Positions 1 through 64,000 are shown, counted from the first letter of the stretch. The stretch: 64,000 nucleotides of DNA from Candidatus Poriferihabitans sp. (GCA_965220975.1 OZ244855.1:836742-900741); one strand, 5' to 3'. Numbers and translations: made by a program. The notes: a model not told the origin generated them from the sequence alone.

Positions 1-2
1 TT

Positions 3-548
3 ATTGATGAGGTTGCGCCAGACCTGGTTTCTCTTGATCAGTTGAATAAATACAAAGAGCATTTTGCGACCCTTGAAACTGGTGGTAAGGGTCGATTGAT
101 TGCGTGTCCTACGCCAGCCTGGGAGTGTCAAGATCAGGAACGGTTGGATATTCATGGCGTTGATTTTGTTGCTGTGGAGCTGGGCACAGAAACAGCTGCT
201 TGGGCAGAAGCGAAGGCAGCTTATGCTCGCAAAGAGCCATTTCTGCTATATGCCTGGGAACCTCATTGGATACATGCAGCCTTGGATTTGGTTGCACTTG
301 AGTTGCCAGCATACGATGAGGACAAATGGCCGGCTACCGGCTGGGCTGAGGATGTCACATTCAATTATGGTAGTGCTTCTTTTGTCCAGGCACATCCCGA
401 AGCTGCTGCCGTGCTGGGTAATATGAATATCAGTAATTTGGAACAGGCAAAACTGGTTCTTGCCATTGATGAAGAAGGTCGTGATATCTACGAAGTGGTC
501 AATGAATGGCTGGATAATAATGAAAGCACGTGGAAATCGTGGCTATGA
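3..548 (+). CDS. ABC transporter substrate-binding protein, glycine betaine/choline type (ProX/OpuAC-like), C-terminal part; 5' end is upstream of the window
   Basis: Frame 3 is open from base 3 with no stop before the listed Met at 42. The C-terminal sequence (LLYAWEPHWIHAALDLVALE...) resembles OpuAC-family binding proteins. The context is betaine/carnitine metabolism. Confidence 0.55.
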   Translation: MDEVAPDLVSLDQLNKYKEHFATLETGGKGRLIACPTPAWECQDQERLDIHGVDFVAVELGTETAAWAEAKAAYARKEPFLLYAWEPHWIHAALDLVALELPAYDEDKWPATGWAEDVTFNYGSASFVQAHPEAAAVLGNMNISNLEQAKLVLAIDEEGRDIYEVVNEWLDNNESTWKSWL

Positions 549-589
549 GACCAACTTTTTTTAGAGGAACAAAACCATGAAACAAATGA

Positions 590-602
590 CCCCCCCCCCC
601 CC
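590..602 (+). repeat. C13 homopolymer inside a 13-codon mini-ORF (577..618, MKQMTPPPPMSLT); remnant of the B-type leader seen at 17292
   Basis: Counted directly. ATGAAACAAATGA-C13 parallels ATGAAAATGACCATGATTA-C13 at 17292..17323. Confidence 0.9.
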
Positions 603-753
603 AATGTCATTAACTTAAGGAATAATTGTTTCCTTGAGTATGGCTTTGGCGGTTGATAATGCCCAAATTGACCGAAAAACATGGTCATTTCTGTATGAAA
701 TACTACAATCCATAACTATTTGGAGATGAAAAATGCTTAAGTTAATGACATTG
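602..753. repeat. 18-bp perfect inverted repeat pair (602..619 caatgtcattaacttaag; 736..753 cttaagttaatgacattg) bracketing 116 bp
   Basis: Read directly on both strands. The right arm is codons 2-7 of the 733..1383 gene. The bracketed segment holds the GGAG RBS and the ATG. Confidence 0.9.
692..701 (+). promoter_or_regulatory. Candidate extended -10 element (tgtatgaaat) for the 733 gene
   Basis: Aligns with tgttagaat at 35916..35924 upstream of the paralogous leader. There is no convincing -35. Confidence 0.25.
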
Positions 754-1383
754 CTCCCCCCCCCCCCCCTCGCTAGACTAGCGTTGCCCTGCTCGCTGCT
801 TGCAGTGCTGGCGCTTTCCCTGCCGATGGCCGCACAAGCCCAGGCGACCTGTCCTTCAGGCCTTGAATTAAGAGAAAGCCTCAACACGCTGTCTTGCGAA
901 CGGCTCCGACAGTGCACACACGCAGAGGTCGCAATCAGGATCGCCCATTCTCAAACCAAAAAAGGCGGTGCAGAGATGTTCCGGGCCCTGGAAAGATATC
1001 GCTATTGTAGCCAGAACCGGGGCGACTGGACCGAAGAGCGGTGGATGGACAAATGTACCCAGCAGGGCTGGAAAGTGTCCCGGCACTTCACCGCCGACTT
1101 TTTAGCGGAATGGGATATCCCGAATGGTGTAGATATCCACACAACGGAGTATTGTGTAGCCCACAAGAAAAACCCCTCGCGCTACAAACTGTATTTTGAC
1201 GGGAACGGGTTCCTCTACGAACAGCAACACTGCGAACAGGACCGGGACAACGACGGCTCGTTTGAAGGTGAGAATAGGAGGTTGCTCACTGGGTATGAGG
1301 CGCGGGTCAGTGGGAGCCCGAACTGTTCGCCCGTCGGACCCAATCCGACGCAGATCCCCAAATGGGTCGCGCCCTGGGACTGA
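733..1383 (+). CDS. Secreted Cys-rich hypothetical protein with A-type poly-C leader (in frame as sequenced)
   Basis: GGAG RBS 9 nt upstream. N-terminus MLKLMTLLPPPPLARLALPCSLLAVLALSLPMAAQAQA looks like a signal peptide. GC-rich island. Leader is paralogous to 35957. Confidence 0.65.
   Translation: MLKLMTLLPPPPLARLALPCSLLAVLALSLPMAAQAQATCPSGLELRESLNTLSCERLRQCTHAEVAIRIAHSQTKKGGAEMFRALERYRYCSQNRGDWTEERWMDKCTQQGWKVSRHFTADFLAEWDIPNGVDIHTTEYCVAHKKNPSRYKLYFDGNGFLYEQQHCEQDRDNDGSFEGENRRLLTGYEARVSGSPNCSPVGPNPTQIPKWVAPWD
756..769 (+). repeat. C14 homopolymer within the signal-peptide coding region (translated LPPPPL)
   Basis: Counted directly from the sequence. Confidence 0.95.
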
Positions 1384-1534
1384 GGTCATGCGCGAACGTG
1401 GCCAGGCCTGCTTCCTGGTCATGGGCGGCAGGGCTACGCGACGGTCAACGAGTGGGGCGAGACCGACGGCAGCATTCAGTGACATGCAAACAGACAATAT
1501 AATCTGTTAACCAACAAAAACACTGAAAACAAAA

Positions 1535-1560
1535 GGGGCGCAACACACGCCCCTTTTTAT
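1535..1560 (+). terminator. Rho-independent terminator-like hairpin (ggggcg-N7-cgcccc followed by ttttt)
   Basis: GC stem plus T-run about 150 nt after the stop at 1383. An A-run upstream makes it potentially bidirectional. Confidence 0.6.
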
Positions 1561-1569
1561 TGGCGAACA

Positions 1570-2001
1570 GTGATCGAGCGATCAACATCGGGAAGTCGGC
1601 TACTTTGCTCAGATGTTGACCGACATCGCCCGGCTGGTGGTACATCGGTCGCTTCTGGATCATCGGGCGTACTGAGGGGCTATATGACCGATGCACCCGG
1701 ACATGAACTCCGTGAGCAGTTTGTTGGCGAGATCGCTGGTGCTTACGGCCTACACGCTTCGCTTTTCACGTCGAATCTGCCGATTGCCGGACTTCGAGAG
1801 GTTCGAAGGTTGTTCATCAAGCAGACAGCGCAACCGATTGCCCGAATGATGGCTGTGGAAATTTCGACAAAGACCAATTTGGACGTGACGATCAAGTGGC
1901 CACCGAGTGCAAGCGACGCGCCCGCGTGCGCTTACAAAGCCCTGCGCGAGAACGAGATCCCTACCGAACGAGCTTTAGAATTATCAGGATTGTCCCAATG
2001 A
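1570..2001 (+). pseudogene. Possible C-terminal fragment of a phage/GTA HK97-type portal protein
   Basis: The translation ...GLREVRRLFIKQTAQPIARMMAVEISTKTNLDVTIKW...YKALRENEIPTERALELSGL resembles portal C-termini from memory. There is no N-terminal two-thirds and it is GC-rich. Confidence 0.3.
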
Positions 2002-2481
2002 AAAAACCGAGAGCAGACACCACCAGCATTCGCATTAACCGTGCCGTTTTTAAGGTGCGCTAGACTATTTAGCGCAAGAGTTGACGCTTCATTGAGGCCG
2101 AAACTTAACGCATGGCAATGCGCTGGAGTGGATTTTTTGTCTGGTGCGGGATCGCCTAGCAGAGATCGAAAAGTACGCCCGCCCGGTTGAGTTTGAGGTG
2201 CTTCGAAACAAACTAAACTGGGCACCGAGAATCACGATCATGAATACCTTTTATGGTTGGACAACGTCATGAAAGAAACTATCCAAAGACACCGGAAAAT
2301 CGAAGACAGGGGAGTGCAGGAATGGCGGGACGAGTTGGCCGCTTATGCAGAACATTTAAGCGATCCGGCTGAGAAGCTGAGTCTTTTGCAAAAGTATCAA
2401 TCAAAGAAAACCTGGCTTAAGCGGGGTTTTCTTTACCTGTGCGACGCTCACGGTTAGCATAATGATGAACAGCATGGTTTG

Positions 2482-3525
2482 TCATACTCGAGTACTCATG
2501 GCCTTGAGCATGATCGACTTGTTGATTTCTCCGCATAATTCGCCGTTTTCATCGACTACACAACAGGAATGATCGCAACTTGTCAATATATCGATCAGGG
2601 AATCGAGTTTGTCGTTCTTGTTGACAACTGGCCCACCATCAGAGAGTGATACATTGCGTGGTGGCAACATCACCTTGCCAACACTTAAAACTCGATAGCG
2701 GGGTACATCTTCTGTAAATTCTCGTACGTATGCATCTGCTGGTGTTGAAACAATATCTTCAGCCGTGCCGATTTGTGATGTCACTCCATCCTTCATGATT
2801 GCAATGTGATCACCCATTTTGATTGCTTCCAGAAAATCATGAGTGATGAAAACCATGGTCTTTTTCAGCTTGTCCTGAAGACTTAGCAGCTCGTCCTGCA
2901 TTTCGCGGCGGATGAGCGGATCCAGAGCACTGAACGGCTCGTCGAATATCAGGATTTCCGGATCAACAGCCATGGCTCGGGCTAGCCCGACTCTTTGTTG
3001 CATGCCGCCGGAAAGCTCCTTGGGGTAATTATCCTGCCACCCTCCTAGACCGACCATCTCAAGTACCTCAACAGCTTTTTCGAGCCGCTCGTTTTTTTTG
3101 ACCCCCTTGATTTCAAGGCCAAAAGCGATGTTTTCGATAATCGTACGGTGAGGAAACAGTCCAAAATGCTGAAACACCATGCTCATCTTGTTGCGGCGAA
3201 GTTCGGTTAATTCATGGCTGTTCATTCTGATTACGTCAACACCATCAATCAATACTTCACCAGCAGTCGGTTCGATCAGACGTGACAAGCATCGAACTAG
3301 AGTGGACTTGCCGCTCCCAGACAGCCCCATGACGACGAATGTCTCTCCATGCTCAACGACAAAAGACATGTCCCGAATGCCAATGATATGTCCGGTCTGT
3401 TCCTGGACTTGTGCTCGCGTCAGCGAATGATCAAGTTCCTGTAGCGTTTTTTCCGGGTTGGGGCCAAAGATCTTCCAGATGTGGTTACAGACGATTTTTG
3501 GATTATGTTGGGTGTTCGAACTCAT
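2482..3525 (-). CDS. proV: Glycine betaine/proline-type ABC transporter ATP-binding protein with C-terminal CBS region
   Basis: Walker A GLSGSGKST, signature LSGGMQQRVGLARA, Walker B ILIFDEPFSALD, and a ProV-like tail. Confidence 0.85.
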   Translation of the reverse strand: MSSNTQHNPKIVCNHIWKIFGPNPEKTLQELDHSLTRAQVQEQTGHIIGIRDMSFVVEHGETFVVMGLSGSGKSTLVRCLSRLIEPTAGEVLIDGVDVIRMNSHELTELRRNKMSMVFQHFGLFPHRTIIENIAFGLEIKGVKKNERLEKAVEVLEMVGLGGWQDNYPKELSGGMQQRVGLARAMAVDPEILIFDEPFSALDPLIRREMQDELLSLQDKLKKTMVFITHDFLEAIKMGDHIAIMKDGVTSQIGTAEDIVSTPADAYVREFTEDVPRYRVLSVGKVMLPPRNVSLSDGGPVVNKNDKLDSLIDILTSCDHSCCVVDENGELCGEINKSIMLKAMSTRV

Positions 3526-4278
3526 CTTAAATCTGCCGAAAATACTTGCTTGAATACCTCGGGGATGTTATGGAAACACAGAAGGAATAGTTAGTTCATA
3601 ACCGGAAACAGGATCAGTCAAGATAGTATCACATAGTGCGCGACTGTTTGCAGGTTTTCAGCAAATATATTATGCAAGACCTTCGAATCGACAGGACAAG
3701 AGATGCCAAATCGGTTGCATGTTTCAGGGCAATCAGTCTGCGGCAAGACATTATCGAGAGCCTAGGATCTTGTGTCACAAGACTTGCTCATCAAGCCTTG
3801 TAACAATGCGATATATGTCGCTACCGACAGTCTGATGGAAATGCAATCATGTCGGAGAACTCCTGTACCTGCTTCCATCAAAGCGATGGCTTCGAACGTC
3901 ATAACACTCATCTCAACCTGTCAGTTGGAAATACTTCGAAACCGCTCTTTGCCTGTGCGTATTTTCACAGCAATCAACTTTACCCAGATTGATGACACAA
4001 TATCACCCATGGTAAAGCCGATGCGAAATCGAGAATTTCTGTACAAATAGGATGCAACATTTGAACTTGCTCGGCATTTTCCCGATCATGGGATCACAAT
4101 CGATTGCATGAATCAAGTTGAATTCAGCTAGCTGCCTGACTGCATCTGTATCTGCTTTGCTCAACAGCATCACGGGTTGCGAACACCACTATCTGGTGAA
4201 CGCAAAATTTTTCTTGAAAATTTGATTGAATCGCATGACACTTATACTTGTCCATCAACCAGACACTGAGGGCCTATT

Positions 4279-5172
4279 TTGAATTTCAACGCTTTTATAA
4301 CTTGTGCAGTCACCGGGTCTGGAAACTCGGTTGGCAAACATCCTGATATACCAATCACCCCTGAACAAATCGCCAATGCGGCAATTGACGCCGCCAAAGC
4401 AGGAGCTGCTATCGCGCATATCCATGTGCGCGAGCCCCAATCGGGTGCTCCGTCCCGAAAACCGGAGTACTTTTCCGAAGTAATCGACCGAATACGAGAC
4501 AGCGACACGGATGTTGTCATTAATGCGACTGCCGGCATGGGAGGTGATCTCGTTTTCGGTGCCGGTGAAAATCCTTTGCCGCCTGATCCGGAGGGTACGG
4601 ATATGGCAGGCCCACTGGAAAGACTTGCACATGTTGAACAACATCTCCCTGAAATATGCACTCTGGATTGCGGCACCATGAACTTTGCTGAAAGCGACTA
4701 TGTCATGACCAATACCCCAGGCATGCTGCGGACCATGGCCAAAAAAGTTCAGGAGCTCGGGGTTCGCCCGGAGCTGGAAGTGTTTGACACCGGACATCTG
4801 GTATTTGTCAAGGAGTTGATTCGAGAGGGCTTGATCGATGATCCGGTAATGATTCAGCTGTGTATGGGTATTCCCTATGGTGCACCGGATGACCCCACAA
4901 CCCTGATGTCAATGGTTCATGCTCTGCCTGCTGGATCCGTGTTTTCGGCTTTTTCCATTGGGAGAAACGAATTACCCTATGTGGCCATGGCCGTCCTGGC
5001 CGGAGGTAACGTGCGTGTTGGCCTTGAAGACAACTTGTACCTCTCTCGGGGAGTTTATGCCACGAATGCACAACTGGTAGAAAGAGCCGTCACCATTTTA
5101 ACGGCTATGGGTGTTTCTATCATGGACCCCGAATCTGTTCGAAAAAAACTGAACCTCACGAAACACGCTTGA
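4279..5172 (+). CDS. BKACE-family (DUF849) beta-keto acid cleavage enzyme, likely dehydrocarnitine cleavage enzyme
   Basis: ITCAVTGSG...PITPEQIANAAIDAAKAGAAIAHIHVREP is the typical BKACE N-terminus. It lies immediately upstream of the carnitine dehydrogenase. TTG start is assumed. Confidence 0.75.
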   Translation: MNFNAFITCAVTGSGNSVGKHPDIPITPEQIANAAIDAAKAGAAIAHIHVREPQSGAPSRKPEYFSEVIDRIRDSDTDVVINATAGMGGDLVFGAGENPLPPDPEGTDMAGPLERLAHVEQHLPEICTLDCGTMNFAESDYVMTNTPGMLRTMAKKVQELGVRPELEVFDTGHLVFVKELIREGLIDDPVMIQLCMGIPYGAPDDPTTLMSMVHALPAGSVFSAFSIGRNELPYVAMAVLAGGNVRVGLEDNLYLSRGVYATNAQLVERAVTILTAMGVSIMDPESVRKKLNLTKHA

Positions 5173-5179
5173 AATTCAG

Positions 5180-6673
5180 ATGCAAGTTAAAACAGTCGGA
5201 CTGATCGGCGGCGGAGTTATCGGTTCAGCATGGGCGGCTCGGTTACTGATCAATGCCGTTGACGTGAGGATATACGATCCAGACCGGCAATTATCATCGC
5301 GTCTGGATAAAGTACTCGACAATGCACTCAGAGCCTATCGAAAAATGACCTTGGCTCCAATTGAAATTAGGGGTGAATTGCAGATTGTCAGTTCGATTGA
5401 AAAAGCAGTTTCTGGCGCTGACTTCGTTCAGGAAAGCGGGCCGGAAAGGATTGACCTGAAACAGAAGCTTTTCAGGGAAATCGCATCATGTGCTGCTGAT
5501 CAAGTTGTCATTGCTTCATCAACATCCGGTCTTTTACCTAGCGATATGCAACAAGGCATCAAAAATCCGGAGCGAGTAATCGTCGGTCATCCATTTAATC
5601 CCGTTTACCTGTTGCCACTGGTAGAGATCGTGGGTGGTCAACAAACATCCGAGAAGGCAATTCACCATGCGAAAGAATACTATTCACAGATCGGCATGCA
5701 TCCACTGGTTGTGAAGAAGGAAGTGCAGGCTTTTCTGGCAGATCGCATGATGGAGGCTATGTGGCGTGAATCCCTGCATCTGATCAATGAAGGTGTAGCG
5801 ACAGCCGATGAACTGGATCAGGCGATCGCTTATGGACCTGGAATACGCTGGGCATTTATGGGACCATACCTTACTTATCGAATTGCCGGAGGGGAGGGCG
5901 GCATGCGGCATTTCATGTCTCAGTTTGGCCCGAGTCTAAAATGGCCATGGACTCGTTTTGATGGCCCAGACCTAACTGACAATTTGCTGCATCGGATTAC
6001 TGAGCAATCCGATCAGCAGGCTCAAGATCGATCCATATTCGAACTTGAACAGAAACGTGATGATTGCATCGTGTCCATTCTGCAAGGACTTCGGGTTAAT
6101 GAAACCAGTGCCGGCCAAACGCTGGCAAAATATGAGGAAAAATTATATCGAATCTCTCATGCTGATAATCAGACATCGATCGGATTTTCAGAACATGACT
6201 TTAATCAACCCCTGCAACTGCATTCCGGCACAGTTCCTCCAGAGTGGGTTGATTACAACCAGCATATGACGGAAAGCAGTTATCTGCGAGCGATTGGTGA
6301 TGCATCAGATGCCCTGTTTCAGTTGATTGGCGTGAATGAGACATACCATCAACAGGGTTTCAGTTATTTCACGGTCGAAACTCATTTGGTTCATCAGGGA
6401 GAGATCATGGCCGGAGAGACATTTTATTTCCGAACTCAGCTTCTGAACCTGGATGCAAAACGGTTGCATATCTGTCATTCCATGTATGCGGCCAAAGATC
6501 ACCGGATCCTGGCCACGGGAGAGCAGATGTTGCTACATGTAAACACCCGTGAATCCAGATCCTGTCCCGCTGAGCCAGCAATCTTGGAGCGATTAAGGAA
6601 AATTTATGAGGGACAGCGCAATCTTGAGTTGCCGATCAACTGTGGTCGCTCAATTCAGATGCCTGGTTCTTAG
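5180..6673 (+). CDS. L-carnitine dehydrogenase (3-hydroxyacyl-CoA dehydrogenase fold) fused to a C-terminal 4HBT-type thioesterase (betainyl-CoA thioesterase-like)
   Basis: N-terminal Rossmann motif VGLIGGGVIGSAWA. The C-terminal ~150 aa have a hotdog-thioesterase pattern (WVDYNQHMTESSYL...FTVETHLVHQGE). Confidence 0.7.
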   Translation: MQVKTVGLIGGGVIGSAWAARLLINAVDVRIYDPDRQLSSRLDKVLDNALRAYRKMTLAPIEIRGELQIVSSIEKAVSGADFVQESGPERIDLKQKLFREIASCAADQVVIASSTSGLLPSDMQQGIKNPERVIVGHPFNPVYLLPLVEIVGGQQTSEKAIHHAKEYYSQIGMHPLVVKKEVQAFLADRMMEAMWRESLHLINEGVATADELDQAIAYGPGIRWAFMGPYLTYRIAGGEGGMRHFMSQFGPSLKWPWTRFDGPDLTDNLLHRITEQSDQQAQDRSIFELEQKRDDCIVSILQGLRVNETSAGQTLAKYEEKLYRISHADNQTSIGFSEHDFNQPLQLHSGTVPPEWVDYNQHMTESSYLRAIGDASDALFQLIGVNETYHQQGFSYFTVETHLVHQGEIMAGETFYFRTQLLNLDAKRLHICHSMYAAKDHRILATGEQMLLHVNTRESRSCPAEPAILERLRKIYEGQRNLELPINCGRSIQMPGS

Positions 6674-7449
6674 TGATGAATTTTAATGACCAAAGCGTTC
6701 TGATTACTGCTGGAGCATCTGGAATCGGTAGAGCGATAGCTCTCGAATTCCATAAGGCCGGGGCATCGGTGCACGTTGTTGATATTGACAAAGAGGCGGG
6801 AAGAAAGATGGAGAATGCATCGCCTGAAATCATGGTCTCGATCGCGGATGCATCGAATGAAGCACAAACAAGGAGCATTGCAGAACAACATGTCAAGACC
6901 TATGGAGGCATTGATGTCCTGATCAATTGCGCCGGGATTGCCGGTCCTACTGCTCCTGTTCAGGATGTTGCTCTTGATGATTGGCAGCGTTGCATAGCGG
7001 TTAATCTTGATTCGACTTTTCTGTATTGCCGAGAACTAATCCCTAGCATGCAAAGCGCTGGACGCGGATCAATCATCAATATTTCATCAACAGCTGGATG
7101 GCATGGATACCCGCTTCGCTCTCCTTATGCTGCGGCGAAATGGGCGGTGATTGGGTTGACCAAGACACTGGCTATGGAACTTGGCCCACATGGTATTCGA
7201 GCGAACGTGATTTGCCCTGGGAGTATCAATGGAGACCGCATGGACGGCGTAATTGCCGCAGAATCAGAGCAAAGGGGTCTATCAGAACAGGCCCTGCGAA
7301 CGAAATATACGAACTGCTGCTCATTGCGAACATTTATCGATGCAGAGGATATCGCTCGGATGGCGTTGTTTTTGGCTTCTCGCGATGCCAGTCGAATCAC
7401 GGGTCAGATTATGAATGTTGATGGGCATATTGAGAATTTTGGGGCGTGA
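6673..7449 (+). CDS. Short-chain dehydrogenase/reductase (SDR) family oxidoreductase
   Basis: TAGASGIGRA cofactor motif and the YAAAK catalytic motif; 258 aa. Confidence 0.8.
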   Translation: MMNFNDQSVLITAGASGIGRAIALEFHKAGASVHVVDIDKEAGRKMENASPEIMVSIADASNEAQTRSIAEQHVKTYGGIDVLINCAGIAGPTAPVQDVALDDWQRCIAVNLDSTFLYCRELIPSMQSAGRGSIINISSTAGWHGYPLRSPYAAAKWAVIGLTKTLAMELGPHGIRANVICPGSINGDRMDGVIAAESEQRGLSEQALRTKYTNCCSLRTFIDAEDIARMALFLASRDASRITGQIMNVDGHIENFGA

Positions 7450-7528
7450 CCACTTTGATTGAAACTCCCACTCCGTCAAATGAAAAAGAAATGAAACGAG
7501 CCAAACGACCAACCGGATATTCAATTCG

Positions 7529-8695
7529 ATGAACTTTGAGTTAAGTGAAGAGCAGAAACTTTTGGTCGAGACGGCAAGGCGTTTTGTTGAGGAGGAGCTT
7601 TACCCTCATGAAGAGGAAGTTGAAAAAACTGCAAATGTGCGTCCTGAACTGCGTCAGCAGATCATCAGACGGGCGATTGAAGTAGGCTTGTATGCAGCCA
7701 ATATGCCCGAAGAACTGGGAGGTGGAGGCCTTGATCCTCTTTCGATGTGTATGCTGGATCGAGAACTGGGTCGGGCGAGTTATGCGTTGCAATACACGGT
7801 TGGACGACCCAGCAATATATTGCAGGCTTGTGTGGGCGATCAGAGAGAGCAGTACCTGTTCCCGTGTATTCGAGGTGAAAAAACCGATTGTCTCGCAATG
7901 ACCGAGCCTGGAGCGGGGTCGGATGTCCGATCAATGTCCACCCGTGCAACGAGAGATGGGCAGGATTTCATTATCAATGGAACCAAGCACTTTATCAGTC
8001 ATGCAGATATTGCCGATTTTGTCATCCTGTTTGCGGCAACCGGGGCGGATCAAACACCACGCGGCCCAAGAAAACGAATTACTGCATTTCTGATTGACAA
8101 GGAAACCAGAGGTTTTGCAGTCAGAGATGGCTACCAGAGCGTATCCAACCGCGGCTATCACAATTGTATTTTGGAGTTCGATAACTGCAGAATTCCGCAT
8201 ACGCAGGTGCTCGGAGAAGTGGACAAGGGTTTTGCGGTAGCCAATGACTGGTTGGGCAATACCCGATTACAAGTTGCTGCAATCTGTCTCGGAAAATGTG
8301 ACCGGGCTTATGAGCTGGCTTGCAACTATGCCGCAACCCGAGTACAGTTTAATCAGACTATCGGCAAGTTTCAGGGCGTATCCTTCAAACTGGCCGACAT
8401 GGCAATGAAGTTGCGAGCAGCAGAATTGATTACCTACCAAGCTGGCACCAAGGCCAATGCCGATGAAATGAGCGATATGGATGCAGCCATGGCCAAGTTG
8501 GCGGCGACTGAAGCACTGGCCTTTATTGCGGATGAAGCGATTCAGATTCATGGCGGCATGGGCTTGATGTCCGATTTACCGCTGGAGAGAATCTGGAGAG
8601 ATGCGAGAGTCGAGCGGATTTGGGAGGGAACAAGTGAAATCCAACGCATGATTATCGCTCGGTCGATTTTGCGTCCATTAGAATCAACACGGTAA
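7529..8695 (+). CDS. Acyl-CoA dehydrogenase (CaiA-like chemistry plausible)
   Basis: CLAMTEPGAGSD and QIHGGMG...RIWEGTSEIQR motifs are typical of the ACAD family; 388 aa. Confidence 0.85.
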   Translation: MNFELSEEQKLLVETARRFVEEELYPHEEEVEKTANVRPELRQQIIRRAIEVGLYAANMPEELGGGGLDPLSMCMLDRELGRASYALQYTVGRPSNILQACVGDQREQYLFPCIRGEKTDCLAMTEPGAGSDVRSMSTRATRDGQDFIINGTKHFISHADIADFVILFAATGADQTPRGPRKRITAFLIDKETRGFAVRDGYQSVSNRGYHNCILEFDNCRIPHTQVLGEVDKGFAVANDWLGNTRLQVAAICLGKCDRAYELACNYAATRVQFNQTIGKFQGVSFKLADMAMKLRAAELITYQAGTKANADEMSDMDAAMAKLAATEALAFIADEAIQIHGGMGLMSDLPLERIWRDARVERIWEGTSEIQRMIIARSILRPLESTR

Positions 8696-10798
8696 TTGAT
8701 CTTGCAATTTGATCGAGACCGACTGCTTCGTTTTCTGAATCCGAAGTCGATTGCCGTGGTTGGGGGGAGGGAATCGGAACGGGTTCTCGAGCAGTGCGCC
8801 AAATTGTCCTATCAGGGTGTCCTGTGGGCAGTCAATCCAAACCGGTCGGAGTTGGCAGGTATTCCATGTGTCAAACATGTTCAGGATTTGCCGAGGATTC
8901 CGGATGCCGTGTTTCTTGGTATATCCGCGGACCAGTCCCTGGATTATGTGAATCTTTTGGCAACGATGAATGTCGGTGGAGCGGTGTGTCTGGCATCCGG
9001 TTTCAAGGAGGTGGGCGGACTGGGTGAAGAGCGCCAACAAAGACTGGTTAAAGTAGCGGGATCAATGCCGGTATTGGGACCCAACTGCTATGGCTATATC
9101 AATGCAATAACTGGTGCCGCGCTATTTCCGGATCAGCATGGTCTGCATCGAGTTGATCAGGGCGTTGCGATCATAACAGCGAGCGGAAATCTTGGCATCA
9201 ACTTTACCCTGCAGCAACGGAATCTGCCGATTGCATGGTTGATTACCATTGGCAACCAGGCAGTGATGGGAATAGAGGATGCTCTTGAAGCGGCTCTGGA
9301 ATGCGCAGATATTCGTGCCATAGGGTTGCACATTGAAGGTCTGCTGGATGTTCCGCAATTTATCCGGATAGCGGAGCAAGCTCGAGAAAAAGGCGTTGTG
9401 ATCATCGTGCTGAAGGCAGGGAAATCGGAGATCGGCTCGAAAATTACGCATAGCCACACGGCATCTCTGGCAGGGGAATCGCGACTCTACTCGGCTCTCT
9501 TCCATCGATTGGGCATTGCTCAGACTGATACGGCCGAAGAATTTCTGGAGGCTTTGAAATTGGCTTATGTTCATGGCCCGCTTGAAGGTAATCGACTGGT
9601 TTCAATGAGTTGCTCAGGAGGGGAAGCTTCATTACTTGCAGATTTGGCGCTACATCGAAACGTGCAGTTCCCCACCTTCACACAAGAGCATCAATCACTC
9701 CTTGGTGAAACTCTCAATCATTATGTCTCCTTGTCCAATCCGCTTGACTACCATACATTCATTTGGGGCGATTATGACCGCACCTACCGGATGTTCTCGG
9801 CCATGATGGAGGGAGATTTTGATCTTTTCATTCTGATTATTGATTTTCCGGATCCCGAGTGCTGTGAGGATTCAGATTGGATAGGAACCGTGCAAGCCTT
9901 CGTCAAGGCTAGTCAGGAACAGCTGGTCAAGGCGGTTGTTGTGAGCAGCATTTCGGAAAACATAACTCGCAACATTGGTAAATACCTGATCGAAAACGGG
10001 GTCGCGCCATTGCAAGGCATGAGCCAGGCTTTGGCTGCGATTGAGTCACTGAGTCAGATCGGGATGAGACGGAAATTACCAGTATCGCCTCCCCGAATTT
10101 CATTGTTTGGTCAGTCTGCGTGTGCAGAAGATATAGAAAACCTGGATGAGCATGCCTCAAAACAATTGCTGGAACGCTGGCAGATCTCCGTACCAGCCGG
10201 GGAACGGGTGCATAGCGTCTCAGAAGCAGTAGAAACAATCAGTAAAATCGGATATCCAGTTGCCATCAAGGCCCTGGATGCCAATCTTGAGCACAAGACC
10301 GAGGCGGGTGCTGTTATGATTGGATTGACTGGAATGGAACAGATCAAGGCTGGAGTTCAACACATGCTTGAGAGATGGCATAGTGTGCGTGTTGAAAAAA
10401 TGGTGCATGACCATGTTGTTGAATTGATGGTCAGTATCAGCCATGATTTCCAGTTCGGTCATTTCCTGATGATTGGTACAGGTGGTACACTGGTCGAGAT
10501 GATAAAAGACAGTCAAGTATTGATGTTGCCAGTTGATGACGCACAGATTCTTGGAGCGTTGCACGCGCTGAAAATTTGGCCTCTTCTTGCTGGATATCGA
10601 GGACGCAGGCCCGCAAATGTAGAAAAGTTGGTCAGAACTATAAAACAGTTATCAGACATGATGAGAAAATTTGGCGAGAATATTTATGAAGTAGAGATTA
10701 ACCCGTTAATGGTAGGGGAATCGGGGGCAGTGGCTGCCGATGCTCTGATTCGAATTCGTAAAAACGGAAGCAGGCTATGGACGAATCAGAACCAGTAA
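8696..10798 (+). CDS. ADP-forming (NDP-forming) acyl-CoA synthetase: CoA-binding + ligase-CoA + ATP-grasp domains
   Basis: PKSIAVVGG CoA-binding N-terminus, SHTASLAG phosphohistidine-type motif, C-terminal ATP-grasp region (GYPVAIKA...). TTG start abuts the upstream stop. Confidence 0.7.
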   Translation: MILQFDRDRLLRFLNPKSIAVVGGRESERVLEQCAKLSYQGVLWAVNPNRSELAGIPCVKHVQDLPRIPDAVFLGISADQSLDYVNLLATMNVGGAVCLASGFKEVGGLGEERQQRLVKVAGSMPVLGPNCYGYINAITGAALFPDQHGLHRVDQGVAIITASGNLGINFTLQQRNLPIAWLITIGNQAVMGIEDALEAALECADIRAIGLHIEGLLDVPQFIRIAEQAREKGVVIIVLKAGKSEIGSKITHSHTASLAGESRLYSALFHRLGIAQTDTAEEFLEALKLAYVHGPLEGNRLVSMSCSGGEASLLADLALHRNVQFPTFTQEHQSLLGETLNHYVSLSNPLDYHTFIWGDYDRTYRMFSAMMEGDFDLFILIIDFPDPECCEDSDWIGTVQAFVKASQEQLVKAVVVSSISENITRNIGKYLIENGVAPLQGMSQALAAIESLSQIGMRRKLPVSPPRISLFGQSACAEDIENLDEHASKQLLERWQISVPAGERVHSVSEAVETISKIGYPVAIKALDANLEHKTEAGAVMIGLTGMEQIKAGVQHMLERWHSVRVEKMVHDHVVELMVSISHDFQFGHFLMIGTGGTLVEMIKDSQVLMLPVDDAQILGALHALKIWPLLAGYRGRRPANVEKLVRTIKQLSDMMRKFGENIYEVEINPLMVGESGAVAADALIRIRKNGSRLWTNQNQ

Positions 10799-11565
10799 AA
10801 ACCAGTGTTGACCAGCAAATATTAGAAGTGGTTCTGGATCGACCAAAAGCCAATGCAATCGATCAGCAGACCAGTCAGGAGCTCGGACGCGTGTTTGCAA
10901 ATTTCCGTGATGATCCGGATTTGCGTGTAGCTATACTTACGGGTCGAGGAGATCGGTTTTTTTGTGCAGGATGGGATCTGAAAGCGGCTGCAGATGGGGA
11001 AAGTGCCACTACTGATTTTGGAGTTGGCGGGTTCGGAGGTCTTCAGGAGCTTCCGGATTTGAACAAGCCGGTTATTGCCGCAATCAATGGCATTGCCTGC
11101 GGTGGCGGCTTTGAACTGATGATTTGTGCTGACATTATTGTTGCCTCAGAGCATGCAAGTTTTGCATTGCCGGAAATCAATGCCGGAACCTTGGCTGATG
11201 CGGCCGCCATAAAGCTCCCAAAAATGATCCCGCATCACATCGCAATGGAGATACTGCTTACTGGCCGTTGGATTGATGCTCAAGAGGCGGCGCAATGGGG
11301 ATTGGTGAATGAAGTGACTGGTCATGACAAGTTGCTTCCGCGTGCCAGGGAAATTGCTCAGGATTTGGCCGATGGACCTCCTTTGGTATTTGCTGCCATC
11401 AAGGAAGTGGTTCGCAAAACACAAAACATGAATTTTCAGCAGGCGCTTGATTTGGTTAACTCTCAATCCCTCCCAACGGTCAGAACACTGTATAACAGTG
11501 AGGATATGATTGAAGGCGCAAAAGCCTTTTCTGAGAAACGCAAACCGGTCTGGAAAGGTCATTGA
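10777..11565 (+). CDS. Enoyl-CoA hydratase/carnitinyl-CoA dehydratase (crotonase family, CaiD-like)
   Basis: FCAGWDLK, ACGGGFEL and EGAKAFSEKRKPVWKG motifs. It overlaps the upstream gene by 22 nt. Confidence 0.8.
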   Translation: MDESEPVKTSVDQQILEVVLDRPKANAIDQQTSQELGRVFANFRDDPDLRVAILTGRGDRFFCAGWDLKAAADGESATTDFGVGGFGGLQELPDLNKPVIAAINGIACGGGFELMICADIIVASEHASFALPEINAGTLADAAAIKLPKMIPHHIAMEILLTGRWIDAQEAAQWGLVNEVTGHDKLLPRAREIAQDLADGPPLVFAAIKEVVRKTQNMNFQQALDLVNSQSLPTVRTLYNSEDMIEGAKAFSEKRKPVWKGH

Positions 11566-11590
11566 GCTCAAGATACAGGTTTGAAATGAG

Positions 11591-12826
11591 ATGAACTTGT
11601 CTGGACAAAAAATAATCGCACGACAGCATGGTGCGATGGAATTTTCCGATTCGCCAGTTGATCTGAATTTAGTCAGGCGCTATCGACTCGAACGCATTCA
11701 TGAACAACTGAGAAAACATGATTACGCGGGTATATTGCTGTTTGACCAGGTTAACTGTCGATATGCTTCGGATGCAACAAACATGCAGATATGGTGTTCA
11801 CACTATGAAACCCGATGTGTCTTCATTGCGACGGATGGTCCACTGATATTGTTTGACTATGGAGATTACCCGCACCTTGCTGAAGATATTCCGACGATTG
11901 ATGAATATCGCGTGCATTCATCGTTCTATTATTTTGCCGCTGGTGGACGCTCGGCCGAAAAGGCGGAACAGTTTGCTGACGCGATTGCCGATTTAGTGAC
12001 TACTCATGGTGGCGGAAATCGACGGCTTGCAATTGACCGACTCTCTTATACTGGTTGCGAACCATTGTTGAGAAGAAAACTCTCGATTCATGACGGCCTT
12101 GAAGTCATGGAGTTAGCCCGTGCCATAAAATCCGATCAGGAATTAATATTGATGCAAAAGGCGATCAATGTATGTGAGCAGGGCATTCAATCAATGCGGG
12201 ATTCGCTGGAACCGGGAATTACCGAAAATGCCTTGTGGGCGAAATTGCATGAGGCCAACATATCCTTGGGAGGGGAATGGATTGAAACCCGCCTGCTCTC
12301 ATCCGGCCCTCGCACTTTCCCATGGTTTCGGGAAAGTTCAATGCGCGTTATCGAGCTGGGAGACATGGTCAGTTTTGATACTGATTTGATCGGTCCTTAT
12401 GGTTATTGTGCAGACATGTCTCGAAGCTGGGTATGTGGGGATAAGCCAAACGATGAACAACGTAGAATTTATGCCTATGCGTATCAGCAAATTCAGCATA
12501 ATGTTGCAATATTGAAGCCGGGCATGACTTTTGACGAGATATCAAGAGTAGCTTGGAACATACCAAAGGAATTTGGCAATAACAAGTACAGTTCATTGAT
12601 TCATGGTATCGGCTTAGCGGACGAATATCCGGGGATCAAGCATATGGATAAGCTCGTATCACATGGGTATGAGGGGACGATTGAAGTAAATATGACCCTG
12701 TGTATCGAGTCCTATATCGGTTCTGAGCGAGGCGGTGAGGGGGTCAAACTAGAAGAGCAGGTGGTGATCACGCCTGAGGGAGCGAAACTAATGACCCACT
12801 ATCCATTCGAAATGGATTGGTTGTAG
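11591..12826 (+). CDS. M24-family metallohydrolase (creatinase/prolidase fold), substrate unknown
   Basis: Pita-bread fold metal ligands appear present (FDTD...ADMSR, LIHGIGL, CIESY, KLEEQV); 411 aa. Confidence 0.7.
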   Translation: MNLSGQKIIARQHGAMEFSDSPVDLNLVRRYRLERIHEQLRKHDYAGILLFDQVNCRYASDATNMQIWCSHYETRCVFIATDGPLILFDYGDYPHLAEDIPTIDEYRVHSSFYYFAAGGRSAEKAEQFADAIADLVTTHGGGNRRLAIDRLSYTGCEPLLRRKLSIHDGLEVMELARAIKSDQELILMQKAINVCEQGIQSMRDSLEPGITENALWAKLHEANISLGGEWIETRLLSSGPRTFPWFRESSMRVIELGDMVSFDTDLIGPYGYCADMSRSWVCGDKPNDEQRRIYAYAYQQIQHNVAILKPGMTFDEISRVAWNIPKEFGNNKYSSLIHGIGLADEYPGIKHMDKLVSHGYEGTIEVNMTLCIESYIGSERGGEGVKLEEQVVITPEGAKLMTHYPFEMDWL

Positions 12827-12832
12827 TGCTCA

Positions 12833-13318
12833 ATGAATCATGTTGGCATTGAAGTCAAGCCAGCCACACTTTGCGACCCGCAAATCCTGCGTTTGATTTC
12901 CAAACTCGACAACTATCAGTCGAAGCTGTATCCGGCAGAATCGAATCATCTTGATTCGCCGCATGAACTCGAACAGGCCGATGCCTATTTGGTTGGTGCG
13001 TATCGATTGAATCATGCAGTCGGTATCGGAGTCGTAAAGATTATGACTGGAATGGATTATGGCGAGATCAAGCGAGTATATGTTGATGGTGAGAATCGAG
13101 GTCACGGTATAGCGACAATGATTATGGAAACACTCGAGAAGTATGCCAGGCATCAAGGATGTCAAAGCCTGCTACTTGAAACGGGCATACATCAGAAACC
13201 AGCGATCAGGCTATATGAGAGTTTGGGGTTCCGTTACCGCAATGCTTTTGGTAATTACCCTGTCAATGACCCGAATTCCATCTTCATGGAAAAATTGCTC
13301 ATTTCAATAGATGACTAG
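12833..13318 (+). CDS. GNAT family N-acetyltransferase
   Basis: The VDGENRGHGIATMIMETLEKYARHQG...LYESLGF core is typical of GNAT motif A/B. Confidence 0.7.
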   Translation: MNHVGIEVKPATLCDPQILRLISKLDNYQSKLYPAESNHLDSPHELEQADAYLVGAYRLNHAVGIGVVKIMTGMDYGEIKRVYVDGENRGHGIATMIMETLEKYARHQGCQSLLLETGIHQKPAIRLYESLGFRYRNAFGNYPVNDPNSIFMEKLLISIDD

Positions 13319-14015
13319 GCGCCATTGCATTGCACCCTCTGAAATGTGCTACCCCTGACTGGAAAATGGGAGGAGCGAACTTATCTTGAGAGAACGATAA
13401 AGCAACGAGATTTGGAATAAAATAACACCCCAGTTCCAGTCCGAAGTGCAACACTATCCCCGATTGCGAAACCCTGAACAGAGTTGTATCGGTGGGTATG
13501 GTTGCGAGTGCAAAATGAGCACCTGTATCTGACCATTCTGGTCAGTGGGAACCGGGGTTACAGTGAATTTCTGGAAGCCTTGAAAAACCGATGCAGCCCC
13601 AACATTCGTAGACAATCAATTCTTTTTTGGATGCGAGTGAGGGCTAGGATGCGGAAGACCCTCAAATTGAGAGTCACGAAAAGAGACTTGATTTCGAAAG
13701 ACTGGAATACGAAAAATACCATAATCCAGACCGATGAGAACAGAGTTTGCACATCTCCCGACCGCCATGAAGGCGCGGGAAGCATGTCTTTGAATATTTG
13801 GGGCAGAACAATGACAGTGAAATGGACAGGTTAGGGCAAATTCGTATTGATGTGCACATAGGTCACATGAATAACATTTCGGTCTCGTCAATGGAGGATG
13901 ATATCGATGAAATCATTGCTGCGACATTGATGTTGCCGATCATGCTCCCTTATATCAGGAAAAGCCGTCTCAATATCAAAAACCGGTTTAGATTTGCAAC
14001 AACTCAAATTGCCCA

Positions 14016-15728
14016 ATGAATCAAGGTTTCGTTCATGAAGAATATGACTATGTTGTAGTCGGTGCAGGCTCTGCGGGTTGTGTCATTGCAAGTCGACTGA
14101 GTGAAGAGGCAAGTTCCCGGGTTCTATTGCTTGAATACGGTGGATCGGATAGAAGTATATTTATTCAAATGCCCACTGCTCTATCGATCCCGATGAATAC
14201 GGAGCGTTTTGCATGGCAGTTTCATTCTGATCCAGAGCCAGGCCTCAATAACCGCCGTATGCACTGCCCGCGCGGCAAAGTCCTGGGAGGATCGTCATCC
14301 ATCAATGGCATGGTTTATGTTCGAGGCCATGCTCACGATTTTGATGAATGGGCCGAGGCTGGGGCTGATGGCTGGGACTACCGGCATTGCCTGCCGTATT
14401 TCCGAAAAGCGGATGATTGGAAATATGGATCGGATGATTATCGAAATCAGGGTGGACCTCTTTCCGTGAACAACGGTAATGAAATGGCGAATCCGTTGTA
14501 CAAGGCATTTATTCAGGCTGGAGTACAAGCGGGTTATGGGGAGACTGCAGACTACAATGGATATCTGCAGGAAGGGTTTGGACCGATGCACATGACGGTC
14601 AACAAGGGTATTCGGTGGTCGGCAGCCAATGCATACCTGAAACCCGCCCGAAATAGATCCAATCTCAAAGTGATAACCGGTGCATTGACGAAGAGGATTC
14701 GTTTGCAGCATCGGCATGCAACAGGTGTCGAGTACCGATGCGGGTCTGAAGACCGATTTGTTCAAGCTCGAAAGGAGGTGATTGTTTGTGCGGGATCGAT
14801 TGGTTCACCTCAATTACTCCAGCTGTCGGGTATTGGTCCGGGTCAAGTTCTGCAAGATGCCGAGATTGAAGTTCTGCATGATTTGCCGGGTGTTGGACAG
14901 AATCTTCAGGATCATCTGGAATTCTATTTTCAGTTTCGTTGCCGACAGCCAGTTACCTTGAATTCAAAGCTGGATTGGTGGAGTAAATTCAAAATCGGCC
15001 TACGCTGGAAAGTCTCCAAGACTGGATTGGGCGCTACCAATCATTTCGAGTCTTGTGCATTCATTCGCTCAGGATCGGGTGTCAAATGGCCCGATATCCA
15101 GTATCATTTTTTACCGGGCGCGATGCGCTATGATGGTCGAGCAGCATTCAAGGGTCATGGATTTCAGGTACATGTAGGACACAATAAACCTTTGAGTCGT
15201 GGACATGTTCACATGAAATCGAACGACCCCCTGGATAAGCCTTCAATCCAGTTCAACTATCTCGATAATGAGCATGATCGACACGTCTTCAGGCAGTGCG
15301 TGAGATTAACGCGTGAGATCATGGCGCAACCCGCCATGGATCAGTATCGAGGTGCTGAGATACAACCCGGAGAAGATGTGCAAAGCGATGAGGAAATTGA
15401 TGCATGGGTTCGCAACAATACAGAAAGTGCGTACCATCCTTCTTGTTCGTGCAAAATGGGGGCCGATCATCTGGCAGTTGTCGACCCGGAAACCCGGGTT
15501 TATGGTATTGACGGACTTCGGGTGATCGATTCTTCGATCTTTCCAGTGATTCCGAATGGCAACTTGAACGCACCAACAATTATGGTAGCCGAGAGAGCCG
15601 CAGATTTGATCAAGGGTCGGGGGATGCTTGCTCCCCTTGATGCTCCAGTTGGCCTAGTTGAAGATTGGGAACATCGCCAACGAAAAAGCAATGCCAAGCA
15701 ATCGCAATCAGAACCAGCTTTGGATTGA
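14016..15728 (+). CDS. betA: Choline dehydrogenase (GMC oxidoreductase)
   Basis: [24 protein letters not shown] motif, [14 protein letters not shown], and C-terminal HPSCSCKMG...[17 protein letters not shown]. Confidence 0.85.
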
Positions 15729-15758
15729 TGCAAGATGCCTGCAAAAGAAATCGGGAAG

Positions 15759-16559
15759 TCAAGCAATTTCAGGGTATCCAAGCTTGGTCGCGATATCTTC
15801 GAGTTCCATTATTCGGTGGTATATTCCAGAGTCGATGCATGAAAATTGTCGTATCGGCAATAATTCGGAACTCTCTTTTGGAAGATTGGCTAATCCTTCA
15901 TTCAATGCCGCTGTTATGAGCTGGGCATCTAGTTCATGTTGTCGATGAGCGATAAAGGGCAGTCCAGGTGTACTTTGCGTTTGCAACAGGATTTTGTATT
16001 CTGATGGATCAATCTCACCCAGATGCTTCGCAAGGCCGAAGCTGACTGCATCAATGGCCGCGATATCACCGATTTTATCTCGGATCATCAACATGCTTTT
16101 CAAGTGGGAACCACTTATCTTGACATCCCGAAAAAACCGGGAACCTGAAGCGATTCGACTGACTTCATGACGGAATACATTCATACCGCTGTTTGAGTCG
16201 GAGCAATTGATTATCGCTACGCTGTTTCTGAAATCCTCAAGCGTACCTCTTGAATCATTGGCTCTGGCCATGATCCAGCTTGAGTAATTCAAACCTGAGC
16301 ATCCATCGACAGCAAATTCAGGAACGGTGATTACTTCATGCGTGCTCAAAAAGTCATGCCAGAATGGGTATCCACATGTGTGACCGAGATACAGATCTGA
16401 AATTCGAAAGTCATTTTTCGTGCTTTGATAACGAATATCGAAAGTTCTGCCGGGTGATTGAGCTCCCAATTGATACAGGGACTTGAACAGGTCTTTCCAG
16501 ACATTCTGCAGGGCTGTGGAAAATGCATACATGCCACACAAAATTATCGGGTTGGACAT
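15759..16559 (-). CDS. PhnD/phosphonate-bd-like periplasmic-binding-fold protein lacking an obvious signal peptide
   Basis: AAGGAG RBS 8 nt upstream of the internal ATG at 16559. PBP-fold-like motifs (GSHLKSMLMIRDKIGDIAAIDAVSF). The N-terminus MSNPIILCGMY has no hydrophobic leader. Confidence 0.55.
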   Translation of the reverse strand: MSNPIILCGMYAFSTALQNVWKDLFKSLYQLGAQSPGRTFDIRYQSTKNDFRISDLYLGHTCGYPFWHDFLSTHEVITVPEFAVDGCSGLNYSSWIMARANDSRGTLEDFRNSVAIINCSDSNSGMNVFRHEVSRIASGSRFFRDVKISGSHLKSMLMIRDKIGDIAAIDAVSFGLAKHLGEIDPSEYKILLQTQSTPGLPFIAHRQHELDAQLITAALNEGLANLPKESSELLPIRQFSCIDSGIYHRIMELEDIATKLGYPEIA

Positions 16560-16708
16560 AGGTTCATGCTCCTTGAGATTTACGAAAATAACTTGCTTTA
16601 CTTGGCTCGAAACGTAACTCTCATGCGAGTGAGGAATCAAGCATCCTTATGATTAATCATACCAATTCCAGCACGATTCTTGTATATGGATACTGGGTTC
16701 CTTAAATA

Positions 16709-16733
16709 GAGTTCTCGGTACTGGGCGGAAAGG
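16709..16733 (+). mobile_element. Possible degraded IS256-family terminal inverted repeat at the left edge of GC-rich island 2
   Basis: In gagttctcggtactgggcggaaagg, the leading gagtt and the 12-mer tgggcggaaagg match the IS end at 60169..60205. It sits at the AT-to-GC transition. Confidence 0.3.
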
Positions 16734-17208
16734 CATGTGTGATGCGGGTTTCAGCCTGCGACCTGAAATCACCCAATGGGTGATCCTGCAGGCCTCTCGA
16801 AAATCACGCCCCGCAAGCCCCCGGGTACTCCCGTGTTCTCCATTTATGGATTGGGGTTTTTTCGGAAGCGTATTTCAGGAAGAGTCTATTCCAGTCCGTC
16901 GGTTTTCAGGCAGTTTGCACCCCGGTTCTACAGGGGAAGATCGGGCTCTGTACATTGCAGAGTGCGAGGTACATGTGGCAGATGCTGAAAACAGATGACA
17001 GAGGCTGGCTTTGGGCAGGTGAAAAAACAGGATGTCATTTTTGACGCGCCGCACTGTCAATATCCCCGTCATTTCCGGTTCATTCGCTTGATTTTCGGGC
17101 TTCCTGCGGCTACCGTCCCTCGAAACGGAACAGGAATATCGGGAGATCGGTCATGTTGACCGGTGATTCCCTGCCCTTGGTCCCTGTCATGACCTCTATT
17201 TGAGGATT

Positions 17209-17220
17209 GGGGGGGGGGGG
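17209..17220 (+). repeat. G12 homopolymer directly upstream of a TTGAAA hexamer, 72 nt before the 17292 start
   Basis: Counted directly from the sequence. Confidence 0.95.
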
Positions 17221-17291
17221 TTGAAAACCTGCCTTTTCCGCTTGAAATGGTTATAATTACCCGACCATCATTTCACCATCACTCTGAAAAA

Positions 17292-18086
17292 ATGAAAATG
17301 ACCATGATTACCCCCCCCCCCCCATGCGGCATCGCACAACTTAAGCGCCTGACGGCACTCGCCGCCGCCCTGGCCGCCGGTCTTGTCCTCCTGGCCGGAC
17401 CGGTTGCGGCGCAGTCATTCAGGTTCCCCGGCAACTTTGATCACCTTACGGAAGTCCAGCTGAACGAGGGCAGGGGCCTCGAGAACCCCGTGACCTCGCT
17501 GAACGGCTTCCTCACAGATCAAACCCCCGAAGCAGGGAGATTTCCGGCTTCTGTCACGAATCTGGACATCGAGGTCCTGGACTGGCCCGCTACCGCTACC
17601 CTCGGTGTGGGAGCTACATCCCGGTGTGCCTATGGCAGTGGAGATGCAACGCGTCTGGTCGGCTTCCACAACGCGACTGGCACGTATACCCATAATCAGC
17701 CCATCGCCACAGCCTGCACGTACTGGGGTCAGCCAAAATGCTCGAGAACAGTGACCGTTCGCGGAAGGACATACACGGCCAATCGTGGATCCCCTTCCTG
17801 TGACAGCATGGACAATGTGCCCATGAGCACCCGTATCGCCCATACCGGCATGTTCACCGTCCGGATCTGGGGCAAGGTGTGCTACACTTCGAACCTTGTA
17901 TGTCTACCGGCGAGGGAGCCAATACCAGCAAGAGGCGCGGGCAACATCAATACCAATGGGTATATCGCTACCTTCAAAGGCGGAGGCAACAATTGCGGCC
18001 CGGCCATCTGGCCCACGCCGGAGATGCGGGCTGCGGGCGCCCCGCCCTATGCCGCGTATTGTGATTTCACCTTTGATATAAGGTGA
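17292..18086 (+). CDS. Secreted Cys-containing hypothetical protein with B-type poly-C leader (in frame as sequenced)
   Basis: MKMTMITPPPPCGIAQLKRLTALAAALAAGLVLLAGPVAAQ looks like a signal peptide. GC-rich. The listed ORF start at 17247 is probably too far upstream; the exact ATG (17292, 17298 or 17304) is uncertain. Confidence 0.6.
   Translation: MKMTMITPPPPCGIAQLKRLTALAAALAAGLVLLAGPVAAQSFRFPGNFDHLTEVQLNEGRGLENPVTSLNGFLTDQTPEAGRFPASVTNLDIEVLDWPATATLGVGATSRCAYGSGDATRLVGFHNATGTYTHNQPIATACTYWGQPKCSRTVTVRGRTYTANRGSPSCDSMDNVPMSTRIAHTGMFTVRIWGKVCYTSNLVCLPAREPIPARGAGNINTNGYIATFKGGGNNCGPAIWPTPEMRAAGAPPYAAYCDFTFDIR
17311..17323 (+). repeat. C13 homopolymer within the leader coding region (translated TPPPP)
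   Basis: Counted directly from the sequence. Confidence 0.95.
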
Positions 18087-18248
18087 AGCAGTACTGGCCG
18101 GAACAGGGAAGGAGCGGCCTCGGTCGCCCTTTTCCTTGCCGCTCCCGCCAGCGCGAATGCCAATTCATGTAGCGGGAAAAGAACCATGGCGACCTGCTTA
18201 CAGGCAAGGAACTGCTTGTCGCTTCCGCTATGGCAGGATGATTGCATC

Positions 18249-18714
18249 ATGAGCGCGCAAGTTCAGACAGAACGCCATCCTCTTCCGACCGGCTGCCAAT
18301 CATTTCCTGATCTGGAAAAGAGGGTTGTCGCCATATTGACAAGACCCCCTTGATTGGGGAGATGATCGGACAGGGGCGACACCGCTTTCTTTTTCGGCCT
18401 CGTCGCTTCGGAAAGGGTCTGCCAGTGTCGATACCTTGCAGGAACTGCCTGAAGGGAATGAAGCGCTTTTCCAGGGCTTGGGTATCCACTCCCACTGGGA
18501 CTGGTCGGTCCAGGCATTCTCTTGTGTACGCGGCATGACCTTAAAACCATCGACATGTTCAAGCATGCCTGCAGCCATGGACAGTGTTTCGAATCGCGGT
18601 TCGTCAACTGGTCGAATGCATGCAGTCGCTACCGGGTGCCGAGACAACCGTCGACTGGCACATGGAAAAATGCCTGACGCAAATCCTGTCAGACGCGGCA
18701 AGCGAACGAGGTGA
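18249..18714 (+). pseudogene. Multiply frameshifted remnant of an AAA-ATPase_like (PF09820-type) protein
   Basis: Family-typical N-terminal motifs are split across three frames: LPTGCQSFPDLEK, then IDKTPLIGEMIGQGRHRFLFRPRRFGKGL, then STLQELPEGNEALFQGLGI. Confidence 0.4.
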
Positions 18715-19211
18715 ATCTCGATATCCTGCGAAGCCTGGATGGAACTGCCTGGCAGCCATGGATCGTGGTCGGCCGCGCAGGCTATTGCGCGATTGCTTGA
18801 CCGGGAGAACCGCTACATGTTGCGGCGGTACTGCCCTCCCGCTTCACATGGAACATTGCAAATTTGGCCCGGCGGGCAATGCCTGACTGCATCGACCGGT
18901 TTTTCGAATCTGTTCTCATTGTCGATTCCGTCTTCACGAATCTTCTGCAGGGCATGAGGAGATGATTCGCGATTCGGCTGCTTGAATTCGGCAAGCCTGT
19001 CAATCTGAATCGGTTTTTCCTTTCCGTCGATCGAGATCACTCAATGTTTTCCGGACCGGATTGCGGATTCGGGCAAATCGGGCGCACTCCGATCCCGCTT
19101 GCGACCGAATCCTAGCCTGCCGCAGGCAAAAAAGTTTCTATTTTTAGATTAGGGAAATATCCCATCTGCGATTTAGTATAATCTGCCTTTTTAGTTGCGG
19201 GAGACCAAAAC

Positions 19212-19577
19212 TTGAGTACACGTCCACTATCACCACATCTGCAAGTCTATCGACCACAGATTACTTCGGTATTGTCAATATTGCATCGAATTACCGGTGT
19301 GATTATTGCTCTTGGAGCATTAGTAATCGGATTATGGATTGCAAGTGTAGCTGCAGGTGATCCGTGGTACGGAGAGCTTTCAAACTTCCTGAATTCTTTG
19401 CCGGGAAAACTCTTGCTGGTTATCTGGACGCTTTGTACTGCATATCACCTTTGCAACGGTATTCGGCATTTGGCTTGGGATTTTGGCTACGGTTTTGAAA
19501 TCTCGCAGGTTTATCGAACAGGAAAACTCGTTGTGGTGTTCGCGATCGTGATTACCACCGGAGTCTGGTTACTATGA
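19212..19577 (+). CDS. sdhC: Succinate dehydrogenase cytochrome b556 subunit
   Basis: RPLSPHLQVYRPQITSVLSILHRITG is the canonical SdhC N-terminus. It is first in the sdhCDAB order. TTG start. Confidence 0.85.
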   Translation: MSTRPLSPHLQVYRPQITSVLSILHRITGVIIALGALVIGLWIASVAAGDPWYGELSNFLNSLPGKLLLVIWTLCTAYHLCNGIRHLAWDFGYGFEISQVYRTGKLVVVFAIVITTGVWLL

Positions 19578-19948
19578 AATTGGAATTGCCGCTCGCGAAA
19601 GTTAAAGGTCTGGGTGCATCTGGCGAGGGATCCCGCCACTGGTGGACGCAACGTCTCTCTGCACTAGCTTTAATTCCGCTAACGCTGTGGTTTTTATTCT
19701 CAATCGTCAATCAGTTGGGTCAGGAACATTCTGCTGTTCATGAATGGGTTGCCAATCCAGTAACAGCCATATTGTTAATTCTGTATTCAATTTTCATGTT
19801 TTATCATGCACAGTTAGGAGTACAGGTAGTGATTGAGGATTATGTCCATCATCACGGAGTCAGGTTGATTCTGCTCATTTTTTCAAAGGTCGTTCTTTTG
19901 CTATTCGGCCTCCTGGCAGTTTTCTCTGTTTTACAGATTGCTCTTTAA
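19574..19948 (+). CDS. sdhD: Succinate dehydrogenase hydrophobic membrane anchor subunit
   Basis: SRHWWTQRLSALALIPL motif. It overlaps the sdhC stop by 4 nt. Confidence 0.8.
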   Translation: MKLELPLAKVKGLGASGEGSRHWWTQRLSALALIPLTLWFLFSIVNQLGQEHSAVHEWVANPVTAILLILYSIFMFYHAQLGVQVVIEDYVHHHGVRLILLIFSKVVLLLFGLLAVFSVLQIAL

Positions 19949-19969
19949 ATCCATGGACATAGGTTGATC

Positions 19970-21760
19970 ATGAGCAAAACTTACGAAATTATTGACCATT
20001 ATTATGATGTCGTGGTCGTTGGGGCCGGCGGCGCTGGTTTAAGAGCGACTTTTGGTATGGCGGTTGAGGGTCTCAGTACTGCCTGCATAACCAAGCTCTT
20101 CCCGACAAGGAGTCATACTGTTGCAGCTCAAGGCGGGATGAGTGCCGCTCTAGGTAATATGGGAGAGGATGACTGGCGCTGGCATATGTACGATACAGTC
20201 AAGGGATCAGACTGGTTGGGCGATCAAGACGCGATCGAATATATGTGCAAGGAGGCACCTGATGCGGTTATTGAGCTGGAACATTACGGAGTGCCATTTT
20301 CGAGAACTTCTCAGGGCAAGATTTACCAGCGGGCATTTGGCGGAATGACTACACATTACGGAGAAGGGCAAGCTCAAAGAACCTGTGCAGCCGCTGATCG
20401 CACCGGCCACGCAATTCTGCATACCCTCTATCAACAGTCTCTTCGTCATAAGGCCGAGTTTTTTGTGGAATATTTTGCTATCGACTTGATCATGAAGGAC
20501 GGTGAGTGTCGCGGCGTTATGGCATGGGATCTCGATACTGGAACACTCCATCGCTTTGCTTCCAGAATTGTCGTGCTGGCAACTGGCGGGTATGGCCGGA
20601 CCTATTTTTCAGCTACCTCTGCGCATAGTTGTACCGGTGATGGAGGGGGTATGGTTCTCCGTGCAGGACTGCCTTTGCAAGATATGGAGTTCGTCCAGTT
20701 CCACCCGACTGGTATCTATGGATCTGGTTGTCTAATTACGGAGGGCGCAAGAGGAGAAGGAGGCTATTTGACCAATTCAAAGGGCGAGCGTTTCATGGAA
20801 CGCTATGCTCCAAATGCCAAGGATCTGGCCTCGCGTGATGTGGTTAGCCGTTCAATGACCATGGAAATTCAGAGCGGTCTTGGTGTAGGTGAAGAAAAAG
20901 ACCATATTTTTCTCCATCTGGAGCACCTCGGCCCCGAAGTCCTCGCAGAAAGACTTCCAGGTATATCCGAGTCAGCAAAAATCTTTGCCGGAGTCGATGT
21001 CACAAAGGATCCAATTCCAGTCATTCCAACTGTTCATTACAACATGGGTGGCATCCAGACCAACATCCATGGTGAGGTTGTAACCCTGAAAGATGGCGAT
21101 CCCGAATACGTAGTTTCCGGACTAATGGCAATTGGTGAAGCGGCTTGTGTATCGGTTCATGGCGCAAACCGTTTAGGTTCCAATTCATTACTAGACATCG
21201 TGGTATTTGGCAGGGCGGCTGCCCATCGCGCCAAACATCTACTGCAGGACAAACAAGGAAGAATTCGACCGGATCGAGATGCCGGAGAATCGATCATTGC
21301 TCGATTTGATGAGCTAAGACACGCCAATGGAAACAGTCCCACAGCCGAGTTGCGACTGCAAATGCAAAAAGTCATGCAAACCAACTGTGCAGTTTTCAGA
21401 ACTGAAGAATTGATTCAGGAAGGGGTTGACAAGCTCAAACAGGTGTGTCATCAGTTCAGCGATATACGCATTACCGATCGTTCAATGGTCTGGAATACAG
21501 ATCTCCTGGAAACCATTGAACTTGATAATTTGCTAAGACAAGCACGAGTGACAATTGAATCGGCATTGAACCGAAAGGAAAGTCGAGGTGCACATGCACG
21601 TGAAGATTATCCCGAACGTGATGATCAAAACTGGATGAAACATACCTTAACCTGGCAAGAAAATATTACTGATGAGCCCACGATTGACTATCGACCTGTA
21701 CATGATTACACCTTGACTGAAGAAGTTGAATACATCAAGCCAAAGGAGCGAGTTTACTGA
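19970..21760 (+). CDS. sdhA: Succinate dehydrogenase flavoprotein subunit
   Basis: [17 protein letters not shown] motif, the [10 protein letters not shown] covalent-FAD His region, and [11 protein letters not shown]. The ATG at 19970 is preferred over the TTG at 19964. Confidence 0.9.
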
Positions 21761-22533
21761 TGGCCGAATTCCGATTACCAAAAAATTCACGTATCAAGCA
21801 AGGCGGACACTTCAAGGATTCAACTTCAGAAGATCTGAAGGCGGTCTATATTTATCGCTGGGATCCGGATACTGCTGACAATCCTCGAATGGATCGCTAT
21901 GATGTCGACACCAAGGCGTGTGGACCAATGGTGCTGGATGTTTTGATTCACATCAAAAATTCCATCGACAGCACCCTTACCTTTCGTCGTTCATGCCGGG
22001 AAGGAATCTGCGGCTCTTGTTCCATGAATATCAATGGTACAAATTCACTGGCATGTATCACATCAGCTCAGGAAACCACTGGAGACATCAAGATTTATCC
22101 ATTGCCGCACATGTCCGTGGTAAAGGATTTAGTCGTTGATCTTGCGAATTTCTATGCCCAGTACACATCGGTAAAACCATGGCTTCAATCTGATAGTCCT
22201 TCTCCCGATCGGGAACGCTTGCAGTCTGAGCAAGAACGAAGCAGGCTTGATGGATTGTATGAATGTATTCTGTGCGCATGTTGTTCGACCAGCTGTCCAA
22301 GCTACTGGTGGAATGGAGATCGTTATCTCGGGCCTGCAGCATTGCTTCAGGCTTATCGCTGGATTGCAGATAGTCGCGATGACTTTACAGGCGAGCGTCT
22401 TGATCAACTCGATGATGCCTTCAAGCTGTATCGTTGCCATACAATCATGAATTGCACAAAAGCCTGTCCCAAGGGACTCAATCCTGCAAAATCAATAGCG
22501 AAAATAAAGCAGGCAATTCAAGAAAGGAAATAG
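21760..22533 (+). CDS. sdhB: Succinate dehydrogenase iron-sulfur subunit
   Basis: Cys clusters [27 protein letters not shown] and [17 protein letters not shown]. Confidence 0.9.
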
Positions 22534-22535
22534 TT

Positions 22536-22802
22536 TTGGAGACAGAGTCAACCCGGAACGTATCCTTGCAAGATGAGCGTAAACTTTTCTATCGTTGTCG
22601 GCGAGGAACGCGTGAACTTGATTGGATACTAATCGGGTTTTTTGAACGCCATTACAAAAGTCTTGATGCAGAGGAGCAGAGGAGTTTTACGAAATTGCTC
22701 GAGATTGAAGACTGTACTTTAATTGATTGGCTCTGCAACAGAAATCCTGTCGAAGAACATGACTTTGTACCCATTGTGAAGCGAATCATTAGTGCCACAT
22801 GA
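22536..22802 (+). CDS. sdhE: FAD assembly factor SdhE (DUF339)
   Basis: LFYRCRRGTRELDWIL...LLEIEDCTLIDWL matches the SdhE pattern. An in-frame TTG lies 3 nt after the sdhB stop; the listed ORF start at 22434 overlaps sdhB and is unlikely. Confidence 0.7.
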   Translation: METESTRNVSLQDERKLFYRCRRGTRELDWILIGFFERHYKSLDAEEQRSFTKLLEIEDCTLIDWLCNRNPVEEHDFVPIVKRIISAT

Positions 22803-22805
22803 AAC

Positions 22806-23279
22806 TCATGAATTCGAATGACCGGGGGATCGCAATGCATAGACATGTCCCATTTCGTTGAAATAATGCATGGCTTCCTCTGCACAGAGACCATCCTGCA
22901 ATTCAAAAGCATCAAACCCGCATTGTTCCATCATGGACAGATTGTCGTAAATTGCGCCAATTGCCCGGATTTCCCCTGCATATCGATAAAATTCACGCAG
23001 TTCAATTGCCAGCGAATAAACTCTTCCATCAGAGAAATCTCCAGCATTGATCGCAATCATGGGAATTTCGGGTAAATGCTTTTCCAGTAACTTTAGTTCA
23101 TCATCCGGTTGCAGCAATACTCCGTCCAATGACTGAAAACGCTCGTTCACACAATCATTTTCCAGTTGCTCTAGCCAGTCGTTGAGCGCCAAAATTCGCG
23201 GGGCAGAATTCGCATGACCAGTTGGCTGGTCAGGCAGCCGCACTGTTTGAACGATTTCGCGATTTTTGATAATCTGCAT
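22806..23279 (-). CDS. DUF934-family protein commonly paired with sulfite reductase
   Basis: MQIIKNREIVQ... N-terminus with size and position downstream of the cysI-like gene, as in Pseudomonas-type loci. Confidence 0.6.
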   Translation of the reverse strand: MQIIKNREIVQTVRLPDQPTGHANSAPRILALNDWLEQLENDCVNERFQSLDGVLLQPDDELKLLEKHLPEIPMIAINAGDFSDGRVYSLAIELREFYRYAGEIRAIGAIYDNLSMMEQCGFDAFELQDGLCAEEAMHYFNEMGHVYALRSPGHSNS

Positions 23280-24912
23280 ATAGATTTTCCTGATAAGGCT
23301 TTAACCCGACTCTACGGTAACATTCTCCAAATGATTCGTCGCATTGTCGAATGTCAAGATAGGTATCGAGAATATTTAGAATTGCACGAACGATATGTTG
23401 ACGGGGAATGGCCGGGCCCACTCTTTCTCCAATAGATGCGTCTTTTCCCGAATCACCGCCCAATGTAATCTGATACCACTCCTTGCCTTTCTTGTCGACT
23501 CCCAAAATTCCGATATCCGCAACATGGTGATGGCCGCAAGCGTTCATGCAGCCAGACATCTTCAGACTGATTTGGCCAATATTGTGAATGCGATCCAGGC
23601 TATCAATTGCATCGCCAAGTTCCTTAACCAAAGGAATCGTCGAGGAGTTTGCCAATGAACAGTAATCAAGTCCCGGACAGGCGACCACATCGGTAAGCGT
23701 CCCAAGGTTTGGAGTGGCCAACCGCATTTCATTCAGATGATGCCAGACAGCATGCAAATGTTTGCGGTGAACCCATGGCAAGACCAGGTTTTGGCGATGG
23801 GTCACTCGTATCTCTCCACCGCTATAACGATCTGCAAGATCTGCTAGATGTCGCATACTCTCTGAATCCATGTCACCGGGTGCCATGCCCTTTGATTTAA
23901 GCGGCAAGTGAACAATTACCCGATCCGGCTCTTTATGAGCCTCGGTGTTGGTTTGTTTCCATTTCAGGAATCCATCACCATGAACAGGAATAATATTGTC
24001 TGGTACTTCCCGATCGTCAAATTCAGGTTGGGTGAAACTATTCGCCAGGTCCATGAAACGCTTTTCATCCCAATCGCCTTGCTGTTGGCTATACTTCTCA
24101 TAGATTTCATCTACTTCTTCTCGAAAACGATCAATACCGCGTTCATTCACCAGAATTTTGATTCTAGCCTTGTACTTGTTATCGCGACGCCCGTATTTGT
24201 TGTAGACATGCATGACCGCTTGTAACCAGGCAAGCAGATTTTCAGCTGGCTGAGATTCTTTCAAAACTTTTCCGATAACCGGAGTTCTCCCCATACCCCC
24301 GCCCACCAAAATTCGAGCTAGAGTCTGATTTCTGGGACCGCGGTAGAGTTCAATTCCAATATCATGAAAACGGACAGCTGCTCGATCTTGAATGGCGCCG
24401 GATACGGCAATCTTGAATTTTCGAGGTAACCAGTAGAATTCAGGATGCAAGGTCGACCATTGTCGAATCAGTTCACACCAAGGACGTGGATCGATTATCT
24501 CATCTGGAGATATTCCGGCGAGATGGTCTGTTGTAATGTTTCGAACACAGCTTCCGCTTGTCTGGATTGCATGCATGCCTACCTCTGCCAAGTCCCTCAA
24601 GAGATTGGGAGCATCTTCGATTGTGACCCAGTTAAACTGGATATTTTGTCGAGTCGTGAAATGGCCATAGCCACGGTCATGGCAATCTGCGACATTGGCT
24701 AGCATGCGCAATTGATGAGAGTTTAAGTGACCATATGGAATCGCGATTCGAATCATTGGGGAATAGCGTTCAACATATAAACCATTGCGGAGTCGCAATT
24801 GCTGAAACACATCCGCCTCCAATTTTCCATTAAGGTAGCGCGTAACCTGATTCGCAAACTGGTCTGCTCGTGACTGATAAAACTGTTTTTCTTGAAAATT
24901 GGCTTGATGCAT
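23230..24912 (-). CDS. cysI: Nitrite/sulfite reductase hemoprotein (assimilatory sulfite reductase beta-component-like)
   Basis: Siroheme/4Fe-4S Cys motifs (TSGSCVRNIT, CPGLDYCSLA, SGCMNACGHHHV); 560 aa. Confidence 0.8.
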   Translation of the reverse strand: MHQANFQEKQFYQSRADQFANQVTRYLNGKLEADVFQQLRLRNGLYVERYSPMIRIAIPYGHLNSHQLRMLANVADCHDRGYGHFTTRQNIQFNWVTIEDAPNLLRDLAEVGMHAIQTSGSCVRNITTDHLAGISPDEIIDPRPWCELIRQWSTLHPEFYWLPRKFKIAVSGAIQDRAAVRFHDIGIELYRGPRNQTLARILVGGGMGRTPVIGKVLKESQPAENLLAWLQAVMHVYNKYGRRDNKYKARIKILVNERGIDRFREEVDEIYEKYSQQQGDWDEKRFMDLANSFTQPEFDDREVPDNIIPVHGDGFLKWKQTNTEAHKEPDRVIVHLPLKSKGMAPGDMDSESMRHLADLADRYSGGEIRVTHRQNLVLPWVHRKHLHAVWHHLNEMRLATPNLGTLTDVVACPGLDYCSLANSSTIPLVKELGDAIDSLDRIHNIGQISLKMSGCMNACGHHHVADIGILGVDKKGKEWYQITLGGDSGKDASIGERVGPAIPRQHIVRAILNILDTYLDIRQCDESFGECYRRVGLKPYQENLYADYQKSRNRSNSAAA

Positions 24913-25047
24913 GAGCTGTACAGATTGGTTGTTCGATCATTTGAAATACAGTTTATGGCATCGATATGATGCAATGCAATATAAAAAAGAAAAAAATTAT
25001 TCCTTCCATGTTAAAATTCAATTTTTGTAGAAAATAATATTAAAAAA

Positions 25048-25521
25048 ATGGAAAAAATAGAAAAATATTTTTTAGATGAGCAAAATAGAAAAATTCTGTA
25101 TTACTTGCAAAGGGATTCCAGCATGTCGATCAAGGAGCTGTCGGAGCGTGTAAACTTGTCGCCGACACCGTGTTGGAAGCGAATTCGCAATCTCAAGGAA
25201 AGTGGAGTAATACGTGCCAATGTTGCGTTATTGGATCAACAGTTGATTGGGGCTGCTGTTACCGTGTTTATTGCAATCAAGACGGATCAGCACAATATGG
25301 CTTGGACCGAAAAGTTTGCTTTTGAAATGTCAGACATTCCAGAGATTATGGAAGTTTATCGAATGAGTGGAGAAGTAGACTATCTGTTGCGAGCTGTTGT
25401 TCCAAGCATCGCCGAATTTGATCACCTGTACAAAAAGATCATCAGCAGGATTGATTTGACCGAAGTAACTTCAACCTTTGCGATGGAGCAAATGAAGTAT
25501 ACGACAGCCTTGCCGATCTAG
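25048..25521 (+). CDS. Lrp/AsnC family transcriptional regulator
   Basis: LDEQNRKILYYLQRDSSMSIKELSERVNLSPTPCWKRIRNLKESGVI HTH region plus a C-terminal RAM-like domain. Confidence 0.85.
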   Translation: MEKIEKYFLDEQNRKILYYLQRDSSMSIKELSERVNLSPTPCWKRIRNLKESGVIRANVALLDQQLIGAAVTVFIAIKTDQHNMAWTEKFAFEMSDIPEIMEVYRMSGEVDYLLRAVVPSIAEFDHLYKKIISRIDLTEVTSTFAMEQMKYTTALPI

Positions 25522-25696
25522 TTTTTACTCCTGGTTATGGGTTTGGATGTAAAATTCATGATCAGGTCATGATTGCCGCTAATTTGCTTTCAATGTCTGC
25601 ATGTTATCAGTATGATTAAAGCAGAAGATTGCTGCTGGGGGTAGATTTTCACGATTAAATTTGCGATAATCGAGATAAGAGTCATTGAGGAGAATC

Positions 25697-26170
25697 ATGA
25701 AAAAAGTACTGGTCTTGAATGGCCCAAATTTGAATCTGTTAGGAGGTCGCGAGCCGGAGCACTATGGTGAAGTGCCCCTGCATGAACTTGAAGAGTTATT
25801 GATTGATACGTCCAAGAAGATGAGTATTTCTCTTGAATGCAAGCAAAGTAATTCTGAGGGTCAACTAGTGGACTGGATCCACCAGGCAGATGAGGAGGAA
25901 GTCGAGTACATCATCATCAATGCCGGTGCATATACGCACACCAGTATCGCATTGCGTGATGCATTTCTCGCAACTGACATGCCTTTTATTGAGGTGCACA
26001 TTACAAATACTCATTCCAGGGAAGATTTTCGACACAAATCCTATCTTTCAGATATCGCGGTTTCAGTAATTCTGGGCATGGGGCTGCTTGGATATGTTTT
26101 TGCCCTGCACTTTATCATGGCTGAAACATATGACCCCGATAATATTGAAGATATATTTGAAGAACGATAA
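25697..26170 (+). CDS. aroQ: Type II 3-dehydroquinate dehydratase
   Basis: VLVLNGPNLNLLG...IIINAGAYTHTSIALRDA...IEVHITN motifs. GAGGA RBS before the ATG at 25697. Confidence 0.9.
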   Translation: MKKVLVLNGPNLNLLGGREPEHYGEVPLHELEELLIDTSKKMSISLECKQSNSEGQLVDWIHQADEEEVEYIIINAGAYTHTSIALRDAFLATDMPFIEVHITNTHSREDFRHKSYLSDIAVSVILGMGLLGYVFALHFIMAETYDPDNIEDIFEER

Positions 26171-26172
26171 TT

Positions 26173-26616
26173 ATGGATTTAAGGAAGATCAAGAAACTGA
26201 TCGACTTGCTCGAAAAATCAAAGCTAAGTGAATTAGAGATCAGGGAAGGTGACGACACAATCCGACTCAGTAGGGCGAGTGATTCAAATCCCGGCATAGC
26301 CACACCGATACAAAGCCACCATGTCGTTTCACAGCCTCAAAATGCGGAGGTTGTTGCTGGGGAGGAGAAGAACAGTGGTATCGCAGTAACGTCCCCCATG
26401 GTCGGTACATTCTTTGCTTCATCAGAACCCAATACCGAGCCATTTGTTCAGGTTGGTTCGGTCGTTAATGCAAATGATACGCTTTGCGTTCTGGAAGCAA
26501 TGAAAACATTCAATCAAGTAAAAAGCGAGATATCGGGCATTGTAGTTTCTGTACTTAAATCTTCTGGCGATCCTGTAGAGTATGGTGAAACACTGTTCAT
26601 CATTGATCCAAGCTAG
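26173..26616 (+). CDS. accB: Acetyl-CoA carboxylase biotin carboxyl carrier protein
   Basis: [17 protein letters not shown]-terminus and the EAMK biotinylation motif. Confidence 0.9.
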
Positions 26617-26636
26617 TTGTTTCGAGCAATCCGACC

Positions 26637-27992
26637 ATGGAACGCCGCCGGATTCGTAAGCTGGTCATAGCAAATCGAGGGGAAATTGCGCTTCGAATCC
26701 TAAGAGCCTGCAGGCAGTTGGGCATTCTGACCGTCGCACTACATTCCGAGGCGGACCACGATGCCAAATATGTTCGTCTTGCAGATGAATCTGTTTGTAT
26801 CGGGCCACCGTCTGCCCGTGAAAGCTATCTGAACATGGCAGCCGTTATTGCAGCGGCAGAAGTTACGGATGCAAATGCGATACATCCCGGATATGGATTT
26901 TTGTCGGAGAATGCTGATTTTGCTGAGCAGGTAAAAGAGAGCAACTTCATTTTTGTAGGTCCGGATCCTGAAACTATTCGCATTATGGGCGATAAGATCA
27001 CCGCGATCAGTACGATGCAAAGCATGGGGGTACCTTGTATTCCCGGATCAAATGGATCGATCCCTCGAAATCAGGACGAACTTGTCGCTCTCGCCAATCA
27101 GATTGGTTACCCCTTGTTGCTGAAAGCCAGTGGTGGGGGAGGGGGAAAAGGTATGCGTCAGGTATCATGCCAACAAGATTTAATCGAAGCAGCTGAGTTA
27201 ACTGCAAAAGAAGCGTTATCCGCTTTTGGCAATGATTCACTGTACATCGAACGTTATCTTGAATCACCGCGACACATTGAAATTCAGGTCCTCGCAGATT
27301 ACCACGGGAACATACTGTACCTTGGGGACCGAGACTGCTCGATTCAGAGGCGTTATCAGAAAGTTATTGAAGAATCTCCCTCGCCCGGAATTTCAGATGA
27401 GCAACGTTCGCAGATTGGAGAAATTTGCCTCAATGCCTGCAAGCAGATGCAATACAAGGGAGTAGGAACGTTCGAATTCCTGTTTCAGAATGGTGAATTT
27501 TATTTTATTGAAATGAATACCCGAATCCAGGTTGAGCATCCGGTGACTGAGTTGATTACCGGTATTGATCTTGTGCAAGAACAAATTCTAGTTGCCGATG
27601 GATGCAAGATCGAATTTGGTCAGGAAGATATAAGCTTTGCAGGACATGCGATTGAGTGCAGAATCAATGCTGAAGACCCGGAAACGTTTACTCCATCGCC
27701 AGGCCAAATCACTCGTATACACATACCTGGCGGTCCAGGTGTTCGGGTGGATTCACATGCTTACACGAACTACAACGTGCCCCCGTTTTATGACTCGCTG
27801 ATTGGAAAAGTGATCACGCATGGACGAAACCGGAAAGAAGCTATGGCTAGAATGTCGGGCGCATTGCAGGAAATGCAGGTAGAAGGTATAAAGACCAATA
27901 TTCCGATGCATCAAGCGATACTCCAAAACCCAGATTTCCAACGCGGAGAGTGTGATATAAACTTCCTCAAGAAAAATCTTGACGTTGACTGA
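26637..27992 (+). CDS. accC: Acetyl-CoA carboxylase biotin carboxylase subunit
   Basis: [38 protein letters not shown]. Confidence 0.92.
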
Positions 27993-28890
27993 CTACCTCG
28001 AATTTTCCTGCCTCACACACAGAGTCTACTCGAACCAGATTGAAGAAGTGCTGGTACAAGCTGGAGCCTGTTCCATCACAATTGAAGAAACCGAACAGCC
28101 AAACCTCCTTGATGAAGACCAGTACGGTTCAACTTGGCAGATCATGAAACTCTCGGCTTTATTCGATTCCAAAACACTTGATTCTGAATCCATCCAGAAA
28201 ATAGAATTGCAACTGAAGGGGTTTCCTTTCGGCGATTCCCAGAAATTCTGTCATTTACCTGAGAGAAACTGGGACGAAGAATGGAAAAAGTACATTCGCC
28301 CCACCATCATTGGCGATGATCTATGGGTAGGCCCAAAATGGAAAACACCGAAAACAGGATACCGGCATGTTGTTCATATCGATCCAGGACTTGCATTTGG
28401 TACGGGTAGCCATGAAACAACATACCTTTGCCTGGAAGCGCTAGTCAACCGAGTTCATCAAGACATGTTTGTTGTCGATTTCGGCTGTGGTACTGGTATC
28501 TTAGGCATCATCGCTTGTCTATTGGGGGCAAGTCGTTCAATTGGTATCGATATTGACCATGTAGCTGTAGAAATCGCCAATCAGAACGCAAAGCAAAATC
28601 AGGTTGAAAGCAGATTCAAAGCCCAACATCTCGAAGAGTTTCTAAATTTCCGAGAGTCTGTATCTGTAGAGGGCGATATAGTTGTCGCAAATATTCTGAC
28701 CAATACCCTGATCGAGAATGCACAAATTCTAAAGGAGCTGGTTGCTGACCGAGGATCCTTGATACTCTCGGGGATTATGGTCAATCAGAGTCAGATGGTT
28801 TCTGATGTTTTCCAAGATGTATTTGAATTTTCGATAGTTCAGCGAGGAGATTGGGCAATGCTAGTCGGCGACCGGCGTGAAAAGCAATGA
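27979..28890 (+). CDS. prmA: Ribosomal protein L11 methyltransferase
   Basis: [15 protein letters not shown] and [14 protein letters not shown] motif. Synteny after accC. The start codon is uncertain. Confidence 0.8.
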
Positions 28891-28961
28891 TAGTAATGCT
28901 TGCCAGATTATATCCTTGTGACAAAAATTGGTCTGGAGACGAATGAATTCGGTGTTTTGCG

Positions 28962-30092
28962 ATGAATGATCAGAATTACTGCAGTTGTCCGTTTTGTGAC
29001 TCTGTATTTATTTTGCGCAAGAGTCTCTCGAAGGTGATTTGCGGAAATTGTGGCGAAATGTTCGATGCGAATCTTAATCGTGTTGTCCGAGTTGGCAATC
29101 GATTTATTCCGGATGTCGGGATTCCAAACGTAAATGGAGAGCCTGACAACTCATTCTCGCCCCATGTCAACTCTCAAAATGGGTACGGTGCAGAACAGCA
29201 ATCCATGGATGAAGATGAACATGAATCCGAGCAGAGAGGATCCCTGAATTTAAATATAGAGCCAAAAACGAATCTGAGAACACAGCAGCATAAGACCGTT
29301 AATCTTCGAGAACCGACCATAACCCTGCCCGAAGAATCAACAAAGGAACGAAATGGGCAATTTGCGCAAAATTCTCCATCAGATGAAGAAATTGGCTTAT
29401 CGACAACAGAACAGACGCAACCCTCGCTCGTGGCTGAGGAATCTGAACAATCAGGGAATCAGTCTGCTCATGGTTCCAGATCTTTCAGTTTCACTCGTAA
29501 ATCTGCAAAAAAGCGATCCAAAGTTCGTGCATCTTCCTCGCCTAAAAGCACACATGGCTTTGACCGCATGCAGAAACAAAAGAGCCAGGTTACTGATCTA
29601 ATCAAGGATCAAGGCAGCCCTGTTTCGATTATTGTATGGAGCGTTGTCAGCATTGTATTTCTCTCAATTCTAGTAATGCAAATCGAAGCTTTTGCAGTGC
29701 CCAAATATGCACAAACCACACAATATCGACCGTATCTTGTGGCGTTTTGCAAGATCATTCAATGTGAACTGCCCATGTTTGAAGATGTCGAAAAACTGGA
29801 TCTCGTTCACTTCAACATTGAACCTCATCCTAGTCATCCCGACGCTTTCAGGATCACTGTCAAGTTGATCAATGAAGCGGAGCATCCACAACCTTACCCA
29901 GAAATACAGTTGACACTTCGGGATAAGTTTGGTCGTATTATAGGACAACGAATTTATCCGGCATCGGTGTATTTGCCTGAAAATATCGAAAACAAAATGG
30001 TTTCCGGCGCTCTCTCTTCGGTTATGTTGGATCTTGCAAAACCCCATGATAATGCCCATGGATTTCGGGTTGACATAGTCGGTGATGAATGA
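28962..30092 (+). CDS. Zinc-ribbon (MJ0042-type) / DUF3426 membrane protein
   Basis: N-terminal CPFCDSVF...CGNCGEMF zinc ribbon, a low-complexity linker, one TM helix (IIVWSVVSIVFLSILV), and a C-terminal DUF3426-like domain. Position is conserved after prmA. Confidence 0.65.
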   Translation: MNDQNYCSCPFCDSVFILRKSLSKVICGNCGEMFDANLNRVVRVGNRFIPDVGIPNVNGEPDNSFSPHVNSQNGYGAEQQSMDEDEHESEQRGSLNLNIEPKTNLRTQQHKTVNLREPTITLPEESTKERNGQFAQNSPSDEEIGLSTTEQTQPSLVAEESEQSGNQSAHGSRSFSFTRKSAKKRSKVRASSSPKSTHGFDRMQKQKSQVTDLIKDQGSPVSIIVWSVVSIVFLSILVMQIEAFAVPKYAQTTQYRPYLVAFCKIIQCELPMFEDVEKLDLVHFNIEPHPSHPDAFRITVKLINEAEHPQPYPEIQLTLRDKFGRIIGQRIYPASVYLPENIENKMVSGALSSVMLDLAKPHDNAHGFRVDIVGDE

Positions 30093-30520
30093 TCGGTGGA
30101 ATGCGCCAATCCTGAAACAGGGTGCTTTGTATCAGGCGAAAAGATATTATATGCTGTTGGCTTTAGCTTAGGATGCGGAATCATCCATTAGGTGAAACAC
30201 CAGTCCCGAGAACCAAGCACACAGGTCTTTGAGGTACTTTCGTTTTCTAAAGAAGGATCTAGGTTTAACAATCCTGTTTATGGGTACCTGACCACCTGCT
30301 AAAATTTGTATTTCCCGGTCTTTTTGAAAATCAGGTTTGTTGATTGAGACAAGGAGACATGAATTTACCGTTCCAATGCGGTTTCTTCCATTTGTTAATA
30401 TCAAATTCTATTGAGGATCATTCAAGGTTTATAATTTACAGACTGCCATATCAATCAACTCATCAAACCGAGATATCGAATTTTCACAACAACGATTTAA
30501 AAATCAGACAATTATGGACA

Positions 30521-30742
30521 ATGATTAAACAACAAATCAAGAATGCGCTTGATGAATACATGGAGCAGTCGGACGAAAACATGCTTTGTAATTTGTACAA
30601 CATAGTGCTGGGTGAGGTCGAAAAAGTGCTACTTGAATCGGTCATGGAACGAGTCAATCATAATCAAACGCAAGCTGCCCGCCTGTTGGGTATTAATCGC
30701 AACACACTTCGTCGAAAACTGGAAAAGCATGATCTATCCTGA
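30521..30742 (+). CDS. fis: DNA-binding protein Fis
   Basis: C-terminal HNQTQAARLLGINRNTLRRKLEKH HTH. The internal ATG at 30521 gives a 73-aa Fis-sized product; the longer listed ORF start has AT-rich non-coding character. Confidence 0.8.
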   Translation: MIKQQIKNALDEYMEQSDENMLCNLYNIVLGEVEKVLLESVMERVNHNQTQAARLLGINRNTLRRKLEKHDLS

Positions 30743-30786
30743 AGAATTGATTGATCTTCTTCAAGCCCGACAAGGTCAGCGTTGAA

Positions 30787-32355
30787 ATGGTTAGACCAAT
30801 AAAAAGGGCTCTTGTCAGTGTTTCCGATAAGAGCGGACTGATTCCATTTGCTGATTTCCTGGTTAGTCGACACATTGAGATCATCTCTACTGGTGGAACC
30901 CAGACACATCTCAAGCAACACAATATTCCAGTTCTTGGAATTGATGAATACACTGGCTTTTCCGAGATCATGGGAGGTCGAGTCAAAACCCTGCACCCGA
31001 AAATACATGGGGGAATCCTGTCTCGCAGAGATGAAGATCGTGACGAGATGGAGCGTTGCCTGATTTCCGAGATAGACCTCGTCGTTGTTAACCTGTATCC
31101 ATTCGAAAAAACCATAGACAAACCGGACTCTACATTCGAAGACGCAATAGAAAATATCGACATTGGTGGCCCGGCCATGTTACGCGCCGCGGCCAAAAAC
31201 CATCGGCATGTTACCGTGATTTCAGATATTAGCGATTATGAGAGAGTCATGTCTGAAATGCTTGAAAATGAAGATAGAACTTCAGAAAACCTCCGTAAAT
31301 CACTCGCTGCAAAAGTGTTTCGGCATACAAGTCAATATGATAAGAATATAGCCAATTATCTGGACAGGGATTCATCCCATTCTCACTTGAACTTTCCTCC
31401 GGTTTTTCAGTCTCAATATGTGTTGAAGCAGACATTGAGATATGGTGAGAATCCACATCAAGAGGCAGCCTTCTATATTGATGAGAATCGAACAATGCCG
31501 AGTGTATCGACTGCCCAACTGCTGCAGGGTAAAGATTTATCTTTCAATAATATTGCAGATGCGGACGCTGCAATCCACTGTGTACTGCAATTTGATGAAG
31601 AACCCGCTTGTGTAATCGTGAAGCATGCTAATCCTTGTGGTGTCGCTTTGGCAGATTCGATTTGCAGTGCCTATGAACGAGCATATTCAACAGATCCAGA
31701 ATCTGCGTTTGGTGGAATTATTGCCTTCAATCAAGAGCTTGATCGTGATACCGCATCAACCATTCTTAATCGGCAGTTTGTTGAGGTCATTGTGGCTCCA
31801 AAAATCACCTCCGATGCATTGGAAGTGCTCGATACTAAATCCTCAATTCGTGTGCTCCAATTGGGAGATTGGAATCATGCCGACCCAAAGTCTCAGCAAA
31901 TGGATTTAAAAAAGGTTAGCGGTGGCCTGCTGATACAAACACCTGATGATAATTTGTATGAAAAATTCGAATGTGTAACCAAACGCTCTCCAACCGAGCA
32001 AGAGAGTCAGAATTTGCTGTTTGCCTGGAAAGTAGCCAAATTTGTGAAATCAAACGCGATTGTCTATGCTGGCAACAAAATGACCTTGGGGGTTGGCGCA
32101 GGACAAATGAGTCGTGTAAATTCCGCACGGATTGCTGGCATCAAGGCTTCACAAGCCGGTCTCGATATTGATGGAGCCATAATGTCATCCGATGCATTTT
32201 TTCCATTTCGTGATGGAATTGACAATGCTGCAAAATCCGGAATCAAGGCAATTATTCAACCTGGAGGATCGGTTCGAGACGATGAGGTGGTTGCAGCGGC
32301 AAACGAACATGAAATTGCGATGGTCTTTACCGGCATGCGCCATTTTCGGCATTAA
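30787..32355 (+). CDS. purH: Bifunctional AICAR transformylase / IMP cyclohydrolase
   Basis: [28 protein letters not shown] and the C-terminal QPGGSVRD...[11 protein letters not shown]. Confidence 0.92.
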
Positions 32356-32370
32356 AGAAAGGCAAACCGT

Positions 32371-33657
32371 TTGAAAAAAGTTCTTGTTATTGGTTCAGGA
32401 GGGCGAGAACATGCTTTGGCATGGAAAGCCGCATCATCGCCGGAAGTCTCTGCTGTTTTTGTTGCGCCGGGAAATGCCGGAACAGCTATGGAGCATAAGA
32501 CTACAAATATTCCTCTGAAAGAATCAGATTTCGACGGATTGACGAGTTTTGCGCTTGATGAACAGATTGACCTTGTGATTGTTGGGCCAGAAAACGCCTT
32601 GGTTGATGGAATTGTTGATCAGTTCAGGGACGTTGGAATATTTTGTTTTGGACCGAACAAAACTGCAGCCAAATTGGAGGGATCAAAAGCATTTTCCAAG
32701 GAGTTCATGACCCGTCACAATATCCCGACTGCCAGATTTCAATCCTTCACCAGTTCGAAAAAAGCCAAAGATTATCTCGATTATCAGAAGTTTCCATTGG
32801 TAGTGAAAGCGGATGGACTTGCGGCCGGGAAGGGTGTTGTCATTTGTCAGGATCGAAATCAGGCTGAACAGTGTATAGACGAGATGCTTTCTGGCAAACT
32901 GTTTAATAAGGCAAGTGAAAGAATTATCATCGAAGAATGCTTGCAGGGCGAGGAAGCTAGCTTCATTTGCATGGTGGATGGGCAGGATTTTTTGGTATTG
33001 GCATCAAGCCAAGATCACAAGGCCGCCCTAAACGGTGATCGTGGTCCCAATACTGGTGGCATGGGTGCCTATTCTCCGGCTCCTGTGATTGACGCCAAAA
33101 TGCAACGGAACGTGATTGAGCAAGTTATCGAACCAGCCACTAATGGACTTGTTAAAGAGGGTATCCTCTATACAGGATTCCTTTATGCAGGGCTCATGAT
33201 TCAAAATGATATCCCCCATGTTCTTGAATTCAACTGTCGAATGGGGGACCCGGAATCGCAAGTGATCATGACACGCATGAAATCTGATTTTGTGAAATTA
33301 TGTATGACTGCCTTACAAGGTCGTCTTGGTGAAGCACAGATTGATTGGTATCGAGAGACTGCTCTTGGAGTAGTCATGGCATCTGGGGGATATCCAGGAA
33401 GTTATGAAAAAGGGCATGAAATACATGGGCTTGAAACTGTCTTCTGTAATAACATCAAAGTTTTTCATGCAGGCACAAAATTGATCAATGGGCGTGTCGA
33501 GACTTCTGGTGGCCGAGTCCTTTGCGTCACAGCATTATCGGACAACATCCTCCATGCCCAGAATGATGCTTACGGAGCTGCATCGTCAATTCGCTGGGAA
33601 GGTAGTTGGTACCGTGATGATATAGGATATCGAGCTATAAATCGGTTTTCAGACTAA
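32371..33657 (+). CDS. purD: Phosphoribosylamine--glycine ligase
   Basis: KVLVIGSGGREHALAWK, VVKADGLAAGKGV, EFNCRMGDPE. TTG start. Confidence 0.9.
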   Translation: MKKVLVIGSGGREHALAWKAASSPEVSAVFVAPGNAGTAMEHKTTNIPLKESDFDGLTSFALDEQIDLVIVGPENALVDGIVDQFRDVGIFCFGPNKTAAKLEGSKAFSKEFMTRHNIPTARFQSFTSSKKAKDYLDYQKFPLVVKADGLAAGKGVVICQDRNQAEQCIDEMLSGKLFNKASERIIIEECLQGEEASFICMVDGQDFLVLASSQDHKAALNGDRGPNTGGMGAYSPAPVIDAKMQRNVIEQVIEPATNGLVKEGILYTGFLYAGLMIQNDIPHVLEFNCRMGDPESQVIMTRMKSDFVKLCMTALQGRLGEAQIDWYRETALGVVMASGGYPGSYEKGHEIHGLETVFCNNIKVFHAGTKLINGRVETSGGRVLCVTALSDNILHAQNDAYGAASSIRWEGSWYRDDIGYRAINRFSD

Positions 33658-33710
33658 ATCTGAATTTTTTCATCCGCACAAAGTAGTTATTTTTCTAATC
33701 CTCTCTCGGT

Positions 33711-33739
33711 TTCCAAAATAGCAGGGCATTATTTTGGAA
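33711..33739. repeat. 10-bp perfect AT-rich hairpin (ttccaaaata-N9-tattttggaa) between convergent purD and the ATPase gene
   Basis: Read directly. There is no T-run, so terminator function is uncertain. Confidence 0.4.
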
Positions 33740-33817
33740 ATCCCCATTCAACTATGAAGTGGGGGTACTCAAAGCTGGAAAAAGGTCACGATTGGGTTTG
33801 GATTTGTGAGTTATTTC

Positions 33818-34972
33818 CTAAACATATTCACGGTTCCAGAGGCGACGCAAAAATTCCTCCCAGTGTTGGTGTTGTATGCCGTTATCAAACGATGCGCTTG
33901 TCGAATCCCTAGAGACCACCAGCAGGTGTTTCCATTGTCTTTCCTTGTTTAGAGCAAGTAGACCTTTGTGGTCTCGTTTGCTGACTGACTTTCCACTTTT
34001 TACTTCAATGGCGATTTCATCACCAATTACGAAATCGACTTCAGCTCCAGCTCGTGTACGCCAAAATTGCAAAGGCAGTCGAATCCGACTGTAACTAAGA
34101 AATGCACGAAGTTCACAGGCGATGAAATGCTCAAATGCCATACCAAAAAGATCGCTGCCGGAATCAAGAGACCGAGTATCTCGCAAGGCATTGACGATAC
34201 CCGTATCGAAGAGATAAAACTTGTTGGTTTGCACGAACTTGCGGGCTTGTGAACCTCGCCAAGGCGGTACTTGAAACCCAATTAGCGTATCGATGAGAAT
34301 CTGATAATAGTCTCGGACAGTATTCGGCGAAAGCTGAGCATCGTTGGCAACTTTTGCATAATTCAGGACCTTGGCATTATTGAATGCTACGCTTTGTAAA
34401 AATCTCGTGTAATTTGGCAAACTTCGAACGAGGCCCTCAAACTGAATTTCTTCCTTCAGATAAGTATCAACATAAGCGTATAGGTAGTCCTCTCCATGCT
34501 CACCGAGAAAAGCGGTGGGAAGCCCGCCAAGTCGAAGGTAGCGGTGCAAATCGAATCGATCGTAATAAGACAACTCGAACCATGTGAACGGAAAAATTTC
34601 TGCCCGAAATGCTCTCCCTGCAAGTAAATTCACTCCTTTTCGTCGTAAGCTTCGTGCACTGCTACCAGTGAGCAGAAAGCGCTGGCCTTCAGTTTCGATA
34701 GCGCGATGTACTTCATTGAGCAATTCCGGGATTCGCTGAATTTCATCGATAACGATGAATGGTTTCGAAATCAACGAATGCAACAATGCAGGGTCTGACT
34801 TTAGGTGCAAATACGTTCTAGAATCGAGCAAATCGATATAGTCTGCCGCTTTGAGGCAGCTCGAACAGATCAGGAAGCTCTTGCCACTTCCTCGTGGTCC
34901 AAACAGGAAATGCGAGGAACGGCCCAGCAATTCCATGAGGTCTAGTTGACGCCTAATCATGAATATACGCAA
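33818..34972 (-). CDS. AAA-type ATPase with C-terminal DUF4143-like domain, function unknown
   Basis: Walker A FGPRGSGKSF and Walker B-like FIVIDEIQRIPEL; 384 aa architecture typical of this widespread orphan family. Confidence 0.7.
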   Translation of the reverse strand: MRIFMIRRQLDLMELLGRSSHFLFGPRGSGKSFLICSSCLKAADYIDLLDSRTYLHLKSDPALLHSLISKPFIVIDEIQRIPELLNEVHRAIETEGQRFLLTGSSARSLRRKGVNLLAGRAFRAEIFPFTWFELSYYDRFDLHRYLRLGGLPTAFLGEHGEDYLYAYVDTYLKEEIQFEGLVRSLPNYTRFLQSVAFNNAKVLNYAKVANDAQLSPNTVRDYYQILIDTLIGFQVPPWRGSQARKFVQTNKFYLFDTGIVNALRDTRSLDSGSDLFGMAFEHFIACELRAFLSYSRIRLPLQFWRTRAGAEVDFVIGDEIAIEVKSGKSVSKRDHKGLLALNKERQWKHLLVVSRDSTSASFDNGIQHQHWEEFLRRLWNREYV

Positions 34973-35100
34973 TTGTTTCGTGGATATTTATGAATTATCC
35001 CCGAAATGACTATGGATATGCAACAATTAATTTTCGAGAATTATCCGTATTTTTTGAGCCATCATGAATCATTGCGCTCTCAGTCTTATTTGCTGGAAAC

Positions 35101-35245
35101 GAGTTATGATCGAGAGTAGTGCGCGGGTCGGAAAGGGGTTGAAAAAAGCGGCGTAGCCGGATTAACTATTTGATTAACAAAAAAGTTAACCGAAGATGCC
35201 TGTCACCATTCTTTATGCGTAAGCGATGATAAAGTTCCCTGTGAA
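35101..35245 (+). mobile_element. Truncated left end of an IS256-family element (solo terminal inverted repeat plus 5' UTR remnant)
   Basis: gagttatgatcgagagtagtgcgcgggtcggaaaggggttgaaaaaagcggcgtagccggattaacta is about 85-90 percent identical by eye to 60169..60236 of the intact IS. Similarity fades around the transposase start. Confidence 0.7.
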
Positions 35246-35273
35246 AAATTGTAACCAGATAATGAAAAACTCA

Positions 35274-35561
35274 CTAGTCCACCGATATAAAGTAGGCGGC
35301 GCATCCAATCAGGGCACTTGGGAACGCCGTTGCCCCGCCGACCATTATCATGGTAGCGTTGTTGATTCTTTTCTCCCGATCCAACCTGTCGGTCTTCCGA
35401 TTGGCCATGTCGGTCCGCAACCGCTCGAAAGTCGCGTTCATGCGCTCGAGCGCGGTTTCCGTTTCAGCTTGTTTCATGTTCATCTTCTTCTCCAGCACGG
35501 TGTGCTGTTTCTTCAACTCGGCAAGGTCTTTTTCCCATTCGTGAATAGTCGGTTCGGTCAT
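35274..35561 (-). CDS. Small hypothetical coiled-coil protein with C-terminal hydrophobic segment
   Basis: 95-aa ORF with charged heptad-like sequence, then IMVGGATAFPSALIGCAAYFI. There is a weak GGAG upstream. I recognise no family. Confidence 0.35.
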   Translation of the reverse strand: MTEPTIHEWEKDLAELKKQHTVLEKKMNMKQAETETALERMNATFERLRTDMANRKTDRLDREKRINNATMIMVGGATAFPSALIGCAAYFISVD

Positions 35562-35915
35562 TGTAAATATGCTCCATTGAAAAGACCATCATGCAGAACC
35601 GTGAATCGGAACAGGTTGCTGCATACAATGCCCGAAGCGGTTTCCGGGCGTCCAGGGATGCCCGAACACGGGGCTCGTCAGCACCCAAAATCCTGATGAT
35701 AGCTCGAGGAGAAAGCCATGGTGTCGCTTCGTAATCTTTTTTTGGAAGCCGGTTCATCTTCCGTTTGTCGAGCTGGCATATGGAGTTCCTCCCATGTGAA
35801 AGCATGTGGCAACCAGCAAAAAAGCCCGTTGCCGACCATTCGCCCGTTATCCATGATTCAGCAAATCGGCTGTAAATCATGGATCTGCCAGTCATGAAAA
35901 ACACGATTCAAACCG

Positions 35916-35924
35916 TGTTAGAAT
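35916..35924 (+). promoter_or_regulatory. Candidate extended -10 element (tgttagaat) for the 35957 gene
   Basis: TGnTAnnnT pattern 33 nt upstream of the ATG. The equivalent position is conserved at 692..701. Confidence 0.35.
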
Positions 35925-35956
35925 ACCTCAATCATTAATTCATTCGGAGATTGAAC

Positions 35957-36633
35957 ATGCTCAAGTTAACGACATTGCCCCCCCCCTCGCTAAACTAGCA
36001 ACACTCCTGCTCCTGGCGATGCTGGCCGGGCCGGTCGTGGCGCAGACGACCGTCACAAGCGCCGGACGGGAAGGCCCGACCGCTTGCCTGCAGGATAAGC
36101 CTGATCAGTCTGAGGTCGATGCCGAGAATTTCCCCATCACGGCCTTGTCCACAACCAGCGTGGCCGTCACTAATCCACAATTAATATGGAACCAATACAC
36201 CGGGAGGCTTGGCGATACGACACCACCCACAACAACCTCAGCGTTTGTCCAGATTTTCAACGCCCGCACAAATGCAAGTGTAGCGAGACGATCTGTGGGA
36301 ACCTTGAGTGGCACCCAAACGACTGTGGCCAACACAAGCCGAAGCATAAGTGGTCTGGTTGCGAAGACCAGCTATCATGTGGAATTTTATGTGGGTGCGA
36401 CAGGATCTATTCCGAAACAGGTGTTTGCCCGCCGCTGCTTCATGACCGGCGGCAACTACACCATGAATGTAGACCCTAATAGTACGCAAGGCCGGAGTAG
36501 CGGGTGCTTCTCGATCAGCCCCCTGACCCAGCAGCATGTCCGCAACTGCTGGTGCGGGCGCAAGACCACCCTGCCCCTGTTCCGTTCAACCCAGGACAAC
36601 ACCAATTTCCTGAACCGGTGGGGATGCCGATAG
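35957..36633 (+). CDS. Secreted hypothetical protein with A-type poly-C leader, out of frame as sequenced (phase-OFF); mature part has an FN3-like motif
   Basis: The ATG at 35957 reads MLKLTTLPPPSLN-stop with C9. One extra C would give MLKLTTLPPPLAKLATLLLLAMLAGPVVAQ..., joining the 36019..36633 ORF. GGAG RBS. ISGLVAKTSYHVEFYV resembles an FN3 strand pattern. Confidence 0.6.
35978..35986 (+). repeat. C9 homopolymer in the leader coding region
   Basis: Counted directly from the sequence. Confidence 0.95.
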
Positions 36634-36877
36634 CGGAGGGAGAGCCTGCACAGGGCCGAGGAAGGAAAGGGGACTTCCCTTTCCTCCACGCTGCTGGACG
36701 CCCTGGAGCAGCTGGCCCTGGGGCGGCCGAGATTGACGAACCGGACGGGCGGGAAGCTGTTTCGTTGCTTTCGCATGTCATTTCAAATCTGACGCCAGGA
36801 GAGGCCCTGTGAGCGCGTTTTGAGGGTTTGGAGGACAGTTTCACCCTTGAGAATCAGGATTCCCGTCTGCGACGAAC

Positions 36878-37178
36878 CTACGTCTGGGGTTGATCCATCC
36901 AGTTTTCGCGCTGATGGCGGACCCGCAACACGAACACCGTCTCGTCCTTTTCTAGCAGCGTGTAGACAATCAGATGCCATTGTGCTCGGCACGAGACGGA
37001 CCGGAGAGGTGATCTCGTATCGCAACCGGGCCATGCGGGGATGCTCGGACAAGAAACGAAAGCTCTTGTCCGGTCCGCGTTTGTAGCGTTCCGCCTGCGT
37101 CAGCCCGTAATGCTGAATGCCGTACCGGAAAATGCCGAGTAGATCATTCTCGGCTTCGCGTGAAAACTTAATCGCCAA
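36878..37178 (-). pseudogene. parE: ParE-family toxin gene with a single frameshift
   Basis: The N-terminal frame reads (L)AIKFSREAENDLLGIFRYGIQHYGLTQAERY...EITSPVRLVPS. The canonical C-terminus WHLIVYTLLEKDETVFVLRVRHQRENW-stop is in another frame, with the switch near 36983..36988. The 196-aa listed ORF is a GC-driven read-through. Confidence 0.55.
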
Positions 37179-37419
37179 GCACGGCCGGGACCGACCTTGA
37201 TGCCGCTGTCCAGATCTCGTCCAGACTCTGCCGGCCGGCACCACTCGCGAAGGCTTCGTCAACCCGCTTCTGCATGGCCGCGATCTTCCCGCCCCGGGCC
37301 TGATCATGACGGACCAGCTCGCGCACATACTCGCTGGCGTTGTCATAACGCCCCGTTTCGGCTTGTCCCTCAACCCAGTCCTTCAGCGCACTGGGCAGGG
37401 AAATGTTCAGGCTTGCCAT
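37168..37419 (-). CDS. parD: ParD-family (RHH) antitoxin
   Basis: MASLNISLPSALKDWVEGQAETGRYDNASEYVRELVRHDQ is a near-textbook ParD N-terminus. Its stop overlaps the parE TTG start. Confidence 0.8.
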   Translation of the reverse strand: MASLNISLPSALKDWVEGQAETGRYDNASEYVRELVRHDQARGGKIAAMQKRVDEAFASGAGRQSLDEIWTAASRSVPAVLGD

Positions 37420-38025
37420 AATCCAATTCTAGTTTGCTGTTTCATGTTTCTCTCCGAAGTAGAACGATGTTCCGCCATTGCACCCAATTCAGGTAACAAA
37501 TTGTCAAGCGAAAAATCGGGAGGATTCTTAAGCTGGGCCGCTGCCGAAATTCGGGGAAATATCACCATCAGAAAATTGTTTTGTGTGCTTTTTGTACAAA
37601 CTTTTGTAGCTAAGGGACTAAAAATGAATGGTGGTTTATGAATAAATCAAGAACAGCAAGTACTGAATAATCGTATAGAAGAAAACCACTATTACCACAA
37701 AGAATATTGCTTAATCAGAGATTTCTCAAGAGGATGTTTAAACTGCAAATCCGATGGTCTGGAAGAGAGCATCCCAGAAACTTGTCGTCAGCTCTCTATC
37801 GGCCTTTTGAATTCATCATGCAAATATTTTCACATGGCAAACCGGATTAGCATACAATTATCCTTGAAAATGTTGAAATGCTTTAGACGAATTAGTCCAT
37901 GAGAAACAACCGATTCTGTCTTTTGAGAATGCAAGAAAATCGGGTCAGTTATCATCGATTGATGTTGCTTGGCAATCCTTCAAACGCAACAATAAATTTA
38001 CTGTTTCAATAATCAATTTATCAAT

Positions 38026-38535
38026 ATGAGTAATTCATTTGTTTGTATAGTTATGGGTTCTGATTCGGACCTGCCGGTAATGAAATCAACCTTTGATGTG
38101 CTTGATGAACTCGGTGTCAATTGGGAAGCCCATGTAACATCAGCTCACCGCACGCCAGACAGGACCCATGAAATCATTCGAGACGCTGAAAACCGTGGTT
38201 GTGCTGTTTTCATATCGGCGGCTGGACTCGCTGCCCATCTCGGTGGCGTAGTGGCGAGCCTGACCGTTCGACCAGTCATTGGTGTACCGATGGACGGAGG
38301 CCCATTGAATGGTCATGATGCTTTGCTGTCTACAGTTCAGATGCCTGGTGGGATACCGGTTGCTTGCGTCGCTATAGGAAAAGCAGGAGCAAAAAATGCT
38401 GGATTCCTAGCGGCTCAGATTATCGGTGTCGCTGATTCTGAAATTGCCCAAAAGGTTCGAGACCAACGAGAGAAAAACGTCAAGGAGATCATTCATAAGG
38501 ATCAGGCCCTGCAAAAAGAAATCGAACGGCGTTGA
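38026..38535 (+). CDS. purE: 5-(carboxyamino)imidazole ribonucleotide mutase
   Basis: IVMGSDSDLPVM...SAHRTPD...GLAAHLGGVVAS...PVIGVP motifs. Confidence 0.9.
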   Translation: MSNSFVCIVMGSDSDLPVMKSTFDVLDELGVNWEAHVTSAHRTPDRTHEIIRDAENRGCAVFISAAGLAAHLGGVVASLTVRPVIGVPMDGGPLNGHDALLSTVQMPGGIPVACVAIGKAGAKNAGFLAAQIIGVADSEIAQKVRDQREKNVKEIIHKDQALQKEIERR

Positions 38536-39086
38536 GCCTTGTTTCAATAGCTCAAGGCGCTCGCATAATTCGTAGCGGGGGCGTTGTCGCCTATCCCACA
38601 GAGGGGTGTTACGGGCTGGGTTGCAATCCGATGGATGCCGATGCAGTCCAACGAATTCTTCGTATGAAAAGACGGCATTTTAGCAAAGGGTTAATCCTGA
38701 TCAGTGATCATATCAAGCGACTTGAATCGTATTTTTCCTTTTTGCCAGAAATTACTCGCGATGAAATTCTGCTAAGTTGGCCTGGACCGGTGACCTGGCT
38801 TTTACCGGCTCGAAAAAATGTCTCGAAGCTTATTCGTGGGGAGCATCAGAGCGTAGCTTTGAGAGTATCAGATTACCTACTGGTTAGAATGCTATGTCGG
38901 GAATGCAGCATGGCTATAGTTTCAACTAGTGCAAACCGTTCATCCTATCAACCCCATCGCTTGCAAAAGACGGTATTGGAAGAATTTAAAGACGATGTTG
39001 ATGGTATAGTGAGGGGAAGAGTTGGTCAGCGCCGAACACCATCGGTCATTCGCAATGGGCTGGATGGCAATACAATTCGCTTCTAG
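38532..39086 (+). CDS. tsaC: L-threonylcarbamoyladenylate synthase type 1 (YrdC/TsaC)
   Basis: VVAYPTEGCYGLGCNP...KGLILIS...STSANRS motifs. The TTG start overlaps the purE stop. Confidence 0.8.
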   Translation: MSLVSIAQGARIIRSGGVVAYPTEGCYGLGCNPMDADAVQRILRMKRRHFSKGLILISDHIKRLESYFSFLPEITRDEILLSWPGPVTWLLPARKNVSKLIRGEHQSVALRVSDYLLVRMLCRECSMAIVSTSANRSSYQPHRLQKTVLEEFKDDVDGIVRGRVGQRRTPSVIRNGLDGNTIRF

Positions 39087-39799
39087 CAAATATTTCACGC
39101 ATGCCGTGGAAAGGCACATGGTAAAGTTGGGTAACTAATCATGGGGTAGAGAATGTCACACACTCCTCTTATGACCTTAGGTGGCTATAGCTTTGAAAAT
39201 CATTGCCGTAGCAGAAACCAAACCAGACATGCCATTACTTAGGTTGTATATGGCCGTGTTTAGCCCGATGGGCGCGCGTCACGAATCGTTGCAATAGTCC
39301 GGGCGAGTACTATCCATTATTAAACTACCTGTACCGTCGTAGGTCTAGTTGTTGGATGCGTCTCGCCTGCCGCAAAATCAATTGCGTACCAATTTGTTGT
39401 CAGACCAAAACTCGAAGCATCCGCTCGAACTATTACCGTGGCGGGAGCCAAAGGAGATGTTCAGGTCGGGGGGCGCAGTGTTCCACTTCATGGTGGAATG
39501 GGGGATATATTATAATCAACAAATTATACTGGTTTTATTTTTCAACATTGGGACAGCAGTAAAACCCCTTATTACATGGCTGGCGTGGTGACTGAAAAAC
39601 CAATAAACGAACGTTTCTGTAAAAAACCTTTATCCTCGTATTTCCAATGAGCTGGTCTTGTCCACAAAGCCTGTAACTTTCAGTATATCCACTAGCGTAT
39701 TGTGATCGTGCTTCCTTACTCCCAAAAGTATGCGGCATTTATCTTGTCGCTTGCAAGTTCGAATTTCTAGTTTCATGTTTTCTAAGTTAGGGTTCTTTG

Positions 39800-40726
39800 A
39801 TGGAAAGTACACCTGATATTGGACCCGTCATTGAATACCTGAAAGGCTTGCAAAGTAAAATTTGTGATCAGTTCAATTCTGTTGAACCGGAACACTGTTT
39901 TGAACTCGACTCTTGGCAACACAAACAGGGAGGAGGCGGAATAACTCGAGTTATTCAGGGAGGCAAATACTTTGAGAAAGGAGGCGTCAATTTTTCTCAC
40001 GTGCGAGGGGATCAACTCCCCGACTCGGCAACATCGCATCGACATTCGATTGCCGGCTTACCGTTTGAAGCAACCGGAGTTTCGCTGGTTTTACATCCGG
40101 TCAATCCTTTCGTTCCAACCTGCCACATGAACGTTCGTTTCTTTATTGCAGGAAAAGATTCCAAGCATCCAAAATGGTGGTTTGGAGGAGGTTATGATTT
40201 GACCCCATACTATGGATTTCTTGAAGATTGTGTGCATTGGCATTCAGTCGCAAAATCTGCTTGCATACCGTTCGGCGATGAAATTTACTTCCAGTTCAAA
40301 AAACAATGCGATGAATATTTCTACCTCAAACACCGCAACGAACCGCGCGGAATCGGTGGCATTTTTTTTGATGACTTCAATGAAAGTGGATTCTCACACT
40401 CATTTGCTCTGATGAAATCTGTTGGAGACAGTTTTCTCAAAGCTTACATGCCGATATTTGACAGACGTAAAGATCTTCCATGGGAAGATTCACATCGGGA
40501 TTTTCAAACCTTTCGACGCGGCCGATATGTCGAATTTAATCTGGTTTACGATCGTGGGACGCTATTCGGATTGCAGTCTGGCGGCAGAACAGAATCGATA
40601 TTGATGTCATTACCCCCCAATGTTCAGTGGAAATATCAATGGGAGGCAAAACCCGGTACTGAAGAGCAACGCTTGACTGACTACTACCTGGTTCCTAGGG
40701 ACTGGCTATCTGAACAAGCAAACTAG
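39800..40726 (+). CDS. hemF: Oxygen-dependent coproporphyrinogen III oxidase
   Basis: [56 protein letters not shown]. Confidence 0.9.
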
Positions 40727-40744
40727 TAGAGAATTTCGATCATT

Positions 40745-42064
40745 ATGCCTCGCGCTCTATATTGTATCGCCTTGTATCTACTGGCCCCAATTCTAGGTGT
40801 TCAATTATTGCTCAGAGTCTCGCGAGACAAGAAGTATCTTGATCGCTTGTCACAACGCTTTGGATATGGGCTGAACATCTCCGCATTCACCCCAAATAGA
40901 GAAGGTCAACCTCGAATCTGGATTCATGCTGTATCCGTTGGCGAAGTCAATGCCGCGATACCTCTTGTTAATCGGATTCATGAGAAATTTCCAGATTGCT
41001 TGATCGTGATGACCACCATGACACCAACCGGAGCGAAACAGGCTAGCGATTATCTCAGCAATAAAATCAGCCATTGCTATCTTCCTTATGACTTTCCGGG
41101 TTCAGTGAGACGCTTCGTATCCCTGATCCAACCCGTAATTGCTGTATTCATGGAAACGGAAATCTGGCCAAACTATCTAGCATGCTGTTCGAGTAGACAG
41201 ATCCCGATTATCTTTGCGAATACGCGTTTGTCTGAAAAGTCCTACCGCGGATATTGCAATTTCAAGCCATTGATTTCCAAATCCTTAAGTTATGTCGACG
41301 AATTCGCAATCCAGTCGCAAATGGATGCTGGGCGTCTACGAAAGCTCGGAGCAAGGAAAGAATCGATTCACATCACAGGGAATATCAAGTTTGACATCAC
41401 CATCAGCGATGAAATGAAGCAAACCGCATTACTCCTTCGGCATCGTTTAGGTAGCCAAAGGCCAGTCTGGATTGCCGGTAGCACCCATCCATTAGAAGAA
41501 CAAAAAATATTGGATGCCTGTAGAGAGATCAATCAAAAATGCGAAAATGCTCTCCTAATTCTGGTACCTCGCCATCCAGAACGATCGAGTCAAATATTGA
41601 GACAGTGCAAAGAAAATGGGTATAAAACGTTGCTTTATTCCAATTTGCAAGGATCAATATCAAAAGAAATCGACATCATGGTCGGGGATACGATGGGAGA
41701 GTTGCCGATGTTGATTGCAACATCCGATGTTGCATTCATTGGCGGCAGTTTAGTACCGGTCGGTGGTCACAACGTCCTTGAGGCTTCGGCAGTAGGCGTG
41801 CCGGTAGTCTTTGGGCCCCATATGTTCAATTTTCAGAAAATTTCAGACCAGATACTGGCTCAGGGTGCTGGACTGCAGGTAGAAAATGCTGGTGAATTGG
41901 CAGAAACCATCTGCAAACTGCTAAATGATCCGACTTCAAGAAAAAATTATGGTGACGAGGGACAGCGTTTTGTTAAAGAGAATCAGGGAGCGGTAGAACG
42001 GGTTTTGACACTGATTGAAAAACATTTGACAAAGATAAACGGTCAGACATGCATCACATCTTGA
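40745..42064 (+). CDS. waaA: 3-deoxy-D-manno-octulosonic acid (Kdo) transferase
   Basis: IWIHAVSVGEVNAAIPL, ETEIWPN, GGSLVPVGGHNVLEA. Confidence 0.85.
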   Translation: MPRALYCIALYLLAPILGVQLLLRVSRDKKYLDRLSQRFGYGLNISAFTPNREGQPRIWIHAVSVGEVNAAIPLVNRIHEKFPDCLIVMTTMTPTGAKQASDYLSNKISHCYLPYDFPGSVRRFVSLIQPVIAVFMETEIWPNYLACCSSRQIPIIFANTRLSEKSYRGYCNFKPLISKSLSYVDEFAIQSQMDAGRLRKLGARKESIHITGNIKFDITISDEMKQTALLLRHRLGSQRPVWIAGSTHPLEEQKILDACREINQKCENALLILVPRHPERSSQILRQCKENGYKTLLYSNLQGSISKEIDIMVGDTMGELPMLIATSDVAFIGGSLVPVGGHNVLEASAVGVPVVFGPHMFNFQKISDQILAQGAGLQVENAGELAETICKLLNDPTSRKNYGDEGQRFVKENQGAVERVLTLIEKHLTKINGQTCITS

Positions 42065-42071
42065 AATAGGT

Positions 42072-44693
42072 TTACTGTTTCAGAGAATTGCTGACGATTT
42101 CCAGTGCATTTGAGGATAATCCATCAACATTTTTCATTTCAAGCAGAGTGTTTTTCATCAGCTCTGCGAGATCATTTCGATAATTACGCCAGTTTTCGAA
42201 TGATCGAACAACATTACTGCTTAAACTCGAGTTAACAGGATCCAGTTTTTTGATCCAGTTCGCCGCGAACGCATATCCCGAACCATCTTCGTTGTGAAAT
42301 ATTACTGGATTGCCATGACAAAATCGTCCGATCAAGGCTCGTACATTATTGGGATTTTTCCAGTGAAAACCTGGATGAGCAGTCAACTCGATTATTTTTT
42401 CCAAAGTGGAAGGTTGAGTTGCTGAAGCCTGCATTGCAAACCATTTGTCGACGACTTCGGGCTGATGCTTCCAGCGTTGATAGAATTCTTCGATATAGTC
42501 TGTTTTATCTGGATGATCAGTTCGAATGAGTGCGCTGTATGCACTGATACTGTCAGTCATGCATCGGGAGTTGGCAATCTGCTCCGAAATTAGACTCCAG
42601 ATATCAGGATCATTCAATTCACTCAGGTAATTCAAGCATTGATCCCGTAACACTCTTGCTCTTATTTCGGCTGGAGCGTTTTGGCCATGGTTGATTTCTG
42701 CACATTCATGATATCGATCCAGCAAATTTGCTCGACAATGTAGAGCGAGGTTTTTTCGCAAGTTACAGCGGGCATGATGAATGGACATAGGATCGATTTT
42801 TTCCATCTGACAGCCTAGATAATCGGCTGAGGGCAGGGAAATTAGCGTAGCCAGCAATTCGTGATCGATATCTTGATTGACAATTAGCTCCTGTACTCGG
42901 TCATGTAGAAATGTATTCTCCATTAACCGATCGCTGTTTTGGATGGCCGCTATGTCAATCAGTAGTTGACTAACGAATAATTGCTGGCCGGAATCCCATC
43001 GGACATAAGGATCATCATCGAAATTCAAAAGAAAGGCCAAATCTTCATTCGTTAGGTTTGAATGCAGTTCTACCGGTGCACTAAACCCCCTCAACAAGGA
43101 TGGAACTACAGGCCTGGTAATATTTTCGAACCGATAAGTCTGTTGCGATTCTTTGAGAATCAAGACAGTTTCTTCCCCCTGTGAATCGATCGGTGCTTGC
43201 TCTCCATTTACGTAATGCAGTCTGGTCTTGATCGGTATCATGAATGGCTTTTTTTCGAAACCATCAGCTGTTATTGGACAACTCTGCGAAAGCATGATTT
43301 CCAGAACAGATCCTGAAGGCAGGTATCGATATTCGGCCTTGACGACCGGGGTGCCGGCTTGAGAATACCAGAGCTTGAATTGAGATAAGTCATGCCCACT
43401 GACTTTTTCAATGGCCTTGACGAATTCATTGATTGTTACTGCCTTTCCGTCGTACATCTCAAAGTACAAGTCAACCCCTTGCCGAAACTGATTATGTCCG
43501 ACCAGGGTCTCTAGCATCCGAACAACCTCGGCTCCTTTTTCATAGACAGTGGCAGTATAGAAGTTGTCAATTTGCTGATAAGACTGAGGTTGAACAGGAT
43601 GAGCCATGGCCCCGGCGTCTTCGCTGAACTGATGATTCCTCAAATTGTTCACTGCATCAATTCTGCGAACTCCCGGGGAACTCATGTCCGCACTGAATTC
43701 CTGTTCACGAAATACGGTAAAGCCTTCTTTTAGACTCAGCTGAAACCAGTCTCGCAATGTGACGCGATTACCAGACCAGTTGTGAAAATATTCGTGCCCA
43801 ATGATGTCTCTGACGAGCTGAAAATTGAAATCGGTAGCAAAGGCTTGATCTGCGAGAACGTAAGTGGTATTGAAAACATTGAGGCTTTTGTTTTCCATCG
43901 CCCCCATATTGAAGTCGCGAACGGCAACAACATTGTACAAGTCGAGGTCATATTCCCGGTTCCATTTCTGCTCATCCCACTGCATTGCCTGCTTGAGCGA
44001 ATGCATGGCATGGTGACATTTGTCAACATTATTCCCTTCGACATAAAATCGTAGCGAGACCTCCCGACCACTCATGGTAGTAAACTGATCTTCAAGACAA
44101 TTCAATGGCCCAGCTACCAAAGCAAATAAATAGGTAGGCTTGGGAAATGGATCCTCCCACTCGACATAATGCCAAGTTTGATCGAGTTCTCCTTGATCGA
44201 CAAGATTGCCATTAGAGAGCATCACAGGAAATTCCAGTTTTGGCGCCTCAATACGAACCTGATAACGTGTCAAAACATCAGGACGATCAATAGAGGGAGT
44301 TATTCGCCGAAATCCCTCTGCTTCACATTGTGTGCAAAGAAGATTCCTTGATCGATACAATCCTTCTAAAGCAGTATTTTCTTGCGGACTCAGTTTGCAG
44401 GTAGTGGTCAGCTGGAATGAATCTGGAGGATTAGCGACAATCAGCAGCTTGTCGTTCTTTGCGACCTCAGAGTTGTCAAGTTCATGACCATCAATTGCAA
44501 TATTTACGATTTCCAGATCATCGTAGTTCAGTTCCAAAGGGCCTGAAGATTCGCCGTTTCGCTGGATTTGGTGGGTTGCTGTAACGATTGTCGAATCAAA
44601 ACCCAACTGAAAAACCAGCCGAGTTTGTTCAATTTTGAAGATTGGAGGAGTGTAGTCGGAAAGATAAATCGTGGCCGGATCGACACTATTCAT
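42072..44693 (-). CDS. pepN: Aminopeptidase N (M1 family)
   Basis: GAMEN, HEYFHNWSGNRVT and LKEGFTVF motifs; 873 aa. Confidence 0.92.
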   Translation of the reverse strand: MNSVDPATIYLSDYTPPIFKIEQTRLVFQLGFDSTIVTATHQIQRNGESSGPLELNYDDLEIVNIAIDGHELDNSEVAKNDKLLIVANPPDSFQLTTTCKLSPQENTALEGLYRSRNLLCTQCEAEGFRRITPSIDRPDVLTRYQVRIEAPKLEFPVMLSNGNLVDQGELDQTWHYVEWEDPFPKPTYLFALVAGPLNCLEDQFTTMSGREVSLRFYVEGNNVDKCHHAMHSLKQAMQWDEQKWNREYDLDLYNVVAVRDFNMGAMENKSLNVFNTTYVLADQAFATDFNFQLVRDIIGHEYFHNWSGNRVTLRDWFQLSLKEGFTVFREQEFSADMSSPGVRRIDAVNNLRNHQFSEDAGAMAHPVQPQSYQQIDNFYTATVYEKGAEVVRMLETLVGHNQFRQGVDLYFEMYDGKAVTINEFVKAIEKVSGHDLSQFKLWYSQAGTPVVKAEYRYLPSGSVLEIMLSQSCPITADGFEKKPFMIPIKTRLHYVNGEQAPIDSQGEETVLILKESQQTYRFENITRPVVPSLLRGFSAPVELHSNLTNEDLAFLLNFDDDPYVRWDSGQQLFVSQLLIDIAAIQNSDRLMENTFLHDRVQELIVNQDIDHELLATLISLPSADYLGCQMEKIDPMSIHHARCNLRKNLALHCRANLLDRYHECAEINHGQNAPAEIRARVLRDQCLNYLSELNDPDIWSLISEQIANSRCMTDSISAYSALIRTDHPDKTDYIEEFYQRWKHQPEVVDKWFAMQASATQPSTLEKIIELTAHPGFHWKNPNNVRALIGRFCHGNPVIFHNEDGSGYAFAANWIKKLDPVNSSLSSNVVRSFENWRNYRNDLAELMKNTLLEMKNVDGLSSNALEIVSNSLKQ

Positions 44694-44735
44694 TGCTGAT
44701 GATAATGATTCTCGAAATGAATGAAATGCAAAGAG

Positions 44736-45059
44736 CTATCGCTCAAGATACTGCAGCTTATCTTTGACTTCTCTCCAATCATCCGCATCTTCCGGAGGAT
44801 CTTTCATCTCGGTGATCACTGGCCAGATTTGACTAAGTTCTGCATTCAGTTTAAGAAAGTGTTCTTGTTCTTTCGGCAAATCATCTTCAGCAAAAATGGC
44901 ATTCACCGGGCATTCCGGTTCACACAAACTGCAATCTATACACTCTTCGGGGTCAATTACCAGACAGTTTGGTCCTTCATGAAAGCAGTCTACCGGACAA
45001 ACCTCAACACAGTCAGTTAGCTTGCAACGGATACAAGATTCTACCACCACATAAGTCAT
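44736..45059 (-). CDS. fdxA: 7Fe ferredoxin (FdxA type)
   Basis: [25 protein letters not shown]...[12 protein letters not shown] has the Cys pattern of [3Fe-4S][4Fe-4S] ferredoxins; 107 aa. Confidence 0.88.
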
Positions 45060-45149
45060 ATTCAGGATACTCGGAATAAGTCAATTTAATAAGCTATGTA
45101 CTTTCGCCGGATACAGCGAATCGAATCCGTGATTTTAACAATTGTTTAC

Positions 45150-47753
45150 TCATACCGCAATATTTTTGCGAAGCTCATAAATCATATTCAGTGCCTCGAG
45201 CGGTGTCAGATTATCGATATCAAGGGATTTGATGCTACTGAGGGCTTTCCGTTCTTCTGGGCTTAGGGGGGCTTCTGTTTTCCTTATGTCGCATGGTTTT
45301 TCGTTTCCCCCGTTCATCTGAATTTTCTCCATGGATTTCAGCTTTGAACTGGAAGCTTTTATGACATGATTTGGAATACCCGCCAGGCGGGCTACTTGCA
45401 GGCCATAACTTTTTGAGGCCGATCCCAGCTTGACCTTGTACATGAACACGATATTGTCGCTATGTTCGACAGCATCCAAGTGTACATTAACGAGGCAGGG
45501 GAGTTTTTGCTCAAGAGCGGTCAGTTCAAAGTAATGCGTCGAAAACAAAGTTAGCGATCTAATCTTCATGGCCAGTTCGATGGCACAAGCCCATGCTAAA
45601 GCCAGACCATCAAATGTACTTGTTCCACGTCCAATTTCATCCACTATCACAAGGCTGTTTTGTGATGCATTTCGCAAAATGCTTGCCATTTCCGTCATTT
45701 CGACCATAAACGTTGAGCGACCACTCGCTAGATCATCTGCCGCACCAATTCGCGTGAATATCCGGTCGATAAATCCGATCCTGGCAGAACTGGCGGGAAC
45801 GAAGCAGCCAGTATGTGCTAACAAGGCAATAATTGCGACTTGTCGCATATAAGTGCTTTTGCCACCCATATTTGGTCCTGTAATCAATTGCATGCGAGTG
45901 TTGTCATTCAGCAAGGTTGAGTTGCTTATGAAATCCTTGCTGACCAGACTTTTTTCAACAACGGGATGTCGTCCATCAACAATTTCAATAATCGATTGAT
46001 CCACTAGCTCGGGGCGACACAAATTGAGTGTTTGCGCTTTTATTGCGAAATTCCCGAGCAAATCCAGACAAGCCAGAGCACGAGCGCATTGAATGATCGA
46101 CTTGATATGTGGTTTTAGATTTTCAAGAATCTGATCATAAAGATACTTTTCACGTATCAGCGCTTTACTCTTGGCTCCGAGTATTCTTTCTTCAAATTGC
46201 TTGAGCTCTTCTGTTACAAATCGTTCGGCATTCTTGATCGTTTGGCGCCGCACATAATGTTCCGGTACACTGCCTTGTTGGGACCGTGGCACTTCAATGT
46301 AATATCCATGTACCCGGTTATAGCGGAGTCGTAGAGTTGAGATTCCGGTCGCCTGTCGTTCATTGATTTCCATCAAAAGTAGATGTTCACCAGATTCCTG
46401 TTGCAGGCGCCTTAATTCCCCGAGTTCATGATCGTAGTCATCTTTCAAGACTCCTCCATCTCGAATCATATTTGCGGGATCGTCCTTGATGGATGATTTG
46501 AGCATGTCCAGTACATCCGGATGCGAGGTCAGCCGACTCTGTAAATCCTGAATCAACGTAGCAGTTGATTGGTCAATCAGTTGGTAGAGTTCTGGCAATA
46601 TTTCAAGAGAATTACGAAGTCCAAGCAAATCTCTGGGACGGGCGGTTTTCATGGAAACTCTGGCAAGAATGCGCTCGATATCGGCAACTGATTTCAGCAG
46701 AATCATTATTTTTTCGAAACTGGGGCACTCCATTAGCCAGTCAATTGCATCATGCCGGGAGGCAAGTTCTGCATGGTTTCGAATTGGGGCGTTCAACCAC
46801 CTACGAAGCATTCTAGCTCCCATAACTGTCTTGCATTCATCGAAAATGCGAACAAGACTATTCTGGGATGTGCCGTCATGTCCTACTTGAATTTCCAAAT
46901 TTTTTCGCGTTACCTCGTCCATGGCCAGAAAACTGCTTTCCTGCTTGAACTCGATGCCCGTGATATGCGGGAGCTGATGGCCGTGCAAATCCTGGATATA
47001 GAGGATCAAGGCGCCCGCTGCACGAGTTGCAACTGGGAACTCTGGGCAATCAAATGCATCGAGAAATTTTGTTTCAAACAGTTCACAGAGAACTTTTTCG
47101 GTTCGTGATGGATCAAAGTACCAGGAGGGGACTTGTTTCAGAGCCGTATCATCTTCTAAAAGATTTTGATTGTCGCTGACGATCATTTCTGCCGCGTTGA
47201 TTTGACTAATCGAGTTCAACAGCAACTCTCGAGTGCCAACTTCGTACCCTACGAACCGGCCGCTCGATATCTCGAGGGTAGCAATTCCGTAACAATCATC
47301 CAACTCGTAGATGGAAGCGGTTATATTCCCCGTTCGCCCATCAAGCAAGGTCTCTTCGATCAAAGTGCCCGGGGTAATTACTCTAACTACCTTGCGTTCA
47401 ACTGGACCTTTGCTGGTTGCCGGGTCTCCCACCTGATCGCAAATGGCGACAGATAGGTTCAGATTGATCAGCCGCTCAAGATATTGTTCGGCAGAGTGGA
47501 TAGGGATGCCAGCCATAGGTATTTCCGAGCCCCCGGATTGATTGCGGGATGTCAGAGTAATATCAAGAATTCTCGAGATTTCTTCGGCATCTTCATAGAA
47601 CATCTCATAAAAATCGCCCATTTGGTAGAACAGGATTTTGTCGGGATGTTCTTCCTTGATCGCAAGATATTGTTTCATCATTGGCGTATGCCCTGATGAA
47701 TGCAGTTTTCTTGACTGTTCTGTTGGTGTCTTGACTAGGGACTCTTGTTCCAT
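45150..47753 (-). CDS. mutS: DNA mismatch repair protein MutS
   Basis: [45 protein letters not shown]. Confidence 0.95.
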
Positions 47754-47809
47754 GAAATAAAATTCATAAATGGGTTAATTGCGAAGCTGTCTGTACTTTG
47801 AAAGGAATG

Positions 47810-47844
47810 GAGTATGCGATTGTTGGATAGAGTATGCGACTGTT
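47810..47844. repeat. Two direct copies of GAGTATGCGAYTGTT with 20-nt period, upstream of mutS
   Basis: 47810..47824 and 47830..47844 are 14/15 identical, read directly. Confidence 0.8.
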
Positions 47845-48024
47845 TCTAAAATAAATTTTACTTTTATTCTTGCAGTTATTGCTATTATTGAATCAATATT
47901 TGAAGTTCGAATCTCCTGGCTGGAAAATTCCTTGATGTTCTCTTGCTCTCTTGTTGCGCGGGAATGTCTAATCTCCTCATCGAAAGACCGGAGTTATTGG
48001 AGTTTAAATTGCGAGAGTCGATTT

Positions 48025-50943
48025 TCATTTCGGCATCAACTTGGCCAAAGCCTCCTGGTTTTGGCCGTGAACCGACGGTTCATTGCACCATAGCCATCGC
48101 AACTGATGGATGACATCCATTGCGCTTTGCGGAAGCCCTACAATGTGAGCTATCGCGGAATCAATTTCAATCCTTGCCTTGTCTGCATGGGCTTGGCATG
48201 CAGGACGCAACTGGCGTCCGGACAATTCATCGAACCTTGATTCAGCATAATCCAATGCCGAATCATCCAGCTGATTCAGATCAGGGCAAGGAATCTGACG
48301 CAATGCGCCGATTTGTGTTGTAGATCTTCCTGAATGCGTCCGTTGTCCACGTGTCCAATGCAAGATCATGCCCGGCGATGAGTTTGCCCACAGAGAGAAA
48401 GCCTTGCAGACACGCAGGTCATCATGTTGCAGTGTGGCCCACGCCCGTCCGCCCATGACCCTGTATCTGGTTACGGCAGTCAGCAGGGACTGGGATGTCC
48501 AGCGCATGTTGCGAGCATAGAACAGATGCCCCTGCCTTGCCCGCATTGCATCACAATTGTCGCCGACAGGCACTCCTTTATGCGTTGGCGATACAACAAG
48601 GCAACGTTGTGATGTTGCATTTGCCGCCCATAGCGATCTGTCGTTGCCGATCGCATCTGTCTCGCTTGCCACGGGAAACATTTCAAATGCGCCGATTGCA
48701 TCATTGCCACTGACATATCCGATAAGATGGTGAGTTGGCCCGACATCAAACAGTTGCTGAATCGTTGTCATCGAGCATTTCCATGCCATGGAGGTGTCAA
48801 GAAAATCCAACCGTCCGCAAGACAGTTGCATGGCAGCATTTGCCAGGCCGGAGTGTACTGTACCCAACATTCCCCAAGGCGCTCCATCTCCGTTCGAAGC
48901 AAAATTGTAAGCGACACCAATCTCCTCGGCGGCGACCCTGACTGGACGACAGGGATTATTTGCTGAAACATGATCAATGGTATTTGCAATCGTCCGTGCA
49001 ATTTCACCGGCTTCGCCGAGTCTGTTGACGGGAGAATGAAGAGTCACGAGCTTCACGCCGACTTCTTCCATTCCGCTGGATGAATGCGTCCGTCGAGTTG
49101 CGACGAGAAGCATTTCCTCCATGCCGGTGTCTGCCGAAAATGCATCGTCTCCCAGCGCCTGCCCGGAAGCCACAACGATCGCAACTATGTCTTCAAACTC
49201 CAATTCGATCATTCTTCTTGTTTCCGTCCATGAATCGGCATAGGCCGCGGTGAGTGGCAACACAAAACCAATCCTGCCTCCCGGCTTGACCTTATCCATG
49301 GCCAATACCAGAAAGGAAGCGGCCATTCCGGCCTTGGCATTGCAGGGCTTGTCTCTGATCAGCTGCTTCCACCGGTCCTGACAGGCGATCCTCTCCTGCT
49401 CCGACAGGCCGGCAATGTCAAATGCGCTTTGACCGCCTCTTGTTCTTGAATAGGGGGGGTTCATCAAAATCCAGTCAATGCTGCTGTCGTCAATAAGAAC
49501 GGAATAGTTCTTTTTCTGATCGTCGCCGTGAGAATGGCCTCCCGAAACCCTGCCCATTGCATCTTCCTGATTTGGAGCATGAAAGTACTCGAGCGAACCC
49601 GTGGAGCTTTTCTCGCCACCAACATTCATCCAGCCAATCCGAGTCTTTCCGTAAGTCTCGCCCATCCCGATTGCAGCCAAGGATGCAGAGGTAAGGTGTG
49701 CCGCAATAGGGCTTATATCCGTGCCAATGATCCCTGACTCCATTGCTTCACGATGCAATCGGGAAATGCTTTCTTCATTTCCTCCGTTCGTTTCGTGCAA
49801 AGCCTGGATTCTTCTATATCCAGCTCTCAATAGCGTTCCAGTGCCACAAGTCAGATCCGCCATGCATCGATTCGAGAATAATCCTCCATGCGACCACTCG
49901 TCGGGGGGAAGATCCTGGCTGCGGATTGTCAGGCTGGCTAACAATTCAGCAGTCGCTGGCTGCGTATAGAAAGCAGCCGCCTGCTTTCGATCTTCACTCA
50001 GCTTGGGAAAGAGTTCGGCGCCAACATTTATGTGTAAACCCAATCCTGCAACCTCGATTTCATTCACGGCATTAATCAGAATTTTCAGTGCCTGACTGGT
50101 CGCTCGCACATCAGAGTTTCCGACAATCATCAAAACCTCAATGGCAGGATCAAAAATCGCTCGCCAGTTTTTTTTCTGAATTTCTGTCCATATTGCAGCT
50201 TGTTTGACATGTGATTGCACTGTCGCAGGCTTGAAATCAAGGGAGGGGGCTTGCTCAACTTCCTGCATGTGCAAGCGTTGCTGAATCAGCAAGGCATTCA
50301 GCCATAATACCATTGCCGTCTTGATGCTCATCAGAACAGATCCTCTCTTGATGAGATCGTCGACTTTCTTGCGCGTCATTTTGGGCAGAGAGCCAAGATG
50401 GAAGCTCGCGGAATTAACCAGGTCCGACACTTCGGCTGCCACTTGTTCAATGTCTTCTTTTGGCAGGATTGCCTCTGACAGAAGGGAGGCCATGTTTTTC
50501 ACACCGCCCTGGATGAAGCCCTGTCTTGGCCATCTTCGAATTCCTTCCTCGATCTTGTGGTACAACGCATATCCAATATCGACTCCCTTGGCCAACTCCT
50601 CTTTAGGTGATTCAGCCGATTGAAACAACGCTGGAATGTGAACAGCAATTGCGGTCTTGATTTCGCGATGACCGCTCACAATGGGCAAGCCCAGCCTGGA
50701 TTGGGCGTCTTGATCCGCGTCAGATGGATTGAATGAACATTCGATCGCCAAAGGAGGAAATTGATTCTCGACAATCAGGATATCAGGTCGCTTGCCCGCA
50801 TTCTCTCTCCCTGCCAAAACTCCAGTCTGCTCCGCGTTTATGGGAGAGGGCGTGACTTTCCATCGTATACGGGTTCCACGCAGAACATCACGCAGCGCAA
50901 AATTGAATTCCTCCTCTCGATTACGACCAAATTCTGCTGTCAT
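48025..50943 (-). CDS. Single-polypeptide restriction-modification-like protein: N-terminal PD-(D/E)xK-like nuclease region + N6-adenine (gamma-class) DNA methyltransferase + large C-terminal region (Type IIG/IIL-like)
   Basis: FYTQPATAELL, motif I DLTCGTGTLL, motif IV MNPPYSRT. The N-terminus has RPDILIV...LAIECS. 972 aa, GC-rich, no neighbouring partner genes. Confidence 0.7.
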   Translation of the reverse strand: MTAEFGRNREEEFNFALRDVLRGTRIRWKVTPSPINAEQTGVLAGRENAGKRPDILIVENQFPPLAIECSFNPSDADQDAQSRLGLPIVSGHREIKTAIAVHIPALFQSAESPKEELAKGVDIGYALYHKIEEGIRRWPRQGFIQGGVKNMASLLSEAILPKEDIEQVAAEVSDLVNSASFHLGSLPKMTRKKVDDLIKRGSVLMSIKTAMVLWLNALLIQQRLHMQEVEQAPSLDFKPATVQSHVKQAAIWTEIQKKNWRAIFDPAIEVLMIVGNSDVRATSQALKILINAVNEIEVAGLGLHINVGAELFPKLSEDRKQAAAFYTQPATAELLASLTIRSQDLPPDEWSHGGLFSNRCMADLTCGTGTLLRAGYRRIQALHETNGGNEESISRLHREAMESGIIGTDISPIAAHLTSASLAAIGMGETYGKTRIGWMNVGGEKSSTGSLEYFHAPNQEDAMGRVSGGHSHGDDQKKNYSVLIDDSSIDWILMNPPYSRTRGGQSAFDIAGLSEQERIACQDRWKQLIRDKPCNAKAGMAASFLVLAMDKVKPGGRIGFVLPLTAAYADSWTETRRMIELEFEDIVAIVVASGQALGDDAFSADTGMEEMLLVATRRTHSSSGMEEVGVKLVTLHSPVNRLGEAGEIARTIANTIDHVSANNPCRPVRVAAEEIGVAYNFASNGDGAPWGMLGTVHSGLANAAMQLSCGRLDFLDTSMAWKCSMTTIQQLFDVGPTHHLIGYVSGNDAIGAFEMFPVASETDAIGNDRSLWAANATSQRCLVVSPTHKGVPVGDNCDAMRARQGHLFYARNMRWTSQSLLTAVTRYRVMGGRAWATLQHDDLRVCKAFSLWANSSPGMILHWTRGQRTHSGRSTTQIGALRQIPCPDLNQLDDSALDYAESRFDELSGRQLRPACQAHADKARIEIDSAIAHIVGLPQSAMDVIHQLRWLWCNEPSVHGQNQEALAKLMPK

Positions 50944-51031
50944 AACTTTCTTTAATCGATAAACCCGTTCTAACTAATTGTCCCTTGAGGTCGGCAATAT
51001 TCGCAAATGGAAAAATGTTCGGTTGCCTGAA

Positions 51032-51871
51032 TCAGGCACTATTCATGTTATGCGTTGGTGTTTCCGACGCAATTTCGCCAAAAGTTGATTGAGCCAAACC
51101 CAGAAGTTGACCAAAGACACCAATTCCCGCAGCTACTATACATCCATTTTCTAGAAAATCCTGACTGCCACTCCAGTCCGATACCAGACCCTTGGCTTCC
51201 CGAACCAGTAGGCTGCCGGCAGCAATGTCCCAAATCTTGAGAGATGGCTGAAAAAATCCATCGACGCGACCGGTAGCTACATGTGCTAGATCAAGAGCAG
51301 CTGATCCGGTAACTCGAAACATGCCTACTCCCCTGATAATATTTGAGACGTTGTCAATCCAGTAATCCCGATAAAGATAATCCGGATGGGGTGCTCCCAG
51401 AGCTATAGTGGAACGTTTCAGGTTCCTGGCATGGGTTACATGTATCCTTTTTCCGTTCAGTTGCGCTCCGCAGTTGCGGCTCGCGGTATACAAATCATTT
51501 CGGATCGGGTCAAATATAATACCATGCTCAACTACTGTATTTTTCTTGACCGCTATCGATACCGTGAAATCCGGATGATTGTGAAGATAGTTCATGGTTC
51601 CATCAAGAGGATCAATGATCCATTCAATTTGATCTTTGGTGTCGCTTGAACCAACATGCAAGCCCGATTCTTCAGTAAGAATACTGTGTTCCGAATAGTG
51701 TTTTCGAACAATTTCGATGATCGTTTGTTCAGATAGTTGATCGGCTTCGCTTACAAAGTCATGGCGACCTTTTGGAGTTACATGAATCCGATCAAGTGAG
51801 TTCAGGAATTGGGTCAGGACTTTTCCAGCTGAAACAGCGGCCTTTATCCCGATATTGAGCAGAGGGTCCAA
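51032..51871 (-). CDS. suhB: Inositol monophosphatase family protein (SuhB)
   Basis: LNIGIKAAVSAGKVL, WIIDPLDGTMNY, WDIAAGSLLVREAKG. A TTG at 51871 with an AGGA RBS is preferred over the listed upstream start. Confidence 0.85.
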   Translation of the reverse strand: MDPLLNIGIKAAVSAGKVLTQFLNSLDRIHVTPKGRHDFVSEADQLSEQTIIEIVRKHYSEHSILTEESGLHVGSSDTKDQIEWIIDPLDGTMNYLHNHPDFTVSIAVKKNTVVEHGIIFDPIRNDLYTASRNCGAQLNGKRIHVTHARNLKRSTIALGAPHPDYLYRDYWIDNVSNIIRGVGMFRVTGSAALDLAHVATGRVDGFFQPSLKIWDIAAGSLLVREAKGLVSDWSGSQDFLENGCIVAAGIGVFGQLLGLAQSTFGEIASETPTHNMNSA

Positions 51872-51951
51872 TATAATTTTCCTAAAAGAGCATCGGCGAA
51901 ATCCAGTTAGCAATTGCCTGCTAGTTAACCGCATGTCCGAATTATGTATCT

Positions 51952-52671
51952 ATGAAGATTCCCAATTATATCCGAATTGTTCTGGTCGAACCCTCTGAGC
52001 CGGGAAATGTTGGCGGAGTTGCCCGTTGTATGGCGAATATGGGTATTGATAACATGGCGCTGGTTAATGCACCCTGCATCATTAATTCAGAAGCCTTACG
52101 TAGAGCGAGTGGTGCTGATCAGATATTACGAGAGGCTAAGCATTATCCTACGCTGGAGAGAGCAGTTGCTGGATGTACGCTGGTATTTGGAACGACTTCG
52201 CGAACAAGGGCAATCCGCTGGCCTACACTTTTCCCTGCTCAAGCAATGGAGAAGGCGATCCGACAGAATGCTCGGCTGGCTGTTGTATTCGGTCGGGAAC
52301 GAAACGGACTCGAAAATGCTGAACTCGATTTATGCAACTACATGATCAGAATCGATGTTGATTCAGGTTATCCATCCATGAATCTAGCCTCTGCAGCCAC
52401 AGTACTCTGTTATGAATTTCGAAAAGCAATCAATTCAAGTGAAAATCTGGCTTGTGTACAAGAACCGGAAGATCTTGCGAATATAGAACAGGTCAAGGGC
52501 TTCATGACTCATTTGGAACAGACGCTGAACATGACTGAATTTCTGGATGGACGTTCATCACTACTAATGCGTAAACTGAAAAGACTGTTTAATCGATCTC
52601 AACTTACTCAGGAAGAAGTGAATATACTGCGGGGAATTCTCAAATCCATTGAAAAAAAAGTAAATCAATGA
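51952..52671 (+). CDS. trmJ: tRNA (cytidine/uridine-2'-O-)-methyltransferase TrmJ (SpoU family)
   Basis: IRIVLVEPSEPGNVGGVARCMANMG, FGRERNGLENAEL, LNLASAATVLCYE. Divergent from suhB, as in many gammaproteobacteria. Confidence 0.85.
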   Translation: MKIPNYIRIVLVEPSEPGNVGGVARCMANMGIDNMALVNAPCIINSEALRRASGADQILREAKHYPTLERAVAGCTLVFGTTSRTRAIRWPTLFPAQAMEKAIRQNARLAVVFGRERNGLENAELDLCNYMIRIDVDSGYPSMNLASAATVLCYEFRKAINSSENLACVQEPEDLANIEQVKGFMTHLEQTLNMTEFLDGRSSLLMRKLKRLFNRSQLTQEEVNILRGILKSIEKKVNQ

Positions 52672-53159
52672 GAATTTGGTAAAGCGAATTGGTTCCTTGC
52701 CCGTGAAAAGATATGGCAAGTATTGGGCCATTCCTATGCAGAAACGCTTGTTATTGGCATTTCAATCACTCTGCTTGCCATGAAATACTTAAATTTTACT
52801 GGACTTGAAGAATGACCGTTCAAGGTTGAGTCGAGACTAAAAATTGCGGGATAGTTGTCCAAAAAGCATCTGGAATGGAAAAAGTCGCAGTCGTTTGTAC
52901 AAGCTCAGGGAAGCAGTGTTTTCCAAGGTGTTAAGAACCATAATTCTGCTCCTGCAATGATACGATCGAAACGCAAATATACGACACTAACAAGGTCTTT
53001 TAGAGCAAGAGAAAACTAATTATTGAATATATAACTAACTAATATCCTTATGGATATTATAGCATGATATATAAGTTGTAACTACTCGCCCACTTGATTG
53101 CACTTGAGGGGAAAACATCAAGCGAGAGCTGGTTTACCGCAGGACCCGCCAGTAACCGA

Positions 53160-54436
53160 TCATGTGGCTTGAGGTTGCAAGTCCGAGTTCTCCGCGATCC
53201 CGCCCTGCTCGAGCAGATAGGTCCGGAAAGACGGGATCGGGCACACAAACTGGTTCCTTGACTCTCGGTGCAAGGCCCCTTGGTGTACCAGGTGAACGAA
53301 GAAGGAGTCTGCATCCATGCCTGCCGGCAAGCGATATTCCCGAGGATCCGAATCATGCAACCTGTCCATCAGATTCTGAATGGCGGCACGATCGCTGCAA
53401 TAGTCCAATTCCGTCATCACCTGGGCAGTCATGTTTCTGGAGATTTCCATCTCGTCCGAAAACTGGCCGTCGCAATACCCGTCCCTTCCGGTTTTGATCT
53501 CGGCCTGTATCCTCTCCCAGGCCGCCCTGCCGAGATCCCCCTCCGTTCTCAGAACTTCTTCGACCAATGCCTGCATGACGATATGCAGATGCCGAGGCCA
53601 GCCGTCGCAAGGCTCAATCAGCCGATCGATCTCATGCTCGAATCCAGTCATGTCGATCTCGAAATGGGAACAGGACCTTTCCATAAATTCCTGAACTTCA
53701 TGATCCGGAAAGCAGCCGATGTTGTGTTTCTGATCGTGTGGTATACGAGTCAGTCCCATCTTGCGGGCCGAGTATTCGGTATCGCTGAGACCCGCCAGCA
53801 CCAGCGCAATCGGCAGCCCGCAACCGTCATGGAGACTCTGAAACAGCTTGGAGAGAGGATCTTCAGAATCACGTTGAAAGCGCTGTGCCTCGTCGATGGC
53901 CAGCACGATCGGCCGGTCAAACCCGCCATGCTGTTCAGCCCAGTCCCCCAACACATCCCAGTGCATGCGCGGTCTTGCCGGCTCCATGGTGGTCTCTTGC
54001 TTGCCGACGGCCTTGACCGGGCCCAAGCCAATCCCGGCCTCCCCACCGGATGTCCGAATGGAATGCGATAAAAACTCCTCGGCGGCTCTCGGGTTGATGC
54101 TCCGGGCTAATGGTTGAAGAATGTCAACGGGCTCCTCGATATCGCCAGACTTCAGTGCGACCACCAGCGGAGCCTTGCCGACACTCTCCGTGTACAGTCT
54201 CTCCGGATTGCGCCTGATCTGGTGCACGATCGAGCTCTTGCCCGCCCCCGGCGCACCCTGGATAATGCGCGTTGATTTCCCTGCGCCATGCTGATCGGTT
54301 CCCGAGCCTCCCAGACCTGCTCGGCTGCAAGCGCAATGTCGTCGAGCACTTCGGACCGTCCAACAAACACCAGAGGCGGTTCTCCTTCCGTTCGCTTGAG
54401 AAAGGACTCCAGCTTTCTTTTCTGATCAGGATTCAT
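53160..54436 (-). pseudogene. AAA_22/ORC-like P-loop ATPase with a frameshift just before the Walker A motif
   Basis: The N-terminal frame reads MNPDQKRKLESFLKRTEGEPPLVFVGRSEVLDDIALAAEQVW...SMAQG. The rest (KSTRIIQGAPGAGKSSIVHQ..., Walker B LAIDEAQ) is in another frame. The switch falls at a GGG run (plus-strand ccc 54279..54281). GC-rich. Confidence 0.6.
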
Positions 54437-54624
54437 CGCTACACCTCGCCACGGGCATGATCATTGAATGCATGCAGATATGGTATACAGAATAAAACGG
54501 ATCACCGAAGACTACTCAAGTACACAGGCAAATAAATCTAAATCATTGCCTGAAAGCGGCATCCCGTTCGCTGTACCCGAAATTTGACGATGGACTGAAC
54601 GATCTGACAGACATCACGAAACTT

Positions 54625-54770
54625 TCACATGTGCCCGGGATCGGAAAACGATCTCCTGGAGCTCCTGCCCCCACTCTCCCGTACTAGTTCCATGGATATT
54701 CGAGGCCTGCAAGAGAAAACGGCATGGCGAAATACATGCCTGCAGTCTATCACGCCATGCTGCTGGGAAT
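54625..54770 (-). pseudogene. Possible C-terminal remnant of a tyrosine recombinase/integrase
   Basis: The minus-strand frame reads ...GVIDCRHVFRHAVFS...ISMELVRESGGRSS...-stop. This resembles the HxLRH box and following LGH region, but is degraded and short. Confidence 0.25.
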
Positions 54771-55128
54771 GGAACGCTCACTCGCTTCCCCCCTGCCATG
54801 ACGATCCGGACGAATCGATCAAACTGTCTTCATTTCGGACCGATCGAGCTCAACGAGCTTTCCACTCACGCGAGACTTCACTGCAGATGGACTGGCCAGA
54901 CTGCTGGTTCGGGAACTGAACCCTGAAACTTCAGCAAAGTACGGTTCCAAAATATCTGCTCGTCACCAATCGGGGGCGAGTAGATACTATAAGTTTTAAA
55001 GAAAATTCCAGTATATCGCGTAAGGCAAGTTTTTTTCGAGAAGCACAGGATGGATGAGGCTTGGGCAAATCGTTCGGTTGAGCTTGGCGGCATAGAGGTT
55101 AAAGCCAAAATTCCTTTCAGCCAGCTGA

Positions 55129-55785
55129 TCATTTTTGATGAGGTATATCTGATTGAATTTCGCCAAGTAGCTCATCGGTTGTCATCTGGCGGCAATATCC
55201 CTTAATTGCCGACAATGAATTGTCATGCCGTTCTTGACTATAGGTCGTACATGCATCGGTCACCAGCGTAACAAGATAACCTAGGTCGCAGGCATCTCGA
55301 ACTGCGCTCTCAACACATTGATCGGTAACCAGTCCGCTAATTACCAGTTGCCGGATATTCAGATTTCGCAGGATGTAATCGATATTGGTGGAAACAAATA
55401 CGGATGACGAGGTTTTGGGCAGCCAAATTTCATCATCGCCTGGCTTGAGTTGATCAATCACCCGACCATCCCATGATCCTTTGGGTACATGAAACCCTGT
55501 TATTTTGTAGTCGAAGCTGCGATCCCGGCCATCTTTCGTCAAGCTTTCAATTGTTGTGTACATCACCTCGATACCAGCACACCGGAATGAATCTTGCAAA
55601 CGTTGCATGTTGGGAACCACATATCTCACCAGAGCATCGAAAAACCAACCATACTGATTACTGAACTCAGATAGGGATAAATCAGCAAATTCAGCGCCAT
55701 GACGATGAGCGCAATAATTTTGTACATCAATGAATAGCAATGCTGAATTGCTTGGATTGAGCGGCAAATTCCGTGAATAATTCAT
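55129..55785 (-). CDS. Isochorismatase-family cysteine hydrolase
   Basis: ALLFIDVQNYC and LVISGLVTDQCVESAVRDA (nucleophile Cys). The start ATG overlaps the upstream stop as ATGA at 55782..55785. Confidence 0.8.
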   Translation of the reverse strand: MNYSRNLPLNPSNSALLFIDVQNYCAHRHGAEFADLSLSEFSNQYGWFFDALVRYVVPNMQRLQDSFRCAGIEVMYTTIESLTKDGRDRSFDYKITGFHVPKGSWDGRVIDQLKPGDDEIWLPKTSSSVFVSTNIDYILRNLNIRQLVISGLVTDQCVESAVRDACDLGYLVTLVTDACTTYSQERHDNSLSAIKGYCRQMTTDELLGEIQSDIPHQK

Positions 55786-56597
55786 CTGGATACCTGATCG
55801 AGAAACTGCCGGATTGCCTCGGAAAGGAGTTTCGCCCATGCGCGACAACTTTCATCCGATTTGAGATTGTCGTTTCGAATTTCAATCAAGCTATGAGCAA
55901 TACCGCGTTGCTCTCCATGATAAGGGACGAACCAGTCAGTATCGTCATCGATCGAATAAGGTACATTCATGCCAATAATTTTGGTTGGATCAAGATTTCG
56001 GACGGCATCAGCCAAACTATGCGATGTTTCGGTATCCTTGCGAAAGAGAAATGCCAAATCCCATGGTCTTGTTTTATTATCCATTATCGGGGTGAAACTA
56101 TGGATGGAAAAAACAGCACTTCTCCTGTGCTTGTCAAGAAGGGCCGAAATGGATTCATGAAACGGAATGAAGATTTCCGCAAGGCGTTGTCTGCGCTCTT
56201 CAGGACCAAGGTTGCAATTACCGGGAATCCTTGTTCCACAGCTTTGCTTTGGCACTGATTCTTTAGAATCAGGCGGACGATTGCAATCAATAACCAGACG
56301 ACTGTAAGGTTGCAAAATCAGTGGTGCGCCAAGATATTCGGCCATCATTATGGAAACATGCTTGGCACCTATGTCATAGGCAATATGCCTGTTCAAGTTT
56401 TCCCTTGAAAGTCCCAGATCACCGAGTGCCTTGGGTATCGCACGTCCAGCGTGTTCGCACACCAAAAGGACCGGGTATTGGCTCGATTTATTGACGATAT
56501 CAAGGGGTCCGTACTCACTTGAATTTAACAATGGAATCGGTCGAATTTCATCCCCGTTTTGCATAGGTACAAGTATTTCAGTTTTCGAATTTGCCAA
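55782..56597 (-). CDS. N-formylglutamate amidohydrolase family (PF05013-like) hydrolase
   Basis: VLLVCEHAGRAIPKALGDLGL and the later SIHSFTP motif are typical of the FGase family. Confidence 0.7.
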   Translation of the reverse strand: MANSKTEILVPMQNGDEIRPIPLLNSSEYGPLDIVNKSSQYPVLLVCEHAGRAIPKALGDLGLSRENLNRHIAYDIGAKHVSIMMAEYLGAPLILQPYSRLVIDCNRPPDSKESVPKQSCGTRIPGNCNLGPEERRQRLAEIFIPFHESISALLDKHRRSAVFSIHSFTPIMDNKTRPWDLAFLFRKDTETSHSLADAVRNLDPTKIIGMNVPYSIDDDTDWFVPYHGEQRGIAHSLIEIRNDNLKSDESCRAWAKLLSEAIRQFLDQVSR

Positions 56598-56849
56598 TGA
56601 CAGGGAATTTTATCAAAGTCAATTATTCATTTTTCGTAATAATTGATGCAAACTCCCCAAAAACCGCGGCAAACAAGGTGTCGAAAATCAATGTTTTTAC
56701 AGTAGAATCAGACGTTGTCATATCCGATATAACGGATTCTTGACCTTGATCGGGCGCGAACTTATACGTATCCCGAACAGATCTGGAATGCAAGTCAGCG
56801 ATGACTTGACAGCTGGACAAGCTGCAACCCAAAGTCCACCCAATCCTCA

Positions 56850-58163
56850 ATGAAAAAAGAACCCTTGATAATTGCCGCGACTAGCGACATCGCAGGCAAA
56901 GTGCGTGGCAAATCATTTCCGGCTAGCCAGTTCGATAAACGACTGAAAAGAGGTGTAGGCTGGACTCCGACCAATGTACAAATTACCTGTTTTGATTCGA
57001 TTGCCGAGAGTCCTTATGGTGCGTTGGGTGATTTGGTATTGATACCTGATTCGACCACCTATATTGAACTTGACTTTGGATGCGGACAGCCGGTTGAGCG
57101 GTTTGCATTTGGGAATATTCACGAAACTGACGGATCTGCTTGGGAATGTTGCACTCGATCCATCTTAGTGACAGCTCTCGAGCGCCTCGAGACGGCTGCC
57201 AATGTAACTCTTTATGGTTCATTCGAGCATGAGTTCCATCTTGCTAGCAATCATTCTTCACCGGGAAATGCATACACTACTTCAGGTTTCCGAGCGCAAC
57301 GCGAATTCGCCGAAGTGCTTGTTGCAGCAATCAGACAGGCAGGATTGCGACCAGATACTTTCATGAAAGAGTATGGCATTGATCAGTATGAAATAACGAT
57401 TGGACCCGTTTGGGGATTGGCAATAGCCGACCATGCAACGATTTTGCGGGAACTTGTTCGAATTTGTGCTGAGAGCCTGCTACTTGATCCAAGTTTCACA
57501 CCACTGCGTGACCCCGCAGATGTTGGCAATGGCGTCCATATTCACATGAGTTTACATGATAGTGAAAAAAATGCGATTGCCTACAATCCGAAAAGCAAGT
57601 ACGGGCTCAGTCAGATTGCGGGACAATTTATTGCGGGCATATTGAAATACCTCGATAGCATAGTCGCGCTCACCGCACCAAGCGTCATTTCCTACAACAG
57701 ACTGATACCTCATCGCTGGAGTGCGGCTTTCAATAATCTTGGGTTCCGAGACCGTGAAGCAGCAATTCGGATTTGCCCAGTCAATAGTTTGAGCGATATC
57801 GCAGAAAAGGATCAGTTCAATTTTGAGTTTCGTGCCGCCGATGCGGCCGCCAGTCCCTATCTTGCACTTGCTGCAATTGTACATGCCGGAACGCAAGGTA
57901 TCGTGGAGGAACTCGATTGTCCAGCTGTTACCGAGGAAGATCTGTCGCTACTGTCAGAGTCGGCTCTCTGCCAAAGAAATATTGTTCGATTGCCTCAAAC
58001 ACTCGAGGATGCTCTTGAACGCTTTGGTAGCAATGAGACTGTGGTCGGTTGGTTTCCAAACGGATTTGCTGACATATATATCAAACATAAGCAAGGTGAA
58101 ATGGACTATTTGTCAAACATGACCGAACCGGAAATATATGCCGCTTATGCTTCGGTATATTGA
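56850..58163 (+). CDS. Glutamine synthetase-like (gamma-glutamyl ligase family) protein
   Basis: FEHEFHL, GNGVHIHMSL and SPYLALAA motifs of the GS catalytic domain; 437 aa. Confidence 0.75.
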   Translation: MKKEPLIIAATSDIAGKVRGKSFPASQFDKRLKRGVGWTPTNVQITCFDSIAESPYGALGDLVLIPDSTTYIELDFGCGQPVERFAFGNIHETDGSAWECCTRSILVTALERLETAANVTLYGSFEHEFHLASNHSSPGNAYTTSGFRAQREFAEVLVAAIRQAGLRPDTFMKEYGIDQYEITIGPVWGLAIADHATILRELVRICAESLLLDPSFTPLRDPADVGNGVHIHMSLHDSEKNAIAYNPKSKYGLSQIAGQFIAGILKYLDSIVALTAPSVISYNRLIPHRWSAAFNNLGFRDREAAIRICPVNSLSDIAEKDQFNFEFRAADAAASPYLALAAIVHAGTQGIVEELDCPAVTEEDLSLLSESALCQRNIVRLPQTLEDALERFGSNETVVGWFPNGFADIYIKHKQGEMDYLSNMTEPEIYAAYASVY

Positions 58164-58399
58164 GATTGCTTGGCGAACCCGATTTCGACATGCCAACCAT
58201 AAGGGCTAAGTTCAGAAACTTAGGGAGGGCGATCTCGGGTTTCTCGAAGTGCAATACTTCATCATCAGTCCCCGCTAATTACCCGATTAAACTCCAGAAA
58301 AATATTTCGTTTTGCGACATTTCGAGCAAACATGCGGGGTTTCATGACAGGACAGAGTCTATCGCATCCACCACCAACCACAGGATGAGAATTTGACAA

Positions 58400-59140
58400 T
58401 TAACTCATTTTCAGTTTTGCTCTTGCTTCACCCATTAACTCCGATAGTGAAATATGCTGCCGTCCGGATTCATCAAAATTCTCGGGGCTTAGCCATGCAA
58501 CAAATGCTTCCTGGATTTTTGGCCATTCATGATCAAGAATTGAATACCAGGCTGTGTCTCGGTTTCGTCCTTTTACAATCATCATCTGACGGAACACTCC
58601 TTCAAACTGAAATCCAAGTCGAGTCGCTGCTCGGCAAGACTTTTCATTCAATGCATTACACTTCCACTCATACCTTCGATAACCCAGCTCAAAGACATTG
58701 CGCATCATCAGATACATGGCTTCAGTAGCGGCAAGTGTTTTTTGCAGAGCTGGGGAGAAATTGATATGACCAACCTCGATACAACCACTATCGGGCTTGA
58801 TTCTGAGATAACTGGCCACCCCTTCTGCTTGACGTGTAGCCGTATTGATGATCGCAAAATATTGTGGATCATCTGATAAACAGAAGCTTTCCAACCACTG
58901 AAGAAAGGATGCGAAATCATCAAAAGGTCCATAGGGCATGTACACCCAAATTCGATGCTCTTGATCAGCGCTGAATGCTTCATGCAATTGCTTGGCATGC
59001 CGATCGATATCGAATGGTTCAAGACAACAGAATTGACCGGTCAAGACAGCTTTTTCAGGCCACGGCGGTTGTTTCCAATCGGTTATAGGAAGTCCAACAG
59101 GCAAACCGAGTTCATTTCTCTGGTTAGGAAGATTTCTCAT
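58400..59140 (-). CDS. GNAT family N-acetyltransferase (RimJ/RimL-like)
   Basis: IEVGHINFSPALQKT...FELGYRRYEWKCNALNEKSCRAATRLGFQFEG is typical of the RimJ/L-type acetyltransferase core. Confidence 0.7.
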   Translation of the reverse strand: MRNLPNQRNELGLPVGLPITDWKQPPWPEKAVLTGQFCCLEPFDIDRHAKQLHEAFSADQEHRIWVYMPYGPFDDFASFLQWLESFCLSDDPQYFAIINTATRQAEGVASYLRIKPDSGCIEVGHINFSPALQKTLAATEAMYLMMRNVFELGYRRYEWKCNALNEKSCRAATRLGFQFEGVFRQMMIVKGRNRDTAWYSILDHEWPKIQEAFVAWLSPENFDESGRQHISLSELMGEARAKLKMS

Positions 59141-60159
59141 CGCTAAATCGGCTGATCAACGTTATCCAAGAACACGCTCGAGATCACGAATGATATCTTC
59201 GGTATTTTCAATCCCCACCGACAAGCGAAATACCCCTTGTCCCGCAATTTCCCGGTATTCACGTTCAAGTTCTCCATCAAGTTTATATGATGAGTTGATC
59301 AGGTCGTCGGATTCCAGCAAAAAGATCAAGCTTCGATGATGTCCTAACGATACCGCATAATGAACAATTTCAAGGTTGTCCATCATTCGCTTGGCTAGAG
59401 ATTGGGGATCTGAAGTCCGAAACGCAATCATTCCGGAGAAATTCTTCATTTGGCTTTGTGCAAGTTCGTGTTGCGGATGCGATAGGAGACCGGGATATCG
59501 AACCAATTCCACATGTGGATGCGATTCAAGGAATTTCGCAACTCGCATGGCGTTATCCTGATGAGCGATCATTCGCAGAGGCAGGGTTGCTGCACCCCGC
59601 ATGATCAACCAAGCATTAAATGGGCTGATTGTCCCTCCATAATGAAGCATGCCCCCTGCAACAATGTCCGAAATGATTTTTCGACTGGAAAGAACTGCGC
59701 CGCCAATTGCATCCCCATGCCCGCCTATATATTTGGTCAGGGAATGTAGGACGATATCGGCTCCCAGTTCTAGTGGTCGAGTGGCAATTGGACTTGCAAA
59801 AGTACTATCGACAACCAATCGAGCATTTCCCTCTTGCGCAATCTTTGAGACCGTGTGGATATCGGTCAATTTAACCAGCGGGTTCGATGGTGTTTCAACC
59901 CAGATCATGCGTGTATTTTCACGCATTGCATTTTGGATATTTTCGGGATTCGAAGTATCAACCGGAGTAACCTTGATGTCATTTTTCGGTAACATTTGCC
60001 GCGAAATCTCAGCCGTTCCGGGATAATTGCTTTCACTGATTATCAGGTGATCTCCCGCGTTCAACAATCCAAACAACACTCCACTAGATGCCGACATGCC
60101 AGATGCACAAGCAAGACAGGACTCCGCATTTTCCAGAAGACAAAGTTTCTTCTCCAGCT

Positions 60160-60168
60160 GACGAATTG
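60160..60168. repeat. Target-site duplication GACGAATTG (left copy; right copy at 61569..61577)
   Basis: Identical 9-mers directly abut both IS termini. Confidence 0.85.
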
Positions 60169-61568
60169 GAGTTATGGTCGAAAGTAGTGCGTGGGCGGAA
60201 AGGGGGGTTGAAAAAAGCGGCGTAACCGGATTAACTAACAAATTTCAAAAACCGTTAACCAAGAGGTACGCCACCATGAGAGATGATAACATTATTGACT
60301 ATTCAAAAATCGGCAAGTTCAAGGATGAATTGACCGCGATTCTGCGCGAGGGTGCCCGTCGGCTGCTGCAGGTGGCAGTGGAAGCCGAGCTGGGCGAGTT
60401 CCTGAAGCAGTATGAAGACCGCCGCACCGAACAGAACCTCCGGCTGGTGGTGCGCAGTGGCCATCATCCGGAGCGCTCGATCCAGACCGGGATCGGCTCG
60501 GTCCCGGTGCGGATTCCGAAGGTTCGTTCCAACGACGGCAAGCCGGTGACCTTCCGCTCGTCGGTGGTTCCGCCGTATGTGCGCAAGAGTCGCACGCTGG
60601 AGGCCTGGGTGCCCTGGCTGTACCTGAAGGGGGTCAGCACCGGCGAGATGGCCGGCGTGCTGTCCGGGCTGCTGGGGAAGCAGGCGAAGGGGTTCTCGCC
60701 GTCAGTGGTCAAGCGTCTCAAGCGGGTCTGGCTGGACGAGAGGAAGGAGTGGACGCAGCGTGACCTGAGCCAGGACCGGTGGGTGTACGTCTGGGCGGAC
60801 GGGGTGTACAGCGGTCTCCGCAACGAGGAGACGAAGCTCTGCTGCCTGGTGGTGATCGGCGTGGACGACCAGGGCCGGAAGTCGATTCTGGCCATCGAGG
60901 ACGGGGTGCGCGAATCCACCCTGAGCTGGCAGGACGTGCTGCTGGACCTGAAGAGCCGGGGCATGAACGCTCCGAAACTGGCGATCGGGGACGGTGCCAT
61001 GGGGTTCTGGTCGGCACTCGACCGGGTCTATCCGGAGGCCCGGCACCAGCGTTGCTGGGTGCACAAGACCGCCAACGTGCTGGCCGCCATGCCGAAGGCC
61101 ATCCATCCCAAGGTGAAGTCGGCACTGCAGCAGATCTGGATGGCGGAGACCCGGAACCATGCCGACCGGGCCTTCGACCGTTTCCTGGCCCGCTACCAGG
61201 ACAAGTATCCCAAGGCCGCAGTGAAGCTGATCGAGGATCGCAAGGAGCTGATGAACTTCTTCGACTTCCCGGCCGAGCACTGGCAGAGCATTCGCACCAC
61301 CAACCCGATCGAGTCGACCTTTGCCACGATCCGCCACCGGACCCGGACGACCCGGGGCTGCCTGAGCCGCGACACCATGCTCGACATGATGTTCAAGCTC
61401 GGACAGTGCGCGGAATCCCGCTGGCGAAGGCTGCGCGGGTTCCGCAGGCTCGGACAGGTCATCGAGGGAGTGCAGTTCAAGGATGGAATTGAGGTACAAT
61501 CAGACCAGAAAACGGTAGCCGCTGGATGAACCCCTTTCCGCCCCGCGCACTACTTTCGACCATAACTC
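60169..61568 (+). mobile_element. Intact IS256-family (Mutator-type) insertion sequence, 1400 bp, with about 40-bp imperfect terminal inverted repeats
   Basis: The left end gagttatggtcgaaagtagtgcgtgggcggaaagggg matches the reverse complement of the right end gagttatggtcgaaagtagtgcgcggggcggaaagggg. It has a single transposase ORF, is flanked by a 9-bp TSD, and is GC-rich. Confidence 0.9.
60276..61529 (+). CDS. IS256-family transposase
   Basis: ...RCWVHKTANVLAAMPK...FFDFPAEHWQSIRTTNPIESTFATIRHRT... is the hallmark of Mutator/IS256 transposases. The ATG at 60276 follows the IR/UTR. Confidence 0.9.
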   Translation: MRDDNIIDYSKIGKFKDELTAILREGARRLLQVAVEAELGEFLKQYEDRRTEQNLRLVVRSGHHPERSIQTGIGSVPVRIPKVRSNDGKPVTFRSSVVPPYVRKSRTLEAWVPWLYLKGVSTGEMAGVLSGLLGKQAKGFSPSVVKRLKRVWLDERKEWTQRDLSQDRWVYVWADGVYSGLRNEETKLCCLVVIGVDDQGRKSILAIEDGVRESTLSWQDVLLDLKSRGMNAPKLAIGDGAMGFWSALDRVYPEARHQRCWVHKTANVLAAMPKAIHPKVKSALQQIWMAETRNHADRAFDRFLARYQDKYPKAAVKLIEDRKELMNFFDFPAEHWQSIRTTNPIESTFATIRHRTRTTRGCLSRDTMLDMMFKLGQCAESRWRRLRGFRRLGQVIEGVQFKDGIEVQSDQKTVAAG

Positions 61569-61950
61569 GACGAATTGTCGGATTGGCCCATCTTGTGTAT
61601 ACATATGGCGTATCATCGTCCATATTGGTGATGGAAAAGCTGGTGGGCTGATCTACGACATAAGTGCTCGACATGACAATGTTCGGGCTGGACGCTCCCG
61701 TTTCAGGATCAGGTGCTTCACCGCCATGTACAGCTATAGTATTTATGCCTTTGTCGATCATGGTGAAATGACAGGACGTATCTTGAATAGTGATTGAGTA
61801 GAATCTTCCGATGATTTTGCATTGTAAATTGAATCCAAAAACATCACCGTATATTACGAAAGTGTGAGCATATCAGATACAGCCTCAAACACGATATCAA
61901 AATTAACGATGAATTAGCAACACCCAATCAATAATGCCTGCAATTCAACT

Positions 61951-61970
61951 ATTCATTCATTCATTCATTC
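61951..61970. repeat. (ATTC)5 tetranucleotide microsatellite in a divergent intergenic region
   Basis: Read directly. It is followed by degenerate aatc/aatt units. Confidence 0.8.
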
Positions 61971-62255
61971 AATCAATTCATGATTCAATCGTTATCAGAC
62001 TGTTGTGCAAGAAAGCCAGCAAGCTCGAGAAATTCGCGGGAATATGGATAACTCCAAGTCTGGAAATTTTGCGCGTAAACCCTGAGTGACGACCTAATAA
62101 ATATCGATTCGGTGCTACAATCGAATGCACCAGTTAAGTATGCGACATTTGCGATGTTCGACCGCTTGGCGAATCGTGACTTGTGTCGAATACCTATCAC
62201 TAAACGTACCTGATCTTATTTTCAGGAACCAAAATATACTTGTAGAGAAAGAAAA

Positions 62256-63395
62256 ATGGCAGGTTTGCTACCCAATATAGACCCGGATGGCTTGCTGGAG
62301 TATTCGGTCGTGTTTACTGATCGTTCCTTAAATCACATGTCCAAGCGATTCCAGAAGGTAATGCTGGATATTCGTTCTACCTTGATGGATGTGTATCAGG
62401 CCGAGTGCATGGCCATTGTACCCGGAGGCGGAACCTATGGAATGGAAGCTGTAGCAAGACAGTTCGCAACCGATAAAAAATGCCTGGTTTTGAGAAATGG
62501 ATATTTCAGTTACCGTTGGAGCCAGATCTTTGATGCTGGCAATATTCCAGCAAGATCCACCGTGATCAATGCTTCCAGGGTTTCTGAAAAATCCAACTCT
62601 GCCTTTGCCCCAGCTGCATTGAAGGTTGTACTGGAGAAAATTTCCGAAGAGAAACCCAATGTCGTTTTTGCACCTCATGTTGAAACTTCTGCCGGGCTTA
62701 TTCTTCCAGATGACTACATAAGGCAGGTTGCAAATGCCGTTCATGATGTTGGAGGGCTGATGGTGCTGGATTGCATTGCATCCGGCACAGTCTGGGTCGA
62801 TATGGAAAAATGCGGAGTCGATGTATTGATCAGCGCGCCACAAAAAGGTTGGAGTGCTTCTCCATGTGCCGCATTTGTGATGCTTGGCAGTCGCGCTCTT
62901 GAGACGCTATCGACAACAGTCAGCAGCAGTTTTTCGTGTGATCTGCGCCGCTGGCACGAGATCATGCAGGCATATGTTCAGGGAGACCATGCCTATCATG
63001 CGACCATGCCAACCGATGCTCTGAAGGCTTTCCGAGACACCATGCAAGAAACCCGGAAAATTGGTTTTGATCATTTGTGTAATGCTCAGTTCGAACTGGG
63101 TACTCGAGTTCGTCAGATTCTTGAGAAACGGGGGTTTGCCAGCGTCGCAGCTGAAGGATTCAAGGCCCCTTCCGTAGTTGTTAGTTATACGGATAATCCA
63201 GACATTCAGAATGGCTCACTGTTTGCGGCCCAAGGATTGCAAATTGCAGCCGGCGTTCCACTCATGTGCGATGAAGGCGATCACTTCAAGAGTTTTCGAT
63301 TGGGATTTTTCGGTTTGGACAAGTTGCTCGAAATTGATCGTACCGTATCCAGTTTTGAGACAGCATTGGATCGTATTTTTGAAAAGGCCGCTTGA
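62256..63395 (+). CDS. Class V aminotransferase-fold PLP enzyme (alanine-glyoxylate/serine-pyruvate aminotransferase-like)
   Basis: 379 aa. The SAPQKGW PLP-lysine region and overall AGXT-like pattern. Confidence 0.7.
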   Translation: MAGLLPNIDPDGLLEYSVVFTDRSLNHMSKRFQKVMLDIRSTLMDVYQAECMAIVPGGGTYGMEAVARQFATDKKCLVLRNGYFSYRWSQIFDAGNIPARSTVINASRVSEKSNSAFAPAALKVVLEKISEEKPNVVFAPHVETSAGLILPDDYIRQVANAVHDVGGLMVLDCIASGTVWVDMEKCGVDVLISAPQKGWSASPCAAFVMLGSRALETLSTTVSSSFSCDLRRWHEIMQAYVQGDHAYHATMPTDALKAFRDTMQETRKIGFDHLCNAQFELGTRVRQILEKRGFASVAAEGFKAPSVVVSYTDNPDIQNGSLFAAQGLQIAAGVPLMCDEGDHFKSFRLGFFGLDKLLEIDRTVSSFETALDRIFEKAA

Positions 63396-63415
63396 TCGGG
63401 ACGACCGGATAGATA

Positions 63416-64000
63416 TCACTGAAACGCGGAAAAATAATGGTTGAGAATCAACAACCAGATTGAAGCGACCGTTACCATGGTCATTGCATAAGGCCAGTTA
63501 TCAGCAGCAATTCGCCAACTCGGTATTCCATAACGTCCCTGAAATATCAGGTTGGTACCGGAAAGATAGCTTGAGCAAGTGCCAAGATGCCAGGCAAACA
63601 GCCAAGTTGCTCCAATCAGATTGGCGCTTGGTGAGCTCTCAAGCAGAATCGGCGCAAAACTGGTAATCTGGATTACCGGATGAATACCCAGGGCTGATAA
63701 CAGAACCATTCCGGCCAGAACCGATACGATGGTGATTGCCGAGTAGTTTGTGATCTGAAGGTCAATCAGGTCGATTTCAATGAGTGCAATAATTCCGACC
63801 GCAAGTACTCCCGCAGACAGGAACAGGGTGAGTTCATTGACCATTTTTGGCAGGCCTTCAACTACGAAACCGCTCAATTGGGAAATTGTTGATCTCAATC
63901 CATAACGCAGAACTAGCGTCGTGACGGTCACAAGCAATGCGCAAGAGGCGATTATCGCAAGAATGGAAGCCCCCTGCATCAGAATATACCCGACCAGCGA
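63416..64000 (-). CDS. Polytopic membrane protein (permease-like), C-terminal part; the 5' end probably lies beyond the window
   Basis: Several hydrophobic helices. The frame stays open upstream of the listed Met to the window edge. Confidence 0.5.
   Translation of the reverse strand, partial: SLVGYILMQGASILAIIASCALLVTVTTLVLRYGLRSTISQLSGFVVEGLPKMVNELTLFLSAGVLAVGIIALIEIDLIDLQITNYSAITIVSVLAGMVLLSALGIHPVIQITSFAPILLESSPSANLIGATWLFAWHLGTCSSYLSGTNLIFQGRYGIPSWRIAADNWPYAMTMVTVASIWLLILNHYFSAFQ

Follow-up and report, generated by a model that had tools for sequence, protein, structure and literature searches.

Candidate slipped-strand phase variation at poly-C leader tracts of three genes in a sponge-symbiont genome

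The loci and their poly-C tracts

The DNA analysed, here termed the window, is a 64,000 nt stretch from Candidatus Poriferihabitans sp. (GCA_965220975.1, OZ244855.1:836742-900741). Three loci in it carry long runs of C close to a start codon. Their features, counted from the first letter of the window, are as follows.

560-589, + strand: remnant of the original locus 1 leader start, with an RBS-like GAGGAA and ATG 577 (MKQMT), now severed from its gene
590-602, + strand: C13, left half of a poly-C tract divided by the MITE (compare C11 / IS / C13 in L012)
602-753, + strand: MITE, 152 bp, with perfect 18-bp terminal inverted repeats
733-1383, + strand: locus 1 ORF, 216 aa; leader followed by a Cys-rich mature domain; its family (family 1) is uncharacterised
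756-769, + strand: C14 tract of the locus 1 leader, in frame as assembled
770-783, + strand: post-tract motif TCGCTAGACTAGCG; the ON frame reads L-A-R-L-A and both OFF frames reach TAG at once
17209-17220, no strand assigned: G12 tract, intergenic, bordering a conserved promoter block on its left side, 72 nt before the locus 2 ATG
17292-18086, + strand: locus 2 ORF, 264 aa; native leader MKMTMIT-PPPP-CGIAQLKRLTAL and family 2 mature domain
17311-17323, + strand: C13 tract of the locus 2 leader; in frame in the window, but C15 and out of frame in a second assembly
17324-17365, + strand: post-tract leader module CGIAQLKRLTALAA of locus 2
35895-35977, + strand: right end of a truncated MITE, about 83 nt, giving RBS GGAG and ATG 35957 before the locus 3 tract
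35978-35986, + strand: C9 tract of locus 3; both assemblies have it in the OFF frame, and C10 would put it ON
35987-35999, + strand: post-tract motif TCGCTAAACTAGC; the ON frame reads L-A-K-L-A and the OFF frames reach TAA and TAG
36019-36633, + strand: long ORF of locus 3, with the last part of the signal peptide and the family 3 mature domain
36783-37419, - strand: ParE-like toxin paired with an RHH antitoxin-like gene, within the GC-rich patch that also holds locus 3

Sequence inspection places the three coding tracts exactly where the original prediction had them (C14 at 756-769, C13 at 17311-17323 and C9 at 35978-35986). In all three genes the tract lies 5-8 codons past the ATG, inside a signal-peptide-like leader, and is thereby a homopolymer of about 8 or more in the 5′ coding region, as in slipped-strand translational contingency loci. 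Two more long tracts, C13 at 590-602 and G12 at 17209-17220, had gone unmentioned. The window has five C/G runs of 9 or more and four of 12 or more, where base composition predicts 0.24 and 0.003, respectively. Pro codons within the tracts are all CCC, which makes up 37% of Pro codons elsewhere in these genes, and CCC is read in all three frames inside the tract. The genome had also been called AT-rich; this is an overstatement, because the GC content of the window is 47% and that of the three genes 57-60%.

As assembled, loci 1 and 2 are in the ON frame. Locus 3 had been presented as a single ORF at 35957-36633, which is incorrect: the frame from ATG 35957 passes through C9 to a TAG at 35993-35995, and the long ORF (36019-36633), itself intact, is in another frame. 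C10 would join the two.

Leaders and mature domains

Signal peptides were judged by eye for a charged n-region, a hydrophobic core and small residues at -3/-1, and the relevant parts read ...PPPP-LARLALPCSLLAVLALSLPMAAQAQA, ...KRLTALAAALAAGLVLLAGPVAAQ and ...LAKLATLLLLAMLAGPVVAQ. Mature N-termini are conserved directly after AQ. The view that poly-C in a signal-peptide coding region is common to genes whose mature domains cannot be aligned holds up well. So does the placement of the cargo outside any described family, as the mature parts of the three loci have no sequence family match in Pfam, NCBIfam or PDB, and the three window proteins have no Pfam match at E ≤ 0.01.

Loci 1 and 3 had been described as nearly identical around the tract. 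With the tract excluded, 45 of 60 positions are identical, and no other 60-mer of the window on either strand exceeds 31/60 (the query itself and the locus 1 region excepted). The similarity is real, but the module upstream of the tract, which begins about 45 nt before the ATG, is a MITE end and is not native. Locus 2 has its architecture in common with loci 1 and 3, and beyond the tract no nucleotide similarity to them was found. In profile-profile comparison the locus 3 and locus 2 families align over the leader alone (94% probability), and matches of the locus 1 family to either of the others are no more than short and weak. The part that is natively common is the tract with the post-tract K/R-L segment, and the native leader consists of an RBS, an ATG, a few codons, Cn and the K/R-L motif.

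The best characterised cargo is that of locus 3. Its AF2 model has a pLDDT of 90.9 and resembles a divergent fn3 beta-sandwich followed by a C-terminal Cys-containing helical part. Best Foldseek matches to the model are FN3/monobody chains (E = 2e-4, target TM about 0.5). The family 3 profile matches repeated domains of large proteins (E = 5e-18 to 2e-7), and all three large proteins that were scanned (P0190, P0199 and P0227) have fn3 domains according to Pfam. Against Pfam fn3 itself (PF00041) locus 3 stays below the gathering threshold, with no match at E ≤ 0.01. The guess of an FN3 domain is thus upheld by structure prediction, Foldseek and the family-profile search, and by its modelled structure the locus 3 mature domain belongs to the fn3-like fold or superfamily. 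In the genome scan family 3 was found in MAGs only, and those that could be placed are sponge-associated. Family 1 homologs (P0003 and P0006) have poly-Pro leaders too, and one family 1 copy is carried by a plasmid-like contig.

A MITE and its parent insertion sequence

The start of locus 1 is bracketed by a perfect 18-bp inverted repeat (602-619 and 736-753). The terminal repeat occurs three times in the window, against 0.09 expected. Sequence 602-753 is homologous along its length to an element in L037 (8561-8715), and its terminal repeats are also found in elements of L014 and L004 with C-rich target duplications of 10-11 bp. Among these family copies, in L004, L014 and L037, the target duplications are CCTCCCAAACC and CCCCGCCGGC. 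In the window the element is flanked by C12-13 and CT-C14, which is inexact, yet consistent with a duplicated C run. A parent IS is present in L012 (3489-5928); it encodes a 722-aa transposase with DDE_Tnp_1 and DruA domains, its ends match the 18-bp repeats, and it lies within another such poly-C tract (C11 / IS / C13). From its terminal repeats and the dispersed copies with target duplications, 602-753 is a MITE derived from an IS4-type (DDE_Tnp_1) insertion sequence.

The right end of the element carries an outward-facing RBS, GGAG (722-725), and an ATG (733). Loci 1 and 3 are alike upstream of the tract because a MITE end inserted in the tract supplies the RBS and ATG there. The truncated copy at locus 3 has no left terminal repeat within the window. 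At locus 1 the old start is still recognisable: its pre-tract module ATGAAACAGATTA-C13 also heads an intact leader in L085 (P0036), and the frame from ATG 577 meets a stop inside the MITE as assembled.

An invertible DNA switch of the fimS/hin type was considered and rejected, since the inverted repeat is the terminal pair of a MITE family and the segment has the same orientation in a second assembly. No site-specific recombinase was found among the neighbours scanned.

Tract variation and distribution in relatives

Over 15.5 kb, the sole differences between the window and an independent ENA assembly are G12/G13 and C13/C15 at locus 2; around the C13/C15 difference there are no mismatches over 3.6 kb. 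Two plasmid-like contigs from different samples are likewise identical over 5,405 nt except for C10 versus C11 in a family 1 leader, where C10 gives a 218-aa product and C11 a 134-aa call. Otherwise identical consensus assemblies thus differ in tract length with the frame altered, although consensus error is possible, as one member of each differing pair has only 6x coverage and consensus homopolymer lengths are error-prone if the reads are long. A contig at 1470x coverage bears an OFF tract length. Tracts occur in Illumina/SPAdes MAGs as well, and therefore they are not a long-read artefact. The slipped-strand reading in the original prediction fits all that could be tested, tract length being the sole difference between otherwise identical assemblies.

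The original prediction had also proposed a search of relatives for the leader. Sixty-one relatives of locus 3, in Alpha- and Gammaproteobacterial sponge MAGs, have a C6-C23 tract at this place in the leader, in every case with the C run on the sense strand. The native leader is also found on at least five other cargo families, one with C33. Thirteen of the 61 are ON and 48 OFF (binomial p = 0.03 against 1/3), where scoring took an ATG within 60 nt upstream and no stop before the tract and ignored GTG and TTG starts. There are up to about ten family 3 copies per genome, mostly OFF; in OZ243980.1 all ten scored copies are OFF. At nearly all 61 loci the tblastn match spans about residues 9-204 of the mature query. 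Judged by that span, OFF alleles appear to keep an intact downstream ORF. Gene GC is 57 ± 2.4%, against 43-65% in the flanks.

Two codon-level signatures follow the tract. Both wrong frames stop within 15 nt past it at 50 of the 61 loci, compared with 2.7% at random in-gene positions, and the first post-tract Leu codon is TTA or CTA at 75% of loci, compared with 17% in the mature part.

Pre-tract and post-tract modules are found in mixed combinations. Locus 2 orthologs have a LAKLAT-type module instead of CGIAQLKRLTALAA, which is borne by the unrelated cargo gene P0036, and the breakpoint of this swap between orthologs is exactly at the tract.

The intergenic G12 tract has counterparts of G13 in the second assembly of the same strain and G6 in the ortholog L084, and is absent in L088. 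No ORF was found on the opposite strand. G12 is a second variable tract and might perhaps tune transcription; this role is a guess, because promoter scans were at chance level.

Weighing the explanations

We consider the three genes to be probable simple-sequence contingency loci with slipped-strand translational phase variation, and put the probability at about 0.7; the switching itself is deduced from sequence comparison. High-rate, reversible length change by replication slippage is presumed, and the products are probably exported.

Could the tract act during decoding, with no heritable switch? RNA polymerase might stutter on the C run, or tRNA-Pro might re-pair on CCC.CCC during a poly-Pro stall, so that every allele yields some in-frame product and the tract sets low expression and not an ON/OFF state. 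In insect endosymbionts, frameshifted genes are known to be rescued by transcriptional slippage at long poly(A) tracts, and +1 shifts occur readily at CCC-N sites; here CCC stands in all three frames, 79% of alleles are out of frame yet have near full-length mature-domain matches, and the uniformly OFF copies of OZ243980.1 could be expressed independently of the DNA frame. However, transcriptional slippage is best documented for A/T runs and not C runs, the length of the DNA tract itself varies between otherwise identical assemblies and recent paralogs, and the stops that come at once in either wrong frame agree with a hard OFF state. This explanation is unlikely, and it and a heritable switch are not mutually exclusive. 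A shade less likely still is that the tract is mainly a hot spot for recombination and insertion, with frame changes a by-product. Replacement of the post-tract module exactly at the tract, the mixed module combinations, and the presence of an IS or MITE inside tracts at window loci 1 and 3 and in L012, with other targets C-rich, all speak for hot-spot activity, but it leaves unexplained the stops built into both OFF frames, the constant place 5-8 codons past the ATG and the exclusive sense-strand orientation of the C run. It is more a complement to phase variation than an alternative.

Finally, it is very improbable that nothing here is functional, with the genes decaying as pseudogenes on junk islands, the tract lengths and frames arising from homopolymer errors in metagenome assembly, or both. 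Decay would suit locus 3, which is out of frame, is not called as a gene and has no 100% match in the protein search, as well as the IS/MITE insertions within leaders; error would suit the 6x coverage of the second assembly. Yet OFF copies retain near full-length mature-domain tblastn matches, the architecture is kept across two bacterial classes and several cargo families, and the double-stop and TTA/CTA signatures are unexpected in decaying sequence. Assembly error is countered by the tracts in Illumina MAGs and the OFF length at 1470x coverage.

A proposed mechanism

With phase variation as the preferred reading, the leader plan would be RBS, ATG, 4-8 codons, poly(C)n, the K/R-L motif, a hydrophobic Ala/Leu core and an A-x-A-type cleavage site. 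Slipped-strand mispairing during replication would alter n. In one length class out of three, the ribosome, starting at the ATG, would read the CCC codons as poly-Pro and continue into the signal peptide, and a small Cys-containing protein would be exported; in the two other classes it would meet, within a few codons, a stop built into the post-tract motif, with no export. Leaders are modular, their pre- and post-tract segments traded between genes with the tract as breakpoint. The cassettes, of about 57% GC regardless of host, are common to Alpha- and Gammaproteobacterial symbionts of sponges. An IS4-type IS/MITE family that targets C-rich sites has inserted into the tract at both locus 1 and locus 3, where it now gives the RBS and ATG.

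A broader view, which is possible but doubtful, is that of a horizontally mobile toolkit shared across symbiont classes, with a recombinable phase-variable leader, stochastic host-interaction factors and IS/MITE rewiring of tract genes.

Within such a toolkit, poly-C and the double-stop trap would fit any small secreted 'eukaryotic-like' protein, and each cell would show a stochastic subset. It might serve antigenic or surface variation by mutualists against sponge phagocytosis or recognition, with an IS/MITE homing to the tract with its own RBS and ATG.

Implications

Phase variation by repeat slippage is a textbook strategy of host-adapted pathogens; to our knowledge it has received little thought in the case of sponges, whose microbial communities are dense and long-lived. 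The findings touch on the question of how symbionts escape being eaten by a bacteria-feeding host. If the leaders switch, part of the secreted 'eukaryotic-like' symbiont repertoire would be expressed stochastically and heritably and exchanged between classes as ready-made switchable cassettes, and most copies would be entered wrongly in MAG gene catalogues, as pseudogenes or truncated genes. A tract with overlapping stops behind it, one for each wrong frame, would also be a compact blueprint from nature for a hard translational switch, and the element offers an example of mobile DNA that inserts into a mutable tract and re-supplies the start codon.

Comparison with known systems

The type of switch is classical, and its setting, secreted proteins of sponge symbionts, was absent from the literature searched. 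A close precedent is Neisseria pilC, which reportedly has a poly-G tract in the signal-peptide coding region. In both systems a homopolymer in this region sets the frame, and tract length decides production of a secreted or surface protein. There is no sequence relationship, and here the tract is sense-strand poly-C of up to 33 nt, with many unrelated cargo families in two bacterial classes of sponge symbionts rather than in a pathogen. The Neisseria opa genes, about 10 dispersed paralogs, each have CTCTT repeats in the part for the leader peptide; their frames are independent, and few are ON at a time. The multicopy family, a leader repeat for each copy and few copies ON at a time are found here too, but the repeat is a pentamer in opa and a homopolymer here. 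Opa proteins are outer-membrane beta-barrels, whereas the present products are small and soluble-looking with conserved cysteines, one family having a predicted fn3 domain; in Pfam, NCBIfam and PDB sequence searches the three cargo families showed no homology to Opa or PilC. In Campylobacter, Helicobacter and Haemophilus, surface-related genes have runs of 8 or more G or C in the 5′ coding region, length-polymorphic between and within strains. There the tracts are dispersed through ordinary coding sequence, whereas the present ones belong to a leader cassette that is conserved and transferable, has a double stop built in and crosses classes.

Homopolymers also switch promoters, as in Bordetella fim (poly-C) and Treponema tpr (poly-G). 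The G12/G13/G6 tract upstream of the locus 2 promoter block is similar in that its length varies between assemblies and orthologs. It differs in its absence from the ortholog L088, and promoter scans for -35 and -10 elements were at chance level.

Eukaryotic-like proteins (ELPs) of sponge symbionts include an fn3 class (PMC11706023). Family 3 resembles these in its secreted-type form, divergent fn3 domain and sponge association, and differs in falling under the Pfam fn3 threshold and in having a single domain with a Cys-containing helical tail. No report of phase-variable ELP genes was found in the literature searched.

With respect to the mobile element, short non-autonomous sequences with terminal inverted repeats and target duplications that adjoin genes, and whose ends can supply expression signals, recall the Correia type. 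Correia elements of Neisseria are MITEs with outward-reading signals. Here, in contrast, the element brings its own RBS and ATG at one end, for a putative translational fusion through the poly-C tract, and its parent is of the IS4 type, with a transposase that has a DruA domain.

Tracts and leaders in the window

The three genes with a poly-C tract in the export leader (loci 1, 2 and 3) have a GC content of 57-60% and lie within short GC-richer patches of the window, whose overall GC content is 47%. C or G homopolymers of at least 9 nt occur five times in the window; base composition predicts 0.24 runs of at least 9 nt and 0.003 of at least 12 nt.

Tracts and open reading frames of the three loci (window positions)
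590-602: C13 tract
756-769: C14 tract, locus 1
17209-17220: G12 tract, near locus 2
17311-17323: C13 tract, locus 2
35978-35986: C9 tract, locus 3
733-1383: locus 1 ORF, in frame as assembled, leader MLKLMTLL-PPPP-LARLAL...
17292-18086: locus 2 ORF, in frame as assembled, leader MKMTMIT-PPPP-CGIAQLKRLTAL...
36019-36633: long ORF of locus 3, out of frame as assembled; the ATG at 35957 leads via C9 to a TAG at 35993-35995

The original prediction of three poly-C leader genes thus holds for the tracts and for the leaders of loci 1 and 2, but not for the reading frame of locus 3 as assembled. One extra C would give locus 3 the leader MLKLTTL-PPP-LAKLAT..., fused to ORF 36019-36633. Rfam and tRNA scans of the whole window revealed no RNA element, and scans for sigma-70 promoters and terminators around loci 1-3 gave matches at chance level only.

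The G12 and C13 tracts at locus 2 are complementary and 90 nt apart, and flank the promoter block, RBS and ATG. They could pair if present on one transcript. The pairing potential is not conserved: a relative (L084) has G6, and in a locus 2 ortholog (L088) the tract is missing. The G12 may have a role in transcription at locus 2.

Leader similarity and remote kinship of the cargo

With the tract left out, loci 1 and 3 are identical at 45 of 60 positions around it, vs at most 31 of 60 for the best other 60-mer of the window (not counting the query and the locus 1 region). Locus 2 has the same architecture as loci 1 and 3, but beyond the tract it has no nucleotide similarity to them.

The mature parts had been described as unalignable. 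Profile-profile comparison of the cargo families of loci 3 and 2 (families 3 and 2) agrees with this, as the leader alone aligns (94% probability); with either of these, family 1 has no more than short weak matches (about 80%). The description is less apt for the C-terminal halves, where a weak motif, G-x-Y-x-(T/A)-x-(V/F)...(N/G)-C-x-P, is common to all three families (hhalign probability about 80%; window 1240-1340 for family 1, 17950-18010 for family 2 and 36440-36520 for family 3). This is a hint that the three families may be very remote kin instead of strictly unrelated.

A MITE and its parent IS in the tracts

An 18-bp perfect inverted repeat (602-619/736-753) encloses the ribosome-binding site (RBS) and the ATG of locus 1. 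Its ends, CAATG(N)CATTAACTTAAG, recur on an IS of 2.44 kb in L012, a relative (positions 3489-5928), and on 150-bp copies in L004, L014 and L037. The dispersed copies have C-rich target duplications of 10-11 bp, CCTCCCAAACC and CCCCGCCGGC. The element at 602-753 aligns end to end with the copy in L037, and the alignment takes in the RBS and ATG that face outward from the right end. Because of the matching ends and this full-length alignment, 602-753 is a MITE. An invertible promoter was also considered for the repeat, and is ruled out because an IS with a transposase and dispersed copies with target duplications have identical ends. The transposase of the parent IS (L012 3562-5730, - strand) has 722 aa, with an N-terminal DruA domain (DUF4338, Druantia-associated) and a DDE_Tnp_1 domain.

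The MITE sits within poly-C, with C13 at its left and CT-C14 at its right. To the left there is an orphaned RBS and ATG (577, MKQMT); in a different genome (P0036/L085) the same pre-tract module begins a leader that is intact. The full IS of L012 lies within a family 3 leader in a similar arrangement, C11/IS/C13. Upstream of locus 3, about 83 nt of the MITE right end remain and nothing else of it. Thus the conserved 5' module that the original prediction saw in loci 1 and 3, beginning some 45 nt ahead of the ATG, turns out to be the right end of a MITE and not native leader; the native common part is the tract and what comes after it. It should be added that the octamer TAAGTTAA is shared by the terminal repeat of the MITE/IS (CTTAAGTTAATG..., window 736-753) and the post-tract motif seen most often in native leaders (Cn-ATAAGTTAA, loci L004-L069), either by coincidence or because the IS end was derived from a leader.

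Spread and modularity of the leader

Protein searches gave 8, 23 and 93 relatives of the products of loci 1, 2 and 3. Many start with poly-Pro leaders of like types (...PPPLAKLAT..., ...PPPHKLI..., ...PPCGTAQLKRLTAL...), and for many others the gene call begins at an internal Met, which is expected of out-of-frame copies. A family 3 profile scan of GTDB representative genomes, one per species and the window's genome not among them, yielded 148 hits; 80 loci were retained, all of them from MAGs. Their alphaproteobacterial hosts are Aestuariivita, Paracoccaceae, Rhodospirillaceae and other Alphaproteobacteria, and the remaining hosts are Arenicellales, Pseudomonadales, Ca. Azotimanducus, Ca. Poriferihabitaceae and Thiotrichales. 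Some genomes have ten or more copies. The OZ-accession MAGs as a group presumably come from Wellcome-type sponge genome projects, and the family name Poriferihabitaceae appears in a Wellcome sponge genome note.

A tract of C6-C23 is found 40-85 nt 5' of the mature N-terminus in 61 family 3 loci, with C on the sense strand in all. The flanks (0.94 Mb) contain 27 further tracts of at least 9 nt, about half of which belong to the same leader ahead of other cargo families, one being C33. In locus 2 orthologs the promoter block, start and tract are kept, and a LAKLAT-type post-tract module replaces CGIAQLKRL; the exchange begins precisely at the tract and finishes in the Ala/Leu core. In one Aestuariivita MAG a segment is present in two 96%-identical copies, each with a further tract 2 kb downstream of its family 3 gene, C12 in one and C15 in the other (L014 8132-8143 and L018 8051-8065), preceding a 99-aa ORF without leader-like sequence.

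Family 3 genes have 57 +/- 2.4% GC, irrespective of whether the flanks have 43% or 65%, and one family 1 copy is on a 34-kb circular Rep-encoding contig. Horizontal spread of these genes fits both observations.

Evidence for a probable switch

Tract length is polymorphic. An independent ENA assembly equals the window over 4.4, 3.6 and 7.5 kb; it departs from it only at locus 2, where it has G13 and C15 in place of G12 and C13, and the C15 puts locus 2 out of frame. A further case is a pair of plasmid-like contigs from separate samples, at 6x and 1470x coverage. Along 5,405 nt they differ in nothing but C10 vs C11 in a family 1 leader, and this turns a product of 218 aa into a call of 134 aa.

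Most family 3 copies are OFF: the leader ATG is in frame with the mature domain in 13 of the 61 loci and out of frame in 48 (p = 0.03 vs one third). Still, tblastn matches of nearly all 61 cover roughly residues 9-204 of the mature query, and Illumina-assembled MAGs give the same picture of mostly OFF copies with the mature domain matched. Both wrong frames meet a stop at most 15 nt from the tract in 50 of the 61 loci vs 2.7% of random positions in the same genes. The stops of this trap are in the motifs (A)TAAGTTAA and TCGCTAAA(C/T)TAGC, which in the right frame read K-L or A-K-L-A, and in 75% of loci TTA or CTA is used for the first post-tract Leu, vs 17% elsewhere. The tract prolines are CCC in all, vs 37% of Pro codons elsewhere, which argues against selection for the poly-Pro peptide per se; for this reason, and with most alleles out of frame, selection at the protein level is rejected.

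The reading best supported by these sequence comparisons, with a probability of about 0.7, is classical slipped-strand translational phase variation of putatively exported proteins. The anatomy of the loci, the polymorphism of the tracts, the OFF frames ahead of conserved mature domains and the stop trap are observed directly; we infer replication slippage as the cause, with its reversibility and rate, as well as export of the products. Slippage on the C run at the level of decoding would agree with the presence of ten OFF copies in a single genome, but is an unlikely explanation. Slightly less probable is that the tract is mainly a hot spot for recombination and insertion, and such a role would complement phase variation rather than replace it. 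Decay or assembly error is the most improbable of the three.

In the locus 2 ortholog L088 (1501-1600) the tract is broken (C11-T-CCC), which is expected to damp slippage; this is possibly a 'locked' allele.

Neighbourhood

At 60169-61569 there is a complete IS, whose transposase is of the Mutator family (Transposase_mut) and whose inverted ends measure 38 bp; a solo end copy (35100-35191) is 0.8 kb upstream of locus 3. The GC-rich patch of locus 3 also contains a ParE-like toxin and RHH antitoxin-like pair (36783-37419, - strand); the plasmid-borne family 1 copy (L086/L087) likewise adjoins a BrnT/RHH pair. In another GC-richer patch (52-53% GC), an ORF of 972 aa (48025-50943, - strand) weakly matches N6_Mtase and might belong to a restriction-modification or defence island.

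The cargo

Pfam, NCBIfam and PDB sequence searches with the products of loci 1-3 gave no usable match, in agreement with the earlier view that the cargo belongs to no described family. The FN3-like character proposed for locus 3 is upheld by the family 3 model (pLDDT 90.9). Its N-terminal part is a beta-sandwich with FN3 domains and monobodies as best PDB matches (E = 2e-4), and the C-terminal part is modelled as helical with conserved cysteines. The family 3 profile finds 118 clusters only, out of 1.84 billion representatives. Weaker hits include large multi-domain proteins, with Pfam fn3 in all three scanned (P0190, P0199 and P0227). Sponge symbionts are reported to be enriched in 'eukaryotic-like' protein classes, and fn3 proteins form one of these (PMC11706023). 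The AF2 model of family 2 is poor (pLDDT 65), below use for structure search, and look-ups of P0014 and of ORF 35226-35696 gave no result.

Comparison with known systems

In the searchable literature, whose coverage is incomplete, neither phase variation nor contingency loci or slipped-strand mispairing are described for sponge symbionts, and this is absence of evidence only. In Neisseria, pilC has a homopolymer in the signal-peptide region, and in the opa family a separate leader repeat belongs to each of the many dispersed copies. The poly-C leader would work like the former and its genes resemble the latter, although the products of loci 1-3 are outside both protein families. The type of switch is classical. 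What differs from pilC and opa is a leader that is a transferable cassette with a built-in double stop, is found on several unrelated cargo families, is common to two bacterial classes of sponge symbionts, and is colonised by a tract-seeking IS/MITE that brings a new start.
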